Source: Verrucomicrobiia bacterium (GTDB taxonomy: Bacteria > Verrucomicrobiota > Verrucomicrobiia > Palsa-1439). From it: a stretch of 64,000 nucleotides of DNA. Made by a program: the position numbers and the translations under genes. The notes under the pieces are model-generated. The model was not told the origin of the DNA, made no database searches, and saw nothing but the letters and a program-made list of their open reading frames with translations. Below, in pieces: positions 1 to 64,000 of the stretch (positions are counted from its first letter, which is position 1; each line of letters begins with the position of its first letter). The DNA lies in assembly GCA_049510215.1 (NCBI GenBank), contig JBEKZD010000011.1, positions 28,151 to 92,150 of the forward strand, in the 5' to 3' direction.

Positions 1-51
1 TACAACATCTGCGAAATCATTAACCCTTCACTTCCTGTTCGGCGGGAAGCT

Positions 52-846
52 GTGCGAGCTAAGGGAGATTTTGCTCCGTCCTCGGACTCGCCAATAACTA
101 AGCCTGAACTCGTAGCGTTCGTCGCTGAATTTGCATCGAGAGACCCATTCATTCGTCTCTCTCTTCTTGAGAAAGACAACTCCTATGAACTGACTCTCCC
201 GGACGATCAGTACGACCGGTTTCTGCGACAAGTGAGAGATTGGGCTTGCAGCGACAATTGGCTCAATGCGGACGGCCCGTACTACATCAGAGTGCAAAAG
301 CACCTGAAGCGAACTCGTCGAAAGCGCTACGGTTCGGGTACGCTAGACGATGAGCAGAAATTTCATGAGTTACGAGTGTATGCTCCATCATTGGGGACGT
401 TGAAGAGGCTCTTCAGCGAGAGAATCAATTTCGACAAAATGGACTGGCGGGACTTGGAGAAGGTGATCGCTGAATTACTCGAGGCTGATGGTTACGATGT
501 TGAGCTACGCGGCGGTTCGAAAGACGGAGGGGTTGATGTTATCGCCTCCAAGAGGATTCCCCAGTTGGGACCGGTTCGAACTCTTTGGCAAGCGAAACAC
601 CTTCGACACGGCAATAAGGTAGGTCTCAGCACGATACGGGAACTTGCGGACGTCAGGAATGAGTGCAAAGCCACAAAGGCGATAATCGTGACGTCATCGT
701 ACTTGACCGCTGGTGCCCTTAAGAGAATCGAACGGGACGACTATGCATTGGGTAAGATCGAGCGGCCGGAGCTTGAAGAATGGATTAGCCGAACATTGTT
801 TGGAAAGGCGGGCTCTGATTCTCATCGGATAGCTCTCCCAGCCTGA
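52..846 (+). CDS. Mrr-like restriction endonuclease domain protein (N-terminal domain unknown)
   Basis: 264-aa ORF; C-terminal half matches Mrr_cat/PD-(D/E)xK restriction endonuclease fold (DWRDLEKVIAELLEADGY...GGSKDGGVDVIA...WQAKH...IVTSSY). Confidence 0.55.
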   Translation: MRAKGDFAPSSDSPITKPELVAFVAEFASRDPFIRLSLLEKDNSYELTLPDDQYDRFLRQVRDWACSDNWLNADGPYYIRVQKHLKRTRRKRYGSGTLDDEQKFHELRVYAPSLGTLKRLFSERINFDKMDWRDLEKVIAELLEADGYDVELRGGSKDGGVDVIASKRIPQLGPVRTLWQAKHLRHGNKVGLSTIRELADVRNECKATKAIIVTSSYLTAGALKRIERDDYALGKIERPELEEWISRTLFGKAGSDSHRIALPA

Positions 847-852
847 AGTAAG

Positions 853-887
853 TGAAATCGGGATGATGGAACACTAGCGCGCTGACC
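853..887 (-). repeat. degenerate copy of metH 3'-terminal coding segment (compare 948-982)
   Basis: gtgaaatcgggatgatggaacactagcgcgctgac vs gtgcaatcgggatgatgaaacaccagcgcgctgac inside metH end; about 90% identity, same orientation, 60 bp apart. Confidence 0.5.
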
Positions 888-916
888 CCGAAAAGGATTC
901 GGGGCAAGCGCTTTCT

Positions 917-4534
<3,618 letters not shown>

Positions 4535-4660
4535 AGCACAAGCGAAGCCGCGGTTCTCAGGCGGTTACAACACCGGAAAGATGTTGCCACGACACTCTAC
4601 AGCCGTGCGGGAAGTGCCCAGCGGAGCAGGGCTGCTGATACCACGACGAGTCTTGTCGCA

Positions 4661-4728
4661 GTAGCGCGGGCGTCTCGCCCGTGTCGTGCGGCATCCCCAA
4701 ATAGGAACGGGCGAGACGCCCGCGCTAC
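4661..4728. repeat. palindromic element, same family as 1438-1510, intergenic upstream of metH
   Basis: gtagcgcgggcgtctcgcccgtgtc ... gaacgggcgagacgcccgcgctac; half-copies at 14728-14751, variants at 1352-1375, 36684-36706, 49063-49090. Confidence 0.7.
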
Positions 4729-4813
4729 GGTGGCGGTTTCGAGATGCACGGAGATGCGTCCTTGCGTGCCGGCGGATTTCGGGGGATGATGCTTGTCAGA
4801 AGGATCGAAGGCA

Positions 4814-5368
4814 ATGAGGAGGACCATCTGTGTCATAGTCGCCGTCGTGAGCGCATGTCTCGTTGCTCGCGCGGCGGAAAAGGAGGCAACCATGACGCAA
4901 TTCAAGTTGACCAGTTCTATGTTCGGCGCGAACCAACCGATCCCAAAGAGGAACACGGGTGAAGGCCCGGACGCGTCGCCCGCGCTGAAATGGGAAGGCG
5001 CGCCGCCGGCTACAAAGAGCTTCGCGTTGATTTGTGACGACCCCGATGCGCCCGTTGGCACCTGGGTGCATTGGGTCGTCTACGACATTCCGGCGAAGAC
5101 GACCGAGTTGCCCGAGAACGTGGCGAAGATGGACACGGTTCCCGCTCTGGGCGGGACGAAGCAAGGCGTGAACGATTTCGGGCGCGTGGGCTACGGCGGA
5201 CCGATGCCGCCGCGCGGGCACGGCGTCCATCATTATTACTTCAAGCTGTACGCGCTGGATGCCGAGTTGAATTTGCCGGCGAAGGCAACCAAGGCGCAAC
5301 TTGAAGGCGCGCTGCGCGGACATATCGTTGCCCAGGCGGAACTGATCGGGACGTACGAGAGAAAGTGA
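4814..5368 (+). CDS. YbhB/YbcL (PEBP/Raf-kinase-inhibitor-like) family protein, secreted
   Basis: ORF 4793-5368; Met at 4814 followed by signal peptide; PEBP motifs DPDAPVGTWVHWVVYDIP and GHGVHHYYFKLYALD. Confidence 0.75.
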   Translation: MRRTICVIVAVVSACLVARAAEKEATMTQFKLTSSMFGANQPIPKRNTGEGPDASPALKWEGAPPATKSFALICDDPDAPVGTWVHWVVYDIPAKTTELPENVAKMDTVPALGGTKQGVNDFGRVGYGGPMPPRGHGVHHYYFKLYALDAELNLPAKATKAQLEGALRGHIVAQAELIGTYERK

Positions 5369-5382
5369 CAAGCCGCAGGCTT

Positions 5383-5449
5383 GTCATCCTGAGCGTCAGC
5401 GAAGGATCTCCACGTAACGTCAGAGATTCTTCGCTTCGCTCAGAATGAC
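5383..5449. repeat. hairpin element family B (arms GTCATYCTGAGCG..CGAAG / CTTCGC..CTCAGRRTGAC)
   Basis: gtcatcctgagcgtcagcgaagga ... cttcgcttcgctcagaatgac, about 21-bp stem; second copy at 16200-16311. Confidence 0.6.
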
Positions 5450-6542
5450 ATCCGTGGTATTTGTGGCCACGATGGAAGCCGATACGACACGCATCACCGC
5501 GGACAAACCGTGTCTGCCGCCGTTTTCGAAGCGGCAAGAACGCGACCTGCTCACATCGCTCCTGCGGGACGTTTCCCGCTCGTTTTATCTGACGCTGCGC
5601 GTGCTGCCGCGCGAGATTCGGCCGCAGGTTTCGCTGGCGTATCTGCTGGCGCGTGCAAGCGACACGATTGCAGACACGAAGACGGTGGTGCGGGAGAAGC
5701 GGATCGAGCGCCTCCGAGAATTTCGTATGGTCTTGTGTGGGGAGGGTCGCGCTTCGTCGCGACCGTTGGCACAAAAACCCGGCCTCGACGGAGCGAGGCC
5801 CTCCAATCGTGCAGAAGCGACACTACTGGAGCGACTCGGCGATTGCGTCGAGATGTTCGCATCCTTCTCAACCGAAGACCGTACACGCATCAGCGAACTT
5901 CTCCAGGTCATCATCGATGGCCAAATCTTCGATCTGGAGCGATTTCCGGGGGAAAGCGAGCGGGAGTTGGTCGCGCTGCAAAACGACGATGAACTCGATC
6001 GGTACACGTACATGGTCGCAGGATGTGTTGGTGAATTCTGGACGAGGATGTGCAAAACCCATCTGCCCCAGTTGGAGTGTTGGAGCAGCGGAGCAATGGA
6101 AGAATTGGGGGTGCGATTTGGGAAGGGACTGCAGCTTGTGAACGTCTTGCGCGACATTCCCAAAGACTTGCGGATCGGGCGCTGTTATTTGCCCGTGAAA
6201 GAGCCGCGCACCTTGCTCGATCCCGCCAATTACGACTCGATACGACCCGAATACACCAAGTGGCTCGACCGCGCGGTCGAACATTTGGACGCGGGCTGGC
6301 AGTACACGATGCAGATTCCGTCGGACTTGTGGCGCTTGCGCCTCGCATGCGTCTGGCCGATTTGGATCGGGTTGAAAACCATCGCGCGATTGCGGCAGGG
6401 GAATCCGCTCGACCCATCGCACCGCATCAAGGTTTCGCGCGGGGAGGTTTATGGCTTGATGGCGCGGTCGTTTTTGGTTTGCCAGAGCGACGCGGCGCTC
6501 GATGAGAGATATCGGAAGCTGCGGCGGACAGCCATCCCGTAG
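5445..6542 (+). CDS. squalene/phytoene synthase family protein (HpnC/HpnD-like)
   Basis: SRSFYLTLRVLPREIRPQVSLAYLLARASDTIADT is typical of head-to-head isoprenoid synthases; start uncertain (Met at 5472 possible, because 5445 overlaps hairpin element). Confidence 0.65.
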   Translation: MTSVVFVATMEADTTRITADKPCLPPFSKRQERDLLTSLLRDVSRSFYLTLRVLPREIRPQVSLAYLLARASDTIADTKTVVREKRIERLREFRMVLCGEGRASSRPLAQKPGLDGARPSNRAEATLLERLGDCVEMFASFSTEDRTRISELLQVIIDGQIFDLERFPGESERELVALQNDDELDRYTYMVAGCVGEFWTRMCKTHLPQLECWSSGAMEELGVRFGKGLQLVNVLRDIPKDLRIGRCYLPVKEPRTLLDPANYDSIRPEYTKWLDRAVEHLDAGWQYTMQIPSDLWRLRLACVWPIWIGLKTIARLRQGNPLDPSHRIKVSRGEVYGLMARSFLVCQSDAALDERYRKLRRTAIP

Positions 6543-6617
6543 GGGCGCACCTGTGTGTGCGCCCGATGTCGGACAACCGAGAAACAGGGCAGACACGCAG
6601 GTCTGCCCCTACGGCAA

Positions 6618-8198
6618 TTATGGCTTCCGTTGTTCGTCCTTGAAAAGCTTGTACTCGACGGAATCCACCAGCGCTTCCCAACTGGCTTCGATCAGGTTGT
6701 CGTGGACGCCGACCGTGCCCCAGATGTCGGCGCCATCGGTGGACTCGATGATGACGCGCGTCTTGGCAGCGGTGCCGGCCTGGGAGTCGAGGATGCGAAC
6801 TTTGTAATCCACGAGCTGCACGGCGGCAATGGACGGGTAGAACTTCATTAGCGCGGCGCGCAACGCCTTGTCGAGCGCGTTGACAGGACCGTCACCCTCG
6901 GCCACGGTGTGCACGACCTTGCCGTTCACGTCCAGCTTGACGCTGGCTTCGACTTTGCTGCCGCCGTCCTCGCCGTAGCGATCCATGATGACGCGATAGG
7001 CCAGCAGAGTGAAGAACGGTTTGTGTCGCTTGAGCAGTTTCTGCACGAGGATGTGGAAACTGGCGTCGGCCGCTTCGAATTCGTAGCCCGCGTGCTCGAG
7101 TTGTTTCAGTTGCTGCAATATTTCGCGGACCTCGGGCGAGTCCTTCGGCAGATGGACACCCAACTCGTGCGCCTTGATCAACACGTTGCTGCGCCCGCTC
7201 AATTCGCTGACGAGCACGCGGCGGCGGTTGCCGACCGCTTCAGGCTCGATGTGCTCGTAGCTGCGCGCCACCTTTTCGATGGCATCGACGTGGATGCCGC
7301 CTTTGTGCGCGAAGGCCGTCGCGCCGACGAACGGTTGGCGGATATCGTGGCGTACGTTCCCGAGGTCGTCGATGAACAACGACAACTCGCGCAGATGCCG
7401 AACGTTCTCTTTCGGGATGCACTCGATGCCCATCTTCAGCACGAGGCATGGGATGACGGTGGTCAGGTTGCAATTGCCCGTCCGCTCGCCGTAGCCGTTC
7501 ATCGTGCCTTGTACCTGCGCCGTGCCTTGCTCAACGGCAGCCAGCGCGTTGGCCGTGCCCAAGCCGCAATCGTTGTGCGTGTGAATGCCGACGGGGCAGG
7601 GGAGCGCCTTGCAGATTTCCGCAGTGATTCGTCCCACCTCGCCCTGCATCGAGCCGCCGTTGGTGTCGCAGAGCACGACGATGTCCGCACCAGCGTCCTG
7701 TGCGGCTTTCAACGTCGCCAGCGCGTAACGCGGGTCATCCTTGTACCCGTCGAAGAAATGTTCCGCGTCATAGACCACTTCTTTGCCGAGTTGTTTGAAA
7801 TGGCGCACCGAGTCTGCAATCATCGCGAGGTTTTCCCCGGGCGTCGTGCGAATGACTTCCGCGACGTGCAACGGCCACGTCTTGCCGACGAGTGTGACAA
7901 CGGGCGTATTGGCTTTCACCAGCATGTCGATCTGCGGGTCCTCCTTGCACTTTGTGTTCGCGCGGCGCGTGCTGCCGAAGGCCGCAATGCGAGCCTGCTT
8001 GAACCTCCGGTTTGCCACCTCCGTGAAGAAATCCATGTCCTTCGGGTTTGACCCCGGCCAACCGCCCTCGATGTAGTGCACCCCGAACGCGTCCAGCCGC
8101 TCGGCGATGCGGATCTTGTCCGCGCTCGAAAACGAGATGCCTTCGCCCTGCGCGCCGTCGCGCAACGTCGTGTCGTAGATTTTTACCTGTCTGCTCAT
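6618..8198 (-). CDS. 2-isopropylmalate synthase / citramalate synthase family (LeuA type, with LeuA-dimer C-terminal domain)
   Basis: MSRQVKIYDTTLRDGAQGEG...HTHNDCGLGTANALAAVEQG; 526 aa. Confidence 0.85.
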   Translation of the reverse strand: MSRQVKIYDTTLRDGAQGEGISFSSADKIRIAERLDAFGVHYIEGGWPGSNPKDMDFFTEVANRRFKQARIAAFGSTRRANTKCKEDPQIDMLVKANTPVVTLVGKTWPLHVAEVIRTTPGENLAMIADSVRHFKQLGKEVVYDAEHFFDGYKDDPRYALATLKAAQDAGADIVVLCDTNGGSMQGEVGRITAEICKALPCPVGIHTHNDCGLGTANALAAVEQGTAQVQGTMNGYGERTGNCNLTTVIPCLVLKMGIECIPKENVRHLRELSLFIDDLGNVRHDIRQPFVGATAFAHKGGIHVDAIEKVARSYEHIEPEAVGNRRRVLVSELSGRSNVLIKAHELGVHLPKDSPEVREILQQLKQLEHAGYEFEAADASFHILVQKLLKRHKPFFTLLAYRVIMDRYGEDGGSKVEASVKLDVNGKVVHTVAEGDGPVNALDKALRAALMKFYPSIAAVQLVDYKVRILDSQAGTAAKTRVIIESTDGADIWGTVGVHDNLIEASWEALVDSVEYKLFKDEQRKP

Positions 8199-8366
8199 TG
8201 GAAGACTCGAAGACTAAAACCAACCGCCGCGCTCGTCAACCTTGCACTTGGGCGGAGAATTGCCTCGACTTTTCGGCTCCGTTGTGCTTCAATATGCTTT
8301 GCGCGGACGAGAGAAGGTCTAAGGTCGGTTCATGATCATTCAACGCGGGGAATATAGGGCGCCTGC

Positions 8367-11300
8367 TTGCCGTTCCGGCTTCCTAACATCCGGTCTGGAA
8401 CTGATTCTATGCGGGCTGTGCAGGCACGGGACGTTCTTCACGACGTATCCAACCAACCTATGTTTATGACCGAGACAATCCTTGGGACACCGTTGCCGAT
8501 CGTGAGACGTCGGTTGAAGAATCGCGCCCCCGTTTTGCGTCTCCACGGCCCGTCGTTCAATAAAGTTCTCACTCGCGCCGGTCGTGCCACGGAACATGTT
8601 GCCGCAGCATGTGTTGCGATCCTCCTCTTCGCAACCTCCTCCGTCCAGGCCGCTGAAAGACAAGCGTTGCGCGGCCACGTGCCGAGGGCCATCGCAGACT
8701 TGAATTTGCAGCCCGTGGGCCTTCTTCCCGGCACGAACCGTTTGCATCTGGCCATTGGGTTGCCATTGCGCAACCAAGAAGCGCTCACTGCCTTGCTGCA
8801 ACAGCTTTACGACCCGGCCAGTCCCAACTACCGTCACTATCTGACGCCAGAACAGTTCACGGAAAAGTTTGGTCCGACAGAACAGGATTATCAAGCAGTC
8901 GTCGCATTCGCCAAGGCCAACGGATTTGCGGTGACGGCCACGTATCCCAATCGCGTGGTTCTTGACGTGGAAGGTACCGTCGCGGACATCGAGAGAACTC
9001 TCCATGTGACGATGCGGGTTTACCAGCATCCGACGGAAGCGCGCATGTTCTACGTGCCGGATGTCGAGCCATCGCTTGACTTGGCGGTACCAATCCTACA
9101 CATCAACGGGTTGGACAACTACGCGCTGCCGTTTCCAAAGCTTGTCCGGAAACCAGCCAGCAAGGTGGCCGTCGCGATGCCCAATGCCGGCTCGGGTCCG
9201 AGTGGGTCGTATCTGGGCTATGATTTTCGTAAGGCATATATTCCTGGGACAACATTGACTGGTACTGGTCAGAGCGTCGCACTGTTCGAATTGGACGGAT
9301 ATTACGCAGTTGACATCAGCAACTACGTGGCCCTGGCAGGATTGCCCAACGTACCGCTGGTGAATGTGCCGGTCAACGGTGGCATTGGCACTCCCGGCGT
9401 CAACGGCGGGATCGACGAGGTGTCATTGGACATTGAAATGGTGGTGGCAATGGCGCCCGGCCTTTCTCATGTTTACGTTTATGAAGGGCTGGATCCTGAT
9501 TCTGTCCTGAGTAAGATTGCCAGTGACAATCTGGCTCAACAAATAAGCTCCTCTTGGGGCTGGTCGCCGGGACCTGATTTGGTTGCCGATGGCATTTTTG
9601 CCGAGATGGCGACCCAAGGGCAGACCTTCTTCGATGCGGTTGGTGACTACGACGCATTTGCGCCGGGCACGGCGGATACCTACGCTCCAAGCACCAGCAC
9701 CAACATCACTGAGGTCGGCGGGACCACCTTGATGACGAGTGGTCCGGGCGGCGTTTGGACCAACGAAACGGTCTGGAACTGGAGAACAGCAAACCCGACG
9801 ATGGGGGAATGGGGCGGCAGCGGTGGCATCAGTACGAATTATTCGATTCCGGTCTACCAAAAAGGGATCATCATGTCTGTCAACGGCGGTTCGACAACAA
9901 AGCGCAATGTTCCCGACGTCGCCCTGACCGCCGACAATGTTTATGTGATCGCCAACAAGGGTGCGGATAACGGTATCTATGGCGGCACCAGTTGCGCGGC
10001 GCCGTTGTGGGCGGGCTTTACGGCCTTGATCAACCAGCAGGGTGCCGCCAACAGCGTTCCGCCGGTCGGCTTTCTCAACCCGGCCATCTACGCCATTGGC
10101 CCGAGCGGCAGCTACACCAACTGTTTTCACGACATCACCACCGGCAATAACACTTGGGGCGGCAGTACGAATCAGTTCTACGCCGTTTCCGGCTACGATC
10201 TCTGCACCGGTTGGGGTACGCCGAACGGCACCAACCTGATCAACGCGCTGTTGGGTGCGCCACTGGTGCCACCCTATCCCTCCCTTGTCAGTGTCGGCTC
10301 GATCGTGAGCGGGGGCAATGGCAACGGTGTGATTGATTACGACGAGTGCAATCTGCTCTACCTCCCGGTCGCGAATGTCGGCTACGGGACCGCCACCGTC
10401 GTCAACGCCACGCTGACGACCAGCACGCCCGGCGTCACGATCACCCAGCCTACCTCCACCTATTCGAACCTCGCGCCCGGCGCAATCACCACCAACAACA
10501 CGCCGTTCCAGATCAGCACCTCACTGTCATTCGTCTGCGGCACACCAATCCCGCTGTCGCTGGCGTTGTCCTACACCGGCGGCTCCAATACCAACACCAT
10601 TACCCTGCCCACCTGCCAATGCCCGACGATTCAAGTGAACGGCAGCTTGAGTGCCAGCAGCCCGACGCAGAGCGGCAGCCTCTGGCCCAGTGGCACGAAC
10701 AGTACCTGCAGTGCTGCGAAATCCTGCCCCGGGACGTATGCAGCGGGTACGGTCGCCTATCACGCTTACTCATACACGAACTCAAACAGTTCGGCAGTTT
10801 GCGTGTCCGTGACCGTCTCCGCAACTTGCGGTGATGACTACTACAGTTCCATTTTCTCGGAGGCGTATCTCGGCAATTACAATCCCGGCAGTCTCTGCAC
10901 ACACTACCTAGCCGACATGGGTGGCAACGACGGGCAGTACAGCGGCCCGGGGGTATTTAGTTACTCCTTCACCGTTCCTGCCAACACCAACTTCACTGTG
11001 GTCGTGAATGGGATGCACCATGGTTACTATTGCTCCAGTTACACCCTCACCGTCGCCGGCCTGCTCTGTCCATTGGATGGTGGTGGCGCGTGTGCCGGAG
11101 TCTCGGCGAATTTCAGCGGAACACCCACGAATGGTGTCGCTCCATTGGCCGTGACTTTCACCGACACCTCGACCGGCACAATCACGAACCGATTCTGGGA
11201 TTTCGGCGACAGCACCACCACCAACACGACCGCGACCAACGTCCAGCACACGTACAACGCGGCGGGCACCAATACCGTGACGTTGATCGTCAGCGGGCCA

Positions 11301-11732
11301 CTTGGCGACAGCACCAACACACGGCCCAACTATGTGACCGTGCTGACCACGTATCAGGGTTGGCAGATGCAGTACTTCGGCTGCATCGGCTGTCTGCAGG
11401 CGGCAGAAACTGCTGACCCGGATGGTGACGGCCAGAACAACCTCGCTGAGTTCCTTGCGGGCACCGACCCGACCAACAGCGCCTCGGCATTCCATATCAT
11501 TTCGATTGTGCAGGAGGACGACGACCTTCGCGTCGGTTGGCTGGCGGGTGGGGGCAGAACCAATGTCGTGCAGGCCGTGAACGATGCCGGCAGCGGTTTT
11601 ACGAACAGCTTCAGCGACCTTAGCCCGCTCTTCATCATTCCCGGTGCAGGCGATGTGCTCACCAACTACCTCGACGTTGGCGGCGCGACCAACGCGCCCT
11701 CCCGCTTCTACCGCGTACGGCTCGTGCCGTAG
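8367..11732 (+). CDS. secreted multidomain peptidase: pro-kumamolisin activation domain + S53 sedolisin + PKD domain + TSP3-like motif + shared C-terminal domain
   Basis: propeptide LRGHVPRAIADL...PASPNYRHYLTPEQF; sedolisin serine GGTSCAAPLWAG; PKD WDFGDSTTTNT; tail ...TNYLDVGGATNAPSRFYRVRLVP; start uncertain (TTG/ATG candidates before signal peptide AAACVAILLFATSSVQA). Confidence 0.8.
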   Translation: MPFRLPNIRSGTDSMRAVQARDVLHDVSNQPMFMTETILGTPLPIVRRRLKNRAPVLRLHGPSFNKVLTRAGRATEHVAAACVAILLFATSSVQAAERQALRGHVPRAIADLNLQPVGLLPGTNRLHLAIGLPLRNQEALTALLQQLYDPASPNYRHYLTPEQFTEKFGPTEQDYQAVVAFAKANGFAVTATYPNRVVLDVEGTVADIERTLHVTMRVYQHPTEARMFYVPDVEPSLDLAVPILHINGLDNYALPFPKLVRKPASKVAVAMPNAGSGPSGSYLGYDFRKAYIPGTTLTGTGQSVALFELDGYYAVDISNYVALAGLPNVPLVNVPVNGGIGTPGVNGGIDEVSLDIEMVVAMAPGLSHVYVYEGLDPDSVLSKIASDNLAQQISSSWGWSPGPDLVADGIFAEMATQGQTFFDAVGDYDAFAPGTADTYAPSTSTNITEVGGTTLMTSGPGGVWTNETVWNWRTANPTMGEWGGSGGISTNYSIPVYQKGIIMSVNGGSTTKRNVPDVALTADNVYVIANKGADNGIYGGTSCAAPLWAGFTALINQQGAANSVPPVGFLNPAIYAIGPSGSYTNCFHDITTGNNTWGGSTNQFYAVSGYDLCTGWGTPNGTNLINALLGAPLVPPYPSLVSVGSIVSGGNGNGVIDYDECNLLYLPVANVGYGTATVVNATLTTSTPGVTITQPTSTYSNLAPGAITTNNTPFQISTSLSFVCGTPIPLSLALSYTGGSNTNTITLPTCQCPTIQVNGSLSASSPTQSGSLWPSGTNSTCSAAKSCPGTYAAGTVAYHAYSYTNSNSSAVCVSVTVSATCGDDYYSSIFSEAYLGNYNPGSLCTHYLADMGGNDGQYSGPGVFSYSFTVPANTNFTVVVNGMHHGYYCSSYTLTVAGLLCPLDGGGACAGVSANFSGTPTNGVAPLAVTFTDTSTGTITNRFWDFGDSTTTNTTATNVQHTYNAAGTNTVTLIVSGPLGDSTNTRPNYVTVLTTYQGWQMQYFGCIGCLQAAETADPDGDGQNNLAEFLAGTDPTNSASAFHIISIVQEDDDLRVGWLAGGGRTNVVQAVNDAGSGFTNSFSDLSPLFIIPGAGDVLTNYLDVGGATNAPSRFYRVRLVP

Positions 11733-12004
11733 ATGATCAGCGCGGCGCCTGCACTGCTAGCCGAGGTGTATTGCCCCTGCATCCTTCTCATCCGCCCTAA
11801 CAAAACCCAAATCTGCCACGCTACAATCCGACAGCAAAACGCTAATCCCGGCGTTGCGCGATTTTCTGTCTTCTGGTATACTGAATCCCACTTGGAGAAA
11901 GCCAAGAAGCGCGCAGCCGCAGAAGGAGAAACTTGTCGCAAAATGCCGCGGGCGCCGCGAGGACGCCGTGGGGTTCTGACGACAATCACTTTGTGGGAAG
12001 ACAA

Positions 12005-14482
12005 ATGAAAACGGGAAATCTCCTGAAGTCCTACCTTGTTTTTGTAGTGACTCTCAGTCTGGTTGCTCTACATCCATCTCTCACTGCCGCTCAGGAAAAG
12101 TTGTCCCGGTCCCCGGTCAACCCGGCATTTGAAGAGTATCTTGCCAAACGCCAACAAGGGGTGGTTGCCCTTCAGCAAAATGAAATGTCGCGCGGGTACA
12201 TCCCGCCGCCCATGCAATTGCCCGCGCCCAGTGGCGCCGTGCCCGCGCTGGTGGCCGGCCCGTTAACACTGCCGTCTTCTTATGACCTGCGCATCCAGGG
12301 CAAGCTGACGCCAATTCGGAACCAAGACGGCTGCGGTGATTGCTGGGCCTTTGCCACCTACTCCTCGCTGGAATCCTGTCTGTTGACCAACGAGACCTGG
12401 GATTTTTCGGAGAACAATCTCAATGTCTCCAGTGGATTCGATATCGGCTGTTGCATCGGTGGCAACAGTTACATGTCCGCCGCCTACTTGGCGCGCTGGA
12501 GCGGCCCGGTCAGTCAGTCGGATGACCCCGAGACCTGGACCGGCTGCACGACCGTGTCCGGCGTCGCCGCCCGAAAACACATTCAGGAGGTTTTGTTTCT
12601 TCCATTGCGCACCAGCGCGACGGACAACAACACCATCAAGCAAGCCGTAATGACCTACGGAGCGGTGTACACCGCCATCTTGGTCACGGGCGGAGCTGGG
12701 TATCTGCCGCCGTATTCGGACGCCTACTACAATGCCAGCACATACGCCTACTATTACAACGGCACCGCCGCCACCGACCATGCCATTGCCATTGTCGGCT
12801 GGGATGACAGCTTTGCCGCCAGCAATTTCAGCACGGTTCCACCGGGCAATGGCGCCTTCATCATCCGGAACAGTTGGGGCACCGCTTGGGGCCAGAGCGG
12901 CTACTTCTACATGTCGTACTACGACACCTGGGTCGGCAGGGAAGAGAACGCGGTGTTCGTGAGTCCCGATTCCACAGACAAGTACTCGCGCAACTACCAG
13001 TACGATCCGCTCGGCTGGGTGAGTTCGTTCGGTACTGGCTCGTCCAGCAATTATTGGGGAGCAAACATATTTACCGCGGTGGGCGCGGAGCAGTTGCGGG
13101 CGGTGAGTTTCTATACGCCAGTGGTGAATTCCACCTACCAGATTTATGTGTATACCAACGCAACATCCGGTCCAACCAGCGGCACCTTGGCCAGCAGCAC
13201 CAGTGGAACCAACGCCCTACCCGGTTACTTCACGATTGCACTGCCCACGGTGGTGAATCTGACAGCGAGCCAGAAATTCTCAGTTGTGGTGAAATTCACG
13301 ACCCCCGGCTACAACTGGCCCGTCCCGATCGAGTACGCTTATTCTGGATACAGCAGCGGCGCGACCGCTGCGGCAGGACAAAGTTATTACAGTTCCTCGG
13401 GCTCCTCTTGGACGGACTTCACATCGTATAATTCCACCATGAACGCCTGCATCAAGGCGTTCACTTCCGTCAACGACGTCAGCGTCACCCTGACGGCAGC
13501 GCCGAACCCGGTCCTGTGCGGCAGCAATCTCACCTACAGCATCGCCGTCAGCAACCTCGGTCCGGCGTGGGCGACCAGTGTCACCGTTACCGACCCCGTA
13601 CCGGCCAACGTGACCTTCAACTCGGCCACGCCCTCCCAAGGCGCCTGCACCAATCAAGGCGGTAGAATCATCTGTGGCCTCGGCACGCTCGACAGCAATG
13701 CGACTGCCACCGTCTCCATCAGCGTCACGCCGACGCTCGCGGGCGCGTTGACCAACACGGTCACCGTCACGGCGAGCGAGCCTGACACAAATTCTGGCAA
13801 CAACGCCGCAACCAACATCACCACCGTCACCGCCCTGCCGCCGACGATCACGACGTCGAGTCCATTGCCGACGGGCACGGTTGGTGTGGTCTACAGCCAG
13901 GCATTGATGGCGAGCGGTGGCACGACGCCGTACAGTTGGTCGGTGGTGTCGAACAGTTTGCCGGCTGGTTTGACGTTGGTGGCCAGCAGTGGTTCGATCA
14001 CCGGCGCGCCGACGACGGCGACGACCGCCAGTTTCACCGTGCGCGTGACGGATGCCGGCAGCCAAATCGCCAACAAAGACTTCAGTCTGACGATCAATCT
14101 GCCGGCATTTCAGGCGTGGCAGGTCCAATACTTCGGCTGTACCAATTGTCCGCAGGCGGCCCCGGACGCGGACCCGTTGGGCAAGGGAATGAGCAACACC
14201 AACCAGTTCCTGCTGGGCCTGAACCCGACCAACGCGGCTTCGGTGTTCCGGATCACCTCCTTGGCGCAACAGGGCAACGGAACCAATGTGATTACCTGGT
14301 CCACTGCCGGCGTGCGCACCAACGTGGTGCAAGGCGCGGCTGGGGACGGTAGCGGCGGTTACAGCAACAACTTCACCGACATCAGCGGCGGCATCATCAT
14401 CCCCATCGTCGGGGATACGATCACCAACTATACGGATCAGAACGGAACGAACGAGTACTACCGGATCCGGTTGGGCCCGTAG
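12005..14482 (+). CDS. secreted papain-like (C1) cysteine peptidase + DUF11-like repeat + putative Ig (He_PIG) domain + shared C-terminal domain
   Basis: signal peptide MKTGNLLKSYLVFVVTLSLVA; C1 catalytic triad context QDGCGDCWAF, HAIAIVGWDD, NSWGTAWGQSGYFYMSY; tail NNFTDIS...TNYTDQNGTNEYYRIRLGP. Confidence 0.8.
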   Translation: MKTGNLLKSYLVFVVTLSLVALHPSLTAAQEKLSRSPVNPAFEEYLAKRQQGVVALQQNEMSRGYIPPPMQLPAPSGAVPALVAGPLTLPSSYDLRIQGKLTPIRNQDGCGDCWAFATYSSLESCLLTNETWDFSENNLNVSSGFDIGCCIGGNSYMSAAYLARWSGPVSQSDDPETWTGCTTVSGVAARKHIQEVLFLPLRTSATDNNTIKQAVMTYGAVYTAILVTGGAGYLPPYSDAYYNASTYAYYYNGTAATDHAIAIVGWDDSFAASNFSTVPPGNGAFIIRNSWGTAWGQSGYFYMSYYDTWVGREENAVFVSPDSTDKYSRNYQYDPLGWVSSFGTGSSSNYWGANIFTAVGAEQLRAVSFYTPVVNSTYQIYVYTNATSGPTSGTLASSTSGTNALPGYFTIALPTVVNLTASQKFSVVVKFTTPGYNWPVPIEYAYSGYSSGATAAAGQSYYSSSGSSWTDFTSYNSTMNACIKAFTSVNDVSVTLTAAPNPVLCGSNLTYSIAVSNLGPAWATSVTVTDPVPANVTFNSATPSQGACTNQGGRIICGLGTLDSNATATVSISVTPTLAGALTNTVTVTASEPDTNSGNNAATNITTVTALPPTITTSSPLPTGTVGVVYSQALMASGGTTPYSWSVVSNSLPAGLTLVASSGSITGAPTTATTASFTVRVTDAGSQIANKDFSLTINLPAFQAWQVQYFGCTNCPQAAPDADPLGKGMSNTNQFLLGLNPTNAASVFRITSLAQQGNGTNVITWSTAGVRTNVVQGAAGDGSGGYSNNFTDISGGIIIPIVGDTITNYTDQNGTNEYYRIRLGP

Positions 14483-14727
14483 TCGGTCTTGCCCGCCAAC
14501 GACTCTTGGGCCGGCTTGCCCGGCTGTCCCGGTCTTGCTACACTGCGCAGCATGAATCGGCTGCTGCTTGCCCGATGTGGCGGGTTCGGGGAAGACAAAG
14601 GGTATCGGGGTCATGTCTAATTATTCTTCATTCTGACCTGGCGCGCTAACACAACCGGCAATCCTCGTTGATGGAAATCCGCTCATCTGGTTTCATCGGG
14701 GCCGATTCCGGAATGCTTGCGGGGGAC

Positions 14728-14751
14728 TGAACGGGCGGGACGCCCACGCTA
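14728..14751. repeat. single-arm copy of palindromic element (gaacgggcgggacgcccacgctac)
   Basis: matches arm of elements at 1438-1510 and 4661-4728. Confidence 0.5.
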
Positions 14752-14882
14752 CTGTAGCTCAGTCGCTGCTCGCTCCATGAACTGCGGGCCCGAAGAGAGG
14801 CCGAGGGTCGAGGTTCGGCGAAGCGGTCGCCCGGAAACGGCAGAGACTTGCCCTGTGAAACGGGGTGAACGTCCGTTCGCGG

Positions 14883-16103
14883 TTAACTCTTCCCCAGGCC
14901 GAATGCGTCGTGGATGGCACGGGCGGCTTTGTCGGCGTCGGCCAGTTTGATAATCACCGAGATCTTGATCTCGCTGGTGGAGATCATGTCGATGTTAACG
15001 CCGTTGGCGGCCAGCGTCTCAAATATCTTCGCGGCAACGCCGGGATGCGAGCGCATACCGATGCCGACGACCGAGAGTTTGGCAACGGGTTGGGCTTGAG
15101 GTGTCTGCTGGGCGCCCGCGATTTTATTGAGGACAGGAGCCAGAGCTTTGGCGGCGCGGTCTGATTCATTCGCAGGCACAGTGAAAGAGATGTCGGTCCA
15201 ACCGTGAGCGCTTATGTTTTGTATGATGACATCGATGTTAATATTCGCATCGGCAACAGCCCTGAAGATTTGCGCGGCCACACCTGGCCGATCAGGCACT
15301 TCGCGTATGGTGACTTTGGCCTGGTTCTTGTCAACCGCGACGCCGCGGATGACCACATCTTCCATTCTTGCGGTTTCTTCTTTCACGATTGTCCCCGGGT
15401 TGTCGTTAAAACTGCTGCGCACTTCAAACACGACGCCGAATTTCTTGGCAAACTCGACCGAGCGCGCCTGCATCACCTTCGAGCCGAGCGCGGCCAACTC
15501 CAGCATCTCGTCGTAGCTGATTTCCGCGAGCTTGCGCGCGTTGGGCACGATGCGCGGATCGGAAGTATAAACGCCGTCAACGTCGGTGTAAATCTGGCAC
15601 AGATCGGCCTTGATGGCGGCGGCGATGGCAATCGCAGTCAGATCGCTGCCGCCGCGTCCGAGCGTGGTAATCTGACCGTCAGGCGTCTCGCCTTGAAAGC
15701 CCGCGATAGTTACGATGTTTCCGTTGTCGAGAAACTCGTGGACCCGCTTCGGCGTGATATTGGCGATCTTGGCCTTCGTGTGCAGGCCATCGGTGACGAT
15801 GCCGGCCTGCGCGCCGGTCAACGACACGGCCTTGGCGCCAAGCCCGTGCAGCGCCATTGCCAACAAAGCGATGGTGGTCTGTTCGCCCGTCGCGAGTAAC
15901 ACGTCCATCTCGCGTTCGTTCGGTTCGGGATGGACCTCCCTGGCCAGCTTGATGAGCGAGTCGGTCGCGCCGCTCATGGCGGAGACGACGGCGACGACCT
16001 TGTTGCCCTGCTGTTGCGTCGCCAGCACGCGGCGCGCGACGTTCTTGATCCGCTCGGGATTGCCGACTGATGTCCCGCCGTATTTTTGGACAATGACCGC
16101 CAT
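14883..16103 (-). CDS. lysC: aspartate kinase
   Basis: MAVIVQKYGGTSVGNPERIKNVARRV...VVAVVSAMSGATD; ACT domains at C-terminus. Confidence 0.9.
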   Translation of the reverse strand: MAVIVQKYGGTSVGNPERIKNVARRVLATQQQGNKVVAVVSAMSGATDSLIKLAREVHPEPNEREMDVLLATGEQTTIALLAMALHGLGAKAVSLTGAQAGIVTDGLHTKAKIANITPKRVHEFLDNGNIVTIAGFQGETPDGQITTLGRGGSDLTAIAIAAAIKADLCQIYTDVDGVYTSDPRIVPNARKLAEISYDEMLELAALGSKVMQARSVEFAKKFGVVFEVRSSFNDNPGTIVKEETARMEDVVIRGVAVDKNQAKVTIREVPDRPGVAAQIFRAVADANINIDVIIQNISAHGWTDISFTVPANESDRAAKALAPVLNKIAGAQQTPQAQPVAKLSVVGIGMRSHPGVAAKIFETLAANGVNIDMISTSEIKISVIIKLADADKAARAIHDAFGLGKS

Positions 16104-16199
16104 GGTGTTTCTTCCACCCTAAATCCGAATATCGAAATCCGAAATCCGAAACAAATTCGAATGAACGGAATTCATCCGGAAATCCACCTTCCCGTCTTT

Positions 16200-16311
16200 G
16201 TCATTCTGAGCGAAGCGAAACCGCTGCGGGCCATCTGTCGTTCGATGGCAAATCTCTGGTGTTGCCCCGGTTTCCCAAACGACCGAGACCCTTCGCTAAG
16301 CTCAGGGTGAC
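16200..16311. repeat. hairpin element family B (second copy) in lysC leader region
   Basis: gtcattctgagcgaagcgaa ... ccttcgctaagctcagggtgac flanking about 70-nt loop; compare 5383-5449. Confidence 0.55.
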
Positions 16312-16471
16312 AGCCCAAGTAGCTTTCAGGATGGGTTCCAAAACCTAAAATCGTTACTGGACGTCCTTTCATCTTTGCCCTTTTTGCAGCTTCGTGTTTG
16401 CCTCGGATTTCGTATTTCGGGTTTACGCTCCAATTACCTTGAGCGCTGCCTCAGTGTTCGCCAGGTGCTCA

Positions 16472-17845
16472 CTACTCAAAACTCTCCACGCGGATAACGA
16501 TGGTCTTGTCTTTCACGATGGGCAGTCGGTCGATCTCAGCCACCGCGTCGCGCACGGCGCGGTCTTTCGCTGTGTGCAGCATGAAGATGAGCGGAATCCC
16601 GCCCGCGGCGGGACTCGGCGGCTGGCCCCGACACTCGTGTCGGGGCTGGCCGGGCTTTGGGTCCGGCGCTTCACGCTGCAGCACGGATGCAATGCTGATG
16701 TCGGTATCGCCCAGCACCTTCGATACCTTGGCGATGACGCCCGAGCGATCCTCGACGGTGAGCCGCAGATAGTAGCGCGATTCGACATCATCAATGGTTC
16801 GCAAGCGCGCGTGCAGTCTGTGCGAGACAAACGCCGGCACGCGCTGAATGCTTCCGAACTTCAGATTGAGCGCCGCATCGGCCAGATCAGCAATCACCGC
16901 GCTCGATGTCGCATCCGCGCCGGCGCCGCGACCGTAGAACATCGTATCACCAACGACATCGCCACGCACGACCACGCCATTGAACACGCCGCTGACACTG
17001 GCGAGGACGTGATTGCGCGGGATCAGCGTTGGATGCACGCGGACTTCGACGGGGGCGGAGTCGGAAGTGTCTGCACTCTTGATGATCATCAGCATCTTGA
17101 CCACGTAGCCAAGCTCGCGGGCAATCTCAATATCTTGCCGGGTGACGTGGCGGATTCCTTCGACGTAGGTATTTTCAAAACCCGTCCAGAAACCGTGCGC
17201 CAGCGACGCGAGGATGGTCGCCTTGTGGGCCGAATCGCCGCCGTCGACGTCCAGCGACGGATCAGCTTCGGCGTAGCCCAGTTTTTGCGCCTCGGCCAGC
17301 ACTTCGTCAAAATCTTTTCCTTCGGCGGTCATGCGCGAGAGGATGTAATTGCAGGTGCCGTTGACGATGCCGTAGATGAGCGGGAAACGGTTGGCGACGA
17401 AACCTTCGCGCAAGGCCTTGATGATCGGGATGCCGCCGCAGACGCTGGCTTCGTAGAAGACGTTGGTGGAATTCTTCGCTGCGGCGGCAAAGATTTCCTC
17501 GCCATGATGAGCGAGGAGTGCCTTGTTGGCAGTCACGACGACCTTGCCGCGAGCGAGTGCATCGAGAATGATAGTTTTCGCGAAGCCGGTTCCGCCCACG
17601 AGTTCGATGACGACGTGCACGTCGGGGTCGCGGAGCACGGTTTGTGCGTCGGGAGTCAAAGTGTTCGCAGGGATCGGCAGGTTTTTCAGCTTGGATTCAT
17701 CCTTGTCGCAAACCCATTTGAGATTGATGCGCATGCCAAGCCGGTCGGCAATGAGGTCCGCGTTGCGAGTGAGATTCTTCACCACCCCGCCGCCTACGAT
17801 GCCGGCGCCGATCAAACCGATGTTTAGTTGTGACGCTTTCTCCAT
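16472..17845 (-). CDS. hom: homoserine dehydrogenase
   Basis: N-terminal NAD-binding LIGAGIVGGGVV, catalytic domain, C-terminal ACT domain; 457 aa. Confidence 0.9.
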   Translation of the reverse strand: MEKASQLNIGLIGAGIVGGGVVKNLTRNADLIADRLGMRINLKWVCDKDESKLKNLPIPANTLTPDAQTVLRDPDVHVVIELVGGTGFAKTIILDALARGKVVVTANKALLAHHGEEIFAAAAKNSTNVFYEASVCGGIPIIKALREGFVANRFPLIYGIVNGTCNYILSRMTAEGKDFDEVLAEAQKLGYAEADPSLDVDGGDSAHKATILASLAHGFWTGFENTYVEGIRHVTRQDIEIARELGYVVKMLMIIKSADTSDSAPVEVRVHPTLIPRNHVLASVSGVFNGVVVRGDVVGDTMFYGRGAGADATSSAVIADLADAALNLKFGSIQRVPAFVSHRLHARLRTIDDVESRYYLRLTVEDRSGVIAKVSKVLGDTDISIASVLQREAPDPKPGQPRHECRGQPPSPAAGGIPLIFMLHTAKDRAVRDAVAEIDRLPIVKDKTIVIRVESFE

Positions 17846-18037
17846 GAAGAAATGCCTTGCAATCAGGGCAGCCAGTGTACCGGCAGCTTCGAGCTTTGTC
17901 TAGCCCTTCGCTTGCGTTGTCTGAATTCGCAGCCGGGGTGGTCGGTGGGCATCGTCAGACGCAGGAATCCGCACGGGACACACCTCTCAAACACGCGTCC
18001 CGCGCGCGGAACGCCTGGCGTGCGTCACGCGACCCGA

Positions 18038-18367
18038 TTAAGCCTGTGGCTGCGCGCGAGGTTCATGAGGCTCGCTGCCGCTCCGATCAGCGCGAGGCCC
18101 ACGGCTCTGACGCGGCTCCGTGGGGCGAGCTTCGTTGATGGTCAACGCGCGGCCGTCGAGTTCCTTGCCGTTCAGGCCGTCGATGACGGCCTGGGCTTCT
18201 GCGTCGGTGGCCATTTCGGCGAACCCAAACCCGCGCGAGCGATTCGTGTAGCGGTCGGTCTTGATTTCAACGGCCGTACATTTGCCGCCGAGCGATTGAA
18301 GATGGGCGGTGAGAGCTTCCTGAGTTGTCTGGAAGGATAAATTCCCGATGTAGAGGCGCTTTGCCAT
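18038..18367 (-). CDS. RNA-binding protein (RRM domain)
   Basis: RNP motifs LYIGNLSF and RGFGFAEM; 109 aa. Confidence 0.8.
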   Translation of the reverse strand: MAKRLYIGNLSFQTTQEALTAHLQSLGGKCTAVEIKTDRYTNRSRGFGFAEMATDAEAQAVIDGLNGKELDGRALTINEARPTEPRQSRGPRADRSGSEPHEPRAQPQA

Positions 18368-18449
18368 AGCGGGTAGATCCTTTCGTTAATGCAGTTTTGC
18401 TGAAGAAATACTACGCACGGCCAGCGGCAGAGCGCAAGCGCATTTTACT

Positions 18450-19634
18450 TTACTCAAGGCCACGCACGAACTTCCCGATCCGCTCGACCGCTTTCTCCAA
18501 ATCTGTCATCGCGGTACAAAAGCTGGCGCGCACGTATCCTTCACCGCCCGGGCCGAAAGCATCGCCCGGCACGACTGCGACGCGCTGCTGCTCCAGCAAC
18601 TGCACTGCGAATTCGCGCGACGTGAGTCCCGTGCCCTGGATGGATGGGAACGCGTAAAACGATCCCTCGGGCAGATGACACGGCAGGCCGATTTCGTTGA
18701 GCGATTTCACGATGAAGTTGCGGCGGAGCCGGTACTGCTCGCGCATCGTGACAACGTCTTCGGCGCCGTGCAGGAGCGCTTCGAGGGCGGCCTCCTGACT
18801 GATGATGGACGCGCACAGCATCGAGTATTGGTGCACGCGCAACATCGCTTCCGTCAGCGCCGGCGGCGCGCAGGCGTAGCCGATGCGAAAACCGGTCATC
18901 GCAAACGCCTTCGAAAACCCGTGCAGAAAAACGGTGCGCTCCTTCATTTCCGGCAACGCCGCGATGGAGCAGTGCTCTTCTGAGTAGGTTAACTCGCTGT
19001 AAATCTCGTCGGTGAGCACCAGCAAGTCGTTCTCGATGCAGACGCGCGCGATCTTCTCCAATTCGTCGCGGCTCAGCGTCGCGCCCGTCGGATTCGTCGG
19101 GAAATTGAGCATGATGGCTTTGCAGCGCGGCGTGACAGCCGCGGCAATGTCCTCCGCGCGCAGGGAGAATCGCGCATCGGCACTCGTTCGGATTGGTTTC
19201 GCGATCCCGTGAACCAGCCGAACACTGGGATGATAGGACACGTAACACGGTTCGTGATAGAGAACCTCGTCGCCCGGATTGATTACGGCGCGCAGCGCGA
19301 TGTCCAGCGCCTCGCTCACGCCAACGGTGACCAGGATTTCCCTGTTCGGATCGTAGCTGACGTGAAAGTGATTGCGAACATACTCCGCGATGGCGCGCCG
19401 CAGCTTCATCAACCCGAAGTTCGACGTGTACCCTGTCTTGCCTTGTTCCAGTGCGTAGATGGCCGCCTCACGAATATGCCACGGTGTGACGAACCCCGGC
19501 TCGCCAATACCCAGCGAGATCACGTTATCCATCGACTGCACGATGTCGAAGAAGTCCCGAATCCCCGAACGCGGAATCCCGCGCACGTGATCGGCTACAA
19601 AGTCGCGTTTCGTGGTTGGCGGCTGTTTCGACAT
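18450..19634 (-). CDS. pyridoxal phosphate-dependent class I aminotransferase (AspC family)
   Basis: ORF extends to 19715 but conserved N-terminus starts MSKQPPTTKRDFVADHVRGIPRSGIRDF; PLP lysine context FSKAFAMTGFRIGY. Confidence 0.8.
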   Translation of the reverse strand: MSKQPPTTKRDFVADHVRGIPRSGIRDFFDIVQSMDNVISLGIGEPGFVTPWHIREAAIYALEQGKTGYTSNFGLMKLRRAIAEYVRNHFHVSYDPNREILVTVGVSEALDIALRAVINPGDEVLYHEPCYVSYHPSVRLVHGIAKPIRTSADARFSLRAEDIAAAVTPRCKAIMLNFPTNPTGATLSRDELEKIARVCIENDLLVLTDEIYSELTYSEEHCSIAALPEMKERTVFLHGFSKAFAMTGFRIGYACAPPALTEAMLRVHQYSMLCASIISQEAALEALLHGAEDVVTMREQYRLRRNFIVKSLNEIGLPCHLPEGSFYAFPSIQGTGLTSREFAVQLLEQQRVAVVPGDAFGPGGEGYVRASFCTAMTDLEKAVERIGKFVRGLE

Positions 19635-19916
19635 GCGGCGCATGCTACCAGCGAATCCGGCAAAAAGCCAAGAAAAGCTCGAAAAACTTCTTGCGCTTCG
19701 GAAAGGGTGTGTCAATCATCCGGGCAGATGCGTAGTGACGTTCACAGCAGGAAAATCAGGATGGTTCCTGATGGACGGGCTGATTTGGTCAAGGGTGAGA
19801 AGTGCGACGGGTGCAGGGAACCGGGAGCAACGGAGTTCCTGCCGTCGGTGATCGCAGAGCGCGTTGCGGCCAAATCCAAACAAAATTCAGACGAACGCCG
19901 GAAGGGAGCCTGAGCG

Positions 19917-20678
19917 ATGCCTCTCAAAACAGTGCGATACGGCTGGGTGCCCGACCTGCCTGATCAACGCGATCATCTTTACGCCGCGCCGGTGGAAACA
20001 CTGGCTGCGCTTCCGCCGCGCGCGGACCTGCGTCCGCAATGTCCGCCCGTGTACGACCAGGGTCAGTTGGGCAGTTGCACGGCGAACGCGATTGCTGCGG
20101 CCATCGAGTTTGATCGTCTGAAGCAAACACTGTCCGATTTCATGCCGTCACGGTTGTTCATCTACTACAACGAGCGCGCGATGGAGCACACGGTGAATTC
20201 CGACAGCGGCGCGCAGATCCGCGACGGCATCAAGAGCGTTGGAAAACAGGGCGATTGTCCCGAACCAGAGTGGCCGTACGTCATTGCGAAATTCAGGACG
20301 GAGCCGCCGGCACGATGTTACCGCGACGCGGTCACGCACGCGGCGGTGTTGTATCAGCGGCTCACGCCCATCGCCAATCAACTCAAGGGCTGTCTGGCGT
20401 CCGGTTATCCATTCGTATTTGGGTTCACGGTGTACGAAAGCTTCGAGAGTGCGCAAGTCGCCAAGACCGGCCACGTCGGGATGCCCAAGTCCAACGAGCA
20501 AGTCGTAGGCGGCCACGCCGTCGTGGCGGTCGGCTACGACGAGGCGAAACAGTGGTTCCTCATCCGCAACTCGTGGGGCGCGCGCTGGGGCCTGAAAGGT
20601 TATTTCACCATGCCCTACGCGTACCTGACCGATCGCAATCTCGCGGATGATTTCTGGACGATTCGCGTGGTGGAATGA
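19917..20678 (+). CDS. papain-like (C1) cysteine peptidase without signal peptide
   Basis: QGQLGSCTANA (Cys), GGHAVVAVGYDE (His), IRNSWGARWGLKGYF (Asn/Trp); no N-terminal signal peptide. Confidence 0.7.
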   Translation: MPLKTVRYGWVPDLPDQRDHLYAAPVETLAALPPRADLRPQCPPVYDQGQLGSCTANAIAAAIEFDRLKQTLSDFMPSRLFIYYNERAMEHTVNSDSGAQIRDGIKSVGKQGDCPEPEWPYVIAKFRTEPPARCYRDAVTHAAVLYQRLTPIANQLKGCLASGYPFVFGFTVYESFESAQVAKTGHVGMPKSNEQVVGGHAVVAVGYDEAKQWFLIRNSWGARWGLKGYFTMPYAYLTDRNLADDFWTIRVVE

Positions 20679-20709
20679 AACCGGTGGACAGCACCGGGGA
20701 GAAACTGCG

Positions 20710-21042
20710 ATGAGCCTTCGTGATCTGAGGCCGTGTCGTTTGCGGACGCCGCGAGCGCTGGCCGTGTGCCTGATCGCCGGTGTGTTAACTGTCGGTTGTC
20801 GGACGATTCGTCCCGAAAACGTCGAGGCGTTCTCGACAGGCGTGTCTGGCGCTCGTGCCCAAACGCTGCTGGCATTTCAGGGAGTCACGGACCTGACCAG
20901 CCCGGCGATCATTGACTATGCTGCCTCCCGGCCGACGTTGAGCGACGCCAACTTCTTTGTGGTTCTGGACCCGAGTCCGTCGCAGCATGGGAGCAGGTTT
21001 TCTCGACGCTGGAGAAGTACAGCCAACATCTGGCGCTGCTGA
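20710..21042 (+). CDS. putative lipoprotein (possibly 5' part of a frameshifted gene continuing in 21087-21644)
   Basis: MSLRDLRPCRLRTPRALAVCLIAGVLTVGC lipobox; protein-like sequence continues in another frame from about 20916 with no ATG/GTG start. Confidence 0.35.
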   Translation: MSLRDLRPCRLRTPRALAVCLIAGVLTVGCRTIRPENVEAFSTGVSGARAQTLLAFQGVTDLTSPAIIDYAASRPTLSDANFFVVLDPSPSQHGSRFSRRWRSTANIWRC

Positions 21043-21086
21043 CCTCGCGCGATCTGACCAAGGAATTCAAGGATTCCGCAGTCGAG

Positions 21087-21644
21087 TTGGCTCAGCAAGT
21101 TCAAGACACCGGCAAACAACTCCAGAACGCACATTTGATCGAGCAGGCACCGGAGGTATCGGCATCGATCGCCACGGGGCTGACGAAGATCGGGGATTTG
21201 TTGCTGAAAGCCAAGGCCCAGTCGGAAGCTCGAGTCATCGTCCAGCAAGCTGATCCCACGATTGGGAAGGTCTTTGCGGAAATGGCCGAAGTCGTCGGTG
21301 CCAATCGGACCACTGGCATCCGTGGGACAGTCTTTGAGCATTGGGAGCAAATTAAAGGCAGGACCAAGGTCGACTTCGTGAAGGCCGTCGCCGAACACGA
21401 TGAGGCGCGACGGCGCAACCTCGCGATGCAGTACGCCCACGAGATGAACCAGCAACAGGCTCAAGATCTGGTGTTGGCCTCATTGCGCAGGTCATTTCTG
21501 GCGCTGGCGGACGCGCATCATGCGCTGGCAAATGGAGACGAGGTTGGCGTCGGCGCCGCCATCGCGATTGTTAGTGACGAGGTGCGCGACACGCGCAGCC
21601 TCTACGACAAGTTCAAGGCTGCCACGAAGGACGACAAGAAATAA
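21087..21644 (+). CDS. hypothetical protein (TTG start; possibly 3' part of frameshifted gene with 20710-21042)
   Basis: 185-aa helical ORF; in-frame coding-like sequence extends upstream to 20916 without a start codon. Confidence 0.4.
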   Translation: MAQQVQDTGKQLQNAHLIEQAPEVSASIATGLTKIGDLLLKAKAQSEARVIVQQADPTIGKVFAEMAEVVGANRTTGIRGTVFEHWEQIKGRTKVDFVKAVAEHDEARRRNLAMQYAHEMNQQQAQDLVLASLRRSFLALADAHHALANGDEVGVGAAIAIVSDEVRDTRSLYDKFKAATKDDKK

Positions 21645-21671
21645 TTCAAACCCACACGCTCGGAGGGCGCT

Positions 21672-22016
21672 ATGAATGACGATCTGAAAGCGTTACACAG
21701 CCTGTTGCTGGCTCAACATCGAGCTCTGTCAGACAAACTGGGCCGGGAGACGGATCCCGACAAAGCGGAGGCGATTCTAACCGAGATGCAAGAGATCCTT
21801 CACCGGATCGATCTCGTGCAAGGTCTCTTGTTCCGCCGAAGCACCAAGGGGTTGACCAATGCGCTGGCCGATGTCCAATCGGCGGACACAGAGCTGACCA
21901 AGGCAATCCGACACATCAAGGACGTGGCGAGTTTTGTGAAAGCGGTGGCCGATTTTCTGAAATACGTGGACGAAGCCATCGACATCGCGAAGACGCTGGC
22001 GCCGCTTGCCCCCTGA
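21672..22016 (+). CDS. hypothetical alpha-helical protein
   Basis: 114-aa ORF with GGAGGG 7 nt upstream of ATG. Confidence 0.5.
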   Translation: MNDDLKALHSLLLAQHRALSDKLGRETDPDKAEAILTEMQEILHRIDLVQGLLFRRSTKGLTNALADVQSADTELTKAIRHIKDVASFVKAVADFLKYVDEAIDIAKTLAPLAP

Positions 22017-22054
22017 ATCGGTTGATGTAATGGAAGCTGAAGCCGTCCGTGCGG

Positions 22055-22192
22055 ATTCTCGGCGCAGGCGTTGCGTAGGCTCTTGACCTCCGTGCCTTTC
22101 AACTCGATGCCCGGTTCATACGTCTCGTTTATGAAGTAATCGCGGCTGGACTTGTGGTTGTGAATCGCCGACGGCATTGCATTCACCAGCAT
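22055..22192 (-). pseudogene. fragment duplicating the 5' about 135 nt of smpB
   Basis: encodes [32 protein letters not shown]; DNA about 85% identical to 24850-24985 (smpB start); then diverges. Confidence 0.65.
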
Positions 22193-22264
22193 AGCCGAAA
22201 TCTGTCCACAGAGCGGTTATATCGAACCGGTACGAAAAACAAGCTTTGATAGAGGCGGAACTAA

Positions 22265-24445
22265 GTGATTGATCTATCGTCTTACTTCGGAGAAGTTCTC
22301 ACCGTGAGCGACGCGAAACAATCACCGGTAATCTCTGGTCCCGTGGACGGGCTGGCGCCGGTGGGTAATTCTGCTGCGCCTCCAGCCGAATTGGAGTTGT
22401 TCGTCGCGAGCGTAGTGGCGCTGTTTTTGGAAGTCGCCTTTATTCGCTGGGTGCCAGCCTACGAGCGGGTGCTGGGGTACTTTACGAACTTCGTGCTCAT
22501 CGCGGTGTTTCTTGGCCTGGGGCTGGGAGCGATGCTGGCACGGCGGCGGCGGGAGTTGATCCGGTACCAACCGATGCTCGTGCTGGGATTGGTCGTGGTG
22601 GCGGTCCTGTTTCAACGCTACGTGAAAACCTTCGGCGCGCGCGGCGACGTTTTCTACACGGATTGGTCGCGGCAGGCTAAGGTGTCGTTGCTGTTGGTGG
22701 AATGCCTGGCTTTTTTCTTCCTGCTGATCGCGGTCGTGTTCGTGCCGCTGGGACAGAAGATCGGTAAGGGCTTGGCCGCAGTTTCGTCGCCGCTGAAAGC
22801 GTACACTCTCAACATTCTTGGCAGCCTGGCGGGGGTGGTGGCGTTCACACTCATGTCGGTTCTCGAACTCACCCCGTGGTGGTGGTTTCTGGCGGCAGTG
22901 GCGGGGTTGTTGTGGTTGGCGCGGCGCGAGCGGCGCATGTGGCAGGCCAACGCGTTGGTCAGTGCGCTGACAGTGGCGATCGTGTGGTGGGCAGGCACGG
23001 ATTACATCTGGTCGCCCTATAACAAATTGACGGTGCGTCCCATCGAGGCGCCATCTGGTGACGAGGGGCAGCCGGTCAAGCCGCGGGACATTCCCGCGCT
23101 CGCGCGAACGCAGGGATTCAGTTTAGCGGTCAATGACGACTGGTTCCAAGTTGCCAGGAACTTGTCCCCGTCCAGTGTGCAGACGCATCCAGAAAACACG
23201 AATGACCTGGCCCATTACGATTTGCCTTACAACATTGGGCGCCACTACGACGACGTGCTGGTGGTGGGCGCGGGGACGGGGAACGATGTGGCAGCCGCAC
23301 TGCGCCACGGGGCACGCCATGTGGACGCGGTGGAGATCGATCCGGCCATTGCGCAACTCGGCAGAATCGCGCATCCCGAGGCGCCGTACCGTGATCCCCG
23401 AGTCCGGGTTATTGTGGACGATGCGCGCTCGTATTTCAACAAGACCGACCGCAAGTACGATCTCATTGTCTTTGGCCTTCTGGACTCGCACCGCTTGTTC
23501 TCCGGCATGTCTTCGGTTCGGCTCGATTCGTTTGTGTACACGGTGGAGAGCTTCCGCGAGGCCGGCAGCCTGCTGAACAGCAACGGCTTGTTGTGCGTCC
23601 AGCACGGGCTGGGAATTGATTACATGCCCCCTCGGCTCTACCTGATGCTCGCCGTAGCCTCTGGGATACGGCCCCTCATGATCGGCACTGAAGCCATGCC
23701 AACTTTTCTGGCTGGACCGGGCCTTCTGGAATACAAAGATCGGCCCCCGCCAGTAGAGGTGCCGATGGTGGCGCTCGCGACTGACGACTGGCCCTTCTTT
23801 TACATGGAAGGCCCGCAAATGCCGCCGGAGTATCGCACGGCATTGGAGGCAATGTTGCTTCTTGCGCTGCTCTCGCTGCTGGTCTGCTCCGAGGGCCAAA
23901 TGCGGGGCCTCGACCGCCACTCCTTCCACTTCTTTTTTCTGGGAGCCGCGTTTCTGCTGATCGAGACGGTAAGCGTCACACGGTTCGCACTCCTGTTCGG
24001 GTCAACCTGGATCGTCAACTCGATCGTGTTCGCGGCCATTTTGCTGGTGGTGCTGCTGGCCAATCTCTGCACAATCCGGGTCGCGCGGATTCACACTGCG
24101 GCTCTGTACCTGCTGCTGGCCGGTGCCATTTTCGTGAATTTCGAATTCCCTCTGCACTGCCTTCTGTCCGGGCCCTTGGGTCTGCGACTGCTCGCCGCAG
24201 TGGTGTTGATGGGGGCGCCGATTTTCTTCGCCGCCCTGATCTTTGCCCGTTCCTTCAAGGAAACGACGACGCCCGAGCTGGCGTTTGCTTCAAATCTTCT
24301 GGGCGCCGTGGTGGGGGGACTGACCGAATACAGTTCCCTAGTAATCGGCTTTCGGTACCAACTGGCGATCGCCTTGGGAATGTACGCGCTCTCTTACTTG
24401 GCGCTGATCGGGCAGTCTAGAAGGCGGGTTCCCGCCACCGTGTGA
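22265..24445 (+). CDS. polytopic membrane protein with internal spermidine-synthase-like (class I MTase fold) domain
   Basis: multiple TM helices N- and C-terminally; central VLVVGAGTGNDVAAALRHGARHVDAVEIDPAIAQLG...DLIVFGLLDSH. Confidence 0.65.
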   Translation: MIDLSSYFGEVLTVSDAKQSPVISGPVDGLAPVGNSAAPPAELELFVASVVALFLEVAFIRWVPAYERVLGYFTNFVLIAVFLGLGLGAMLARRRRELIRYQPMLVLGLVVVAVLFQRYVKTFGARGDVFYTDWSRQAKVSLLLVECLAFFFLLIAVVFVPLGQKIGKGLAAVSSPLKAYTLNILGSLAGVVAFTLMSVLELTPWWWFLAAVAGLLWLARRERRMWQANALVSALTVAIVWWAGTDYIWSPYNKLTVRPIEAPSGDEGQPVKPRDIPALARTQGFSLAVNDDWFQVARNLSPSSVQTHPENTNDLAHYDLPYNIGRHYDDVLVVGAGTGNDVAAALRHGARHVDAVEIDPAIAQLGRIAHPEAPYRDPRVRVIVDDARSYFNKTDRKYDLIVFGLLDSHRLFSGMSSVRLDSFVYTVESFREAGSLLNSNGLLCVQHGLGIDYMPPRLYLMLAVASGIRPLMIGTEAMPTFLAGPGLLEYKDRPPPVEVPMVALATDDWPFFYMEGPQMPPEYRTALEAMLLLALLSLLVCSEGQMRGLDRHSFHFFFLGAAFLLIETVSVTRFALLFGSTWIVNSIVFAAILLVVLLANLCTIRVARIHTAALYLLLAGAIFVNFEFPLHCLLSGPLGLRLLAAVVLMGAPIFFAALIFARSFKETTTPELAFASNLLGAVVGGLTEYSSLVIGFRYQLAIALGMYALSYLALIGQSRRRVPATV

Positions 24446-24530
24446 CGCGGGCAACGGTCAAATTTGGAGTCACCTCCCCGGGAATTCAGTTAGCTGCGGC
24501 GCTACTTGCGAGGGTCGAAGATGCCCTCGG

Positions 24531-24985
24531 TCAATCTTTCCCGACCTTGTCCTCGTCGAGGATTTGGTAGCCAATCTTGCCTTCGCTGGTTTCCTTCAGC
24601 GCGACATCCGCATGATCCATGCGTGGATCGGCCTGTATCAACGGTCGATGCCCTCGGGCGAGTTGGCGCACTCGCCGCGAGACGATGGACTTCCTTTTTT
24701 GTGAAGCAGGAGCCGATGAGGGCGCAGGGGATCGACGTTGCAGCGGTTGCCGAATTCGTAGGCAGTGATGTGGGCGTTGTAAAGCCAGACCTGGCGGCGC
24801 TCGACGCGGGCAAAGGCATCGTCGATGGAGGCGCGGGCGTCGCGGAGGCTCTTGACTTTCGTGCCCTTGAGTTCGATGCCTGCCTCGTACGTCTCGTTGA
24901 TGAAGTAATCGCGGCGGGCTTTGTGGTTGTGAATCATCGGCGCCATCGCCCTCAGTATAACGGGCGGCCCGGCATGTCTTTGCAA
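24531..24985 (-). pseudogene. smpB: SsrA-binding protein SmpB, reading frame broken at an A6 homopolymer (24693-24698, T6 on + strand)
   Basis: frame 1 [35 protein letters not shown]...[13 protein letters not shown] then premature stop; SmpB-like C-terminus resumes in another frame; one extra A would restore about 157-aa protein. Confidence 0.7.
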
Positions 24986-25188
24986 CGGTTTTCGCTTGAC
25001 TGGAAGCCAGTAAACTGCGAGCCTTCGCCGCGCTGGTTGGGAATAGGCTAATCAGGCTCAAGTTGCGACGAGAGTTCGGCGAAGAAAATGAAGCAGCGCC
25101 TTGAACGCTGGTCGGCATGCGGTCGATTCCTTTCGCTTACCGCACTCTGCCGCTATACCCAAACGCACGCCAAAATGAGAAGCCAGCC

Positions 25189-27378
25189 ATGAACGCCACT
25201 CGCATTGCAGTCATCGGAGTCATTGCCCTGAGTTTGGCAGTAGCAACAGCACGGGCGCAGTACACCGCCGACTACCAGACCAACACCATCAGCGGCGTGA
25301 CCAACGACTGGGCGGATGACTACCTCGTCGGATACACCAATTTTGCCGATGTGTTGCTGATCCAAAACAGCGGCGTGCTGACCAACCATGACGGCTATTT
25401 GGGCTATGACTCCAGCAGCAGCAACAATAGCGTGCTGGTCACCGGCCCCGGCTCGGTCTGGAGCAACACTTACGCCCTGTACGTCGGCTACTCTGGCGCG
25501 GGCAACAGCTTGGTGATCAGCAATGGCGGCCAGGTGGTCAACTACTACCGCTACGGCTGCATGGGCTACAACTTCAGCAGCAGCAACAACAGCGTGCTGG
25601 TCACCGGTGCCGGCTCGGTCTGGAGCGCCAGCGAGGAGTTGGACGTCGGCTACTCTGGCGCGGGCAACAGCTTGGTGATCAGCGATGGCGGCCTAGTGGT
25701 GTCCTTACTTGGTGGGCACATGGGCTACGACTCCAGCAGCAGTAGCAACAGCGTGCTGGTCACCGGTGCCGGCTCGGTCTGGAGCGCCAGCGAGGAGTTG
25801 GATGTCGGCTACTGGGGCGGGGGCAACAGCCTGGTGATCAGCAATGGCGGCCTAGTGGTCAACGACATTGGCTATGTGGGCTCTTGGGGCAGCAGCAGCA
25901 ACAGCGTGCTGGTCACCGGCCCCGGCTCGGTCTGGACCAACTGCGAGGTGGACGTCGGCTACTCTGGCGCGGGCAACAGCCTGGTGATCAGCGATGGCGG
26001 CCAGGTGCTCACCGGCCCCAGCTGCGACTACTACGGCGACGGCTACATGGGCTACGACTCCAGCAGCACCAACAACAGCGTGCTGGTCACGGGCCCGGGC
26101 TCGGTCTGGAGCAACCGCTGCGACTTGGTCGTCGGCTACTCTGGCGCGGGCAACAGCCTGCTGATCAGCAACGGCGGCCAAGTGGTCAACGGCGACGGCT
26201 GGGTGGGCTACGACTCCAGCAGCAGCAACAACATCGTGCTGGTCACCGGCCCCGGCTCGGTCTGGAACAACGGCAACGACTTGGTCGTCGGCTACTGGGG
26301 CGCGGGCAACAGCCTGCTGATCAGCAACGGCGGCCAAGTGGTCAACGGCGACGGCTGGGTGGGCTATGACTCCAGCAGCACCAACAACATCGTGCTGGTC
26401 ACCGGCCCCGGCTCGGTCTGGAATAATCTCACCACCCTGTACGTCGGCTACGGCGGCAGCAGCAACCTGTTGGCGATCACCGACGGCTCGGTATTGGCCA
26501 GCAATCTGTTTATCAGTTACTCCGACCCTGACTACGGTGTCGCTTTGACCAATCTGGTTCGGGTGGACGGTGGCAGCTTGGTTGTCACCAACGCCGCTGG
26601 CAACGGCAGTCTGGTGGTCGGACGGGCGGGCGGCGAGGCGGAGTTTATCCTCAACGGCGGCACGGTGATGGTGGATGCGCTCGTTGCCACCAACGGTGCC
26701 AACAGCGTGGTCACCTTCAACGGCGGGCTGCTTAAGAGTCGTTGCACCGCCGTCACCAATGACGCAGCGTTCGCAGTGGGCAACGGCGTCAGCACGGCCG
26801 AGTTCCATCTGCTGGGCGGCGTTCATTCGTTTGCGAATGGCTTGCGCATCCGTGCGAACGCGTTGCTGTCCGGCTGCGGCACGATCAACGGCAGCGTGCT
26901 GGTGGACGCCGGCGGCATCGTGCTTGCGGATTGCGGCGGCACGCTCACCTTCACGGGCATCCTTACCAACAACGACACGATGCGGGCGGTCAACGGCAGC
27001 GTCCTCGAATTCTGCGGACCTGTAGTCAACAACGGGATCATTGACATCATGGACGGCACGACCAACTTCCATTCCTCTTTCATCAACAACGGCACTGTCG
27101 TGGACGCCTCCTACTTCATAGTGGTCGGCATCACGCGGCAAGCCGACGACATCAACATCACGTGGACAACCGTCGGCGGTGGCAGCTACGTTGTTCAAGT
27201 CACTGCGGGTGCCGCCGACGGCAGCTACACCAACAACTTCACAGACCTCAGCCCCGCAATTGCCATTCCAAGCTCAGGCCTCGGCACGACGAACTACCTC
27301 GACGTTGGCGGCGCAACGAACATGCCCGCTCGCTACTACCGCATCCGCCTTTCGTCGCCCATGCCTCCAGACCCGTGA
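25189..27378 (+). CDS. secreted autotransporter-associated beta-strand-repeat protein with shared C-terminal domain
   Basis: signal peptide MNATRIAVIGVIALSLAVATARA; about 7 tandem 54-aa repeats (SVLVTGPGSVWSN..VGYSGAGNSLVISNGGQVVN); tail NNFTDLS...TNYLDVGGATNMPARYYRIRLSS. Confidence 0.75.
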   Translation: MNATRIAVIGVIALSLAVATARAQYTADYQTNTISGVTNDWADDYLVGYTNFADVLLIQNSGVLTNHDGYLGYDSSSSNNSVLVTGPGSVWSNTYALYVGYSGAGNSLVISNGGQVVNYYRYGCMGYNFSSSNNSVLVTGAGSVWSASEELDVGYSGAGNSLVISDGGLVVSLLGGHMGYDSSSSSNSVLVTGAGSVWSASEELDVGYWGGGNSLVISNGGLVVNDIGYVGSWGSSSNSVLVTGPGSVWTNCEVDVGYSGAGNSLVISDGGQVLTGPSCDYYGDGYMGYDSSSTNNSVLVTGPGSVWSNRCDLVVGYSGAGNSLLISNGGQVVNGDGWVGYDSSSSNNIVLVTGPGSVWNNGNDLVVGYWGAGNSLLISNGGQVVNGDGWVGYDSSSTNNIVLVTGPGSVWNNLTTLYVGYGGSSNLLAITDGSVLASNLFISYSDPDYGVALTNLVRVDGGSLVVTNAAGNGSLVVGRAGGEAEFILNGGTVMVDALVATNGANSVVTFNGGLLKSRCTAVTNDAAFAVGNGVSTAEFHLLGGVHSFANGLRIRANALLSGCGTINGSVLVDAGGIVLADCGGTLTFTGILTNNDTMRAVNGSVLEFCGPVVNNGIIDIMDGTTNFHSSFINNGTVVDASYFIVVGITRQADDINITWTTVGGGSYVVQVTAGAADGSYTNNFTDLSPAIAIPSSGLGTTNYLDVGGATNMPARYYRIRLSSPMPPDP
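25400..26440 (+). repeat. near-identical tandem DNA repeats, period about 160 bp, about 6.5 copies, inside CDS
   Basis: recurring ccagcagcagcaacaacagcgtgctggtcaccggccccggctcggtctggagc blocks at about 25413, 25575, 25735, 25890, 26055, 26215, 26375. Confidence 0.8.
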
Positions 27379-27394
27379 GAAACCCGCCACAAAG

Positions 27395-27433
27395 CGGCCC
27401 GCCCGCTGCTACCGCATCCGCCTCATCCCGTAG
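27395..27433 (+). repeat. out-of-frame tandem duplicate of the 3' terminal YYRIRL-encoding segment of the preceding gene
   Basis: cccgctcgctactaccgcatccgcctttcgtcg (in gene) vs cccgcccgctgctaccgcatccgcctcatcccg (27395-27433, encodes RPARCYRIRLIP in another frame). Confidence 0.6.
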
Positions 27434-27498
27434 GCGATTGCTGGCCGCAAGCGTCTGCCATGCTGGTGTCCCGCTGGGTTGGGTTCAGGGACTTGCAG

Positions 27499-27615
27499 GC
27501 GACATCCTCCGCAGCCGGGCCGACATCGGGAAAGCAGCGAAACTTCTCGGCTGGACGCCGCGCGTCGATTTCCGCGAAGGCATCGAGAAGACCGTCGCGT
27601 GGTGTCGCAGGGCGT
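27499..27615 (+). pseudogene. remnant of 3' end of an NAD-dependent epimerase/dehydratase gene (copy 1)
   Basis: encodes DILRSRADIGKAAKLLGWTPRVDFREGIEKTVAWCRR (typical epimerase C-terminus) with no upstream gene body. Confidence 0.6.
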
Positions 27616-27660
27616 ATGTTATATGGGAAATGTCGGGTAACAACTATAAAGGAGATCGCA

Positions 27661-28386
27661 ATGAGTAAGTTCTCTACACGTAATCTATACACATATCTCA
27701 GAACGTTCGTGTTCTTGTTCATCTGCGCTTGGGCGCTATCAGCCCATTCACAAACAATTACCTGGCTGGATCTGCCATGGCCGACCAACCAAGACTGGCT
27801 CGGCCCGCATGGCTCACCGGCCACGACCAATGGAAACGTGATCACGTTGACCGGCCAGGATGTGCTCTCCACGCAGTATTTCTCCGGCCCGTCATACATT
27901 TCCTACAACGTCACTTTGACCTCGGAAACCACCCGTGACGGGAGTTTCGAACTCTTCTTTGTTCCCAGTGGAGAGGCTTCCAACACTCTGCCCGACCCCT
28001 GTGTCGGACTCCGAATGGTGTTTAATCCCGACGGTAGTCCAGGCACTGTACTGGCTCAGACGAACCACAACGACGGTATCGTGTTTTCGAACGCATTCAC
28101 GATCACCCCGCCGGCCGTGTATTCAAATGTCATTACCGTTGCTGGCAATGGGGTGGTGAGCTGGACGATCAACGGGCAAACCATTCCGTTGTCCAATTCG
28201 GTGGATATGCTATACAGCAGCTACCAATTCCGCCTCGAGAGTTGGGAGCCGACCCAGGTCTGGCAAGTCTCCAACTTTACTGTAGTGCCCGAGCCTGCCT
28301 CGGTAACCCTGGTCGGCGTGGGTGTCTTGTGCTTGGTCGCCGCGGTCCGCAGCCGCAAGCCGACGCGCTGTGTGCGGCGCCGCTAA
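27661..28386 (+). CDS. PEP-CTERM sorting-domain protein
   Basis: signal peptide; C-terminal VPEPASVTLVGVGVLCLVAAVRSRKPTRCVRRR = PEP motif + TM + basic tail. Confidence 0.75.
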   Translation: MSKFSTRNLYTYLRTFVFLFICAWALSAHSQTITWLDLPWPTNQDWLGPHGSPATTNGNVITLTGQDVLSTQYFSGPSYISYNVTLTSETTRDGSFELFFVPSGEASNTLPDPCVGLRMVFNPDGSPGTVLAQTNHNDGIVFSNAFTITPPAVYSNVITVAGNGVVSWTINGQTIPLSNSVDMLYSSYQFRLESWEPTQVWQVSNFTVVPEPASVTLVGVGVLCLVAAVRSRKPTRCVRRR

Positions 28387-28488
28387 CATTCGGTCACAGC
28401 CCGAAACGGACAATAATTCAAGCCCAAGAGACTCGGCGTGTGTGCTTTCAATCATCTTCCGCCCGAATAGCGTGTGCGGGACTAATAT

Positions 28489-28640
28489 GAGAGCGTGTCA
28501 GGCGAGGCGCTGTTTTTAACATCGCTCGGCCCAACCGCAACAAAGAGTGGAAGACCCCGCTGCAGATCCTGCGCGAACGCAATCCCAAACTGGACCCGGC
28601 CATCGCCTCCTGGCGTCCGCTTGACCTCGGCGCTGAACTC
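28489..28640 (+). mobile_element. possible degenerate 3' remnant of a DDE (rve-type) transposase
   Basis: frame encodes FNIARPNRNKEWKTPLQILRERNPKLDPA, resembling the YN..RPH..L..KTP.E transposase C-terminal signature; no intact ORF. Confidence 0.3.
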
Positions 28641-29073
28641 AGTCAATACTTCCATCGTTACTTACCCAAGAGGGGTCACAATCTACCTGTCCATCCCTCG
28701 TTTCTGCCTGCACGCCCCGCCACAACTTCCCCGATGTGGGCGGGCGCGGCGGCAGGCGGGTAGAAACGCCGAATTCCTTCGGGAAATGAATGACCCGCGC
28801 TTCGCAGAAGCGCAGCTACAACCGGAAAAATCATTTGGGCAACAGCCCCTATGAATCGCCGCTGCCGTCTGAGGAGAACCTATGCGGTCGGATCTCAGGA
28901 GAGCACGGCACATGTGGAGGTTGTGTTTCTTGCCGCGAATGCGTTTCGTGGTTCCAAGCTTTAGATTTGGACACCGCCGAATTCTTCTTGCAAGGGCTGC
29001 ATTTCCATGTTGTTATTTTGCGCGGCGGAGAAGTTTGCGATGGTTAATCCACCTTAAACAGCGAGGCAAAAAA

Positions 29074-29802
29074 ATGCGCAACATGACCGAGAGACAAACG
29101 GCACCCGCAGGCGACGCAGACTGCACTCAGCAAGAACCGCAACGCAATCGGAGACACGCCGAAGGATTCACGTTGACGGAACTGCTGGTGCTGGTGGCGA
29201 TAGGCGCCGTCCTGACGGGCTTGGCTCTGGCTGACTTGAGCCAAGACCGTTCAAAGCTGTTGCAGGAGGCCTGCGCCAGCAACCTGAAGCAATGGGGAAC
29301 GGTCTTTCAGATGTACGCCCATGACTACAACGGAGTGATCATGGTGAATTACCGTGGCCAGACAAATTACAATGCGAATTGGTACAGCTCCCTCGGCGTT
29401 TATGCCAAGTATTGGTCAACCAATAAGGTTGTTAACTCTGAAAGCCAGGCCCTGATGATGAAGGCGAAGTTGTGCCCGGCAATGCAGTTGACTACACCGC
29501 CTGCAGACAGCACGATCCCCGGCTACAGCATGATCCGGCCAGAACCCGCAACGCCAGATTTCAGGGGCTTTTACCTAAAGGACGTGAAGAAACCGAGCGA
29601 GCTTTTGGTCATGGTCGATTCCATCCCCACAAATAGCCTCGCGTACATAGGCGGGAACGGCGGGGGTGTGAGCGATGTGTTAGCGGCGACCAACCGTCAT
29701 TCTGGCGGGGCGAATCTCCTGTTCTGTGACGGTCATGTGGACTGGAAACCGTGGGCCGGTATCGAGACGAACTTTGCAAGCTGGACATCTCTTTCTCCTT
29801 AA
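29074..29802 (+). CDS. DUF1559 family protein with prepilin-type N-terminal cleavage/methylation domain
   Basis: RRHAEGFTLTELLVLVAIGAVLTGLA prepilin motif; C-terminal HSGGANLLFCDGHVDWKPW (DUF1559 H-X9-G); GCGAGG RBS 8 nt upstream of ATG 29074. Confidence 0.8.
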   Translation: MRNMTERQTAPAGDADCTQQEPQRNRRHAEGFTLTELLVLVAIGAVLTGLALADLSQDRSKLLQEACASNLKQWGTVFQMYAHDYNGVIMVNYRGQTNYNANWYSSLGVYAKYWSTNKVVNSESQALMMKAKLCPAMQLTTPPADSTIPGYSMIRPEPATPDFRGFYLKDVKKPSELLVMVDSIPTNSLAYIGGNGGGVSDVLAATNRHSGGANLLFCDGHVDWKPWAGIETNFASWTSLSP

Positions 29803-30018
29803 ATCGGTGAGGGTGGGCCGGCTGTGCCAGCCTCATCTGAGAGGGTTCTGCCTTTCGTACGCCGCCGCTTTCGGCTGACTCATTGACGATAGGAAGCGCG
29901 GGGCGGCATACCGGGGTGTGGGTTTTCCACCACGATGAACGGGTTGACCGCCATGACGCATCACACCATCGCCCGTTGTCTGTTGACCCTCTTAGCGGTG
30001 CTCCTTCTTCCTGCCATC

Positions 30019-30135
30019 GGCGACACCCTCCGCAGCCAGGCCGCCATTCCGAAAGCGACGTGAGTTCTCGGCTGGACGTGGCCGGTGGACTTCCGTGAAG
30101 GCATCCAGAAGGCCATCGCGTGATGTCGCTGGCCG
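30019..30135 (+). pseudogene. remnant of epimerase/dehydratase 3' end (copy 2, with internal stops)
   Basis: about 78% identical to 27499-27615; encodes DTLRSQAAIPKAT*VLGWTWPVDFREGIQKAIA*. Confidence 0.6.
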
Positions 30136-30214
30136 TCGTATCGAAAAAGTTACGCGGAAACGAAAGTTCTGGTTGCGTCGCTTTCGAGAATGAGTATAAA
30201 AGCTGCGACTCGCG

Positions 30215-31546
30215 ATGTACTGGATCAGCAAGAGCATTCATAAACTGGGACGCGGGCGCCGACGGCTGTTGATTTTCCTGGCGGTACTCGGGCCGGGCAT
30301 TATCACGATGATCGCCGACAACGACGCCGGCGGCATCTCCACGTATGCCCAGACCGGGGCGAAAACCGGCTTCAACCTGCTGTGGGCGTTCATCATCCTG
30401 GTGCCGATGGCGTATTACGTGCAGGAGATGACGGTGCGGCTGGGTGCGGTCACCAAACGCGGCCACGCCGAGGCGATCTTCGACGGGTTCGGGCCGTTCT
30501 GGGGCTGGTTCAGCATCTTCGACCTGGCGCTGATCAACTGGCTGACGTTGGTGACCGAGTATATCGGCATGACCCAGGCCATGAAGTTGTTCAACATCCC
30601 GACGTCGGTCACGTTCATCGGCGTGACAGCGTTGCTGTTTGGCATTGTGGTCAGCGGCAAGTACTGGACGTTTGAAAAAGTTACGCTCTGCTTTTGCCTG
30701 TTCAATCTGGTGTATATCCCCGCAGCGTTCTGGGCGATGAAGACCGGCAACGTGAACGAGGGATGGACCGCAGTGGGCCGTGGATTTTACGCACCGCACT
30801 TCCCCGGTGGCCTGACGGTGGAGTTGATCACGCTGATCATGGCCAACATCGGCACGACGATCACGCCATGGCAGATTTTCTTCCAGCAATCGGCCGTGGT
30901 GGACAAGGGGATGGACGTGCGCGACGTCAAGATGGGCAAGATGGACACGCTCGCGGGATCGTTCCTGACGTGTGTGGTGGCGGTGTTCATCATCATCGCC
31001 ACGGCCGGCGTGTTCTATTATCATCCCGGCGGACGGATCACCGTCGAGTCGGCGGCGGAGACGGCGGCCCAGATGCCGCATGTGATGCCGCAGCATCAGT
31101 GGGGTTATTGGGCGCGCGGGCTGTTTGCGATCGGGCTGTTTGATGCGGGATTGCTGGGTGCGCTGTGCATTTCGCTGGCCACCAGTTGGGCGCTGGGCGA
31201 GGTGTTTGGCTGGGCGCATTCGCTGAACAAGAGCGTGCGTGAGGCGCCGTGGTTTTACGTGGCGTACGTGCTCATGCTGATGTCGGCCGGCGTGGTGTCG
31301 CTGGTTTCGAGTACGAAAGTGCAGGACGTTATCACGATCTTCGTGCAAGTGGTGGCGGTCACGTTGCTGCCTGCGGCGCTGTTTTTCCTGATCCTGATTC
31401 TCAATGACAAGCAGGTGATGGGCGAGCACACCAACACGCGCTGGCAGAACATCGCCAACTGGTCGATTGCCATTTTTGTGGTGGCCATCTCCACGGTGTA
31501 CGGGATCTCCACCATTTACCCGGAATGGTTTGGAGGCACGCACTAG
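30215..31546 (+). CDS. NRAMP (SLC11)-related transporter with non-canonical metal-site residues (NRMT-like)
   Basis: LGPGIITMIADNDAGGIS aligns with NRAMP TM1 but DPGN is absent; TM6 ANIGTTITPWQ vs canonical AIIGATVMPHN (Met to Thr, His to Trp). Confidence 0.7.
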   Translation: MYWISKSIHKLGRGRRRLLIFLAVLGPGIITMIADNDAGGISTYAQTGAKTGFNLLWAFIILVPMAYYVQEMTVRLGAVTKRGHAEAIFDGFGPFWGWFSIFDLALINWLTLVTEYIGMTQAMKLFNIPTSVTFIGVTALLFGIVVSGKYWTFEKVTLCFCLFNLVYIPAAFWAMKTGNVNEGWTAVGRGFYAPHFPGGLTVELITLIMANIGTTITPWQIFFQQSAVVDKGMDVRDVKMGKMDTLAGSFLTCVVAVFIIIATAGVFYYHPGGRITVESAAETAAQMPHVMPQHQWGYWARGLFAIGLFDAGLLGALCISLATSWALGEVFGWAHSLNKSVREAPWFYVAYVLMLMSAGVVSLVSSTKVQDVITIFVQVVAVTLLPAALFFLILILNDKQVMGEHTNTRWQNIANWSIAIFVVAISTVYGISTIYPEWFGGTH

Positions 31547-31556
31547 AACGGCAATT

Positions 31557-32855
31557 ATGAACGGCCAACCCAATTCTCAACCGAAGCCTTCTGGACCGAC
31601 GACGGTCGCGCAGCAGGGTTTCGAGTTTTACTTTTTCTCCGAGTTGTACAAACGACCGGTGTGCGCCGGCAAGGTCAAGGACCGCATTGGCAAGGTGACG
31701 GATCTCGTCTTCAAGATGGCGGACCCGTATCCCGAGGCGGTGGGGATCCTGCTGGACCACGGCTGGGGCAAACCCAACGAGTTCGTGACGTGGGACAAAG
31801 TGCGGAAGATTGAGGACGACGCGATTTTCGTGACCCCGACCGAGAACGGACAAGCATTTCCGCCGTTTGTCGATCAGCCGGGCTGGATCCTGTTGAACGA
31901 ACACCTGATGGGGCAGACGATTCTGGACATTGACGGGCGGCGCACGGAAGTCGTCAACGACGTGCATTTGCTGGAGTCAAAGGGGCGGATGGTACTGGTG
32001 CATGTCGACATTTCCTTCAACGGCTTTCTGAGGAAGTGGGGACTCGGGCGGCTCACTTGGATCAAGGACCAATTCATCTCGTGGCGGTATGTTCAGCCGC
32101 TGTCGGTGGAAGACAAAGGCACGGACACTGTCTCGCTGTCGATCACCCGCAAACGGATCAAGAACCTGCCCAGCGAGGATTTGGCCGATGCGCTGGAAGA
32201 ATTGAAGGGCAACGAACAACAGGCGGTGTTCTCCGCCCTGGATTCAGAGAAAGCTGCCGAGGTGCTGATCGAAGCCGAGCCGCGCGCGCAGCGCCAACTC
32301 ATCGCCAATTTGCGGAAGGAACGGGCCCGCGGGATTCTCTCGGAGATGTCGGTGCCGCAACTGGCGGCCCTGTTTGCGGTGCTGCCGCACGACGACGTTA
32401 CGGAATTGATGGGGCTGTTGCCGAAGGAACAAGCCGACCGCCTCGAGGCCCTCATCTCCCAGCGCGAGGTGACCGCGCGGACCCTGATGTCGGCGGATTA
32501 TGTCGCAGTGGCGAAAGAGTCCAAGGTCGGCGAGGTGTTGAACAACATCCGCGTCTCGAAGCGCGACGCGGGCTGCATCTCCTACATTTACGTGGTCGGC
32601 CCGGAAAAAATGCTGGTCGGTGTCGTTGATTTGCGTGATCTTGTTCTCGCTGGGGATGCCATGGGTCTGGGGGACCTGATGGTATCGCCCGTCGTCTCGG
32701 CCCAGGAACATGATCTCCGGGACGACATCGCCGAGATGTTCGCCAAGTATCACTTTCGCATTATTCCGGTCGTGGATGACCAGGACCACATTCTTGGCGT
32801 CATCAATCACCGCGACGTTGTGGGCGCGACGCCGCGGGCCACGCCGGGAGGTTGA
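31557..32855 (+). CDS. soluble PRC-barrel + MgtE N-terminal domain + CBS-pair protein (no membrane domain)
   Basis: MgtE_N-like LADALEELKGNEQQAVFSALDSEKAAEVL...; two CBS motifs (VVGPEKMLVGVVDLRDL, IIPVVDDQDHILGVINHRDV); ends 1 nt-level adjacency to next ORF. Confidence 0.7.
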   Translation: MNGQPNSQPKPSGPTTVAQQGFEFYFFSELYKRPVCAGKVKDRIGKVTDLVFKMADPYPEAVGILLDHGWGKPNEFVTWDKVRKIEDDAIFVTPTENGQAFPPFVDQPGWILLNEHLMGQTILDIDGRRTEVVNDVHLLESKGRMVLVHVDISFNGFLRKWGLGRLTWIKDQFISWRYVQPLSVEDKGTDTVSLSITRKRIKNLPSEDLADALEELKGNEQQAVFSALDSEKAAEVLIEAEPRAQRQLIANLRKERARGILSEMSVPQLAALFAVLPHDDVTELMGLLPKEQADRLEALISQREVTARTLMSADYVAVAKESKVGEVLNNIRVSKRDAGCISYIYVVGPEKMLVGVVDLRDLVLAGDAMGLGDLMVSPVVSAQEHDLRDDIAEMFAKYHFRIIPVVDDQDHILGVINHRDVVGATPRATPGG

Positions 32856-32858
32856 GGT

Positions 32859-33026
32859 ATGCCGCGCATTCAGACAACTCCCATGGTCAAAGTGGCCCTG
32901 TATTCCCTGCGCATCTACCTGATCATTCTGCTGACACTGATCCTCATCAAGTTCATCCGGATCTTCTGTGCGAAGCCTGCCGACAAATCCGGCGCGAAGC
33001 AGGAAGAGCAACAGAAGCCGAACTGA
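32859..33026 (+). CDS. 55-aa single-TM microprotein
   Basis: MPRIQTTPMVKVALYSLRIYLIILLTLILIKFIRIFCAKPADKSGAKQEEQQKPN; GGGAGG 9 nt upstream; starts 4 nt after previous stop; not in ORF track (<60 aa). Confidence 0.5.
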   Translation: MPRIQTTPMVKVALYSLRIYLIILLTLILIKFIRIFCAKPADKSGAKQEEQQKPN

Positions 33027-33081
33027 CCATTGGGGCCTCCGATCTGATCAACTCGGATTCTTGATTATCCCTAAAAAGAGG

Positions 33082-33116
33082 GGAGGCCGAGGTTTGGGGC
33101 CTCGGCCTCTTTTTGT
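33082..33116 (+). terminator. rho-independent terminator after the transporter operon
   Basis: aggccgagg-tttgggg-cctcggcct stem-loop followed by ctttttg. Confidence 0.7.
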
Positions 33117-33184
33117 CGGCTGGCGTGGAGAAGCGCCATAGACGAGGTGTGGTATAGGGTGACTGCCAATTGAGCAGGGGCGAT

Positions 33185-33210
33185 GCCAGCCCCGAAAGCC
33201 TTCGGGCCAG
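33185..33210. repeat. small palindromic element family C (GCCAGCCCCGAAAGCYTTCGGGGCCAG)
   Basis: gccagccccgaaagccttcgggccag; near-identical copy at 43345-43372. Confidence 0.6.
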
Positions 33211-33397
33211 TGTCAAAACCGCTGAATCGGGGCCGAATATGGCCTGAAAATGACGGATTCGACCGTCAAAACTGCGACGGACTGGAAGAAATGTTCAATT
33301 TTGAAACTGCGCTGGTGCGACTGCGTTCTTGACTGGCCTGCTGGCCGTCGTTACGGTTGGCGGCTCGATAAACACAAATGGGAGATTCAGCTAGAGC

Positions 33398-34708
33398 ATG
33401 TCAGCGACAATCGAAAACGTAGCGCCTTGCCGCAAGAAACTGCGTGTGGAGGTCAATGCCGAGCGCGTGGCTGGCACCCGTGCGGAGATTCTGCAGGAGT
33501 TTCGCAAACACGCGGTCATTCCCGGGTTCCGCCCTGGCAAGGCGCCCGAGCCGATGGTAGATAAGCGGTATGCCCACGAGATCGACGAGGAATTACGCAA
33601 GCGAATCATTCCCGACACCTACCGCGAGGCGCTGGCTGAGAGCAAACTAAAGGTCGTCGGTTACCCACAGATCGAATCGGTCGAATACAAACCCGGCCAG
33701 CCGCTGGTTTACAGTGCCGCCGTCGATACCGCGCCGGAGTTTGGCCTTCCCGAGTACAAAGGCATCCCACTTGAGAAGAAGGAAGCGCCCGTGCGTGATG
33801 AAGATATTTCCAAGACCATCGGTGCACTGCGTGAGCAACAGGCCGACTTCGTCGCCGTCGAAGGCCGCGGGCTGCGCTCCGGTGATTTCGCGGTAGTGAA
33901 CTACAGTGGGGTAGCCGACGGCAAACCGATTGGCGAATTGGTGCCAGAGGCGAAAACGATCGGAGAAAGCAAAAACCTCTGGCTGCTGATTCAGTCCGAC
34001 TCGTTCCTGCCCGGCTTTTGTGACCAACTGCTCGGTGCGCAAACGGGCGAGAAACGCCAGGTGCTGATTGACTTCCCCGCCGATTTCCCACAAAAACCGC
34101 TGGCGGGGCGCAAGGCGACCTACTTCGTCGACGTGATCGCCATCAAGGACAAGAAATTGCCTGAGCTGAACGACGACTTTGCCAGGAAGATCGGTCTCGA
34201 CGGCGTTGAGAAGGTCAAAGAGGAAGTCCGCAAGAGTCTGACGACCGAACGCGACAGCCAAATCAGAGCCGATCTGCGGAAGCAGATTGTGGATTACCTG
34301 CTGAGCAGGGTCGAGTTTGATCTGCCCGAATCGTTGGTGGCACAAGAGACGCGCAGCATCATTTATGATGTTGTGCGCGAGAACAGTCTGCGCGGCGTCA
34401 GCAAGGAAACCCTCGAAGAAAAGAAAAACGAAATCTTCGGGTTCGCCACGAACAGCGCCAAGGATCGCCTGCGCAGCTCGTTCATCCTCGACGCGATTGC
34501 GCGGGCCGAGGGAATCAAGGTCGAGGAGAAGGAAATGGAAGAGCGCATCTGGCAGTTCGCGCAACGCTATCGCGTGACACCCGAGAAGCTCAAAGCGCAG
34601 CTTGCCGAACGCGATGGACTGAGGGAAATCGAGGAGCAAATCCTCGTGGGCAAGACCCTTGATTTCTTGGTCTCGAATGCTAAAGTGGAGGCCGTTCCGC
34701 AGAACTGA
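33398..34708 (+). CDS. tig: trigger factor
   Basis: 436 aa; N-terminal ribosome-binding domain, FKBP-like PPIase region; followed by clpP-clpX. Confidence 0.9.
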   Translation: MSATIENVAPCRKKLRVEVNAERVAGTRAEILQEFRKHAVIPGFRPGKAPEPMVDKRYAHEIDEELRKRIIPDTYREALAESKLKVVGYPQIESVEYKPGQPLVYSAAVDTAPEFGLPEYKGIPLEKKEAPVRDEDISKTIGALREQQADFVAVEGRGLRSGDFAVVNYSGVADGKPIGELVPEAKTIGESKNLWLLIQSDSFLPGFCDQLLGAQTGEKRQVLIDFPADFPQKPLAGRKATYFVDVIAIKDKKLPELNDDFARKIGLDGVEKVKEEVRKSLTTERDSQIRADLRKQIVDYLLSRVEFDLPESLVAQETRSIIYDVVRENSLRGVSKETLEEKKNEIFGFATNSAKDRLRSSFILDAIARAEGIKVEEKEMEERIWQFAQRYRVTPEKLKAQLAERDGLREIEEQILVGKTLDFLVSNAKVEAVPQN

Positions 34709-34754
34709 GCGTTGCGCAACAAGGAGGCAGGGGAACTGCTGAACGTTTGAAGGA

Positions 34755-35387
34755 ATGATCATGGAAAAAGCCCAGATTCTGATTCCGATGGTGGTCGAAC
34801 AAACCGGCCGCGGCGAACGCGGTTACGACATCTATTCGCGGCTGCTCAAGGACCGCATTGTCTTCATCGGCACACCGGTTGATGACAACGTGGCAAACCT
34901 GATCATCGCACAGATGCTCTACCTGCAGTCGGAAGATCCGGCCAAAGACATCAACCTTTACGTCAACTCACCCGGCGGCTCTGTTACAGCGGGCTTGGCG
35001 ATCTACGACACGATGCAGTTCGTCAAATGCGACGTGACTACTTACTGCGTCGGCCAGGCCGCCAGCATGGGTGCGGTGTTGCTCGCCGCGGGCACAAAAG
35101 GCAAACGTTTCGCGCTGCCCAACGCCCGCATCCTGATCCATCAACCGTGGGGCGGCGTGCAAGGTCAGGCATCGGACATCAGCATTCAGGCCAGAGAGAT
35201 TCTCCGCCTCCGTGATCGGCTCAACGAGATTTTCGCTCTGCACACGGGCAAACCCATCGACGTTATCGCCAAAGACACCGACCGCGACTTCTTCATGTCC
35301 GCAGCGGAAGCTCGCGACTACGGTTTGGTGGACGACGTGGTGAAATCACGACGCGAGCCCGAGAAGAAAGTAGAGAAGGCAGCCTGA
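34755..35387 (+). CDS. clpP: ATP-dependent Clp protease proteolytic subunit
   Basis: [20 protein letters not shown]...[14 protein letters not shown]...ILIHQPWGG catalytic Ser/His context. Confidence 0.95.
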
Positions 35388-35396
35388 GGAGTCGTT

Positions 35397-36683
35397 GTGG
35401 CGCGCCCGACCAACCTGACGATGTGCAGCTTCTGTGGAAAAACCCACGGCGAGGTGCGCAAACTCATCGCAGGTCCGGGCGTGTACATCTGTGACAATTG
35501 CATCAGCGCCTGCAAGAGCATCCTCGACAAGGAACTCGGTCACCAGAAGGGCAGGACCGGCTTTCGCCTCAATGTTCCCAAGCCGGCCGAGATCAGACGT
35601 CAGCTCGATCAGTACGTCGTAGGCCAGGAACGCGCCAAGAAAACGATCGCCGTCGCCGTTCACAATCACTACAAACGGATTCAGCAGGATTCTTCAGTCG
35701 CCGAACAGAACGGCGACGCGCAGACGTTTCTCAGCCAGCACAGCGATGTCGAAATTGAGAAGAGCAACATTCTATTGATCGGCCCGACAGGCTCAGGCAA
35801 GACGTTGCTGGCGCGCACGCTCGCCCGTGTCCTCGACGTGCCATTCTGCATTGCCGACGCAACGACGCTGACCGAGGCAGGCTACGTCGGCGAAGACGTC
35901 GAAAACATCGTGCTGCGGCTGTTGCAGAACGCCGATTACGACGTCAAGCGCGCCGAGTTGGGCATCGTCTACATCGACGAGATCGACAAGATCGGCCGCA
36001 AGAGCGATTCGCCGAGCATCACCCGCGACGTTTCGGGCGAAGGCGTCCAACAGGCGCTGCTGAAAATCCTTGAAGGCACAGTGTGCAACGTCCCGCCGCA
36101 AGGCGGCCGCAAACATCCGCACCAGGAATACATCCAGGTCAACACCGAACACATCCTGTTCATTTGCGGCGGCGCGTTCATCGGGCTGGACAAGATCGTG
36201 CAGCGGCGGATTGGCGGTCACGCGCTGGGCTTCGGCGGTCCAGAGGGCGCGGCCGACATTGCCGACAGGACGCGGGTATCGGAGCACGTCGAACCGGAAG
36301 ACCTGCTGAAGTTCGGAATGATTCCCGAGTTCGTGGGTCGCTTGCCGGTTGTTTCCGTGCTCAATGAACTGACCGAGGCAGAACTGATCTCCATTCTCAC
36401 CGAAACGAAGAACGCGATGATCAAGCAGTACAGCAAGCTCTTCGCAATGGAGGGTGTGAATCTCAATTTCACCAGGGACGCTCTTCAAGCTCTCGCTCAG
36501 GAGGCGCTCACGAAGGGGACGGGCGCGCGGGCGCTGCGTGCGTTGCTGGAAAAACTCATGCTCGATTTGATGTACGACATTCCGTCGCGCGACGACATCG
36601 CCGAGGTCACCATCAACCGCGCCGTCGTCGAAGGCAAACGCGAACCGCTGATCCGCAAAAAGCAATCCAAAGACGCCGCTTAG
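35397..36683 (+). CDS. clpX: ATP-dependent Clp protease ATP-binding subunit ClpX
   Basis: zinc-binding CSFCGK..CDNCI; Walker [15 protein letters not shown]; GTG start at 35397 or ATG at 35421. Confidence 0.95.
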
Positions 36684-36708
36684 TGGGACAGGCGTCCCGC
36701 CTATCGAG

Positions 36709-36990
36709 TTAGGAACCGCTAATCAGGTAGAGAATCAGGTAGAGAAACACGATTGGTGTCAGTGTCAGCGACATCAACTCGCCGCAGTAAGCGAGTCTGA
36801 AGCCCCACCAAAGATGTCGATCCGCCGGATTCCATTCGCCGCCGAGCGCAGACTTAGCTTGGACTCCCCGTCTGATGGCGACTGCGGCAAGAACCACACT
36901 CAAGCCCGGCACAAGGACCGCCAGCAAGAAGCTCGACAAGCCCCACCGAAAACAACTGACCGACTTCTTAATGCCCCGGATTCTGTCCAT
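36709..36990 (-). CDS. small hypothetical membrane protein
   Basis: 93-aa ORF with hydrophobic segments; weak support. Confidence 0.25.
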   Translation of the reverse strand: MDRIRGIKKSVSCFRWGLSSFLLAVLVPGLSVVLAAVAIRRGVQAKSALGGEWNPADRHLWWGFRLAYCGELMSLTLTPIVFLYLILYLISGS

Positions 36991-37144
36991 TACTTTGCTG
37001 GAAGCGCTGCTGTTGTTTGTGATCGATGAGACGCAGTTCCTGTCGGAGTTGATGGATCACATTGCCATTGACGACGACCATCACGGCCAGTATTGCCACG
37101 AGTGTCACGACCACCAACGTTGCTGAACCCCGTTCGCTTCTCAT
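36968..37144 (-). CDS. small hypothetical membrane protein, start overlaps upstream stop (ATGA)
   Basis: MRSERGSATLVVVTLVAILAVMVVV...; ATG 37144 overlaps stop of 37141-37605 gene. Confidence 0.3.
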   Translation of the reverse strand: MRSERGSATLVVVTLVAILAVMVVVNGNVIHQLRQELRLIDHKQQQRFQQSNGQNPGH

Positions 37145-37605
37145 GGTTTCGCTCCCGTGACCGCTTGGAAAGTGAACAAGGGCCGCATGAGCACTTGCTT
37201 CTGCCCGCTGGCCAATTCCAGTTCCCAACGCCACGCGGTCACACGTTGCCGCGTTTCCAATTGCATCGCCGATGATTTCACGCCGCGCAAGGCAGCGATC
37301 CGTTGTCCGTCCGATGACTGTCGCCAGAGGACACCCTCGGAGACCGTGTAAACGATCTCACCGCTGCGCTGGGGAATAACAAATTGATCGGCAGTGGCGC
37401 GAATCGGCCCGGTGGCAGCGCGAACATCGTTGCGCCAGCGCTCGCCCGCGTTGAGAGCGCGCGCGATGTCGTCAGCATTGCGTCGCAGATTGTTGGAACC
37501 GCGCACGAAACGATGGTACGTGGGATAGGCCACGGTCAGAATGACAGTCAAGCACGCGATGTAAGTGAGCACCTCGATCAACGTGTAGCCGCTGCGCCGT
37601 TTCAT
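37141..37605 (-). CDS. pseudopilin-like protein (prepilin-type N-terminus)
   Basis: MKRRSGYTLIEVLTYIACLTVILTV; ATGA overlap with upstream gene. Confidence 0.65.
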   Translation of the reverse strand: MKRRSGYTLIEVLTYIACLTVILTVAYPTYHRFVRGSNNLRRNADDIARALNAGERWRNDVRAATGPIRATADQFVIPQRSGEIVYTVSEGVLWRQSSDGQRIAALRGVKSSAMQLETRQRVTAWRWELELASGQKQVLMRPLFTFQAVTGAKP

Positions 37606-37970
37606 TGTCCCACCGCCTCTCGCACGACCAGGGCGCCGTTGCGTGGACTGTCCGGTCGCCACTCCAGCCGCAATTGCTGGCCGTGCACGCTCAATACAAA
37701 CTTGCCGGACGGCAGGTTCTTTGCGGCCTCAGCACGGACGGGGTAGGGGAGGACGCCATCGCCGAAGGCGCGCCATTCGCCCGCGACCAACACCTCCATT
37801 TCGCTGTCCACGATCTCCATCGCCACGGCACGCCAGTAATAGACCCGACATGCCCGCTGTTCCTGAGCGAACGAATAGGCGAGGGGAATAACCGTCGCTG
37901 TGAGAATCCCCATCGCCAAGACCAACTCGATCATCAGACTGCCTCGCTCGTTATGTTCTCGTCTCACCAT
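37602..37970 (-). CDS. pseudopilin-like protein (prepilin-type N-terminus)
   Basis: MVRREHNERGSLMIELVLAMGILTATVIPLAYSF; 4-nt overlap with GspF-like gene stop. Confidence 0.6.
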   Translation of the reverse strand: MVRREHNERGSLMIELVLAMGILTATVIPLAYSFAQEQRACRVYYWRAVAMEIVDSEMEVLVAGEWRAFGDGVLPYPVRAEAAKNLPSGKFVLSVHGQQLRLEWRPDSPRNGALVVREAVGQ

Positions 37971-39094
37971 AGTGCCAACTCCCACACCACCGAAGTGAGC
38001 ACCTGAAACACGCCCACGGCAATCAAGCCGACGATGCAGCCGTTGAAGATGACCAAACCCGTCGTGATCACCTGCGAAGCGGCTTGCTCCAGTTGATAGG
38101 CTTTGGCATCCAACGCCTCGTGCCAGCCCGACAACGCCGCCATGAACCCGCCGCGGCCATGCGCCGCGTTCGTGAGACGCCACCGAAACTCGCCGGTCTC
38201 GTCGAACGCCTGCACCGCTTCCGTCAACGGCACACCTTCGCGTAACCGCTCCGCCACGAGTGCGCCTTGACGGATGAACACCCGGTTGTCGGTGCTCTGC
38301 GCTGCCAGTATCACCGCCTGTTCCTCCGGCACCTCTGCATCCAACAGGACCGCCAACATCGCCGAGAAATCGCGCTCCAATCGTTTCCGTCGCCACGGCA
38401 ACCGGGAATTGACCGCATCGCTCAACGGTTTCAGTACCGGTGCGAGCCATGGAATCCCTCGCGGCCCGCAGAGATAAACCAGCACGGCCGACCAGATTAT
38501 CGCCATCAGACCAAACTGGACGACGCTTACCAGAATACTGTGCGCCAACAGAAACCGCAGGACCGGCGGTAAGGGACCATTCGTTAGCTCATGCACGATT
38601 TCCTGAAGCTTCGGAACAATCACAATCGTGAGGAATGGCCAAATCAATCCGCAGAAGGGGTTCAGTGCCAAAAACAAAATCAGGTAGTTCACCGCGCTGG
38701 TGGTTCTGGACGAACGACTGGTCAATGTCCTGCGGCAGGCGGGCATGACTTTCCGGATATCGCCGACGTGCTCGCCGACCGCCAGCATTGCCGCCAGTTG
38801 GGGCGGCACCAGTTCGGGAACCTTTTGCAGGGCGTCGGACAACCGCAATCCCGTTTCCAGATACGCCGCCAGCAGAACGAAACGGTAGCCGAGCTTCTTA
38901 TCACGGGATTTGGCAATCTCCACGATTGCGGTCTCGGCGCTGTACCCCTCTGCCAAGCCGGTCTCCAACAGATCGAGGAACATGCGCGCACGCTCCTGTC
39001 GTCGGAGCGGCAAGATCAAGAGGCTGTAGGCTGCGCCGGCCAGCGCTACCAAGGCCAACAACCAAATGAGAAAGTATATGACGACGGCGATCAT
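37964..39094 (-). CDS. GspF/PilC-family inner membrane platform protein paralog 2
   Basis: T2SSF-type domain (FLDLLETGLAEGYSAETAIVEIAK...LQKVPELVPPQLAAMLAVGEHVGDIRKV) + TM segments. Confidence 0.65.
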   Translation of the reverse strand: MIAVVIYFLIWLLALVALAGAAYSLLILPLRRQERARMFLDLLETGLAEGYSAETAIVEIAKSRDKKLGYRFVLLAAYLETGLRLSDALQKVPELVPPQLAAMLAVGEHVGDIRKVMPACRRTLTSRSSRTTSAVNYLILFLALNPFCGLIWPFLTIVIVPKLQEIVHELTNGPLPPVLRFLLAHSILVSVVQFGLMAIIWSAVLVYLCGPRGIPWLAPVLKPLSDAVNSRLPWRRKRLERDFSAMLAVLLDAEVPEEQAVILAAQSTDNRVFIRQGALVAERLREGVPLTEAVQAFDETGEFRWRLTNAAHGRGGFMAALSGWHEALDAKAYQLEQAASQVITTGLVIFNGCIVGLIAVGVFQVLTSVVWELALW

Positions 39095-40122
39095 TATGAC
39101 AAAATTCCTATCCCGGCAAACGGCAAGAACTGTCCCAGTACTGCCTGAATCAAGGTGTACACTTGTATAAAAATCAAGGCCCCAAGCACCAGCACCGAGA
39201 CTGGCAACGCCGCTTGCAGCAGGATCTCAGTCCGGTATTCAGCGCGGGCATGATAGATCTCAGCCGCCCGTTTTAGCCCCGACGCCAAGTCACTCCGGGC
39301 GCTGGCCACCAGCCAGATGAATAATGGCGGAAAACGCTTGGTAGGCGCCGCCATGCCTGCAAAATCGCCGTGGCCGCTAGCCAGTCGCGCCCGCCATTGT
39401 GCCAAGTCACCGGCGACCGCAGAGTCTCGTTCCAAGTGCGCCATCAGACCGATGGTGTCATCCAAACTACAACCACCTTTCAGCATGATTTCCATGGCCG
39501 ATGCGACCTGCCAGAGACTGGCCTCGCGAAAACCCGGCAGCCGCCAGCGCAGCCGCGACTGCAAGCGCGGGAGTGCCGTGACAACGCCGACGGCAACGCA
39601 CAGAACTGCTAACACCACCACCGGCAACCACAGACCGATCGGAGTCGCTCGCATACTGAACTCGGTAAGTGCTGCCGGGAGCACCCATTGGTCAAACACG
39701 TCGGAAAAAATCTTGGGTAGAACGCCGAGCATACCGCCGAACAAACCAGCCAGAAGAATCGACAGCGCCAGCGACGCAACCAGCACAATCGCCGGATACA
39801 CCATCAAACCCTTCAGCCGCGTCCAGATCAGGTTGGCTGACTGGTAGTAGTCGGCCACCAACGTCAGCACGCCGGGCAGATCGTTGCTCTTGGCGCCGAT
39901 GGTGAGCATCTGGACGTAAAACGGCGGCAACTTGCGCGCAGCCAGCGCCTGCTGGAAGGGAGTGCCGTTGGCCAGATCGGCGCGAAGTTTTTCCAGTTCG
40001 TCCCGCAGTTCGCCACGTCGCATTGAGGCGCAGAGTTGGCCGAGCGCGCTTTCCAACGGGATGCCGGTGCGCAGCATCGCAGCCAGTTGCTGATTGAAAA
40101 AGGCAAATTCGTCGAGGTTCAT
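39094..40122 (-). CDS. GspF/PilC-family inner membrane platform protein paralog 1
   Basis: T2SSF-type domain (FNQQLAAMLRTGIPLESALGQL...FYVQMLTIGAKSNDLPGVL) + TM segments. Confidence 0.65.
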   Translation of the reverse strand: MNLDEFAFFNQQLAAMLRTGIPLESALGQLCASMRRGELRDELEKLRADLANGTPFQQALAARKLPPFYVQMLTIGAKSNDLPGVLTLVADYYQSANLIWTRLKGLMVYPAIVLVASLALSILLAGLFGGMLGVLPKIFSDVFDQWVLPAALTEFSMRATPIGLWLPVVVLAVLCVAVGVVTALPRLQSRLRWRLPGFREASLWQVASAMEIMLKGGCSLDDTIGLMAHLERDSAVAGDLAQWRARLASGHGDFAGMAAPTKRFPPLFIWLVASARSDLASGLKRAAEIYHARAEYRTEILLQAALPVSVLVLGALIFIQVYTLIQAVLGQFLPFAGIGILS

Positions 40123-41204
40123 AAGCCCAGCACCCTCCTGATTTCGGCTTCGTCCGTGAGACTGCGCCGCACCAACTCACGGGCAGCAGTTTCCAATAAC
40201 TCCAACGGCGTGACCGCTGCGGCTCCGTTTGCCTGCAGGCGGGAGCGCAGCGATTCATCCACTCTGACCCATTCCACCAACGGCACGCGGCCTTTGTAGC
40301 CCGTTCGCAAACAACTCTCGCAGCCTTCGCCCCGGCAAATGTCGCAAACACGCCTGACCAGCCGCTGGTTCAGCACCAGACCAAGCACCGACACCACGGC
40401 GAAACGGTCGGGGCACATCACCAGCAATCGCTCAACGACGCCGCGACACGAGCCGGCGTGCAGCGTTGTGATCACGAGGTGACCCGTCAGCGCGGCGCGC
40501 ACAGCGATGTTGGCGGTTTCCTCGTCGCGGATTTCGCCGATGACCAGCACCTGCGGGTCCTGCCGCAGAAGATGCCGGGCGGCTTTTGAAAACGTCAGCC
40601 CGCGCGCTTCGTTGACCTCCGTCTGCATGACGTTGGGAATGATCTGCTCGACGGGATCTTCGACTGTGATGATGTGCCGCGAGCCGGACTCGGCAAGGTG
40701 GCGCAGACAGGCGTAGATGGTTGTCGTCTTGCCACTGCCGGCCGGTCCGGTCAGAAGCAGGAGGCCGGCGCTCTGGCGGAGGAACGTCTCCAATTCAGCG
40801 CGGGCCGGTTCGGGGAAATTCAGTTCACGCAGCGACGGCGTGCCCGTCGTGGTGAACAGCCGCAGCACAATTTTTTCACCGGTCACGGTCGGGTAGGTGG
40901 CGACGCGGATGTCTTGTTGCGCGCCGACATCGGCCTTGTCGATCCGGCCATCCTGCGGAAGCGAATCCTGATACGTCTTCAGCCGCGCTAGGAATTTGAT
41001 CCGACCGAAAACGCGTTCAGCCGTTTCCTTGGGCAGGCTCGTGACAGGGGTGACGATTCCGTCGAGGCGAAAGGAAACCTCTGCTGATTCGCCGCGCATC
41101 TGCAGATGGATGTCGCTGGCGCAGACCGACTCGGCCTGCTGAATCAGGTCGTCTAACAACTTTGGAGCGACGACTTCCGACACGAGCCGATTGTAGCGTT
41201 TCAT
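40119..41204 (-). CDS. short GspE/PilB-family secretion ATPase (361 aa, lacks N-terminal domains)
   Basis: Walker A LLLTGPAGSGKTTT; Asp/His boxes ITVEDPVEQ, LVIGEIRDEETA, LTGHLVITTLH; C-terminal CxxC. Confidence 0.8.
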   Translation of the reverse strand: MKRYNRLVSEVVAPKLLDDLIQQAESVCASDIHLQMRGESAEVSFRLDGIVTPVTSLPKETAERVFGRIKFLARLKTYQDSLPQDGRIDKADVGAQQDIRVATYPTVTGEKIVLRLFTTTGTPSLRELNFPEPARAELETFLRQSAGLLLLTGPAGSGKTTTIYACLRHLAESGSRHIITVEDPVEQIIPNVMQTEVNEARGLTFSKAARHLLRQDPQVLVIGEIRDEETANIAVRAALTGHLVITTLHAGSCRGVVERLLVMCPDRFAVVSVLGLVLNQRLVRRVCDICRGEGCESCLRTGYKGRVPLVEWVRVDESLRSRLQANGAAAVTPLELLETAARELVRRSLTDEAEIRRVLGL

Positions 41205-41235
41205 TTTGGAAAAGCAAGCTTACTCTTGCGGAGGC

Positions 41236-41300
41236 GACACATCGCCGAGGTCACCAGCAATCGCGGCGTCGTCGAAGGCAAACGCGAACCCCTTATCGAG
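41236..41300 (+). repeat. degenerate duplicate of clpX 3'-terminal coding segment
   Basis: acatcgccgaggtcaccagcaatcgcggcgtcgtcgaaggcaaacgcgaacccc vs clpX 36592-36658; about 88% identity; encodes [21 protein letters not shown]. Confidence 0.7.
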
Positions 41301-41734
41301 AAAACATCTCGGCTGTTGAAGCTTTTTTCTCGGATTTCCGACCAAATGGCTCAAATTCCTATTCCCTCTGTCAAATGCTGGCCCCGAATGTCTGAGCACT
41401 AGCTGCTTTCCCCTCCGCGGAGGGAACGAAGGGGTGGGTTCCGCCTGCTCCGGATGCTTTCGGGGTAAACTTTTGAGGCGATGCATCGGTATCCGATGTA
41501 TCACCGGTTGTCACGTCCCCGCGTGTGCTGTGGAAAACCGACCCCGGCTCCTGCGGATTCCGTCAATTGTCAGGCGTTGACCCCGGCGACTAAAAAAGAA
41601 GATTGACGACGACGCCGAATCGCCGAACACTTGCCCCGATTAGAGCGGGGCTGCCCGCCGCCATCGCCAAGACCAGCGCCGCCGGGGCGAACCTGAGCGC
41701 CAGCGTTCGGCGAAACAAATGAGAGGAAATAAAA

Positions 41735-42376
41735 ATGCCACTGCATATCTTTTGGGATAACTCCAATCTCTGGGGAAGCGCACAGGCGTTGCGCCAGGTT
41801 CGAGAGCCAGATGTTCCGTGGGTCGCGCTTCGAGTCTACTTCCGAAACATCTACCAACTTGTGACACAAGATAGGCCCGTAACAACAAGAATCATGTCAG
41901 GTTCTGTCCCACCAGAATGCGAGGACCTTTGGGAATACGCGCGCCAAATCGGTTTCGAGACAAATCTCTTGCAGCGTGTCAAAACTGACGAGGACCAGCG
42001 CCGTCACGAACAAGCCGTGGACGAACTCCTTCACCTGAAAATGAGCAATGTCATCCTCGACTATGACCTACCACAGACGATGGTCGTTTTGTCAGGCGAC
42101 AGCCGAGAATCGGACTATGGTACAAGTTTTCCCTCTCAAGTATTGCGCGCCCTGCGAAACGGGTGGGATGTCGAGGTTTATTCCGCTAGCATGTGTATTA
42201 GCCAGAGAACATATTCACCAATTGTGCAAGAGTTCGGAACGCGATTGCGAATCGTGCATCTCGACGGCCAATATGAGTCAATAACCTTTGTACGTGGCGG
42301 TGAGTATTACGAGAAGGATGCCGCAGGAATCCGTACTTACTTTACTGTGCCAGAGAGAATTGTCAGGCCTTTGTAG
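41735..42376 (+). CDS. NYN-domain (LabA-like PIN-type) putative ribonuclease
   Basis: IFWDNSNLW (DxN) and MVVLSGDSRESDYG (SGDxD) NYN motifs; AGGA RBS; region GC markedly lower than flanks. Confidence 0.65.
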   Translation: MPLHIFWDNSNLWGSAQALRQVREPDVPWVALRVYFRNIYQLVTQDRPVTTRIMSGSVPPECEDLWEYARQIGFETNLLQRVKTDEDQRRHEQAVDELLHLKMSNVILDYDLPQTMVVLSGDSRESDYGTSFPSQVLRALRNGWDVEVYSASMCISQRTYSPIVQEFGTRLRIVHLDGQYESITFVRGGEYYEKDAAGIRTYFTVPERIVRPL

Positions 42377-42438
42377 GCCGAACCAGCCGCCGGACTTTAT
42401 TTCGCCCGAAGACGGGTGAAAAAGTCAGCGGTGACGTT

Positions 42439-43080
42439 GTGCCGATGAAAGAAAACAAACCGAAAATGCCGCATGATGCTTCCATCCGCATTGTCAAAAC
42501 GCGACATGACCCTCGCGTAAAAGTAAAGTCTGACGGTAAGCCGTGGGACTATTCAATCTATCCTGACTTGAGTCAAAGCCAGATCGAGGCGTTTCAGACA
42601 ATCGGAGAGACGCTGTATATGATTCAAATGGCCGAGAACGCCATCAAGATTTCCATTCGCTTCATTCTGAATGACGAAAACACCTACACAATCGAAGATC
42701 TCACAGCTCGCAATAGAGGAAAAAAGAAACGAACGCTCGGCCAACTCCTGCTGGAAGTTCGTAAATATTCAGATTTACATCCGCAGTTTGATGGGATGTT
42801 GGAGGCCTTTCTTGAAAAGCGAAACTGTTTTATCCACCAGATATTTTCTTCGAAAGAGTATGGTCTAAACAGCGATGAACAGCTTGCGCGCGTTAACGCC
42901 TTCCTTTGCGATTTACAGGATGATGCATGGAACGTTCAGAATGTTTTTCTTGGCTGCCTCAGACATTGGACGAAGGCGCACGGAATCTTTGACTCCCTCC
43001 CACAATCAATCCGTGAAGACAAGCATCTCACCCAGTTGGACGGGAAGGGATTTGAGCTATTATTGCGACAAAAGAAATAG
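42439..43080 (+). CDS. hypothetical alpha-helical protein with R-N-x3-H (HEPN-like) motif
   Basis: 213 aa, no recognised family; FLEKRNCFIHQIF fits HEPN Rx4-6H motif; low GC, adjacent to NYN gene. Confidence 0.45.
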   Translation: MPMKENKPKMPHDASIRIVKTRHDPRVKVKSDGKPWDYSIYPDLSQSQIEAFQTIGETLYMIQMAENAIKISIRFILNDENTYTIEDLTARNRGKKKRTLGQLLLEVRKYSDLHPQFDGMLEAFLEKRNCFIHQIFSSKEYGLNSDEQLARVNAFLCDLQDDAWNVQNVFLGCLRHWTKAHGIFDSLPQSIREDKHLTQLDGKGFELLLRQKK

Positions 43081-43150
43081 AAGATGGCACAACAATCGGC
43101 CGGAGGTTATAGAAAACCCCAGACGGTTTTCAAAACCTCAGCCACACCGT

Positions 43151-43480
43151 TATCGCCTCTTTCTCTTTGGCTTCGCAGCCGCCACGAGCGGCGCGGTGAG
43201 TTTTTCGTAGAGGGCGAAGAGGTATTCGACGCGCTGGCGGTCGCTGGGGAACGGGTCGGGCCGGTAACAGCGATCCACGGCGTGGTCGAGTTCCTGATGC
43301 GCCTTGAGCAGCGGAGCCGGCATCATCAACGGGTCGTACAGATCGGCCAGCCCCGAAAGCTTTCGGGGCCAGCGTCGAGGTCGGGAACTTCGCCCGCGCG
43401 TCCAACACCGCCTGCGCCGCCGCTTCGACCGCCGTCCGCTGCTTGTCCGTCAACTGCGGCACGATAACCAACTTACTCAA
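43151..43480 (-). pseudogene. 3' remnant of MmeI-family type IIG restriction-modification gene (frameshifted)
   Basis: encodes ...QLTDKQRTAVEAAAQAVLDARAKFPTSTLA then, after a frame break at the palindromic element, DLYDPLMMPAPLLKAHQELDHAVDRCYRPDPFPSDRQRVEYLFALYEKLTAPLVAAAKPKRKRR*. Confidence 0.6.
43345..43372. repeat. small palindromic element family C, inside the MmeI-like remnant at its frame break
   Basis: ggccagccccgaaagctttcggggccag; compare 33185-33210. Confidence 0.6.
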
Positions 43481-44402
43481 GCCGCTTCCGCGCAGGGTGA
43501 ACCGTGTAAAGGGCTTGGTCTTCCGCGACCAGACACGCCTTCTCGGTGATGGTGGCCTTTTCGAACATGAGCCGGGCGGGGGTGAACGGGTCAGAGTTCT
43601 CGGCTTTCAAATACCGGGCGGCCATTCGGCAATACTCAGGCTCGATCTCGACGCCGATGCTGTTGCGGCCCGTTTTCAGGGCGGCGACCAGTGTTGTGCC
43701 GGTTCCGCAGAACGGATCGAGGACGGTGTCACCGGCAAAGGAGAACATCTTCACGAGTCGCAGCGCCAATTGCATTGGGAAGGGTGCGGGATGGTGTTTT
43801 GTCGAGGCACCGGTGATGTTCCAGATTTGCTGAAACCATTCGCTGAAGTCCTTCTTGTTGATGCGGCTTTCGTCGCGCTGGCCGTTGGTCGGTTGCCGGT
43901 AACCGCCGGGCTTGCGCTGCATGAGGATGAACTCCATGTCGTTCTTGATGATCGCATTTGGCTCGTACGGTTTGCCAAGGAACTTCGAGCCGTTGGAGAC
44001 TTCATACGAGGCGTTGGAGATTTTGTGCCAGATGATCGGATTGAGATTGTCGAACCCAATCCGGCGGCAAAGGACGGCGATGTCCGCATGGAGCGGGAAC
44101 ACTAAATGCCGGCCGAATCGTTTGCGCGAGACGCACACGTCGCCGACAACGCAGACGAGCCGTGCGCCCGGCACGAGGACGCGCAGGACATGCCGCCAGA
44201 CCTTGTCCAACTCGCCGAGAAACGTCTCGTAGTCCTGGATATGGCCAAGTTGATCGGGATTCTCCTGATAGCGTTTCAGATTCCAATAAGGCGGCGAGGT
44301 CACCACGAGATGCACCGACTCGTCCGGTAGGAACGAGAGGTCGCGGGCGTCTCCGTGCACCAAGCGATGCATTGTCTGAGCCTTGGATGTCTCGTACTTC
44401 AT
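43473..44402 (-). CDS. DNA methyltransferase (beta-class N6A/N4C, motif IV SPPY before motif I DPFCGTGTT)
   Basis: HLVVTSPPYWNL ... DTVLDPFCGTGTTLVAA; 4-nt overlap with upstream REase gene. Confidence 0.8.
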   Translation of the reverse strand: MKYETSKAQTMHRLVHGDARDLSFLPDESVHLVVTSPPYWNLKRYQENPDQLGHIQDYETFLGELDKVWRHVLRVLVPGARLVCVVGDVCVSRKRFGRHLVFPLHADIAVLCRRIGFDNLNPIIWHKISNASYEVSNGSKFLGKPYEPNAIIKNDMEFILMQRKPGGYRQPTNGQRDESRINKKDFSEWFQQIWNITGASTKHHPAPFPMQLALRLVKMFSFAGDTVLDPFCGTGTTLVAALKTGRNSIGVEIEPEYCRMAARYLKAENSDPFTPARLMFEKATITEKACLVAEDQALYTVHPARKRLE

Positions 44403-45151
44403 AGCTCTTTGATTCGACCGGAGAATGCTGCCACATGTGCGACCAAAGAATTGGCAAACATCTGAAACGTGAGATCGGCTGCGGGTTCGGAGTATTCACC
44501 ATTGGCTCCCTTTTCAGCGTTCGACATCATGAATGACGCGGCATCGTAGTGGCGCTCTAAAACGAGACGGCGACAGAATAATTCATATCGCTTCGCGTAG
44601 GACGAATTCCGAAACTCAGGGAACACTTTGAAATGTGGTTCTTTGACGCCGACCGGGCGGTTTGACGGGGCACAGTCCTCAAGAAGGAACATGTAGCCGA
44701 TCCATGGCCGAACCCGCGATCCGAATGCTTTCTCGCGGAAAGCCGTCCACAGATCTAAAGCGCTACCCATCGCTTCTTCCGTGCGATTGTTAAAATTGTT
44801 TCCAAATGATGGGCCAACTTGGGATTTAGCTTCGAGCGCCGCTACCAACTGGCCTTTGACGACGACAATAAAGTCCCATTTCTTATTCGGTCGGAAGTAA
44901 CCCGGCAATTCGAGCGAGTCCTGATAATAGATGTGCGACCGGTCAATCCCCGCTTCAGTGACAAGCTTCGTCAGTAATTCGATGAAGCCGTCCATCTGCG
45001 CACCACCTGTTACTGCTGAGCGCAGACCTTGATCCGAGCCGCCAGCTTCGCGTTGTTTCTGCAACTGCTTGGAACGGGTTTGCCAATAAAACTTAACTGC
45101 ATCTGGAACATACTTCCGCAGTTCGGCGAGAGTTGAAGGATTTTTAGGCAT
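44399..45151 (-). CDS. putative type II restriction endonuclease (PD-(D/E)xK-like)
   Basis: 250 aa cotranscribed with the MTase; WDFIVVVKGQLVAALEAKSQ resembles PD...ExK core; otherwise no family match. Confidence 0.5.
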   Translation of the reverse strand: MPKNPSTLAELRKYVPDAVKFYWQTRSKQLQKQREAGGSDQGLRSAVTGGAQMDGFIELLTKLVTEAGIDRSHIYYQDSLELPGYFRPNKKWDFIVVVKGQLVAALEAKSQVGPSFGNNFNNRTEEAMGSALDLWTAFREKAFGSRVRPWIGYMFLLEDCAPSNRPVGVKEPHFKVFPEFRNSSYAKRYELFCRRLVLERHYDAASFMMSNAEKGANGEYSEPAADLTFQMFANSLVAHVAAFSGRIKEL

Positions 45152-45163
45152 TGTGTCGACGCC

Positions 45164-45421
45164 TCATACCAGCGGAGTGTAGCTGTGAGGAGATGCTTCG
45201 ACAAGCTCAGCATGACAGAATGGCGGGTCTATGAAACCCCAATCGCCGGAGAGCTTCTTGACCGGCTCCTCAAACGTAGCGACGGTGCGGCGACGGACGC
45301 CGAAGACGTTGAAGAAGTCGTTCCAGTAGGATTGGCGCTCGGCGGCTTCGCGGGTTTCGCCTTTCCATTCTTTGCTAAAGGTGATGGCGCGATGGCGAAT
45401 CTCGTTCCACGAGAGTGGCAT
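45164..45421 (-). pseudogene. 5' remnant of MmeI-family type IIG gene (N-terminal about 75 aa)
   Basis: MPLSWNEIRHRAITFSKEWKGETREAAERQSYWNDFFNVFGVRRRTVATFEEPVKKLSG matches MmeI-family N-terminus, then degenerates to a stop. Confidence 0.55.
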
Positions 45422-45600
45422 GCTGCGCAGTGTAGCGAAGCAGAGACTCTGCGACAATCCTTCGTTTCACTCAGGACGGCGGCTGACTGGGGGGACAAGG
45501 GGCAGCGGACGCGACGAAGCGCGTCCCTCCAGTTCGGACACGCGCGGGAGCCGAGCAATTGTGTTGACCGGGTCGGGAAAGTTCTCCATCAGTTAACGCC

Positions 45601-46956
45601 GTGACGACCGAGAATTCAGTGAAGATGCCGCATGGGGTGGGGAACGCGTTTGCGTTTCAGGTGTTCAACACGATGTCGTTTACCATCGTGTTGAGCACGC
45701 CGATGCTCCTGTATTTCAAACGTCTGGACGCTTCGGCGACCGTTCTGGGAATCGTCGTCGCGCTGCCGAACCTGCTGAACATTCTGCAGATTCCCGCCGC
45801 CCAGTTTGTGGAGAAGATGGGGTACCGCGCGTTTGTGCTGCGCGGGTGGCTGGTGCGCGCTCTGTTCATCCTGGCGATGGCGGTGGTGCCGCTGTTGCCG
45901 GCAAAAATCGACGCCACCACCCGGATCGCGCTGATGCTGTTTCTCCTGTTTGGCTACAACGCGTCGCGCGGGATTTCGTTGTGCGGGTTCCTGCCGTGGG
46001 TCACGCACTGGATTCCGGAGCCGGTGCGCGGTCGTTACGTTTCGCGCGACCAGATGTGGAGCGCAGTGGCGACGCTGGTGACGATGATTCTGGCGGCGGT
46101 GTATCTGACTAAGCCGGAAGCACGACTTTCATATGCGTTCCTTTTTTTGGGGAGTCTTGTGACCGCGCTGGTCAGTCTTCTTTTTTTGCGCCGGATCCCC
46201 GACGTGCCCGTGCCGCCATACGCGGCGAGTCGGGAGAAAGTGCCGTACAAACAGATGCTGTTGCATCCGCCGTTCCTGAAGATCCTGATTTACGATGCAG
46301 TGTTGTTGACGGCACTGGCAGGCAGCAGCGTGTTTTGGATTCCGTTCTTGCGCGACACGTTCGGGGCCAGTGATGCCTTCATCCTCTGGATGATGGTGGC
46401 GTGGAGCGTTGTGATGACGGTGTCCCTTTGGGGGTTCGGCCATCTCATCGACCGCGTGGGCAGCCGCCCGCTGCTGGGACTGGGCACCGTCAGCTTCATC
46501 ATTCATTTCAGCTTGTGGGGCGCGCTCGCGGCCCGAGTGCTGCCGTTCAATTGGGTGACGCTGGGCGCGATCCAACTCACGTCCGGGATCGGCAACTCGC
46601 TCTACAACCTTGCGAACACGCGATTGGTCATGGCGACTGTGCCGCCGATGGGGCGCAGCCATTTCTTCGCGCTGTTTACCGTCGTGACGAGCCTGGTGCT
46701 CGGTGTCTTGCCGGTCTTCTGGGGAATCCTGCTCGATTCGCTGGCAGGGTGGGGGACCACTTGGAGCGCATGGCAGTGGAACCAGTACAGCCTGCTGTAC
46801 TGCGCGCTGATGCTCATCGTCATTGTCGCGTTGGTCTTGCGTAAACGGTTGAGCGAGCCGCGGGCAATGACCACGGACGCCTTCCTGCGCGAGTTGCTCG
46901 TTGAGACGCCTGGCCGCGCCCTCAGCCGTCTGCTGGCGCGCCGGCCTTTCTCCTGA
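45601..46956 (+). CDS. MFS transporter
   Basis: 451 aa, 12 predicted TM helices, MFS-type loops. Confidence 0.75.
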   Translation: MTTENSVKMPHGVGNAFAFQVFNTMSFTIVLSTPMLLYFKRLDASATVLGIVVALPNLLNILQIPAAQFVEKMGYRAFVLRGWLVRALFILAMAVVPLLPAKIDATTRIALMLFLLFGYNASRGISLCGFLPWVTHWIPEPVRGRYVSRDQMWSAVATLVTMILAAVYLTKPEARLSYAFLFLGSLVTALVSLLFLRRIPDVPVPPYAASREKVPYKQMLLHPPFLKILIYDAVLLTALAGSSVFWIPFLRDTFGASDAFILWMMVAWSVVMTVSLWGFGHLIDRVGSRPLLGLGTVSFIIHFSLWGALAARVLPFNWVTLGAIQLTSGIGNSLYNLANTRLVMATVPPMGRSHFFALFTVVTSLVLGVLPVFWGILLDSLAGWGTTWSAWQWNQYSLLYCALMLIVIVALVLRKRLSEPRAMTTDAFLRELLVETPGRALSRLLARRPFS

Positions 46957-46997
46957 GCTTGCCCGCGCCACTTGAATCCGTGTAAGCTCGTCGTGAC

Positions 46998-47684
46998 ATG
47001 ATCGCACTTGTTGACTATGGAATGGGCAACCTGCGCAGCGTCGAGAAAGCGCTGACGCGGGTCGGGGGAGATGTGCGCATCGTGAGCGACCGCGGATCGG
47101 TGCTCACGGCGGACGCGCTCGTGTTGCCGGGCGTCGGCGCGTTCGGCGACTGCATGACGAATTTGGAGCGGTTGGACCTTGTCGAACCCATCCGCGAGTT
47201 CATCGCAATCAAGCGACCGTTTCTCGGCATCTGCCTCGGGTTTCAGGCGTTATTCGAGTCCAGTGAAGAAGCGCCCGGCGTGAACGGTTTGGCGATCTTT
47301 GCAGGCACTGTCCCACGGTTTGATTTTAATGGTGCTGCCACACAGGCAGGGATGACTGTGCCACCAAATGCCAGTGGACTGAAGGTGCCGCACATGGGGT
47401 GGAACCAACTCCGCATCCGCAAGGCCGACTGCCCGGTGTTGGCGGGCATTGCCGACGGCAGCTACGTGTACTTCGTGCACAGCTACTATTGCGCGCCGAC
47501 CAACAAGTCGCTCATGTGCGCGACGACGACGTACGGCATCGAGTTTTGCTCGATGTTGTGGAGTGGGAGTGTGTTTGCGACGCAGTTCCACCCGGAGAAG
47601 TCGCAGGCCGTGGGACTGAAGATGCTGGAGAATTTTGTGAGATTGGCGGAGAAGTCAGGAGACAGAAGACAGGAGACAGAATGA
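46998..47684 (+). CDS. hisH: imidazole glycerol phosphate synthase glutamine amidotransferase subunit
   Basis: MIALVDYGMGNLRSVEKAL...LPGVGAFGD...GICLGFQ...HMGWN...FVHSYY. Confidence 0.9.
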   Translation: MIALVDYGMGNLRSVEKALTRVGGDVRIVSDRGSVLTADALVLPGVGAFGDCMTNLERLDLVEPIREFIAIKRPFLGICLGFQALFESSEEAPGVNGLAIFAGTVPRFDFNGAATQAGMTVPPNASGLKVPHMGWNQLRIRKADCPVLAGIADGSYVYFVHSYYCAPTNKSLMCATTTYGIEFCSMLWSGSVFATQFHPEKSQAVGLKMLENFVRLAEKSGDRRQETE

Positions 47685-48049
47685 GGCGCGAGCCGGCCAA
47701 GACATTCCGAGACTTGATCGTCTGGCAAAAAGCGCATCAACTGGTTCTGGCGCTCTACCGGTTCACGAACGACTTCCCGAAGTCTGAGACTTACGGTTTG
47801 ACAAGCCAGTTGCGCCGTGCGGCCGTCTCCGTGCCGGCGAACATCGCGGAAGGCTTCAAGAAAATGGGTCGCCCCGACAAGGCGCGATTTATGAACACAG
47901 CACAAGGCTCCCTTGAGGAATGCCGTTACTATCTGATCCTCGCCGCGGACTTGGGATACGGTGGAACAGACGAACTGTACAACCAACTCGATGAAGTCGG
48001 CCGATTGCTCGACGCTTACGCCTCAGCTATTCTGTCTCCTGTCTCCTGA
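47681..48049 (+). CDS. four-helix-bundle protein (TIGR02436-like, 23S rRNA intervening-sequence protein family)
   Basis: FRDLIVWQKAHQLVLALYRFTNDFPKSETYGLTSQLRRAAVSVPANIAEGF; ATGA overlap with hisH stop; sits between hisH and hisA. Confidence 0.75.
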   Translation: MRREPAKTFRDLIVWQKAHQLVLALYRFTNDFPKSETYGLTSQLRRAAVSVPANIAEGFKKMGRPDKARFMNTAQGSLEECRYYLILAADLGYGGTDELYNQLDEVGRLLDAYASAILSPVS

Positions 48050-48066
48050 CTTCTGACTCCTATGCT

Positions 48067-48786
48067 ATGATTATTTATCCTGCGATTGATCTGAAAGGCG
48101 GCAAGGTGGTGCGCTTGCAGCAGGGACGCGCCGATGCCGAGACCGTTTACAGCGATGATCCTGCCGCCGTGGCGAAGCGTTGGGAGGACGAAGGCGCGCG
48201 CTACCTGCACGTCGTCGATCTCGACGGAGCGTTTGACGGCGAGCCGCGGAACTGGGACGCCGTGAAAAAAATCCTCAAAGCCGTGCAGATCCCAATCCAA
48301 CTCGGCGGCGGTCTTCGCCGACGGTCGCAGGTCGAGGAAGCGTTGCAGATGGGTGTGACCCGCGTGGTGATTGGCACAAAGGCGTGCGAGTCGGCGGAGT
48401 TCGTTCAGGCACTGGTCCAGGATTTTGCCCGGCGCATCGTCGTCGGGATCGACGCGCGCGCCGGCTTCGTAGCGGTGAAGGGTTGGACGGAGCGCACCGA
48501 GTTGTCGGCGGTGGATTTCGCGCAGCAGATCGATCGGCTCGGCGTGGCGAATATCATCTTCACCGACGTCTCGACCGACGGCATGCTGGCGGGGCCGAAT
48601 TACTTTGCGATTGCCGCGCTGTGCGCCGCCGTGCGCTGTAGCGTCATCGCCTCCGGCGGTGTCGGCAGCTTGAACGACGTGCGCCGTCTCCAACGCGTCG
48701 CCGAAGAGTACCCCAACCTCGTCGGCATCATCATCGGCAAAGCATTGTACGACGGTCGGATTGATTTGAAGCAGTTGGGAGAGTGA
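48067..48786 (+). CDS. hisA: ProFAR isomerase
   Basis: MIIYPAIDLKGGKVVRLQQG...VVDLDGAF...; 239 aa. Confidence 0.9.
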   Translation: MIIYPAIDLKGGKVVRLQQGRADAETVYSDDPAAVAKRWEDEGARYLHVVDLDGAFDGEPRNWDAVKKILKAVQIPIQLGGGLRRRSQVEEALQMGVTRVVIGTKACESAEFVQALVQDFARRIVVGIDARAGFVAVKGWTERTELSAVDFAQQIDRLGVANIIFTDVSTDGMLAGPNYFAIAALCAAVRCSVIASGGVGSLNDVRRLQRVAEEYPNLVGIIIGKALYDGRIDLKQLGE

Positions 48787-49097
48787 CTGCCTGGCATTCG
48801 TTCCTTGCAGGTTGGCGACAAATGCCTTTTCTGGATGGAATATTGAACCTCACCCGCAATGGTTGATTTTCAGTTGCTGCATCGGGTAGGGTGGGCGCAT
48901 GCAAACGACAGCGATCCTGGTGTGGGCGTGCGGCGTGTTGGTGGCGGTGGGCGGAGTGATTGGGTGCGCGAAGGTCGGCAGCAAGTTGCTGAGCCTGGCA
49001 ACGCTGGTGATCTTCCTCAGCCAGTTGATGTCAGGCGCGGCGGACTGGAACTGACTTCTTGACTTCGACAGGCGAGACGCCTGTCCTACGCGCAATC

Positions 49098-51001
<1,904 letters not shown>

Positions 51002-51101
51002 CCGGAACCGGTGTTGCGTCGTCGCTTCGCCGATCGGATTATGACTGCGCGATGTCCGGGTATCCCGAGGCGCAAATCCGTCCGAGCGGTAGTGTCCTAA
51101 T

Positions 51102-52895
51102 TTGGGACGCCACCTCGGTTTCGCATTTCTTGACACGGGTGAGAGGGTCTCTTATCCTTGTGGCGTGAGCTTGACCGTTGCCTCGGAACAAACGCCGTGG
51201 AATCTGCGCCAGTTGCTCGCCCGGTCGGGGGTTATCGCAGAAGACCAAGCCGCCGAATTACTCAAGACCCCGCGCAAGCCGGGCGAATCGCTGGTGAGCA
51301 TCTTGGTGAAATCGGGCGCGGTTTCCGAAGAAAACCTGCTCCATGCATTGGCCGGGTCACTTCACCTTAGTTTCACGCGGCTTACTGACAAGGAGGTTGA
51401 AGCGGGTGCGCGCGCGAAAGTTCCCACCAAGGTCGTTTTCCAGTACAGCGTCATGCCCATGCGGGCCGACAACGGCACACTGCTCGTCGCCACGAATGAC
51501 CCATTTAATCTGGCGATGATCGAGTCGATCCGTCTCGTCACCAAGTGCCGCGTGCAACTCGCGCTCTGCACGGAAGCCGACATCCTCAAGGCGTTGAAGC
51601 GTTACTACGGCGTCGGCGCGGAAACGCTGGACGAGTTGCTCCAAAAGAACGTGCTCGATCTTGACGCGCCGGAACAGATCACCAAGGAGGATTTGGAGAG
51701 CGGAGATCAGGAAGCCAGCGTCGTCAAATTCGTCAACCAGATCATTTGGGAAGCCTTCAAGGAGCGATCGACGGACATCCACTTCGAGCCGATGGAAAAC
51801 GATTTGCGGATTCGCTATCGCGTGGACGGCGTTCTGCATCAGACGCCCGTGCCGCCCCAGCTCAAGCGATTTCAGGCGGCGATCATCTCGCGCATCAAGG
51901 TCATGTCGAACATGGACATTGCGGAGCGGCGGCTTCCGCAAGACGGCCGCATCAACGTCCGCAGCGGCGGCGAGGAGATCGACGTGCGCGTGTCCACGAT
52001 CCCAACGGCGTACGGTGAGAGCGTCAGCTTGCGGCTGCTCACGCGCAGCAGCATTTTCCTCGGACTGGAAAGTCTCGGGTTGATGCCGGACGACGAAAAG
52101 ATCGTTCGCAAGCTCGTGGATCTGCCGCACGGGATCATTCTGGTCACCGGACCGACCGGCTCGGGCAAATCCACGTCTCTGTATGCCTTCCTGAGCACCA
52201 TCAATTCGATTGACCAGCGCATCATCACGATTGAAGACCCGATTGAGTATGAATTACCCGGCGTCAATCAGATGCACGTGAAACCGGACATTGGCCTGAC
52301 GTTTGCGAGCGGGCTGCGGCACATTTTGCGCCAGGATCCGGACGTGATCATGGTGGGCGAGGTCCGAGATCGGGACACGGCCGATATCGCCATTCGCGCG
52401 GCGCTGACGGGCCACCTGGTCTTTTCCACTCTGCACACCAATGATGCGGCCGGGGCCATCACGCGTTTGATCGACATGGGGATCGAGCCGTTCCTGGTGA
52501 GTTCATCGGTGGAAGCGCTCATCGCGCAACGTTTGGTGCGGACGATCTGCAAGTCCTGCAAGGAGCAGTACCAGCCGGAGGTTGAGTTCCTGCGCGAGGT
52601 CAACTTTCCCGGACTGGATCAACACCCCAAGTTTTACCGCGGCCGCGGCTGTGAGGAATGCCGATTCACCGGCTACAAGGGGCGGACGGGCATTTATGAG
52701 ATTCTGATCATGGCGGAGAATCTGCGTCCGCTCATCATCGAGCGCACGTCTTCCACCACGCTCAAGCAAGCGGCCTGCGCCAATGGGATGAAGACATTGC
52801 GCGACGACGGTTGGGCCAAGGTTCGCGCGGGGATGACCACGGTCGAGGAAGTGGCGCGGGTAACGCAGGAAGACGAGGCGCTCGTTGGGACGTGA
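51102..52895 (+). CDS. gspE: GspE/PilB-family secretion ATPase with N-terminal T2SSE_N domain
   Basis: Walker A ILVTGPTGSGKSTS; Asp/His boxes; tetracysteine CKSC...CEEC; start may be GTG 51165. Confidence 0.85.
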   Translation: MGRHLGFAFLDTGERVSYPCGVSLTVASEQTPWNLRQLLARSGVIAEDQAAELLKTPRKPGESLVSILVKSGAVSEENLLHALAGSLHLSFTRLTDKEVEAGARAKVPTKVVFQYSVMPMRADNGTLLVATNDPFNLAMIESIRLVTKCRVQLALCTEADILKALKRYYGVGAETLDELLQKNVLDLDAPEQITKEDLESGDQEASVVKFVNQIIWEAFKERSTDIHFEPMENDLRIRYRVDGVLHQTPVPPQLKRFQAAIISRIKVMSNMDIAERRLPQDGRINVRSGGEEIDVRVSTIPTAYGESVSLRLLTRSSIFLGLESLGLMPDDEKIVRKLVDLPHGIILVTGPTGSGKSTSLYAFLSTINSIDQRIITIEDPIEYELPGVNQMHVKPDIGLTFASGLRHILRQDPDVIMVGEVRDRDTADIAIRAALTGHLVFSTLHTNDAAGAITRLIDMGIEPFLVSSSVEALIAQRLVRTICKSCKEQYQPEVEFLREVNFPGLDQHPKFYRGRGCEECRFTGYKGRTGIYEILIMAENLRPLIIERTSSTTLKQAACANGMKTLRDDGWAKVRAGMTTVEEVARVTQEDEALVGT

Positions 52896-52927
52896 GCATT
52901 TGGGCGCGCAGCGTTGTCTAACAGCTA

Positions 52928-54139
52928 ATGCCGACCTTCCAATATAAGGCCAAGACCCAAAAGGGTGAGCTCATCACAGGCACACTTGCGGCAGGTGATC
53001 GCCGAACGGCACTGGCCGAACTCGGCCGCCTTGGCTACTACCCGTTGCTGGTGGACGCCGCGGAAGAGAAAACCCGCATGGGCGCATTCAGTTTTCGCAA
53101 TCGTGTTTCCACGCGCGATGTCTTGATGTTAACGCAACAACTCTCCAGCCTGTTACGTTCGGGCATGTCGCTGAGCCAGGCGCTGGAGGTGTTGGAGCGG
53201 CGCACGCGGAAGAAGACCTCCAGCACCCTTCTGGCGAGCCTTCGCAACGACATCGTCCAGGGCGAGACATTGTCGAGCGCGCTGGCCAGGCATCCCAAAG
53301 TGTTTCCAAAATTCTATGTCAACCTAGTCAAGGCGGGCGAAGCCAGCGGGACGCTCGACGAAGTGCTGGAGCGGTTAAAGCGGCATTACGAGCAGGCGGG
53401 CGAGGCGCGGGAGAAGGTGGTTGGTGCGTTGATTTATCCATTGATCGTCGTTTGCGCCGGCATCGGTACGATTATTTTCTTCATGACGTTTATGGTTCCG
53501 CGTTTTGCTCAGATGTTCAAGGAGATGCGAGCCACCATGCCTCTACCGACGCGCATGCTGATCGCCGCCAGCGGCGCGTTCACGTCCTATTGGTGGATCG
53601 GCGCGGCGCTCATCGTGGTTGCGGTGATCGCGTACCGGCAACGGGTGCGGACACCGGAGGGCCGTTTGGCGATTGACGAACTGAAACTGCGGCTGCCGTT
53701 GTTTGGCCGTATCATTACGGCGGGTGCGTTTTCTCAGTTTGCGCGCACACTGTCCACGCTGCTGGAGAACGGCGTCCCCGTGCTCAATGCCTTGCAGATT
53801 GTCGAGGACACGATGACCAACCGAGTCATTGCCAACGAACTCCGCGAAGCCCGCACACGCGTCACCGATGGCACAAGCATTTCGCAGCCATTGGCCAAGG
53901 GAAAAATCTTTCCGCCTCTGTTGCTGGACATGCTGGCGGTCGGCGAGGAAAGCGGCGAGGTGGTGACGGCGCTGAAAAACATCGCTGACATGTACGAGCA
54001 GGAATTGGCGCACACGTTGAAGGTGCTCACCTCGCTGCTTGAACCGGCCATTATCGTGTTCATGGCTTTCGTGGTGGGATCGGTTGTGCTCAGCATTCTA
54101 TTGGCCGTGTTTGACCTCACAAGTGGGATCGGGAAATAA
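52928..54139 (+). CDS. gspF: GspF/PilC inner-membrane platform protein (two T2SSF domains)
   Basis: 403 aa; tandem T2SSF domains and 3 TM segments. Confidence 0.85.
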   Translation: MPTFQYKAKTQKGELITGTLAAGDRRTALAELGRLGYYPLLVDAAEEKTRMGAFSFRNRVSTRDVLMLTQQLSSLLRSGMSLSQALEVLERRTRKKTSSTLLASLRNDIVQGETLSSALARHPKVFPKFYVNLVKAGEASGTLDEVLERLKRHYEQAGEAREKVVGALIYPLIVVCAGIGTIIFFMTFMVPRFAQMFKEMRATMPLPTRMLIAASGAFTSYWWIGAALIVVAVIAYRQRVRTPEGRLAIDELKLRLPLFGRIITAGAFSQFARTLSTLLENGVPVLNALQIVEDTMTNRVIANELREARTRVTDGTSISQPLAKGKIFPPLLLDMLAVGEESGEVVTALKNIADMYEQELAHTLKVLTSLLEPAIIVFMAFVVGSVVLSILLAVFDLTSGIGK

Positions 54140-54155
54140 AAATGAGGAGATGTTT

Positions 54156-54590
54156 ATGACGAAACGCAAAATTCGCGCAGAGGCGGGGTTCACGCTGTTG
54201 GAGATCCTGCTGGTCGTGGTCATCATCGGCATGCTGGTCAGCATCGCCGCTGTCAATATCGGCGGCCAGTCACAAAAGGCGAAATTGGTGGCCACTCAGC
54301 GGCAGATCGACGCCTACAAGACGACGCTCGGTGTTTATGAGCTTGAGAATGGGTTTTATCCCTCCACCGAACAGGGCTTGCAGGCATTGATCACGCAGCC
54401 GACGGCGCCACCTGTGCCGGCGAAATGGACAGGTCCTTATCTCGACCCACCTGTCGTGCGACAAGACCCGTGGGGGCACGATTACATTTACAAGAATCCG
54501 GGCACGCACAATCCTACCGGGTACGACCTGTATTCATTGGGTCCAACAGGTGTTGACGGTGATCCAGGCAACATTGGCAACTGGCAGTAA
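54156..54590 (+). CDS. gspG: major pseudopilin GspG
   Basis: MTKRKIRAEAGFTLLEILLVVVIIGMLVS; GAGGAG RBS; conserved GspG C-terminus WGHDYIY...YDLYSLGPTG. Confidence 0.85.
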   Translation: MTKRKIRAEAGFTLLEILLVVVIIGMLVSIAAVNIGGQSQKAKLVATQRQIDAYKTTLGVYELENGFYPSTEQGLQALITQPTAPPVPAKWTGPYLDPPVVRQDPWGHDYIYKNPGTHNPTGYDLYSLGPTGVDGDPGNIGNWQ

Positions 54591-55089
54591 AGGGCGGGCG
54601 CGATGCGCCGCCTTTACTCTCATCGAGTTAAGTTTTGTGGTGTTTATCCTCGCAATGCTGATGGCTGTCTCCGTTCCAAACTTTGTCCGTTCCTATAATG
54701 CGGCAGTCCTCAATGAAACGGCGCGTTCCTTCGCCACGCTGTGTCAGTTTGCACGCATCCAGGCGGTGTCGCAGCAGCGAAATGCGACTCTGCACATCGA
54801 TTTGGAGCGCCAGATGTTCTGGGTCAGCCAGCCCGTGCGCAATGAAGACGGCGACCAGGGGAATCAGTCGTTGAAGGTCGTCGAACTCTCCAATCGCGTG
54901 GCGCTGATTGAGGCGGTGCGACAGGATCAACCGCCGACAGTTGAGAAACAAATCGAAGTCAACTTCTACCCCAACGGTACTTGTGATCCCGTGTACGTCG
55001 TTTTGCAGGGGACAGAAAGGGGCAAGGGGCTGTGCGCGATCATCGATCCGATCACGATTCAAGCAACGATTTACGCTGCGAAATTATGA
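54550..55089 (+). CDS. minor pseudopilin (GspH-like)
   Basis: RARCAAFTLIELSFVVFILAMLMAV; non-ATG start, exact start uncertain. Confidence 0.6.
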   Translation: MLTVIQATLATGSKGRARCAAFTLIELSFVVFILAMLMAVSVPNFVRSYNAAVLNETARSFATLCQFARIQAVSQQRNATLHIDLERQMFWVSQPVRNEDGDQGNQSLKVVELSNRVALIEAVRQDQPPTVEKQIEVNFYPNGTCDPVYVVLQGTERGKGLCAIIDPITIQATIYAAKL

Positions 55090-55463
55090 AGACTCGCGCC
55101 CAAGCTGGTTTCATCCTGTTGGAAGTCCTGTTCGCCACAACCCTCGTCGCAATCGGTCTGTTTGCGATCATCAACTGTCTGGAGCGGTGCGTGGCAGCGG
55201 CGCGCACGGTGCAAAATTACACGATTTCGGAAACGCTGCTGGCCAACCAGTGCTGCGTCTTCCGCGTCGAGCGGCCCACCGATATGCTCGACCAGGAAGG
55301 CGTTTTCGATGACTACCCGGGGTTTTCGTGGACGCGGAAATTCGAGCAAACTGATACCGACGGTCTCTGGCAGCAAATCATCACCGTTTACTGGTACGAA
55401 CGGGGGAGATTGGCAAGCGACTCGGTCGTTGAGTACCGTTACCTGCCCGAGAAAGAGCAGTGA
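55086..55463 (+). CDS. minor pseudopilin (GspI-like)
   Basis: MKTRAQAGFILLEVLFATTLVAIGLFAI; ATGA overlap. Confidence 0.65.
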   Translation: MKTRAQAGFILLEVLFATTLVAIGLFAIINCLERCVAAARTVQNYTISETLLANQCCVFRVERPTDMLDQEGVFDDYPGFSWTRKFEQTDTDGLWQQIITVYWYERGRLASDSVVEYRYLPEKEQ

Positions 55464-56230
55464 ACAGCATGCATCGCATCGTGAAAGACAGGCAAAAGCA
55501 GGGCGCGTTCACTTTGTTGGAAGTGATGCTGGCAGTGACGATTCTCGGACTCGTGATGACGGCGGTGTATGCGACGTGGAGTGCGGCGCTGAGCGGATGG
55601 AAACGCAGCAGCACCATCAGCGCGGCATTTCAACGTGAGCGCGTGGTGATGGACACGCTGACGGAACTGGCGAGTTCAATTGTTTACTTCAACTCGAACA
55701 ATGGCGTGTACGATGTCCAAGGAACGCACGACGATTTGAAAGGCGATACTGTCAGCTTCGTAACGTCCTCCGATGTGTCGTTGCCGCAGACCGAATCCTC
55801 GATCGCGGGCATGCGGCGCGTGACCATTGCTCTGGAGCGCGATGAGCAAGGCAACCCCTTTCTGTCGATCGTGAATACGCCTGCGCTCGAGCCCTCCGAC
55901 ACTTCCTCGGAAGACCAAATCCACGTCCTGTCTGCGAGCGTCTGCGGTTTTCAGGTGCGGTATCGTGACCCGCTGGATGATTCGTGGAAGGACAAATGGG
56001 AAGATGCCCGTGTCATCCCCGCGGCGATCGAGTTCACGGTTGCATTTGGCGGAACCGACGGACAGACGCCGCCCGTCATTGTGACGCGGGCAGTGGACGT
56101 TCCGGTGGCCAGATTTGCCATGCAGACGCAAGGCTTGCAGATGGACCAGCAATCTACGACCAATCAGATCCAACAGCGCAGCATCAATCTCTTGCCGCTG
56201 CCAACGGATACAGGGACTGGCGGGCAATGA
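55460..56230 (+). CDS. minor pseudopilin (GspJ-like)
   Basis: KQGAFTLLEVMLAVTILGLVMTAVY. Confidence 0.65.
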   Translation: MNSMHRIVKDRQKQGAFTLLEVMLAVTILGLVMTAVYATWSAALSGWKRSSTISAAFQRERVVMDTLTELASSIVYFNSNNGVYDVQGTHDDLKGDTVSFVTSSDVSLPQTESSIAGMRRVTIALERDEQGNPFLSIVNTPALEPSDTSSEDQIHVLSASVCGFQVRYRDPLDDSWKDKWEDARVIPAAIEFTVAFGGTDGQTPPVIVTRAVDVPVARFAMQTQGLQMDQQSTTNQIQQRSINLLPLPTDTGTGGQ

Positions 56231-57216
56231 AAAACACGATGGTTGAACGTCGAGACTTGTCGCAGTCGCGTGGTGTCGCGATGGTGATTGTGCTGTGGGT
56301 GATCATGGTTTTGTCCTTGCTGATCAGCGGGTTTGCTTTCACAATGCAGGTTGAAACGCAGGTAGCGTCCTTCAGTCGCAAGGAGCTGAAGGCCGAGATG
56401 CTGGCGCGTTCCGGGATCGAGGTTGCCCGGATGCAATTGATGCTGCACATGACATCGCCGACGGAATCAGGATTTGATGCCCTCAACCAGGACTGGGCCA
56501 CCAACGAGACGCTTTATGTTGACCACGAATTGGGGGACGGCAAGTACAACGTGAAAATCACCGACGAAGAGAGCAAGCTGCCGATCAATCTGCTGTCGCA
56601 GGACCAGTTGAGGCGCCTGATGGATTTGTTGGGCATTGATCCGTCGGACGGCGACGTGATTGTGGACTCGATTCTGGACTGGAGGGAGCCGGGCGATCTG
56701 CATCGATTGAACGGGGCAAAAAGCGACTACTACGAAAGCCTGTCGCCGCCTTACAGCGCGAAGAACGCGCCGTTGGATCGCGTAGAGGAGCTGTTGCTGA
56801 TTCGCGGCGTGACGAAGGAGATTTACGACGGCACGCCTGCGACCGAAGACGAGCCGGCGAGGCCGGGGCTCAAAAACCTGTTCACGACCACGTCGTCGGG
56901 TCAAGTCAACATCAACACCGCGTCGTCCATCGTGTTGCAGACGATTTTGGGACTGGACGACACGCACGTCGCGGCGCTGCTGACTCGTCGTGATGGTCCT
57001 GATGGAGTTCCCGGGACGGAGGACGACCAACCCTTTGGCTCGGTTGGTGAGTTTGGTTCCCAAGTCGCCGGGCCGATCACCGTGAACTCCTCCTACTTCA
57101 CCGTGAAATCGACAGGAGAAGTGGGAGGCGCGAAGCGGACGATCATCGCCGTGCTGTATCGGCAGGGCCTGAATGTGGTGACGGTGACATGGAACGAAGT
57201 GCGCGGTGGCCTATGA
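56227..57216 (+). CDS. GspK-like minor pseudopilin with helix-hairpin-helix segment
   Basis: MKNTM...RGVAMVIVLWVIMVLSLLISGFAF; VNINTASSIVLQTILGLDD (HhH); ATGA overlaps both neighbours. Confidence 0.65.
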   Translation: MKNTMVERRDLSQSRGVAMVIVLWVIMVLSLLISGFAFTMQVETQVASFSRKELKAEMLARSGIEVARMQLMLHMTSPTESGFDALNQDWATNETLYVDHELGDGKYNVKITDEESKLPINLLSQDQLRRLMDLLGIDPSDGDVIVDSILDWREPGDLHRLNGAKSDYYESLSPPYSAKNAPLDRVEELLLIRGVTKEIYDGTPATEDEPARPGLKNLFTTTSSGQVNINTASSIVLQTILGLDDTHVAALLTRRDGPDGVPGTEDDQPFGSVGEFGSQVAGPITVNSSYFTVKSTGEVGGAKRTIIAVLYRQGLNVVTVTWNEVRGGL

Positions 57217-58679
57217 TTTCGTTGCTCAAACGTCGGAAGATTGCGCAGTTTCGCGGCCATCGCGGCTGGGCGGCGATCTTCTTCGGTGAGTCCTCGCTGG
57301 ATCTGACCACCGCTCGCGGCTCGGGTGGCGATGTTAGCGTCGAGAACCAAACCTCTGCGCCGCTTCCACCTGCCGAAGAAACTGCCGATGCGAAATCGCG
57401 CTGGCAAACGGCTGTCCAGGATTTGCGCCAGAAGCTCAACCCACACGAACATCGCATCGTCACCGCAATCAGAGGCGAGGATGTCCTGTGTCAAACGCTG
57501 CGCTTGCCGTCGACGCAGGTGGAAGAGCTCAGGCAAATGTTGGATTTGCAGATCGACAATTTGACGCCGCTCCCGGTTGAAGAAGTGGTTTATAGTTTTG
57601 AGCCGCTGGAGACCACGAACAGTGAAACGTCCGTGTTGGTCGCGGTCGCGCCGAAAACCGCGGTCAACGAACGCGTGGAGGTATTGGAGGCGGCTGGTTT
57701 CCAGCCCGAGGTGGTCGGCGTTGATATCCTGGCCGTGTTCCGCAACTTTCTGAGGAGCCAGTTGCTGCCTACGGACGAGAAGCTGAATGCCTTCGTCCAG
57801 ATCAGTCCCACGGCAGCAAATATCGTCGTGCACACGCACGGGGTCCCTGTCGCGATCCGCTCGGTCGTGTTGGGGGAGGCTTCTCTGGGCAGTGTCGAGA
57901 GTCGGACGGCGTTGCGCGAGGAGCTGCAATGGACGTTGGTCGCTGCCGAAGCGGACCATCCAGATCGCGAAATCGGTCGTGTGACGCTGGCTACGTGGAG
58001 CGAGAACTTGCGGGCCGAGGTGGAGGAACTCGCTCGCGGCTGGAATGGCGAGGCGCAGTGTTACACCAATGGCTCGGCGCCGTCGCCCGCAACGAGCCTG
58101 TGCATTGAAACCGCGGCATCGGATGCCACGCGACTCAATTTGCTTCCAGACGAGTGGCGGCAGCGGCGTCGCGCCGCTCAACGGCGACGACGACTCATCC
58201 TCAGCGGCATCGTTTTGGGAACGATCTATCTGCTGGGGTTGGCCGTGTTCCTGTCGCTGATGAGACTGCAACAATCCCGACTCAATGACGTGAAAGCCAA
58301 GATCGCGCAAAGGCAAACGGCGCTCAACGACGCGCGTGAATTGCAACGGCTGCTGGTGACGACGCAGAAGCAGCTCGACACGAAGTATTCGGCGTTGGAG
58401 ATATTGCGCCAAGTGAGCGACGTGATGCCGGAGAACGTGAAGCTTAACGGATTCACGTTCAAGAAAGACCTGACCGTGGCGCTGAAGGCGCAGGCGCAAT
58501 CGGTCCCGATCGCGAACGATTTCATCAGTCGGCTGGAGCAGTGCACGCTCTTTTCCAAGGTCACGCCCGGACAAATGCGCACGGAACTGCCTGCTGCTGG
58601 CGGCTTGACGAAGTTTGAGGTCACCTGTACTCTCAAATCCGCTTCCCCAGTGCCCGTGGGGTCAACGATATGGCATTGA
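57213..58679 (+). CDS. PilM-like (actin-fold) assembly protein fused to PilN-like domain
   Basis: N-terminal PilM/GspL-like cytoplasmic domain; RLNLLPDEWRQRRR + TM + coiled coil typical of PilN. Confidence 0.6.
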   Translation: MISLLKRRKIAQFRGHRGWAAIFFGESSLDLTTARGSGGDVSVENQTSAPLPPAEETADAKSRWQTAVQDLRQKLNPHEHRIVTAIRGEDVLCQTLRLPSTQVEELRQMLDLQIDNLTPLPVEEVVYSFEPLETTNSETSVLVAVAPKTAVNERVEVLEAAGFQPEVVGVDILAVFRNFLRSQLLPTDEKLNAFVQISPTAANIVVHTHGVPVAIRSVVLGEASLGSVESRTALREELQWTLVAAEADHPDREIGRVTLATWSENLRAEVEELARGWNGEAQCYTNGSAPSPATSLCIETAASDATRLNLLPDEWRQRRRAAQRRRRLILSGIVLGTIYLLGLAVFLSLMRLQQSRLNDVKAKIAQRQTALNDARELQRLLVTTQKQLDTKYSALEILRQVSDVMPENVKLNGFTFKKDLTVALKAQAQSVPIANDFISRLEQCTLFSKVTPGQMRTELPAAGGLTKFEVTCTLKSASPVPVGSTIWH

Positions 58680-59209
58680 ATAAACGAGAAGGAATTTTGC
58701 TGGGCACGATCATCGCCTTGACCGTGGTGGGCGGAAACTACTTGCTGCTGGCGAAGCTCGCAAGCAATTGGCAGACGCTTCGTGGTCAACTGAACACCAG
58801 CCGCAAAGAGTGGAATGGCATCGAGGCTACCATTCAGCTTGCGCCTGGATGGCAAAAGGAGTACGCGCAATTGGGAGCGAGTCTCGGTCAAAAGTCGCAG
58901 ACGTTTCAGCAACCCTCCGACGTGCGGGATAAGCTTGAGAACGTCGCCAGTACCTCGGGTGTCCTCATCAAGGACCGTCGCTTCATGCAGCCGGTCGAGA
59001 AAGATACGTACCGTGAGTTGCCTGTCCAATGCAACTTCGAATCAACCATCGTAACGCTGGTGAAGTTCCTCTACGGTATTCAGACGAGTTCGGGGTTTAT
59101 GAGCGTCGAGGAACTTCAAGTAACTCCGCAGCTCGACAACCCGACCGTCCTTCGCTGCAGTATCAGACTCCAGGCTCTCACTGGCAAATCAGGGAGTCCC
59201 AAGTCGTGA
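58670..59209 (+). CDS. PilO/GspM-like assembly protein
   Basis: single N-terminal TM (ILLGTIIALTVVGGNYLLL), coiled coil, C-terminal ferredoxin-like region. Confidence 0.5.
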   Translation: MALNKREGILLGTIIALTVVGGNYLLLAKLASNWQTLRGQLNTSRKEWNGIEATIQLAPGWQKEYAQLGASLGQKSQTFQQPSDVRDKLENVASTSGVLIKDRRFMQPVEKDTYRELPVQCNFESTIVTLVKFLYGIQTSSGFMSVEELQVTPQLDNPTVLRCSIRLQALTGKSGSPKS

Positions 59210-59721
59210 ACCTGCAGCACCTGCGCACTTTGCTGGGCGTCCTTGTCGCCGCAACCATGATTGCCGCTGGCGTATCTTTAGCAGAAGAGACTCACGATTT
59301 CGCTCGTTACCAGGTCATTGTTGACCGTTCGCCGTTCGGCCCAGTGCCGGGCAGTCAGGCGACGGCGACGGCGCTGCCCAGTTTTGCCACTCGTTTCGCG
59401 CTTGTCGGGATTGTCCAGTCGAATGGGCAGGACGGCGTCGTTCAGGCAATCATTGAGGATAAGGGAAGCCACAACACCTATTTCAAGACCGTAGGCGAGG
59501 CGGTCGACGACGTGAAAGTGCTGCACATCGAAGTGGAGAAGCCGCAGAGCATCGTATTACAGCGCGGGCTTGAAACGGCCACTCTGACTTTCGCAGAACT
59601 TGGCAGCAAAACGCCAACAGCGGCTGCGTCAGCGCCGCAAGCCGGGTCTGCGCTGCAACCCGGACCCGCCGCCCCCGTACCTGTGGGGGTGAGACGGATT
59701 CCATTCCGACGGGGGGATTGA
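59206..59721 (+). CDS. PilP-like periplasmic protein (GTG start)
   Basis: GTGA overlap with previous stop; signal/TM then beta-rich C-terminus; position before secretin. Confidence 0.45.
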   Translation: MNLQHLRTLLGVLVAATMIAAGVSLAEETHDFARYQVIVDRSPFGPVPGSQATATALPSFATRFALVGIVQSNGQDGVVQAIIEDKGSHNTYFKTVGEAVDDVKVLHIEVEKPQSIVLQRGLETATLTFAELGSKTPTAAASAPQAGSALQPGPAAPVPVGVRRIPFRRGD

Positions 59722-62096
59722 TGAGATCGTTGCTTTTCATTGCCGTATTGATTTGTGTCCTGAGTTTGACTGCACCCAGGTTTTCGGTGTCTTCGGCCGG
59801 GGCCGCCGCCGTGGAGACAGCGCCGGCCCGGGATGATAGCCAGCGACATGTTGGTTTTGTCGTTTTTCAGGGCGCACCGGTGCAGGCGGTGCTCGATTAT
59901 TACGCGGCGACGCTGGCCAAACGCTCGATTATCTCCGTCCCCGGTAATCTGCAGGGCGTGATTTTTTTCCGGAGTCAGACCGACCTGACCGTGGAAGAGG
60001 CGAAGTGGGCTTTGGAGACCGCGCTGGCACAGGTTAACGTCGCCATCGTGCCCATGGGTGAGAAGTTCCTCAAGGTGGTCCAGATTAGCACCGCCAGACA
60101 GGAGGGCTTGCCTTTCATCAGCCCCAAGGAGCGCGAGTTGCCCTCTGCCGACATACTGGCCACGCAGATCATCCCGCTTCAATATGCCGATGTCGGTGAT
60201 GTCGTCTCAGCGCTTCAGCCTTACCTGCATCAAGGATATGGACTACTGATGCCGCTCCCGAAATCAAACAGCATCCTGATCACGGAAACCGGCAACAACG
60301 TCAACCTGATGATGGAAATCATCAAGGCGATCGATGTGCCTTCGCCGCTGCGGATGGAAACGAAGGTTTACGTTCTGGCACACGCCAAGGCGGGCGAGGT
60401 CGCCTCGCGCCTGCTGTCGCTCATTCAGGAAGCCCAACAACTTGGTTCACGCGCTGCGGCTGCAGGGCAGCAGCCGGCGCAACCCCAGCCGGTGCGTCCC
60501 ATCGTCCGGCCGCCAACACCAGGTGCGCCCACGACGGGTGGTGCTGCTCCTGCAGCTTCAGGTGCTCCTGCCGGGGAATCACTGATTGAAGGCAAAGTGA
60601 TCATCACCCCTGATGAACGGACGAACAAGCTTTTCGTTCTCAGCCGACCCTCGAATTTCGCTTTTTTCGATAAGATCATCACTGAGCTGGACGCGAAGGT
60701 TGAGCCCGATGTGATCTTGAAAGTGATTAGCCTCAATTATGACACGGCCGAACATGCTGCCTCGCTGGTAAACGCGCTCATCTCAGGCGGGACAGTTGCT
60801 GGAGTACGGCGCCCCACCACAACCGGCACAACCGGCTCAGCGGGCCGATCGAGTGCGGCCCCACCGCCACCGGCGGCCGCAGGCGGTGCTGCTGGAGCGG
60901 CGGTCGAAGGCGGTTTTTTGCAATTTGCAGAAGGCGTCCGGATTTTGCCCGACGAGCGAACGAATTCGCTGCTGGTGATGGCGACCAAGGAGGATATGGC
61001 GCGCATTGAGCAGTTGATCAAGGAAGTGGACACGTCGGTGGCTCAAGTCCAGATCGAAGTGGTGATAGCCGAGGTGACATTGGACAACGAACTGGATGTG
61101 GGCGTGGACGTGTTTAAGCGGCTGTTCAACAACCCATCCTCGATATATCAGACGGGTGGCAATATCACCGACGGCAACACGCCCCTTCCATTATCCGTCT
61201 CGCAAGCGCAATCTCAATTGTACGGGCTCAGCGCCAGCAATCTACTACCCACCGCGTCGTCATTAGCGGGCGGGACGGGTGGTCTCACGTACTTCGCCAC
61301 GTTTCGGAACTTGAACCTCGACGCAGTTCTTCATGCGTTATCGAGCACGTCCAAGGGCAAGGTGCTTTCGACGCCTGTCATCCAGACGATGGACAATCAG
61401 GAAGCGGACATTCTGGTCGGCGAGTCGGTCCCGGTGCCTGTCTCGACGGTTGCCAACGTCGTCAACACCACCGGAGGCACACTTAACACCGGATACGGCT
61501 TGAACTCCAACATCGAGTACAAAGATGTCGCCATCGAGTTGAAGGTGACCCCGCGGATCAATCCTGACGGCTACGTCAGGATGGAAATCGAACAGAAAGT
61601 GAACGATCTTGGCGCCAACGTGAACATCAGTGGCACGACTGTGCCGACCATTACGAAGCGAGAAGCAAAATCGTCGGTCGCGGTCCAAGATCAAAGTACC
61701 ATCGTTCTGGGCGGTTTGATCAAGGAGAACAAAACGGTGACCGAGACGAAGACGCCATTCTTTGGCGACATCCCGTTTTTCGGTCAGATCTTTAAGAGTA
61801 AGACCAGTAACAAGACGCGCAACGAGTTGATCATCTTCATTCGTCCCACGGTGATGCGCACGGATGCGCAGGCGTTTGCCGAGGCGCGCCGGCGCGCCCG
61901 CCTGCTGTCATCATCAAGTGAGTTGGAGCTGGAAAAACAGTTCCTCAGAAATCCGACAAATGCCCCCAGCAGCACGTTGACCAATGACGCTCCTCGGTCC
62001 ATGAATCAGCCAACAGACGGTAGCGCCTCACAGGAGAATGAGCGGCATGCGGCCAAGGTCAAAGCTCTGCAGGAACAGGCCGCGCAATCCAACTGA
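59718..62096 (+). CDS. secretin (GspD/PilQ family)
   Basis: signal peptide; N0-N3-like domains; secretin core VQIEVVIAEV...TPVIQTMDNQEADILVGESVPV...LIIFIRPTV. Confidence 0.9.
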   Translation: MMRSLLFIAVLICVLSLTAPRFSVSSAGAAAVETAPARDDSQRHVGFVVFQGAPVQAVLDYYAATLAKRSIISVPGNLQGVIFFRSQTDLTVEEAKWALETALAQVNVAIVPMGEKFLKVVQISTARQEGLPFISPKERELPSADILATQIIPLQYADVGDVVSALQPYLHQGYGLLMPLPKSNSILITETGNNVNLMMEIIKAIDVPSPLRMETKVYVLAHAKAGEVASRLLSLIQEAQQLGSRAAAAGQQPAQPQPVRPIVRPPTPGAPTTGGAAPAASGAPAGESLIEGKVIITPDERTNKLFVLSRPSNFAFFDKIITELDAKVEPDVILKVISLNYDTAEHAASLVNALISGGTVAGVRRPTTTGTTGSAGRSSAAPPPPAAAGGAAGAAVEGGFLQFAEGVRILPDERTNSLLVMATKEDMARIEQLIKEVDTSVAQVQIEVVIAEVTLDNELDVGVDVFKRLFNNPSSIYQTGGNITDGNTPLPLSVSQAQSQLYGLSASNLLPTASSLAGGTGGLTYFATFRNLNLDAVLHALSSTSKGKVLSTPVIQTMDNQEADILVGESVPVPVSTVANVVNTTGGTLNTGYGLNSNIEYKDVAIELKVTPRINPDGYVRMEIEQKVNDLGANVNISGTTVPTITKREAKSSVAVQDQSTIVLGGLIKENKTVTETKTPFFGDIPFFGQIFKSKTSNKTRNELIIFIRPTVMRTDAQAFAEARRRARLLSSSSELELEKQFLRNPTNAPSSTLTNDAPRSMNQPTDGSASQENERHAAKVKALQEQAAQSN

Positions 62097-62112
62097 CACA
62101 GGAAGACTGCTG

Positions 62113-62454
62113 ATGACCGAGACCGCAGGTTTACAGGGCCAACGAGTGCGGATTGTGCTGCGGCGGTTTCATCCCCAGACTCCCCGCGAGGTCATCCGGG
62201 GGATCATTACGGAGGTGGACCAGTATGGTTTCCGTGTCAGCGGTCGGCGTTTTCACGATGTTGCTGATCTGGAAACATCGCAACCGATTGAGCGGCCTGC
62301 GGAATCAGACACGAAAGTGTATTGGGTGCCCTACAATTCGATTCGCTACAGCGAAATCATTCTCCCCGGCTCGACCTCGGAGCAGGAGGACAACGAGACC
62401 CAGAGACGCAAGCCGCTGATAGCGCAAGAACCCAATCGTCAGTCTTCATCCTGA
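62113..62454 (+). CDS. hypothetical protein
   Basis: 113-aa ORF directly after secretin; no recognisable domain. Confidence 0.4.
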   Translation: MTETAGLQGQRVRIVLRRFHPQTPREVIRGIITEVDQYGFRVSGRRFHDVADLETSQPIERPAESDTKVYWVPYNSIRYSEIILPGSTSEQEDNETQRRKPLIAQEPNRQSSS

Positions 62455-62456
62455 TA

Positions 62457-63365
62457 TTGAGAGTTACCAAGGCCATCGCGATTTACGCCGTCGCTGTCGT
62501 CATTTTGAGCGCCTGGCTTGCGCCGTGGGTTTTTTGGATCATTCAAGGGGCGGGGCAGAACCTCCCCGGAGCGTCGTGGCTGAGCAAACAACCATTCCGC
62601 CGCGTCTTCGACCGCACGATCCTGATTGTGGCAGCAGTGGGTCTGTGGCCGCTACTTCGCGCGCTCGGTATTCATTCGTGGAGTGAGATCGGGTTTCCGT
62701 GCGGAAAGAACTGGTGGCGACAAGTCTTACTCGGAGTTCTGCTCGGCGTCGGTTCGTTTGCATTAGCGGCCGGGATGTTGATCCTTTTGGGTGCACGCAC
62801 GCTGAACTCGAGCGTTCAGGCAAGCACATTCTCGTCGCAACTGCTCAATTTCATCGCGACGGCTATCGTCGTGGCAGTGATCGAAGAAACATACTTTCGG
62901 GGCGGTGTGCAGGGTGCGTTGCAGCGGGGCATGAAGCCGCTGGCAGCCATAGCGCTGACCAGCGCAATCTATTCGGCCGTGCATTTCCTTAAACCGCCGA
63001 GCGCAGACATTCCCACCGAAGCTGTGCGGTGGAACAGTGGCTTCAACTATCTGGTGCGGGTGTTTTCGCAATCGTGGCGAGCCCAAGGTGTCGGGTTGGG
63101 CTTCGTCACGCTGTGGCTCGCGGGGTCGATCCTGGGATTGGCGTTCGCAGAAACAAGGGGACTGTACTTGCCGATTGGATTGCATGCCGGCTGGGTGCTG
63201 ACGTTGAAAAGCTACGCGTTCTGTACCCAGGCGACACTTCCACAGACCGCAGTCTGGTGGGGTGGAGACGCACTGATTGAGAACGCCATGATGTGGCCTG
63301 TGCTCGTGATTCTCTTGGCAATGGTAAACTGGATATGTCGCCACAAACTCGTACCTCTGCGCTGA
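62457..63365 (+). CDS. CPBP family intramembrane metalloprotease (CAAX protease/Abi)
   Basis: VAVIEETYFRGGVQGAL (EExxxR) and AIYSAVHF (FxxxH) motifs; TTG start assumed after upstream stop. Confidence 0.6.
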   Translation: MRVTKAIAIYAVAVVILSAWLAPWVFWIIQGAGQNLPGASWLSKQPFRRVFDRTILIVAAVGLWPLLRALGIHSWSEIGFPCGKNWWRQVLLGVLLGVGSFALAAGMLILLGARTLNSSVQASTFSSQLLNFIATAIVVAVIEETYFRGGVQGALQRGMKPLAAIALTSAIYSAVHFLKPPSADIPTEAVRWNSGFNYLVRVFSQSWRAQGVGLGFVTLWLAGSILGLAFAETRGLYLPIGLHAGWVLTLKSYAFCTQATLPQTAVWWGGDALIENAMMWPVLVILLAMVNWICRHKLVPLR

Positions 63366-64000
63366 TCAGCGCAGTTGCGCCCTGGCTCAGGAGCGCGGTT
63401 GACCTGATCTATCCGCGCAATTGCTTGTTCTGCTCCGAGCCACTGGGGGAAGCGGAGCGCGGTGTGATCTGCTCGTCCTGCCTGGGGAAGGTGAAATTCA
63501 TCGAGCCGCCGTTTTGCGAGCGCTGTGCGCTGCCGTTCGCCGGAGCGGTAACCGAGAGTTTCGTCTGCGGTTACTGCAAGGATTTGAAATTCCACTTCAG
63601 CCGCGCGGTCGCTGCCTGTCGGGCCGAAGGCGTGGTACGCACGAGCATCCACCGGTTCAAGTACAACCGCGAGATGTACTACGGGCCGCATCTGGCTGAC
63701 TGGCTGGTAGGCGGTGCCAGACAATGGATCGATTGGAGTAGGGTGAATGCGATCGTGCCCGTCCCGTTGCATCCGCGCAAGAAACGGATGCGAGAGTTTA
63801 ATCAAGCTGAGTACCTGGCCGTTGCGCTGCACCGCGCGGTTCAAGTCCCGGTCTTGAATCGAAATTTGCGGCGCGTCAAGGAGACGGTCACACAGACGGC
63901 TCTGCACGCGAGGGAGCGGGCCGCAAACTTGCGTGACGCATTTGCTGTCCGCGACGCGGAGGCGCTTGCGGGCAAGCGGCTGGTATTGGTGGACGACGTG
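63335..64000 (+). CDS. ComF/GntX-family phosphoribosyltransferase-domain protein (3' end beyond window)
   Basis: double CxxC zinc finger (CLFCSEP...CSSC; CERCALP...CGYC) then PRTase domain ending LVLVDDV at window edge. Confidence 0.7.
   Translation, partial: MSPQTRTSALISAVAPWLRSAVDLIYPRNCLFCSEPLGEAERGVICSSCLGKVKFIEPPFCERCALPFAGAVTESFVCGYCKDLKFHFSRAVAACRAEGVVRTSIHRFKYNREMYYGPHLADWLVGGARQWIDWSRVNAIVPVPLHPRKKRMREFNQAEYLAVALHRAVQVPVLNRNLRRVKETVTQTALHARERAANLRDAFAVRDAEALAGKRLVLVDDV

Follow-up and report, generated by a model that had tools for sequence, protein, structure and literature searches.

An unnamed fibronectin type III domain at the C-terminus of unrelated secreted proteins of Verrucomicrobiia, a possible address or retention tag

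Introduction

A 64-kb stretch of Verrucomicrobiia DNA (the window, which here means the whole stretch analysed) raises the question of why three otherwise unrelated secreted proteins, an S53 peptidase (p1), a C1 peptidase (p2) and a beta-repeat protein (p3), should end in the same C-terminal module. The original prediction held that this module was unnamed, that it matched neither PEP-CTERM, the T9SS C-terminal domain (CTD) nor LPXTG, and that it might mark the substrates of one of the two T2SS/T4P-like machineries of the window or of a processing enzyme. It left for checking whether the module is a beta-sandwich and whether it extends beyond these three genes.

Results

The S53 peptidase, C1 peptidase and beta-repeat ORFs were all present as first described, and the following features were assigned in the window.

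8367-11732, + strand: p1, secreted S53 (pro-kumamolisin-type) peptidase with PKD and the terminal module
11352-11480, + strand: prelude of p1, WQMQYFGCIGCLQAAETADPDGDGQNNLAEFLAGTDPTN (HMM i-E 7e-28)
11481-11729, + strand: FN3-like terminal domain of p1, 83 aa (HMM i-E 6.5e-39)
12005-14482, + strand: p2, secreted papain-like C1 peptidase with the terminal module
14108-14236, + strand: prelude of p2, variant with degenerate calcium loop (HMM i-E 1e-25)
14237-14479, + strand: FN3-like terminal domain of p2, 81 aa (HMM i-E 8e-30)
25189-27378, + strand: p3, secreted beta-helix-type protein (alternative upstream ATG at 25117)
27106-27360, + strand: FN3-like terminal domain of p3, without TSP3 prelude (HMM i-E 2.5e-38)
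27460/27661-28386: PEP-CTERM protein (PF07589, 22.3 bits versus a cut-off of 20.7)

In p1, a Pro-kumamolisin activation domain is combined with PKD and the serine motif GTSxAAP, and a signal-peptide-like segment (...VAAACVAILLFATSSVQA) lies N-terminal to the pro-domain; the start codon is uncertain (ATG at 8409, 8460 or 8466). The C1 peptidase p2 has Peptidase_C1, Lectin_like, DUF11 and He_PIG domains and the signal peptide MKTGNLLKSYLVFVVTLSLVALHPSLTAAQ, and its ATG at 12005 is backed by an identical 825-aa metagenome protein (P0268). The signal peptide of p3 is MNATRIAVIGVIALSLAVATARA, and the protein contains seven T5SS/PEP-CTERM-associated repeats (TIGR04393), with neither an autotransporter barrel nor a PEP-CTERM. 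The stop codon directly follows the terminal domain in p1 (last residues ...RFYRVRLVP) and p2 (...EYYRIRLGP), and ~5 additional residues (27361-27375; …RIRLSSPMPPDP) separate the two in p3. A PEP-CTERM protein had been reported in the same window and was recovered above the PF07589 cut-off. The window also has a T2SS-type gene cluster, and the tail HMM detected no fourth tail copy in its six-frame translation.

Pairwise BLASTP of the tails yielded 47% identity across 131 aa for p1 and p2 (E 2e-30), 44% across 100 aa for p1 and p3 (E 2e-19), and 48% across 83 aa for p2 and p3 (E 5e-12). The likeness of the three window tails is homology, far above chance, and the common C-terminal module claimed for these unrelated secreted proteins is real. 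The tail has two parts, an 83-aa core and a 43-aa prelude that is present in both peptidases and not in p3. The core bears the signature ASxFRIxS...VTW.T.GG.TN.VQ...TNY.D.GGATN.P.R[FY]YR[VI]RL.P at the C-terminus and often has one calcium-binding TSP3/EF-hand-like unit N-terminal to it; the PTN(S/A)AS junction just before the core is highly conserved. The prelude follows the pattern WQxQYFGCxxCxQAA..DPDGDG..N..EF..G.DPTN, with the lead-in WQxQYFG(CxxC), and is the bacterial TSP3 repeat PF18884, matching 27 of 46 aligned tails (best E 2e-11), with a weak resemblance to the calmodulin EF-hand loop. The p1 prelude, in which a CxxC pair is joined by a single TSP3/EF-hand-like calcium loop and, after it, a helix, reached E 0.037 against PF18884, under the cut-off. 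In p2 the loop reads DPLGKGMSNTNQF in place of DPDGDG..N..EF, and because P0057 has the same variant, this degenerate prelude represents a subtype rather than an isolated case of decay. Like p3, several p2 orthologues are entirely without a prelude.

The core has a fibronectin type III (FN3) fold: its seven strands form a two-sheet sandwich that superposes on solved FN3 domains, and the question of a beta-sandwich is answered in the affirmative. It resembles the Fn3-like modules carried by glycoside hydrolases and by cellulosomal enzymes (for example 3mpc, 24% identity; 5g56, 26% identity), as well as GH3 C-terminal domains. The FN3 fold has long been familiar on bacterial exoenzymes, and the core is therefore no new kind of structure. 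Searched with 46 tails at E<=1, Pfam-A and NCBIfam gave no match to the core; at this threshold the same tails matched neither Pfam fn3 (PF00041), dockerin (PF00404), SLH (PF00395) and PPC (PF04151) nor the T9SS CTD models (TIGR04183/PF18962 and TIGR04131/PF13585). In carriers with fn3 matches, those matches sit in the N-terminal parts. PEP-CTERM (PF07589) had no match among the tails, and no hydrophobic helix was found near their ...R[FY]YR[VI]RL.P end; an LPXTG motif or sortase signal was present neither in the three window tails nor in the consensus. With no profile or motif match, the separation of the tail from PEP-CTERM, T9SS CTD and LPXTG was upheld. The prelude DPDGDG..N..E(F/Y)..GTDPTN is a TSP3 repeat like that of MtsD and the Amuc_1099 family, but the weak matches to Amuc_1099/MtsD come from the prelude only and are mostly under the cut-off. 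None of the tails gave a full-length match of at least 50 bits to the Amuc_1099 family (NF042425); their matches (18-42 bits) span only positions ~95-170 of 321, which are TSP3 repeats, and one homologue scored 50.7 bits on TSP3 repeats alone. The description of the module as unnamed accordingly holds for the core and fails for the prelude, which is a known calcium-binding repeat. We conclude that the core is an unnamed, lineage-specific fibronectin-type-III domain of ~83 residues.

A profile search that took in 1.84 billion proteins returned 8,135 cluster representatives at E<=1e-10, part of which rest on TSP3 repeats only. The carrier genomes were Verrucomicrobiia MAGs almost without exception. 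The tail was confirmed in more than 510 genomic stretches among the matches listed; the 76 best loci stem from 20 assemblies, and one MAG contributes up to 13 loci among the best 80 matches. Hundreds or more secreted enzymes and adhesin-like proteins of Verrucomicrobia from soil and peat thus carry the tail, which extends well beyond the three paralogues. An artefact of local paralogues, that is, three recently duplicated tails in one genome, is ruled out by these metagenome-wide matches. The p1 and p2 genes do adjoin, gene conversion between such neighbours does occur, and the nearest-neighbour tail came from the same genome in 34 of 122 cases versus 8.8 expected; however, thousands of metagenome representatives, the confirmed stretches among the matches listed and the 20 assemblies behind the best loci all stand against it, and the window tails share just 44-48% identity.

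The domain sits at the extreme C-terminus: of the carriers ranked among the top representatives, 97 of 101 end 0-2 residues past it, as do 112 of the 118 carrier ORFs from the 76 genome loci. The end motif [FY]YR[VI]RL.P is nearly fixed, and ~95% of carriers stop within 0-2 residues of the motif; internal or tandem copies make up ~3-5% and are still well conserved. Signal-peptide-like N-termini were found in 79 of 92 carriers, versus 101 of 265 control ORFs. The N-terminal cargo, comprising 47 Pfam families across 44 carriers, includes peptidases, pectate lyases, phosphoesterases, nucleases, PKD/Ig arrays and beta-helix adhesin-like repeat proteins. Much of it is pectinolytic or glycolytic, most carriers are not peptidases, and database names of carriers reflect the N-terminal parts only. 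What had been claimed for three exoproteins, a terminal module on unrelated secreted proteins, therefore applies to more than 40 kinds of N-terminal domain.

We compared the tails of passenger homologues. Of the 120 p3-passenger homologues compared, 86 finish with the tail and at least 7 with PEP-CTERM, and not one has a terminal autotransporter barrel; the tail thus alternates with PEP-CTERM on this family, and distant homologues of the p2 peptidase in other phyla end with SLH, dockerin or CHU_C. In p3 orthologues the passenger is 75-85% identical and the tail 100%. In p2 orthologues the passenger is 81-89% identical and the tail merely 42-45%; one of them (P0270) has a tail that matches the tail of the adjoining S53 gene at 91% identity, and in several the core is joined straight to the lectin-like domain. 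Tail variants are exchanged between orthologues. Tail likeness was 49.6% within one genome versus 47.8% between genomes; from these near-equal values there is little to suggest that the tails have co-evolved with a receptor specific to each genome, an observation that counts against a tag.

Around carriers, no neighbouring gene family recurred in more than 9 of the 76 loci, and this lack of a recurrent partner family likewise speaks against a tag. GspE-like or T2SS genes lay near a carrier in 1 of 76 related loci (825 kb), and the proposed link between the tail and the T2SS/T4P-like machineries of the window consequently finds no backing. The suggested alternative, a processing enzyme for the tail, led to no candidate, and no T9SS part was seen among the annotated genes of the 64-kb window. 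A literature search found no paper describing this domain.

Discussion

The position of the tail, the range of its cargo and its alternation with known anchors suggest a role in sorting or anchoring, and we give about even credence to the tail being a common address or retention tag for its cargo. In soil and peat Verrucomicrobiia the tail acts like a portable cassette, closing the C-terminus of many proteins that share little beyond export by Sec. After Sec export the tail would fold in the periplasm, and the folded tail may be recognised by one shared partner that either directs the cargo across the outer membrane or retains it on that membrane or at the cell surface. Possible analogues are the T9SS CTD, the Fn3 secretion determinant of Pel3/PelI, and the dockerin or SLH module. 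Dockerin and SLH are, like the tail, conserved terminal modules of varied secreted enzymes, and dockerin has EF-hand-like calcium loops; unlike the FN3 sandwich of the tail they are helical, and PF00404 and PF00395 are unmatched.

FN3 modules are often passive or substrate-binding parts of bacterial exoenzymes, which weighs against a tag. The tail shares with them the fold, the size, the conserved strand-B Trp and the presence on extracellular glycoside hydrolases and lyases. A less likely alternative to the tag is an FN3 module that is passive or directed at a substrate, was dispersed within a single lineage by domain shuffling and has no role in secretion or sorting; it would serve as a stable C-terminal cap, a spacer or a weak binder of an environmental matrix such as plant cell wall or humic material. 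The resemblance to Fn3-like modules on glycoside hydrolases and in cellulosomal enzymes, the large pectinolytic or glycolytic share of the cargo, the internal and tandem copies and the failure to find a partner gene are consistent with this explanation; conserved internal or tandem copies are also unneeded for a purely terminal, cleaved signal. In contrast to bacterial FN3 domains (PF00041), however, the tail is strictly C-terminal, its end motif R[FY]YR[VI]RL.P is near-invariant and it is often paired with a TSP3 loop. A spacer needs no last-residue position, yet ~95% of carriers show one, nor does it need an end motif that is nearly invariant to the final proline. Moreover, the peptidases, phosphoesterases, nucleases and adhesin-like repeat proteins of the cargo have no common substrate, in one passenger family the domain stands in for PEP-CTERM, and the tail was 100% kept while the passenger diverged to 75-85% identity.

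The Fn3 domain of Pel3/PelI (PDB 4u49, 3b4n) is likewise joined to secreted pectinases; it bears a loop that is key to recognition by the T2SS, and it is cut off once the enzyme has been secreted (PMC7949064). It is N-terminal and restricted to few gamma-proteobacterial enzymes, whereas the tail is C-terminal on hundreds or more proteins, and at 9-14% sequence identity it is no closer to the tail than many other FN3 domains. By analogy with this domain or with PPC, the tail could be a C-terminal pro-domain that aids folding, solubility or T2SS passage and is then clipped outside the cell, which we consider improbable. In favour of a pro-domain are the highly conserved PTN(S/A)AS junction before the core, the T2SS-type cluster of the window and the fact that p1 and p2, though not p3, are peptidases; but PPC (PF04151) has no match at E<=1, peptidases are a minority of carriers overall, and the carriers of other genomes are unlinked to T2SS genes.

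The layout of the tail, an 83-aa sandwich at the extreme C-terminus of cargo with signal peptides, resembles that of the T9SS CTD. Both are small beta-sandwiches (~80-90 residues) that terminate a wide range of unrelated hydrolases and adhesins exported by Sec; a genome encodes many carriers of either, and in both cases the carriers are named solely by their N-terminal parts. Despite this common logic, it is very improbable that the tail is a divergent member of the CTD family (type A, TIGR04183/PF18962, or type B, TIGR04131/PF13585) that is handled by T9SS: no CTD model matches the 46 tails at E<=1, the best fold match is FN3, the host is Verrucomicrobiia, rare internal or tandem copies exist, and the annotated genes of the window include no T9SS part. 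T9SS is not known outside the Bacteroidota/FCB group, which also counts against this assignment.

A bolder form of the address or retention tag, which we regard as doubtful, would make the tail the cargo signal of an undescribed Verrucomicrobia sorting route, a counterpart of the T9SS CTD with a dedicated partner and parallel to PEP-CTERM/exosortase. Each cell would use such a route to place dozens of exoenzymes and adhesins on the outer membrane or to move them through it, and its partner could be a specialised T2SS component, an outer-membrane receptor or an attachment enzyme. PEP-CTERM (PF07589, TIGR02595) co-occurs with the tail in the genome and occupies the equivalent place on homologous T5SS/PEP-CTERM-associated repeat proteins. 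A PEP-CTERM consists of ~25 residues with a PEP motif, a transmembrane helix and a basic tail, whereas the tail is a folded, soluble 83-residue domain without a hydrophobic helix.

Verrucomicrobiia are major polysaccharide degraders of soil and peat, and the export and display of their exoenzymes are poorly understood. The 83-residue HMM provides a sequence handle that predicts a large part of the secreted and surface proteome of Verrucomicrobiia, and the cargo set defined by the tail can be used in phylogenetic profiling for the matching machinery. Even as a passive FN3 cap, the tail would merit a family model of its own, which would prevent carriers from being named by their N-terminal parts only or misnamed as 'Amuc_1099 family'. 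Should the tail prove to be a genuine signal for sorting or anchoring, it would represent a new signal class in a phylum with only PEP-CTERM known, and could be used as a portable secretion or surface-display tag.

Three exported proteins share a C-terminal module

The three ORFs named in the original prediction were present as it had described them, and pairwise alignment of their C-terminal parts (tails) bore out that these are mutually homologous.

8367-11732, + strand: p1, S53 peptidase with a pro-kumamolisin activation domain, the GTSxAAP serine motif and PKD
12005-14482, + strand: p2, C1 peptidase with Peptidase_C1, Lectin_like, DUF11 and He_PIG domains
25189-27378, + strand: p3, T5SS/PEP-CTERM-associated repeat protein with seven TIGR04393 repeats

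The tails were 47% identical over 131 aa between p1 and p2 (E = 2e-30), 44% over 100 aa between p1 and p3 (E = 2e-19), and 48% over 83 aa between p2 and p3 (E = 5e-12), and no fourth copy was found in the window when a tail HMM was run against its six-frame translation. Sec-type signal peptides were recognized by eye on all three proteins, and the start of p2 at ATG 12005 is backed by an identical 825-aa protein in JGI metagenome 3300009548. The genes flanking p1, p2 and p3 have housekeeping functions (2-isopropylmalate/homocitrate synthase-like, aspartate kinase, homoserine dehydrogenase, aminotransferase and RNA polymerase omega subunit). A long ORF at 16394-17827 (+) had no family match and was rejected, the real gene there being that of homoserine dehydrogenase (16472-17845, -). 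The window also encodes another papain-like C1 peptidase of 253 aa, without FN3 tail or obvious signal peptide (19917-20678, +), and a restriction-modification pair (43473-45151, -) made up of an XhoI-family endonuclease (PF04555, E = 2e-90) and an N6/N4 DNA methylase.

The module consists of two parts, an FN3-like core of 81 to 85 residues and, in p1 and p2, a prelude of 43 residues before it.

11352-11480, + strand: prelude of p1
11481-11729, + strand: core of p1
14108-14236, + strand: prelude of p2
14237-14479, + strand: core of p2
27106-27360, + strand: core of p3

The consensus of 122 genomic copies of the core reads ASxFRIxSxxxxGxDxxVTWxTxGGxTNAVQ...TNFxD...TNYLDxGGATNxPxRYYRVRLVP, and the prelude follows the pattern WQxQYFGCxxCxQAA..DPDGDG..N..EF..GTDPTN. 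The bacterial TSP3 repeat PF18884 matched the prelude part of 27 of 46 aligned tails; judged by its sequence, the prelude is not new and is a known TSP3 repeat. The sole solved structure matched by sequence, with the alignment profile, was the EF-hand loop of calmodulin, and weakly so (E of about 1e-3). Since the prelude is absent from p3 and from several close p2 orthologues, in which the core is joined straight onto the lectin-like domain, the core is an autonomous unit. The prelude of p2 has a degenerate calcium loop (DPLGKGMSNTNQF in place of DPDGDG..N..EF) that recurs in P0057, an unrelated PKD protein, and thus represents a distinct subtype, which may not bind calcium.

A lead to the Amuc_1099 pilus-like family was dropped because the weak matches to that family and to MtsD span TSP3 repeats only. 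P0410, a p3 homologue of 1002 aa, bears the NCBI name 'Amuc_1099 family pilus-like system protein'; it scored 50.7 bits against the Amuc_1099 model (cut-off, 50) over two TSP3 repeats only, at profile positions 95 to 152 of 321, and the name looks like over-annotation.

The core is a divergent FN3-type family without a name

An AlphaFold2 model of the whole module, built from the 46-sequence alignment, reached a pLDDT of 91.4 and a pTM of 0.78, and another, restricted to the p3 core, a pLDDT of 85 and a pTM of 0.73. Foldseek returned no match in the PDB at E ≤ 1e-3. No T9SS C-terminal domain was among the top 60 matches of either structure search, and the tail failed a test for membership of the T9SS C-terminal domain families. 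When the 46 tails were compared with Pfam-A and NCBIfam, no model matched the core at E ≤ 1, including fn3, Por_Secre_tail, CHU_C, PEP-CTERM, dockerin, SLH and PPC; that the tail is a PPC-like pro-domain, which would be cleaved off, is the third-placed reading and seems to us improbable. Full-text literature searching, the end motif included, found no description of the domain.

The core is an unnamed, divergent FN3-type family. The original prediction had proposed a structural check for a beta-sandwich: the predicted fold is of FN3 type, and the family is indeed unnamed, but it is no new kind of structure, and the tail belongs to known kinds, the FN3 modules of bacterial exoenzymes and the conserved cargo domains at protein C-termini. 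An FN3 module that is passive or binds the matrix is the main rival to an address or retention tag, and has perhaps one chance in a few.

The family is abundant in Verrucomicrobiia

Scanning 1.84 billion cluster representatives with the profile yielded 31,484 matches at E ≤ 1e-3, 8,135 at E ≤ 1e-10, and 1,004 at E ≤ 1e-30, totals that exceed the true family (the first is not its size) because giant TSP3-only proteins without the core are among the matches. Inspection of the top 147 representatives found the core in 101, the other 46 being giant multi-TSP3 proteins that lack it. Such giants (P0122, P0128, P0132, P0241 and others), of 1,500 to 5,500 aa with 10 to 30 TSP3-type repeats and no FN3 tail, dominate part of the match list.

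More than 510 stretches were confirmed in GTDB species-representative genomes. The best 76 loci are spread over 20 assemblies, and one MAG contributes 13 loci; the assemblies are labeled Verrucomicrobiia, Verrucomicrobiae or Verrucomicrobiota, with the exception of one 'Binatia' MAG. On viral contigs, essentially the TSP3 prelude alone was matched, plus one weak match to the core. The domain is therefore not restricted to the three paralogues of this genome, a restriction that would have counted against the original prediction, being widespread both in metagenome representatives and in the genomic stretches. As far as seen, this is a very abundant FN3-type C-terminal domain family specific to Verrucomicrobiia.

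The core ends proteins of highly varied content

The core lay 0 to 2 residues from the protein end in 97 of 101 carriers (proteins bearing the core) among the representatives and in 112 of 118 carrier ORFs at the genomic loci, and the last eight residues were nearly always [FY]YR[VI]RL.P. Internal or tandem copies, still well conserved in sequence, were rare (4 of 118 genomic ORFs) and commoner among the highest-scoring representatives, a ranking that favors multi-copy proteins. No PEP-CTERM signal was seen after the core among the carriers. In 44 full-length carriers, 47 different Pfam families were found, including arrays of PKD, Ig and fn3 domains, pectate lyases, pectinesterase, Pel9A-like beta-helix, LamG, calcineurin-like and Exo_endo_phos phosphoesterases, apiosidase, RCC1 and PATR; database names of carriers reflect their N-terminal parts only. 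A crude signal-peptide test was positive for 79 of 92 N-terminally complete carriers, versus 101 of 265 ORFs taken from the same loci as controls. Carriers were clustered, with at least two within 12 kb in 29 of the 76 loci, as are p1 and p2 in the window.

Tail variants are exchanged between genes

Orthologues of p3 were 75 to 85% identical in the passenger (the rest of the carrier) and 100% identical in the tail over 90 aa, and orthologues of p2 were 81 to 89% identical in the passenger with tails only 42 to 45% identical to that of p2. P0270, a p2 orthologue with 88% identity and the same architecture, has a terminal module 91% identical to that of the neighboring S53 gene (11352-11729) versus 52% to that of p2 itself (14108-14479), with the breakpoint just past WQVQYFGCTNCPQAA, which at the sequence level points to adjacent genes having swapped modules or undergone gene conversion. 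Taken together, P0270 and the tails of p3 and p2 orthologues mean that tail variants have been exchanged between genes, and they can apparently substitute for one another. General homogenization by concerted evolution within genomes was rejected, mean tail identity being 49.6% within versus 47.8% between genomes; the nearest neighbor of a tail lay in the same genome in 34 of 122 cases versus 8.8 expected, a modest excess.

The tail alternates with known anchors

Of the 120 top-ranking homologues of the p3 passenger, 86 ended in the core, at least 7 in PEP-CTERM, and about 14 in small beta domains of other kinds, with termini of the ...RFYRLR type; an autotransporter barrel was found in none of the 120. 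Remote relatives of the p2 peptidase core in other phyla carried SLH, dockerin, CHU_C (T9SS type B) or plain Ig-like domains. From both sets of homologues, the tail sits in the slot that recognized sorting or retention modules fill elsewhere.

The other small beta domains, in the p3 homologues P0408, P0448, P0454, P0459, P0466, P0473, P0480 and P0497 and in P0420, P0424, P0463 and P0465, end in ...RFYRLR/..RFFRIRWP or ...QAFYRTVQP. A distant relationship to the core is probable for the ..RFYRLR.. group (hhalign probability, 67%; E = 7e-6), and no relation of the ..QAFYRTVQP group to the core could be demonstrated by profile comparison; the shared ending may point to a broader superfamily whose terminal domains finish in 'FYR'.

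Two further ORFs follow p3.

27460-28386, + strand: PEP-CTERM protein, directly downstream of p3
28882-29802, + strand: ORF with a prepilin-type N-terminal methylation motif

The motif of the latter lies at residues 90 to 116, so its true start is probably further downstream.

No common neighbor accompanies the carriers

All-against-all clustering of the 501 non-carrier ORFs of the 76 loci (825 kb in all) revealed no neighbor family recurring in more than 9 loci. The original prediction had raised the possibility that the tail marks the substrates of one of two T2SS/T4P-like machineries of the window, or of a processing enzyme.

37141-41204, - strand: short cassette of a 360-aa GspE-like ATPase, two GspF paralogues and a pseudopilin
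51102-62096, + strand: T2SS-type cluster of GspE with MshEN domain, GspF, GspH-like, GspK, PilM/PilN-like fusion and secretin, the last at 59718-62096

When the ten T2SS/T4P-like proteins of the window and the PEP-CTERM protein were compared with the 76 loci by BLASTP, a single GspE-like ORF at one locus was matched, and gene neighborhood thus lent no support to a linkage of carriers with this machinery (1 of 76 loci).

Immediately downstream of the T2SS secretin gene, 62322-63365 (+) encodes an Rce1-like/CPBP intramembrane protease (PF02517, E = 1.7e-15). Proteases of this kind form one superfamily with myxosortase, which processes MYXO-CTERM proteins. Having no transmembrane helix, the FN3 tail is not an obvious substrate of the enzyme; PEP-CTERM-type proteins might be.

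Discussion

The homology of the tails, with their TSP3 prelude, their predicted FN3-type fold and strictly terminal position, the Sec-exported and highly varied cargo, the alternation with PEP-CTERM, and the swapping of tail variants among orthologues suggest that, once a carrier has been exported by Sec, its tail would be read by one common partner. We hold it about an even bet that the tail is an address or retention tag, serving passage of the outer membrane, surface display or both. Of the original prediction, the observation of a shared C-terminal tail stands, and its reading as a sorting or anchoring signal is supported in part. The tail family is a good lead to how Verrucomicrobiia sort their exoproteome.

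Follow-up and report, generated by a model that had tools for sequence, protein, structure and literature searches.

How the uptake of divalent cations through NRAMP-related magnesium transporters (NRMTs), a fourth class of bacterial Mg2+ importers, might be held in check is raised anew by an operon from a Verrucomicrobiia bacterium. The role of the MgtE-like partner of NRMTs has been a standing question since 2014, and here the pair is accompanied by a further small gene. The window, a stretch of 64,000 nucleotides, carries at 30215-33026 on the forward strand three genes encoding a 443-aa carrier, a 432-aa soluble partner (SOL) and a 55-aa single-TM protein, with stop-to-start spacers of 10 nt between carrier and partner and 3 nt between partner and microprotein. 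Open reading frame positions and Pfam matches agree with an earlier note on this DNA, which had described three such frames with an NRAMP-fold carrier in first place. The clean terminator that it placed behind them is likewise found by inspection and terminator scan: a GC-rich 10-bp hairpin (GAGGCCGAGG / CCTCGGCCTC; 33083-33109) followed by TTTTT, together spanning 33083-33114 (+), ends the operon, and tig follows as the next gene from 33398.

The upstream intergenic region or 5' leader (29803-30214, +) was examined by Rfam scan, promoter scan and a leader-ORF check. The E-value-based Rfam scan of 29000-34000 returned no match, leaving the leader devoid of an M-box or other Rfam element. No convincing sigma70-type site precedes the operon, and the leader contains no conserved ORF such as the ME(D/E)DPGG frame found in some related loci. 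Because no Rfam match to the M-box riboswitch was obtained in 13 related loci either, nothing independent links the locus to Mg2+.

Carrier and cytoplasmic partner

The first gene (30215-31546, +; Pfam Nramp E 1.3e-69) encodes a protein with 11 TM segments, as counted by alignment to EleNRMT, which has 11 membrane-spanning segments itself. EleNRMT (7qia) is also its top PDB match, at E 2.8e-59 versus ~1e-13 to 4e-13 for MntH and 1e-9 for NRAT, and the identity is 37% to EleNRMT and ~24% to DraNramp. All NCBIfam MntH/Nramp models remain under their cut-offs. In a neighbour-joining tree, clades A (which includes the window carrier) and B exclude the EleNRMT group, and all lie far from DraNramp. 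The carrier's own clade is very conserved: identity averages 73% among its members and is ~80% across phyla among top matches.

NRMTs have the published signature DxxG-TxxA/T (PMC8806188), both halves of which occur in the carrier. The TM1 motif DNDAGG (residues 35-40; 30317-30334, +) supplies the DxxG as D37-A-G-G40; its DAGG aligns without gaps to NDAGG of EleNRMT, is identical there and is invariant in alignment A2, and a DxxG motif is present in 88/88 group A/B sequences, a set in which the metagenome loci were chosen on the TM1 motif itself. The TM6 motif GTTITPWQ (residues 213-220; 30851-30874, +) supplies TxxT as T214-x-x-T217, and TTIT is again gapless against EleNRMT. The canonical MntH/NRAMP motifs, DPGN on TM1 and A/CxxMPH on TM6, are not found in the carrier, which has DAGG and TTITPW in their place. 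W219 and Q224 stand where H+-coupled NRAMPs have two alpha-6b histidines, and Glu115 (alpha-3) and Gln378 (alpha-10), counterparts of EleNRMT E133 and Q379, are kept.

These alignments reproduce the TM6 reading ANIGTTITPWQ of the earlier note and refine its two other statements about the metal site. DPGN is lost from TM1 as a canonical motif, but the DxxG/TxxA-T signature means that the metal-binding Asp is kept, the Asn being replaced by Gly as in EleNRMT (DNDAGG). A Thr does occupy the former Met position (T217; likewise in 29/40 group-A sequences), and the protein does group with NRMTs, but equating this exchange with the NRMT substitution goes too far: the threonine with a demonstrated importance for Mg2+ in EleNRMT, T224, stands in place of the NRAMP Ala rather than the Met (PMC8806188), and both of these positions are Thr in the window carrier (T214 and T217). 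Tree, E-values and gapless motifs assign the carrier to the NRMT clade and not to canonical MntH, with no alignment error behind the unusual motifs.

EleNRMT is an H+-uncoupled Mg2+ transporter that has lost the alpha-6b histidines (PMC8806188), and by homology the carrier is expected to move Mg2+ (and Mn2+) without H+ coupling. Such transport has been shown only for CabNRMT (Ca_c0685) and EleNRMT (7QIA), which have in common with the window carrier the fold, the DxxG/TxxA-T signature, the lost alpha-6b His and the kept alpha-3 Glu and alpha-10 Gln. The window carrier differs in belonging to a separate clade at 37% identity to EleNRMT, in having Thr rather than Ala at the former Met position and in lacking an M-box.

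The second gene (31557-32855, +) was characterised with Pfam, PDB phmmer and Foldseek. Its open frame begins at 31467, but the true start is the ATG at 31557, and the product is identical to database protein P0001. Pfam identifies a PRC domain (PF05239, E 1.6e-8), MgtE_N (E 9.1e-20) and two CBS domains (E 1.2e-16). The PRC-barrel (residues ~23-96; 31623-31844, +), also conserved in group B, Eggerthellaceae and actinobacterial partners, is followed up to ~residue 200 by a second beta region that is poorly modelled; pLDDT in the AF2 model is ~80 at residues 30-100 and 45-56 at 110-200. The MgtE N domain (~205-301) and CBS pair (~305-425), together at 32169-32831 (+), match the MgtE cytosolic domain 2yvy both in PDB phmmer (E 1.1e-28, ~33% identity) and in a Foldseek search with the AF2 model (E 4.8e-17). 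With TIGR00400 (mgtE), the score is 123 bits where the cut-off is 233, and the match covers only profile positions 20-248 of 450. SOL contains no hydrophobic or TM segment and no plug helix, stopping 9 residues past the CBS pair. On this domain and profile evidence it is an MgtE cytoplasmic module without the pore, in line with the earlier description of an adjacent, pore-less cytosolic protein of PRC-barrel, MgtE-N and CBS domains. It is ~65% identical across Verrucomicrobiota, Planctomycetota, Acidobacteriota, Desulfobacterota and Bacteroidota.

Within MgtE, the N and CBS domains serve as the cytoplasmic Mg2+ sensor that shuts the pore. The corresponding domains of the Thermus thermophilus channel (2YVX/2YVY) are homologous to SOL, which differs in having no five-TM pore and no plug helix, in its added N-terminal PRC-barrel and in its ligand set; unlike them, it would need to work in trans, on a carrier with an unrelated LeuT fold. 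Two of the six mappable MgtE Mg2+ ligand positions are conserved (E59 as E235, D247 as D420), and the others are changed (D91 to P267, D95 to a gap, D226 to H399, D250 to G423), with the plug-helix ligands E258/D259 missing along with the helix. Given these losses, MgtE-style Mg2+ clamping cannot simply be assumed.

The earlier note took the pairing of such a protein with an NRAMP-like carrier, as a putative split, trans-acting Mg2+-sensing gate, to be undescribed. The operon is in fact typical of an NRMT with an MgtE-like partner, and both the pairing and an interpretation of it were published in 2014. As set out in the article text of Shin et al. (2014, PLoS Genet; PMC4072509), a stand-alone MgtE-cytoplasmic-domain gene adjoins most nrmT genes, and cytoplasmic feedback regulation by the partner was offered as speculation, next to the alternatives of a chaperone function or Mn2+ sensing. 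Co-expression of the Acidobacterium capsulatum pair (ACP_2976/ACP_2977) is described there as leaving Mg2+ rescue unchanged, and the carrier as rescuing a Mn2+-uptake defect and behaving mainly as a Mn2+ importer. The same text places Mg2+ riboswitches upstream of many partner genes elsewhere, in a subset only and not as an obligatory feature (PMC4072509). The window shares the combination of nrmT with a 'partial MgtE' gene, here 10 nt from the carrier, but has the carrier first, whereas the partner comes first in the examples given in that text and in Eggerthellaceae. In the article text that was searched (PMC4072509), neither the partner's PRC-barrel half nor a small membrane gene as a third member is mentioned.

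The third gene and its helix

That third gene (32859-33026, +), touched on only briefly in the earlier note, is the most informative part of the operon and also the least described. In its product, MPRIQTTPMVKVALYSLRIYLIILLTLILIKF, a conserved MPRIxxTP motif at the N terminus is combined with a single TM helix containing LRxYL and with a 19-aa tail not shared by most homologues; M1, R3, L14, L17, Y20, L27 and F32 are invariant across phyla. A search at E<=1e-3 recovered 292 cluster representatives, of which the best 150 are all 32-150 aa long, and Pfam and NCBIfam contain no family for it. The synonymous fraction is 0.38-0.41 in frame versus 0.06-0.12 off frame, and no stop interrupts the frame among 104 distinct sequences. 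Judged by conservation, coding signature and homology, the microprotein is a real gene under purifying selection. It falls within a proposed family of 36-70 aa with the pattern P-R/K-I/V-x-x-T/S ... L-R-x-Y-L ... K/R-F, one TM helix and a position beside an NRMT gene. The single TM segment had been recognised in the earlier note, but its label 'unannotated' was mistaken, the ORF being present in JGI/ENA gene calls and as 'hypothetical protein' MGA2221482.1 in an NCBI MAG record.

Small single-TM subunits and regulators of cation transporters include KdpF of KdpFABC, MgtS and MgtR, which act on MgtA, and MntS, which acts on MntP. The microprotein can be likened to these by general features only (~30-55 aa, one TM helix, a location in or near a transporter operon); unlike them, it has a fused counterpart in related transporters and co-occurs with a soluble sensor protein. 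That counterpart is the TM helix with which the ~550-aa long forms of NRMT-like carriers end (hhalign probability 88.5%, P 2.7e-6), a score reached by 0/200 column shuffles. These long forms (~540-560 aa; Ralstonia, Burkholderia, Mesorhizobium, Alicyclobacillus, Actinobacteria) likewise have an NRMT-like core, ~39-41% identical to the window carrier, with DAGG/DAGA on TM1 and TTVA on TM6. Homology to the microprotein covers their last helix and its juxtamembrane motif W-x-M-P-P-L, which here are fused to the carrier via an extra TM12; the Arg-rich loop that precedes the final helix implies an N-in topology.

The distribution of the helix relative to the partner is additionally informative. Long forms occur with a partner in Actinobacteria, and no partner lies within 3 kb of the proteobacterial copies, indicating that the helix does not serve only to hold the partner. 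A TM helix was found in 0/88 group A/B partners. In a complementary pattern, Eggerthellaceae (the EleNRMT lineage) have loci with no microprotein and the partner bears its own C-terminal TM helix, whose homology to the microprotein is not demonstrable (P 0.018; 1/100 shuffles reach the score).

The three-gene set was found in 75 loci from several phyla, an arrangement far beyond chance. The microprotein is present in all loci that extend far enough (75/75), either directly 3' of SOL or between carrier and SOL. SOL and microprotein each occur in 45/45 NRMT-selected metagenome loci reaching far enough downstream, and the carrier occurs in 27/28 SOL-selected genome loci whose upstream flank is long enough; the co-conservation of SOL and carrier on which the earlier note had staked its proposal is thus observed from both sides. 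In the exception, locus L031, the partner is frameshifted and no carrier is nearby. Carrier (T) and SOL stay together in each of three gene orders, T-SOL-m, T-m-SOL and SOL-T, where m is the microprotein. On plasmids, each full-length SOL copy whose position was compared adjoins an NRMT-like gene, and the triad has been transferred together on IncHI1B-type plasmids. Enterobacterial and other proteobacterial plasmid copies have heavy-metal genes as neighbours, and an MgtC gene is also present at two actinobacterial loci. The clade to which the locus belongs is very widespread in the environment, with thousands of database proteins at ~65-80% identity across phyla. What looks new in this arrangement is that a third component, the microprotein, is conserved strictly and corresponds to an extra helix that is fused in related transporters.

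A probable three-part uptake system and competing readings

With a probability of roughly 60%, the operon encodes a three-part NRMT-type divalent-cation uptake system composed of an uncoupled carrier, a helix supplied in trans and a cytoplasmic regulatory subunit. The 443-aa protein would form the 11-TM core, importing hydrated Mg2+ (and Mn2+) without H+ coupling. The microprotein would associate with it as a membrane subunit, an N-in single helix that is the counterpart of the last helix of long forms. SOL would be the cytoplasmic regulatory subunit, probably docking on the carrier-plus-helix assembly, where it may throttle uptake in response to cytoplasmic metal and/or nucleotide state, much as the homologous MgtE domains do in cis. 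An uncoupled, membrane-potential-driven carrier has no built-in brake, which makes cytoplasmic feedback sensing the most economical function to assign to SOL.

A more general and distinctly more tentative extension is that NRMTs are obligate three-part assemblies in which the extra helix, with its MPRI / WxMPPL motif, couples sensor to carrier, whether that helix has a gene of its own, as here, or forms part of the carrier (long forms) or of the sensor (EleNRMT lineage). In that case, structural and transport work on NRMTs alone would miss a regulatory layer, as would the negative two-gene co-expression test; the published test may have been negative for this reason if the A. capsulatum locus has a third gene. 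A membrane component present throughout the clade offers a specific and testable model of how a LeuT-fold carrier may be regulated in trans, as do the carrier-fused helix in one lineage and the sensor-borne TM helix in another.

It is unlikely, though not negligibly so, that SOL is something other than an Mg2+ feedback gate and instead senses Mn2+, another metal or, through its CBS pair, adenine nucleotides, or serves as a metal chaperone handing the ion onward. Four of the six mappable MgtE ligand positions differ, with an almost invariant His (H399) at one of them, and many nucleotide-binding CBS proteins appear among the Foldseek matches, but the whole MgtE N-plus-CBS architecture, known only from Mg2+ channels, is kept. 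Chaperone activity and Mn2+ sensing are the alternatives in the text of Shin et al., where the A. capsulatum carrier behaves as a Mn2+ importer whose partner has no effect on Mg2+ rescue (PMC4072509); against this, the only characterised clade members transport Mg2+, and the same text records Mg2+ riboswitches over many partner genes elsewhere. The genomic neighbours likewise point both ways, plasmid copies lying among heavy-metal genes and MgtC beside two actinobacterial loci. Co-regulation only, with SOL acting on another target, an independent microprotein and no physical complex with the carrier, is improbable. It would accommodate the ability of CabNRMT, EleNRMT and, according to the article text (PMC4072509), the A. 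capsulatum carrier to function alone in heterologous or reconstituted assays. It fits poorly with strict co-occurrence across phyla and permuted gene orders, with joint movement of the triad onto IncHI1B-type plasmids and with fusion of the extra helix to the carrier in long forms and of a TM helix to the partner in Eggerthellaceae. On inspected plasmids, moreover, no full-length PRC-containing partner was found away from an NRMT-like gene.

Two further readings are refuted. That the frame between partner gene and terminator is open by chance, as might be suspected of a short, hydrophobic ORF with no Pfam or NCBIfam family, has hardly any probability left, given a protein conserved across phyla in two operon positions, the frame-specific synonymous excess and uninterrupted frame, 292 matching cluster representatives and homology to long-form carrier tails. 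Even less credible is an ordinary Mn2+/Fe2+ MntH whose odd motifs are an alignment artefact: database names would favour it, but the EleNRMT match is 46 orders of magnitude better than any MntH, every NCBIfam MntH/Nramp model is under cut-off, identity is 24% to DraNramp versus 37% to EleNRMT, and DAGG and TTIT align gaplessly with EleNRMT.

In the databases, the carrier is entered as 'Mn2+/Fe2+ NRAMP family transporter' or 'divalent metal cation transporter'. Two labels at this locus are flagged as misleading: 'Mn2+/Fe2+ NRAMP' for the carrier and 'magnesium transporter' for the partner, since SOL has neither pore nor plug helix.

The NRMT-type carrier and its operon

The operon comprises three co-directional ORFs on the forward strand and a closing terminator, in line with the earlier note. 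The first (30215–31546) encodes the 443-aa carrier (Pfam Nramp, E 1.3e-69), the second (31557–32855) the 432-aa soluble partner with its PRC barrel (1.6e-8), MgtE_N (9.1e-20), and two CBS domains (1.2e-16, all Pfam), and the third (32859–33026) a 55-aa microprotein without a Pfam match. Stop-to-start gaps are 10 nt between carrier and partner and 3 nt between partner and microprotein. The partner starts at ATG 31557, in a frame open from 31467, and its product is identical to database protein P0001; it contains no hydrophobic segment, and the microprotein contains exactly one. A hairpin at 33083–33109 with a 10-bp GC-rich stem, followed by a T run, ends the operon. The flanks encode an H-X9-DG-CTERM (prepilin-like) protein and a PEP-CTERM protein upstream (27460–29802) and tig-clpP-clpX downstream (33398–36683), and hold neither metal-handling genes nor signs of mobile elements.

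The best match to the carrier among all PDB sequences is EleNRMT (7qia, E 2.8e-59), the solved NRMT from the Eggerthellaceae lineage, with every MntH, DMT1/NRAMP1, and plant NRAT at 4e-13 or worse, and all NCBIfam MntH/Nramp models score below their cut-offs. Sequence identity is 37% to EleNRMT and ~24% to DraNramp. TM1 reads DNDAGG (residues 35–40) and TM6 GTTITPWQ (residues 213–220), aligning without gaps to GNDAGG and GTTIAPWM of EleNRMT. Published binding-site signatures are DxxG-TxxA/T for NRMTs, DxxN-A/CxxM for NRAMPs, and DxxN-AxxT for NRATs (Ramanadane et al. 2022, PMC8806188); the window carrier, with D37xxG40 and T214xxT217, fits the NRMT pattern. Glu115 (alpha-3) and Gln378 (alpha-10) are conserved with EleNRMT, and the two alpha-6b histidines have given way to Trp and Gln. 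PDB ranking, NCBIfam scores, motifs, and identity all bear out the NRMT type proposed in the earlier note, and on these sequence comparisons the carrier belongs to NRMT. A reading as canonical MntH is ruled out by the top match, the sub-cut-off models, and the DAGG and TTIT motifs. The database name "Mn2+/Fe2+ NRAMP family transporter" is misleading in this clade.

Two details of the proposal require correction. The TM1 DPGN motif was described as lost, but its Asp is kept as D37. The diagnostic NRMT substitution was given as Met to Thr; mutation of T224, which abolishes Mg2+ transport by EleNRMT, concerns a residue at the site of Ala, not of Met, in NRAMPs (PMC8806188), and the window carrier has Thr at both positions.

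No M-box or other Rfam RNA was found upstream of the operon in the window, in 13 related loci, or in two Eggerthellaceae loci. Within a Desulfobacterota/Syntrophorhabdales subclade (L020, L023, L026–L029, L033, L034, L043, and L044), a conserved 24–28-codon leader ORF starting ME(D/E)DPGG lies ~200–320 nt upstream of the NRMT start, with a sigma70-like promoter, a Shine-Dalgarno site, and apparently paired segments after the ORF. This leader has no Rfam match and is absent from window positions 29803–30214. It is reminiscent of the Salmonella mgtL/mgtP leaders, which contain Pro, and may be a translation-coupled attenuator.

Co-conservation of carrier, partner, and microprotein

Two surveys addressed the linkage of the three genes, with six-frame ORFs scored by profiles for the carrier, each half of the partner, and the microprotein. 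With the partner as query, a genome scan gave 31 loci, which belong to Verrucomicrobiota, Planctomycetota, Acidobacteriota, and Desulfobacterota-type MAGs; a second scan, of metagenomes, used no query but the NRMT motifs A[DG]NDAGGI and IGTTI[TA]PW and gave 80. Of the NRMT-selected loci, 45 reach 1.9 kb or more past the carrier in the downstream direction, and all 45 contain the three genes. Among the partner-selected loci, 27 of 31 have an upstream carrier and a downstream microprotein, and in three more the contig ends on the upstream side of the partner, with the microprotein still downstream. The co-conservation of soluble gene and carrier that the earlier note proposed to check thus holds, and co-occurrence of all three genes is strict. 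The only surveyed exception is a MAG locus (L031 5001–6246, on contig CAVVNC010000028.1), where the partner is frameshifted, no carrier lies within 5 kb, and no microprotein adjoins; a decayed pseudogene or an error in long-read assembly could account for it.

Gene order divides these loci into two groups. Carriers in the carrier-partner-microprotein order of the window share at least 61% identity among themselves, and those in the carrier-microprotein-partner order are ~53–57% identical to that of the window. In a neighbour-joining tree each group is monophyletic, and the two together exclude the EleNRMT group. The partner is nevertheless not special to the window's carrier clade: in Paraeggerthella, Raoultibacter, and Adlercreutzia, a 450–455-aa PRC+MgtE_N+CBS gene immediately precedes a close EleNRMT relative.

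The microprotein is a real coding gene and a conserved third component. Its ORF occurs at the expected place in every locus that reaches far enough. Codon differences are 38–41% synonymous in the proposed frame versus 6–12% in the other two, and 104 distinct sequences contain no in-frame stop versus 15–185 per alternative frame. The conserved core reads MPR(I/V)x(M/T)(T/S)..x(K/R)..L..LRxYL..L..L...(K/R)F, with M1, R3, L14, L17, Y20, L27, and F32 invariant in a 20-sequence cross-phylum alignment. The 19-residue C-terminal tail of the window copy is lineage-specific, and members of the carrier-microprotein-partner group carry a conserved ~20–30-residue N-terminal extension (...K(I/V)RE(I/V)Nx(K/R)Y..). 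A search of 1.84 billion cluster representatives with the microprotein profile returned 292 proteins at E≤1e-3, the best 150 of them all 32–150 aa long. Pfam and NCBIfam hold no family matching it, even at E≤1. The window copy, earlier called unannotated, is annotated by NCBI as a hypothetical protein. Some gene callers start it at Met9 (32868–32882; 47 aa; P0243–P0246); the 55-aa start at 32859 is favoured because residues 1–8 (MPRIQTTP) are conserved across phyla.

One extra helix in three positions

A tblastn search of plasmids with the carrier identified long-form NRMT-like carriers in Ralstonia, Burkholderia, Mesorhizobium, Alicyclobacillus, Leifsonia, Rhodococcus, and Mycolicibacterium. 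These are ~39–41% identical to the window carrier and ~100 residues longer, with DAGG or DAGA on TM1 and TTVA on TM6. Their tail consists of TM12, an Arg-rich loop, and a last helix containing W-x-M-P-P-L ... L-R-(G/S/A)-Y-L ... (K/R). Profile-profile alignment of the microprotein with seven long-form tails covers 33 columns with a probability of 88.5% (P 2.7e-6); the observed score of 30.2 is approached by none of 200 column-shuffled controls (mean 8.8, sd 2.0, maximum 16.2). At the level of profile comparison, the microprotein is homologous to the long-form tails.

This relation has consequences for topology. EleNRMT spans the membrane 11 times, and its alignment with the window carrier runs end to end; if the N-terminus is cytoplasmic, as is usual in SLC11, the C-terminus of the core therefore lies outside, and in the fused form TM12 has to bring the chain back to the cytoplasmic side ahead of the homologous helix. 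By the same argument, the conserved N-terminal motif of the microprotein would be cytoplasmic.

The helix also occurs in proteobacterial loci that have no MgtE-like partner within 3–3.5 kb (L120, L121, L123, and L124) and have CDF, CadR, or other metal-sensing genes nearby. On the Acidithiobacillus caldus SM-1 megaplasmid (L120, 3354–4956), a short-form carrier is directly followed by an annotated 71-aa hypothetical protein containing the microprotein core, and the nearest 3.5 kb contain no partner gene; in the other loci the helix is fused. Retention of the helix by carriers with no partner nearby suggests that its link to the carrier is closer than that of the partner, and that it must also have a partner-independent role.

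In the EleNRMT-type loci of Eggerthellaceae no microprotein was found, and in all three partners the CBS pair is followed by a strong C-terminal TM helix. By comparison, a hydrophobic segment is present in none of the 88 partners that represent the two groups with a microprotein, and the actinobacterial partners, which are paired with long-form carriers, have no TM helix. Homology of the Eggerthellaceae helix to the microprotein was considered and not adopted (hhalign P 0.018; 1/100 shuffles); it is treated as a positional analogue only. Each partner-containing system examined thus has one extra helix, either as a separate protein, as part of the carrier, or as part of the partner. A Rosetta-stone-type reading of these arrangements would place carrier, helix, and partner in one assembly.

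The partner, its published precedent, and plasmid copies

By analogy with EleNRMT (PMC8806188), the carrier would import Mg2+ (and Mn2+) without H+ coupling, and the partner would sense the cytoplasmic state and limit uptake, as MgtE biology suggests and as Shin et al. first proposed. In alignment with Thermus thermophilus MgtE, two of six mappable Mg2+ ligands (assignments from PMC5882242) are kept in the partner, E59 as E235 and D247 as D420; D91 becomes P267, D95 falls in a gap, D226 becomes H399, and D250 becomes G423. Conservation across the partner family is at least 90% at P267, H399, E235, and D420. The plug helix, which bears E258/D259 in MgtE, is missing. With two of six positions conserved, MgtE-type sites were dropped as support for Mg2+ sensing. 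The AF2 model of the partner has low global confidence (pLDDT 68.9, pTM 0.36): the PRC barrel (~30–100) and CBS pair are confident, the N domain moderate, and the beta region 110–200 poorly defined, so that domains are recognisable and no inter-domain conclusions were drawn. Foldseek with this model verifies that the fold is that of the cytosolic part of MgtE. JGI and one PLSDB record are among the many sources in which the partner, although it lacks a pore, is labelled "magnesium transporter", a misleading name in this clade.

The earlier note regarded a split, trans-acting gate as undescribed. Its mechanistic idea is reasonable, but in Shin et al. (2014, PLoS Genet, PMC4072509), where NrmT was named, the pairing of carrier and MgtE-like soluble protein is already published together with speculation on feedback, and the window locus is a typical member of that known system. 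In the same study, the Acidobacterium capsulatum carrier rescued a Mn2+-uptake defect, and co-expression of the pair ACP_2976/2977 in Mg2+-transport-deficient B. subtilis gave no further rescue, making the sole experimental test of the partner negative for Mg2+. Together with the ligand changes, the missing plug helix, and the lack of an M-box, this result leaves Mg2+, Mn2+, and Mg-ATP all as candidates for the sensed ligand. The partner goes unmentioned in the 2022 EleNRMT study (PMC8806188), and no later work on the partner or third gene was found among searchable papers. New here are the conserved microprotein, its fission/fusion relation to long-form carriers, and the placement of a TM helix on the partner among EleNRMT relatives, none of which was found in the searchable literature.

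Full-length partners occur on 11 plasmid records. Six distinct plasmid systems, each adjoining an NRMT-like gene, are found in Citrobacter, Serratia, Streptomyces clavuligerus (three near-identical records), Leifsonia, Mycolicibacterium, and Rhodococcus qingshengii, the last lying outside the 11 records and annotated next to a carrier. The Citrobacter freundii IncHI1B plasmid pPSV (NZ_LR881935.1) carries a complete carrier-microprotein-partner triad at ~135.8–138.5 kb (locus L119 3501–6213), with a carrier 54% identical to that of the window; its 56-aa microprotein ORF (L119 4783–4953) is missing from the PLSDB gene table. Serratia marcescens plasmid CP068396.1 has the same arrangement. Such enterobacterial triads argue that carrier, microprotein, and partner are transferred together as a module, and they make a tractable host available; complete E. 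coli genomes lack the triad. The conjugative enterobacterial plasmid triad adjoins an ArsR/SmtB regulator, a heavy-metal P-type ATPase, and a Tn3 transposase. Just downstream of long-form carrier and partner pairs in Leifsonia (L125, 5950–6732) and Mycolicibacterium (L127, 5141–5851) lie MgtC/SapB family genes, actinobacterial neighbours that, through gene context, independently connect these systems with Mg2+ homeostasis.

Follow-up and report, generated by a model that had tools for sequence, protein, structure and literature searches.

How does a complete type II restriction-modification (R-M) system come to lie inside the remains of another R-M gene? The question is raised by a locus on the minus strand of the window (the whole 64,000-nt stretch of Verrucomicrobiia DNA that was analysed), where codons 1-65 and ~843-935 of an MmeI-family gene for a protein of ~940 amino acids flank 1,772 nt of foreign DNA. 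A sequence-only reading had placed an N stub, a C stub, a β-class DNA methyltransferase (MTase) and a restriction endonuclease (REase) here, all on that strand, and Pfam and PADLOC profiles find the four at those places. The locus is, with high probability, a small defence islet, the core of which is a dead MmeI-family (type IIG) shell around an R-M system with the predicted target CTCGAG.

The remains of an MmeI-family gene and the cassette between them

The N stub (45227-45421, minus strand; codons 1-65) matches Pfam MmeI_N over profile positions 2-59 of 181 (E 4e-10) and, over all 65 codons, is 94-95% identical in amino acid sequence to the intact relatives L011, L017 and L019. Its nucleotide homology to intact alleles stops at 45226; the open reading frame (ORF) continues for 20 codons into foreign DNA, to a stop codon at 45164-45166. 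The ORF limits first given for this stub (45164-45421) hold, and its homologous part is shorter than first thought: 65 codons rather than ~75 residues. The last homologous residue is the Asp of GFID, and the LFWPG..E.K segment that comes after GFID in intact relatives is missing. The N-terminal PD-(D/E)XK nuclease of MmeI has the catalytic motif D...E-x-K: a stub that ends at this Asp has thus lost the nuclease motif, which intact relatives have beyond that point.

The C stub is split over two frames. Its proximal part (43367-43453, minus strand; codons ~843-871, LTDKQRTAVEAAAQAVLDARAKFPTSTLA) corresponds to positions 2-29 of the 83 in Pfam MmeI_C (E 8e-8), and its distal part (43153-43344, minus strand; 64 codons, DLYDPLMM...KPKRKRR, with the stop codon at 43150-43152) to positions 29-82 (E 1e-19). 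When the insertion that separates the two parts is removed, 93 unbroken codons with the same KPKRKRR-stop ending remain, 82-90% identical overall to intact relatives (86-90% in the distal part). Nucleotide homology to five intact genes starts at ~43453, 19 nt past the MTase stop.

The MmeI-like character that had been ascribed to the stubs is borne out by these Pfam matches, which lie above the gathering score, and by 82-95% identity to the ends of intact ~940-aa ORFs. Both stubs lie on the same strand, N before C, collinear with L011, L015, L017 and L019, and differ from intact alleles at 10-17% of nucleotides, mainly at synonymous sites, with a single indel. When the window is searched by tblastn with a 944-aa intact relative, residues 1-65 and 843-926 alone are matched, and no further MmeI homology is found elsewhere in it. 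Intact ~940-aa members of this type IIG/IIL family carry MmeI_N, MmeI_hel, MmeI_Mtase, MmeI_TRD and MmeI_C domains, whereas the relic keeps ~17% of the protein: the helicase-like spacer, the γ-class N6A methyltransferase and the target recognition domains went with codons 66-842. The stubs are non-functional, a relic of the MmeI family and not a working member of it, because the N stub lacks nuclease, methyltransferase and recognition parts and the C stub is frameshifted.

The foreign DNA holds two adjacent, full-length ORFs. The REase (44399-45151, minus strand; 250 aa) is a type IIP enzyme of the XhoI/PaeR7I family, with the predicted target CTCGAG: it matches PF04555 from end to end (positions 1-191 of 191, E 2e-90, 302 bits against a cut-off of 25) and PADLOC REase_II over positions 5-245 of 247 (E 1e-93), and its homologues number thousands, some of them bearing the NCBI name PaeR7I family. 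The MTase (43473-44402, minus strand; 309 aa) matches PF01555 (N6_N4; positions 1-220 of 221, E 5e-42), PADLOC MTase_II (E 2e-63) and, over residues 11-263, PDB 2ZIE ("Putative modification methylase"; E 1e-118), and has the β-class order of motifs, with IV (TSPPYW, residues ~35-40) before I (DPFCGTGTT, ~226-234). PDB 2ZIE, the closest solved relative of the MTase, is TTHA0409 of T. thermophilus, also called M.TthHB8I, which makes m6A specifically at TCGA; the target CTCGAG contains TCGA. The 4-nt overlap of the two genes that had been noted is confirmed: the REase stop and the MTase start share ATGA, which suggests that R and M may be translationally coupled. We infer from these matches that the pair is probably a working type IIP R-M system, in which the MTase would mark (C)TCGA(G) at its adenine, leaving any unmarked CTCGAG to be cut by the REase. 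This hexamer occurs 7 times in the window against 28 expected, a ~4-fold depletion that makes it the most depleted of the hexamer palindromes with a meaningful expectation; since it is also depleted in relatives in which the cassette is not seen (36 observed, 107 expected), the depletion is not specific to the genome of the window.

Like XhoI/PaeR7I systems, the cassette has an REase that matches its family over the full length and, like its nearest homologues, it has R before M with an overlap; it differs from XhoI/PaeR7I systems in having no controller protein, in being housed in the remains of another gene, and in that its specificity is a predicted one. Stub-free REase-MTase pairs are found in four unrelated contexts (L114, L116, L119 and L126; REase 89-95% identical in amino acid sequence). 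Nucleotide homology to the nearest cassettes starts ~5 nt ahead of the REase ATG and gives out ~145 nt short of the MTase stop; it assigns neither the 74-nt 5' spacer nor the MTase tail to the cassette. The C-terminal ~46 residues of the MTase differ from those of the nearest cassettes. With its last ~48 codons unalignable at the nucleotide level, the 3' junction of the cassette is not base-precise.

The loss of the MmeI interior and the presence in its place of an intact, unrelated type II pair mean that one R-M system replaced the body of another in the same ORF. That much of the replacement first proposed for this locus stands; it may have happened at another genomic site, as relatives have no intact MmeI gene at this one.

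The islet and its genomic site

The stubs and their cargo are part of an islet of ~4.25 kb (41230-45480, spanning genes on both strands) inserted in the intergenic spacer between a GspE-like gene and an MFS gene. Its limits, taken from the ends of shared sequence and from spacer alignments, are approximate: 41225-41232 on the left and 45460-45500 on the right. In relatives with an MFS protein 67-82% identical to that of the window, the GspE-like to MFS gap is only ~90-160 nt (L091, L096, L098, L106 and L110), so that the whole islet, stubs included, is an insertion. The intact MmeI-like gene that relatives might have been expected to carry at this position is found in none of them: the spacer is empty. 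Loci found through the MFS neighbour in metagenomes (23 of them) have the site empty or holding a different insert, and among 80 GTDB loci found with the C stub, none has flanking genes in common with the window. The islet has a GC content of 45-52%, against ~58-64% outside it; within it the REase gene has ~51% and the stubs ~60-64%. The layout itself is not an assembly artefact: it is the same in all 24 contigs examined, which include L001 and L002, identical to each other over the locus. In the collection searched, 94 blocks index this exact REase protein.

At the upstream junction, a spacer of 74 nt (45152-45226, minus strand) carries a dispersed leader-like element, TTCTGTCATGCTGAGCTTGTCGAAGCATCTC...TACACTCC, at ~45172-45220. 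Of this junction sequence, 31 nt are identical to the sequence directly upstream of the ATG of an intact MmeI-like gene (L020); related copies of the element lie in spacers of relatives, and a degenerate one is found at 45425-45457, ahead of the N-stub ATG. The N-stub ORF ends 12 nt ahead of the REase ATG. The R-M pair would form an operon whose transcription starts in the 5' region of the old MmeI gene; scans of 42900-45700 for σ70 promoters and intrinsic terminators find nothing, so that reading from the old promoter is proposed from geometry only. No Rfam match at E ≤ 1 is found over 41000-46000.

Signatures of familiar routes of entry are not found. At neither 43454 nor 45225 does a repeat search of 43000-45700 show convincing terminal repeats, whether inverted or direct, and the best inverted pair in that interval (27 nt at 70%) is misplaced: a transposon- or MITE-borne R-M unit is rejected on this result. 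So is an integron gene cassette: the MTase stop is only 19 nt from C-stub homology, there is no integrase among the genes within ±10 kb of the locus, and the same repeat search finds no inverted repeat after the cargo that would suit an attC site. The lack of a nearby recombinase gene and the identity of L001 and L002 speak against a phase-variable or shufflon-type R-M locus. Mobile-element machinery is likewise not seen at the islet.

The remainder of the islet is convergent with the MmeI relic, on the plus strand: orf213a (41735-42376), an NYN-domain (PIN-like) putative RNase, and orf213b (42439-43080), a helical, HEPN-like protein in which the motif R-N-x-F-x-H is invariant. Upstream of orf213a lies a conserved non-coding element of ~100 nt (41585-41696, plus strand; core AATCGCCGAACACTT), which at least seven loci have 0.7-1.7 kb past the stop codon of their MmeI-type gene, with no change of orientation relative to that gene; it aligns by blastn with L003, L007, L020 and L082, and its exact core is also present in L012, L016 and L084. 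Each locus has different genes between this element and the 3' end of MmeI, with NYN/HEPN-like, HEPN_Swt1/DUF5343 and pP_pnuc_1 modules in different genomes; orf213b belongs to this second variable slot. The annotation of the window that follows is of one R-M system (predicted target CTCGAG, with m6A), one dead type IIG gene that is not to be counted as a defence system, and an NYN/HEPN-like gene pair in a small inserted islet.

Related composites and the origin of the layout

The succession of N stub, cargo and C stub is found in at least seven further independent loci of related bacteria. Their cargos are GmrSD (L003-6), a PEP-CTERM protein (L007/L016), an AAA_21/AAA_15 ATPase (L022), a C5 MTase with GIY-YIG (L031), a C5 MTase with a 204-aa ORF (L059), a Dam-like MTase with a SacI-like REase (L082), and an NspV REase with a co-oriented 415/528-aa ORF that has no Pfam family and is read, from its tail, as a probable DNA MTase (L122/L123). 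Breakpoints differ among the composites. Cargo has the orientation of the MmeI frame in all eight independent composites (binomial p ~0.004 under random orientation) and consists of R-M or defence genes in six of the eight. Packing is usually tight: in six of nine loci (the eight composites, with the NspV composite counted at both of its loci) the stub ORF stops no more than 31 nt from the cargo start or overlaps it, and in six of nine the cargo stop lies -5 to +30 nt from C-stub homology. The survey was seeded with the window's stubs and covers the MmeI family alone, so that these figures are not those of an unbiased census. Among 70 assessable GTDB loci, five are of the cargo-bearing type and 46 are intact; the others include five frameshifted full-length genes, two plain internal deletions and 12 genes truncated at the 5' end. 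The many short "MmeI_C" proteins among the top hits do not form a large stub family: most are contig-end fragments or frameshifted full-length genes, and some of these (L124, L125) probably come from error-prone long-read assemblies. An inversion of the N-stub segment is seen only at another locus, in the comparison of L003 with L004-6.

The two copies of the NspV composite have 3,094 nt in common at 90.7% identity, evenly spread, in unrelated flanks; the common DNA spans the old ORF, from ~20 nt before its ATG to ~30 nt after its stop. Intact MmeI-like alleles in different contexts likewise share the ORF alone. These comparisons suggest that MmeI-like genes have been hollowed out repeatedly in related bacteria, probably by the same process, and that the resulting composites can relocate as units bounded by the ends of the old ORF.

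For the window, we infer an origin by illegitimate recombination: a compact R-M cassette would have entered an MmeI-like gene and deleted its interior, by an illegitimate or homology-facilitated illegitimate event, and the co-orientation and tight packing would have been retained because both permit expression. The composite would have reached the GspE/MFS spacer, or arisen there, along with the NYN/HEPN-like gene pair, and may have spread as a unit or with its stubs serving as homology arms. One version of such a history, which takes the replacement within one locus that was first proposed in its strict sense and has an intact MmeI-like gene already in the GspE/MFS spacer hollowed out on the spot by the XhoI-type cassette, is plausible, with its chances somewhat below even. 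The stubs are so little decayed (10-17% nucleotide difference, one indel) that the disruption need not be old, and the lower GC content of the REase gene (~51%, against ~60-64% for the stubs) shows that cassette and shell differ in history. Against it, no relative has MmeI sequence at this site, and the NspV composite, which is of the same kind, sits ready-made in two contexts (L122/L123); the available relatives (MFS 67-82% identical) are too distant to date the events. The window's composite may have arrived at the spacer ready-made, the replacement having occurred elsewhere.

Arrival by homology is a further route, though we think it an unlikely one: a composite formed once elsewhere would have entered by homologous recombination through the ends of a resident MmeI-like allele, so that the stubs would be the arms of a site, internal to the gene, at which cassettes are exchanged. 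Among alleles of several phyla it is indeed the ~200-300 nt at either terminus that are conserved (82-95% amino acid identity), there is a second variable slot between the MmeI 3' end and the ~100-nt element, and breakpoints cluster, at codons ~61-65 on the N side (window, L082, P0001, P0005) and at ~834-846 on the C side (window, L003, L031, L123, P0003, P0010, P0072). However, part of this clustering comes from ascertainment, the window's stubs having been the search queries. Mosaic identity or a crossover, moreover, is not seen: L122 and L123 are evenly ~90-95% identical over stubs and cargo, and the two stubs of the window are about equally distant from the same alleles.

The notion that nothing more than decay and chance is at work, large dispensable MmeI-like genes breaking and R-M cassettes landing anywhere, so that the pattern would be without special meaning, we regard as doubtful. 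Many MmeI-like loci in the GTDB set of 70 are ordinary pseudogenes, in-frame fusions of N and C ends with varied breakpoints exist, and the XhoI-type cassette is also found between housekeeping genes. Chance does not readily provide for cargo that is co-oriented with a dead ORF in eight of eight composites, for junctions that are unusually tight on either side, or for R-M or defence genes as cargo in six of eight; this weakens it within a comparison that covers the MmeI family alone. That the stubs instead encode small proteins with a function of their own, or make up an MmeI variant that is deliberately split or regulated, is very improbable: short in-frame MmeI_N-MmeI_C fusion ORFs (130-242 aa) do occur in several lineages and some C-terminal ORFs begin exactly at the domain boundary, but fusion breakpoints vary case by case, a fusion shows up as a single ORF only when it stays in frame (so that the sample is biased), and in the window a 22-nt insertion breaks the frame of the C stub and the N stub, lacking its catalytic motif, runs into foreign sequence.

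Replacement of one R-M system by another at a single locus has precedent in the allelic substitution of R-M genes (Furuta, Abe & Kobayashi 2010, NAR; PMC2853133), and the immigration control region of E. coli has been reviewed as a site of R-M substitution (PMC12707154). The locus resembles allelic substitution (PMC2853133) in that one R-M system takes the place of another without an integrase or transposase, that the incoming genes are atypical in composition, and that R-M units move as compact cassettes and turn up in unrelated contexts. It differs in what flanks the exchange: conserved host genes in the described cases (PMC2853133, PMC12707154), in the window, the terminal codons (65 at the start, 93 at the end) of the very R-M gene that was displaced. 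In the layout described here, moreover, the cargo follows the direction of the old ORF into which it is packed, and the ends of that ORF are also the limits within which a composite can relocate. Defence hotspots bounded by conserved sequences, such as the P2/P4 hotspots (PMC13586616) and defence islands, provide a second comparison: here too, variable defence cargo lies between conserved anchors and neighbouring slots differ in content from genome to genome. The scale of the present layout is that of a single ORF (~2.8 kb), and its anchors are what is left of the coding sequence of a defence gene, together with the ~100-nt non-coding element, rather than phage or core genes. The open-access literature searched yields no description of cargo inside MmeI genes. 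R-M replacement is usually described between host genes; here the defence gene's own ends persist, in at least eight independent cases.

Tentatively, one might go further and regard the ends of MmeI-family genes as a portable shell: a gene-internal exchange site for defence cassettes that operates without a recombinase. Promoter, start and a short leader ORF would come from the 5' end and homology from the conserved coding sequence at both ends, and other defence genes would repeatedly be installed, expressed and carried from genome to genome as the shell recombines with MmeI alleles resident there; the second variable slot, between the MmeI 3' end and the conserved ~100-nt leader element, would be part of the same arrangement. 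If the pattern holds in a proper census, other defence genes would preferentially land in, and be expressed from, large single-polypeptide R-M genes, providing a simple route of turnover of the defence repertoire without mobile-element enzymes, and novel defence cargo could be sought between short "MmeI_N" and "MmeI_C" ORFs, taken as its markers.

A short hairpin insertion in the C stub

The C stub has also been interrupted in its own right. The sequence-only reading had a 28-nt palindromic element sitting exactly at the frame change; the position is correct, and comparison with five intact alleles (L011, L014, L015, L017 and L019), all of which lack the insertion, sets its length at 22 nt, the 28 nt being roughly the 12-bp stem that insertion and duplicated target form together. 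The insertion, which shifts the reading frame, consists of a 15-nt core (43352-43366) and a duplicated GGCCAGC (43345-43351 and 43367-43373), so that 43345-43373 reads GGCCAGC, CCCGAAAGCTTTCGG, GGCCAGC (no strand assigned). A perfect 20-nt palindrome lies within it at 43350-43369, and the RNA fold of insertion and duplicated target, with its 12-bp stem, has an energy of -23.5 kcal/mol (z -4.1). The insertion is present in two independent assemblies. The palindrome had been assigned to a repeat "family C"; a second, related copy does exist (33189-33208), making two in the 64-kb window (the first at 43350) against 0.02 expected by chance, which is few for an abundant repeat within this stretch. 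No copy is found in 111 loci of other organisms examined.

REP-like and miniature palindromic insertions within genes are known, the Rickettsia palindromic elements being an example. The insertion in the C stub is like these in being short and hairpin-forming, in having a direct repeat of its target, and in lying within coding sequence; unlike them, it is only 22 nt long, has two copies in 64 kb, and destroys the reading frame of a gene that was already dead.

The MmeI-family relic and its cargo

In the window, the interior of an MmeI-family gene has been replaced by an intact XhoI-type restriction-modification (R-M) pair, and the composite (the two surviving gene ends, or stubs, with the foreign cargo between them) lies within a small inserted islet. 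All features of the region studied (43150-45457) are on the minus strand. The N stub, whose ORF starts at 45421 (MPLSWNEIRHRAITFSKEW), matches Pfam MmeI_N at profile positions 2-59 of 181 (E 4e-10). Nucleotide alignment to five intact relatives spans the ATG to 45226 (...GGTTTCATAGACC), with unrelated sequence beyond; the true MmeI part is therefore 65 codons, and the ORF continues 20 codons past it to a stop at 45164-45166. Because homology ends at the Asp of GFID, the downstream LFWPG...E.K segment, which completes the PD-(D/E)XK motif of MmeI, is missing.

Pfam finds MmeI_C twice in the C stub, each time in another frame (positions 2-29, then 29-82 of 83). Alignment with five intact genes traces the frame change to a surplus of 22 nt that follows ...ACCTCGAC and precedes GCTGGCCGATCTG...; with these removed, the C stub is 93 unbroken codons ending KPKRKRR*. 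The insertion (43345-43373, reading GGCCAGC / CCCGAAAGCTTTCGG / GGCCAGC on the plus strand) is a 15-nt core plus a 7-bp target duplication, and forms a hairpin with a stem of 12 bp (-23.5 kcal/mol, z -4.1). The sequence-only reading had placed a 28-nt palindrome at this frame change: the position is right, the length is not, since the insertion is 22 nt and holds a perfect palindrome of 20 nt. A single related hairpin is found at 33189-33208, also flanked by GCCAG...CCAG; these shared flanks hint that the element may have a target preference, or that the ends may be part of it. This only other copy in the window (33186-33210, CCAGCCCCGAAAGCCTTCGGGCCAG) is intergenic, and none occurs among 111 loci of other organisms.

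Identity to intact genes such as L011, L015, L017 and L019 is 94-95% for the N stub and 82-90% for the C stub. The 10-17% nucleotide differences from these alleles fall mainly at synonymous sites, and the 22-nt insertion is the only decay relative to them. The stubs thus derive from a genuine MmeI-family gene and, as relics, are fairly young; they are non-functional, and the window holds no further MmeI-like sequence. When the repaired C stub was used as query against one genome per GTDB species, 80 loci were recovered, mostly from Verrucomicrobiota (Limisphaerales, similar peat/lake MAGs), with some from Planctomycetota, Acidobacteriota and others. Gene state could be assessed at 70: an intact single ORF with both ends (~940-1,040 codons) at 46, a frameshifted but full-length MmeI-like gene at five, both ends with the middle missing at seven, and 5'-truncated or C-terminal fragments at 12. 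Going by record titles, alleles with C-terminal domains 79-90% identical (L011-L090) occur in MAGs of several phyla, namely Verrucomicrobiota, Planctomycetota (Sedimentisphaerales, Thermoguttaceae), Acidobacteriota (Ca. Acidoferrum) and even a 'Bifidobacteriaceae' bin, a spread that reflects either wide horizontal transfer or mis-binned contigs.

The foreign DNA runs from 45225 to 43454 (1,772 nt) and encodes two full-length proteins joined by an ATGA overlap: a 250-aa XhoI/PaeR7I-family endonuclease (PF04555 positions 1-191 of 191, E 2e-90; PADLOC REase_II, E 1e-93) and a 309-aa methyltransferase (PF01555 positions 1-220 of 221, E 5e-42) that belongs to the beta class, since motif IV (TSPPYW) precedes motif I (DPFCGTGTT). 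The structure closest to the latter is PDB 2ZIE ('Putative modification methylase', E 1e-118), which we take to be T. thermophilus TTHA0409, a TCGA-specific m6A enzyme; CTCGAG includes TCGA. The pair is predicted to be a working CTCGAG system. CTCGAG occurs seven times in the window (expected: 22 from shuffles, 28 from a fourth-order Markov model); of the hexamer palindromes whose expectation is meaningful, no other is as strongly depleted. Across 252 kb of relatives in which no XhoI-type cassette was seen (L091-L111), it occurs 36 times against 107 expected, ranking second in depletion of 64 hexamer palindromes; the under-representation is 3-4-fold, in the window as well as in these relatives. 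That the relatives share it points to long group-wide exposure to CTCGAG restriction, not to the activity of this copy.

The exact endonuclease protein occurs in 94 indexed blocks of the collection. The claim, made initially from sequence, that two MmeI-like stubs enclose an intact methyltransferase/endonuclease pair is borne out by Pfam, by the alignments to intact genes and by an identical layout in 24 of 24 contigs read, two of which (216 kb and 260 kb) come from different peat samples: the arrangement is genuine and, in a natural population, stable. Close endonuclease homologues number in the thousands in soil and peat metagenomes. All four inspected (89-95% identity; L114, L116, L119, L126) are overlapping R-then-M pairs among unrelated neighbors, with no MmeI stubs around them, and nucleotide similarity to the window extends only from ~5 nt before the endonuclease ATG to ~145 nt before the methyltransferase stop. 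The pair is thus a compact unit that occurs in many places. The further proposal that one R-M system has replaced another is supported by the presence of this pair in the interior of the relic gene, and the reading as a whole, anatomical and functional, of an XhoI-type pair replacing the interior of a relic MmeI-family gene seems to us probable.

The genomic site

No flanking gene is common to the window and any of the 80 GTDB loci, so metagenomes were searched with the neighboring MFS transporter. In relatives whose MFS proteins are 67-82% identical, the MFS gene forms a divergent pair with a gene for a GspE-like ATPase, the two separated by only ~90-160 nt (L091, L096, L098, L106, L110). In spacer alignments, shared sequence ends at ~41225-41232 and at ~45460-45500; the whole ~4.25-kb stretch (a conserved ~100-nt element, two low-GC 213-codon genes, C stub, methyltransferase, endonuclease, N stub) is consequently an insertion relative to these relatives. 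That the MmeI gene was hollowed out at this very site has somewhat less than an even chance of being correct: the sequence-only reading had suggested looking for an intact MmeI-like gene at this position in relatives, and none was found there.

In one relative, L095, this position (7820-9990) is occupied by another insert, of 2.2 kb. It encodes a 334-aa protein with ankyrin repeats and holds a short ORF that opens with MNRLLFGDNLKWL, an N-terminus typical of DNA methyltransferases; insertions may land in this spacer repeatedly. A leader-like element with the consensus TGTCAyyCTGAGCTTGTCGAAGrrTCTC...TACACTCC..N5-6..ATG, in which yy and rr covary in complementary fashion, is present on the minus strand at 45172-45220, 45425-45457 and 16291-16305, the first of these within the 74-nt spacer that leads up to the endonuclease gene. 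Elsewhere it occurs in L020 (7396-7470), L095 (9233) and the spacers of L098, L100, L101 and L110, upstream of and co-oriented with the starts of an intact MmeI-like gene (L020), the methyltransferase remnant (L095) and the relatives' GspE-like genes; it has no Rfam match and no significant fold. Between hisH and hisA (47681-48049, plus strand) lies a gene for a 122-aa four-helix 'S23 ribosomal/23S rRNA intervening-sequence' protein (PF05635, weak bAvd), which looks like another small insertion because hisH and hisA are directly adjacent in relatives.

Recurrence and mobility of composites

The joined stubs were used as a protein query with inspection of contexts, along with tblastn using a full-length relative. 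The best matches were short MmeI_N-MmeI_C fusions or C-terminal pieces alone, and many short matches turned out to be contig-end fragments or frameshifted genes. Seven further independent loci hold both stubs around foreign DNA: a broken GmrSD type IV enzyme in L003-6 (N codons 1-137, C from 840); a PEP-CTERM protein in L007/L016 (1-95, 756); a 581-aa AAA_21/AAA_15 ATPase in L022 (1-99, 788); a C5 methyltransferase with a GIY-YIG protein in L031 (3-44, 844) or with a 204-aa ORF in L059 (3-80, 859); a Dam-like methyltransferase and a SacI-like endonuclease in L082 (1-63, 887); and an NspV endonuclease with a 415/528-aa ORF in L122/L123 (1-~150, ~806-834). The last ORF has no Pfam family; its C-terminal tail was read as DNA methyltransferase. 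Because breakpoints and cargo vary from locus to locus, the events were separate.

L122 and L123 lie on different contigs, their flanks are unrelated, and a single alignment of 3,094 nt (90.7% identity) links them. It begins ~20 nt ahead of the MmeI ATG and finishes ~30 nt past the stop, with uniform identity (90-95%) over stubs and cargo and no more than random similarity beyond. Intact alleles from dissimilar contexts, too, have only the ORF in common, homology starting ~0-50 nt from the ATG in nearly all pairs and ending at or before the stop. Since this pair of composites and the intact alleles share little more than the old ORF span, the process that moves MmeI-like genes also moves hollowed-out versions, and a composite may plausibly have reached the window ready-made. 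The first event would be illegitimate, or homology-facilitated illegitimate, recombination deleting the MmeI interior; transcription of the R-M pair would start in the 5' region of the former MmeI gene, with translation as in an operon, and the composite could spread as a unit or by recombination through its stubs. That composites spread with the stubs serving as homology arms we consider rather unlikely.

The cargo is co-oriented with the dead ORF in all eight composites, the window included (binomial p ~0.004 under random orientation). Seven of nine loci have their cargo start 0-94 nt from the N junction, and in six of nine the C-stub homology begins -5 to +30 nt from the cargo stop; the N-stub ORF ends within 31 nt of the cargo start, or overlaps it, in six of nine (12 nt in the window). 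The stub-cargo-stub layout thus recurs, co-oriented and compact, features that may reflect selection for expression; the null view of ordinary decay and chance landing is weakened by these orientation and packing data.

That R-M systems flanked by conserved host genes undergo allelic substitution is documented (Furuta et al. 2010, PMC2853133; review PMC12707154), as is allelic diversity in type IIG recognition domains (PMC2853133; PMC12707154). In contrast to that substitution (PMC2853133), the anchors in the window are the displaced gene's own termini rather than host genes, the cargo in composites is co-oriented inside the old ORF, and a relocating composite keeps the old ORF limits. No description of gene-internal replacement anchored in the displaced gene's termini was found in the open-access papers searched. 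Integron cassettes, transposons and shufflons were rejected: the defining features of each were sought at the window locus and not found. Taken alone, the locus is ordinary, if neat, R-M turnover; recurrence of the pattern makes it more than that.

In-frame MmeI N-C fusions of 130-242 aa with many breakpoints (P0001-P0012, P0046, P0061, P0068, P0072, P0114) occur in lineages 35-82% identical to the window stubs; several breakpoints lie only a few codons from the window's (N ~61-65, C ~828-846), a clustering that may be an effect of using the window's own stubs as query. Within L003-6, contigs otherwise 99.9% identical differ by inversion of a 1,064-bp segment (L003 5020-6083, L004 5396-6459; also L005 and L006) that carries the MmeI N stub together with the beginning of the GmrSD fragment; L004 also has a 371-nt deletion beside it, and its GmrSD start is fused to a sigma-70/DUF3738 gene.
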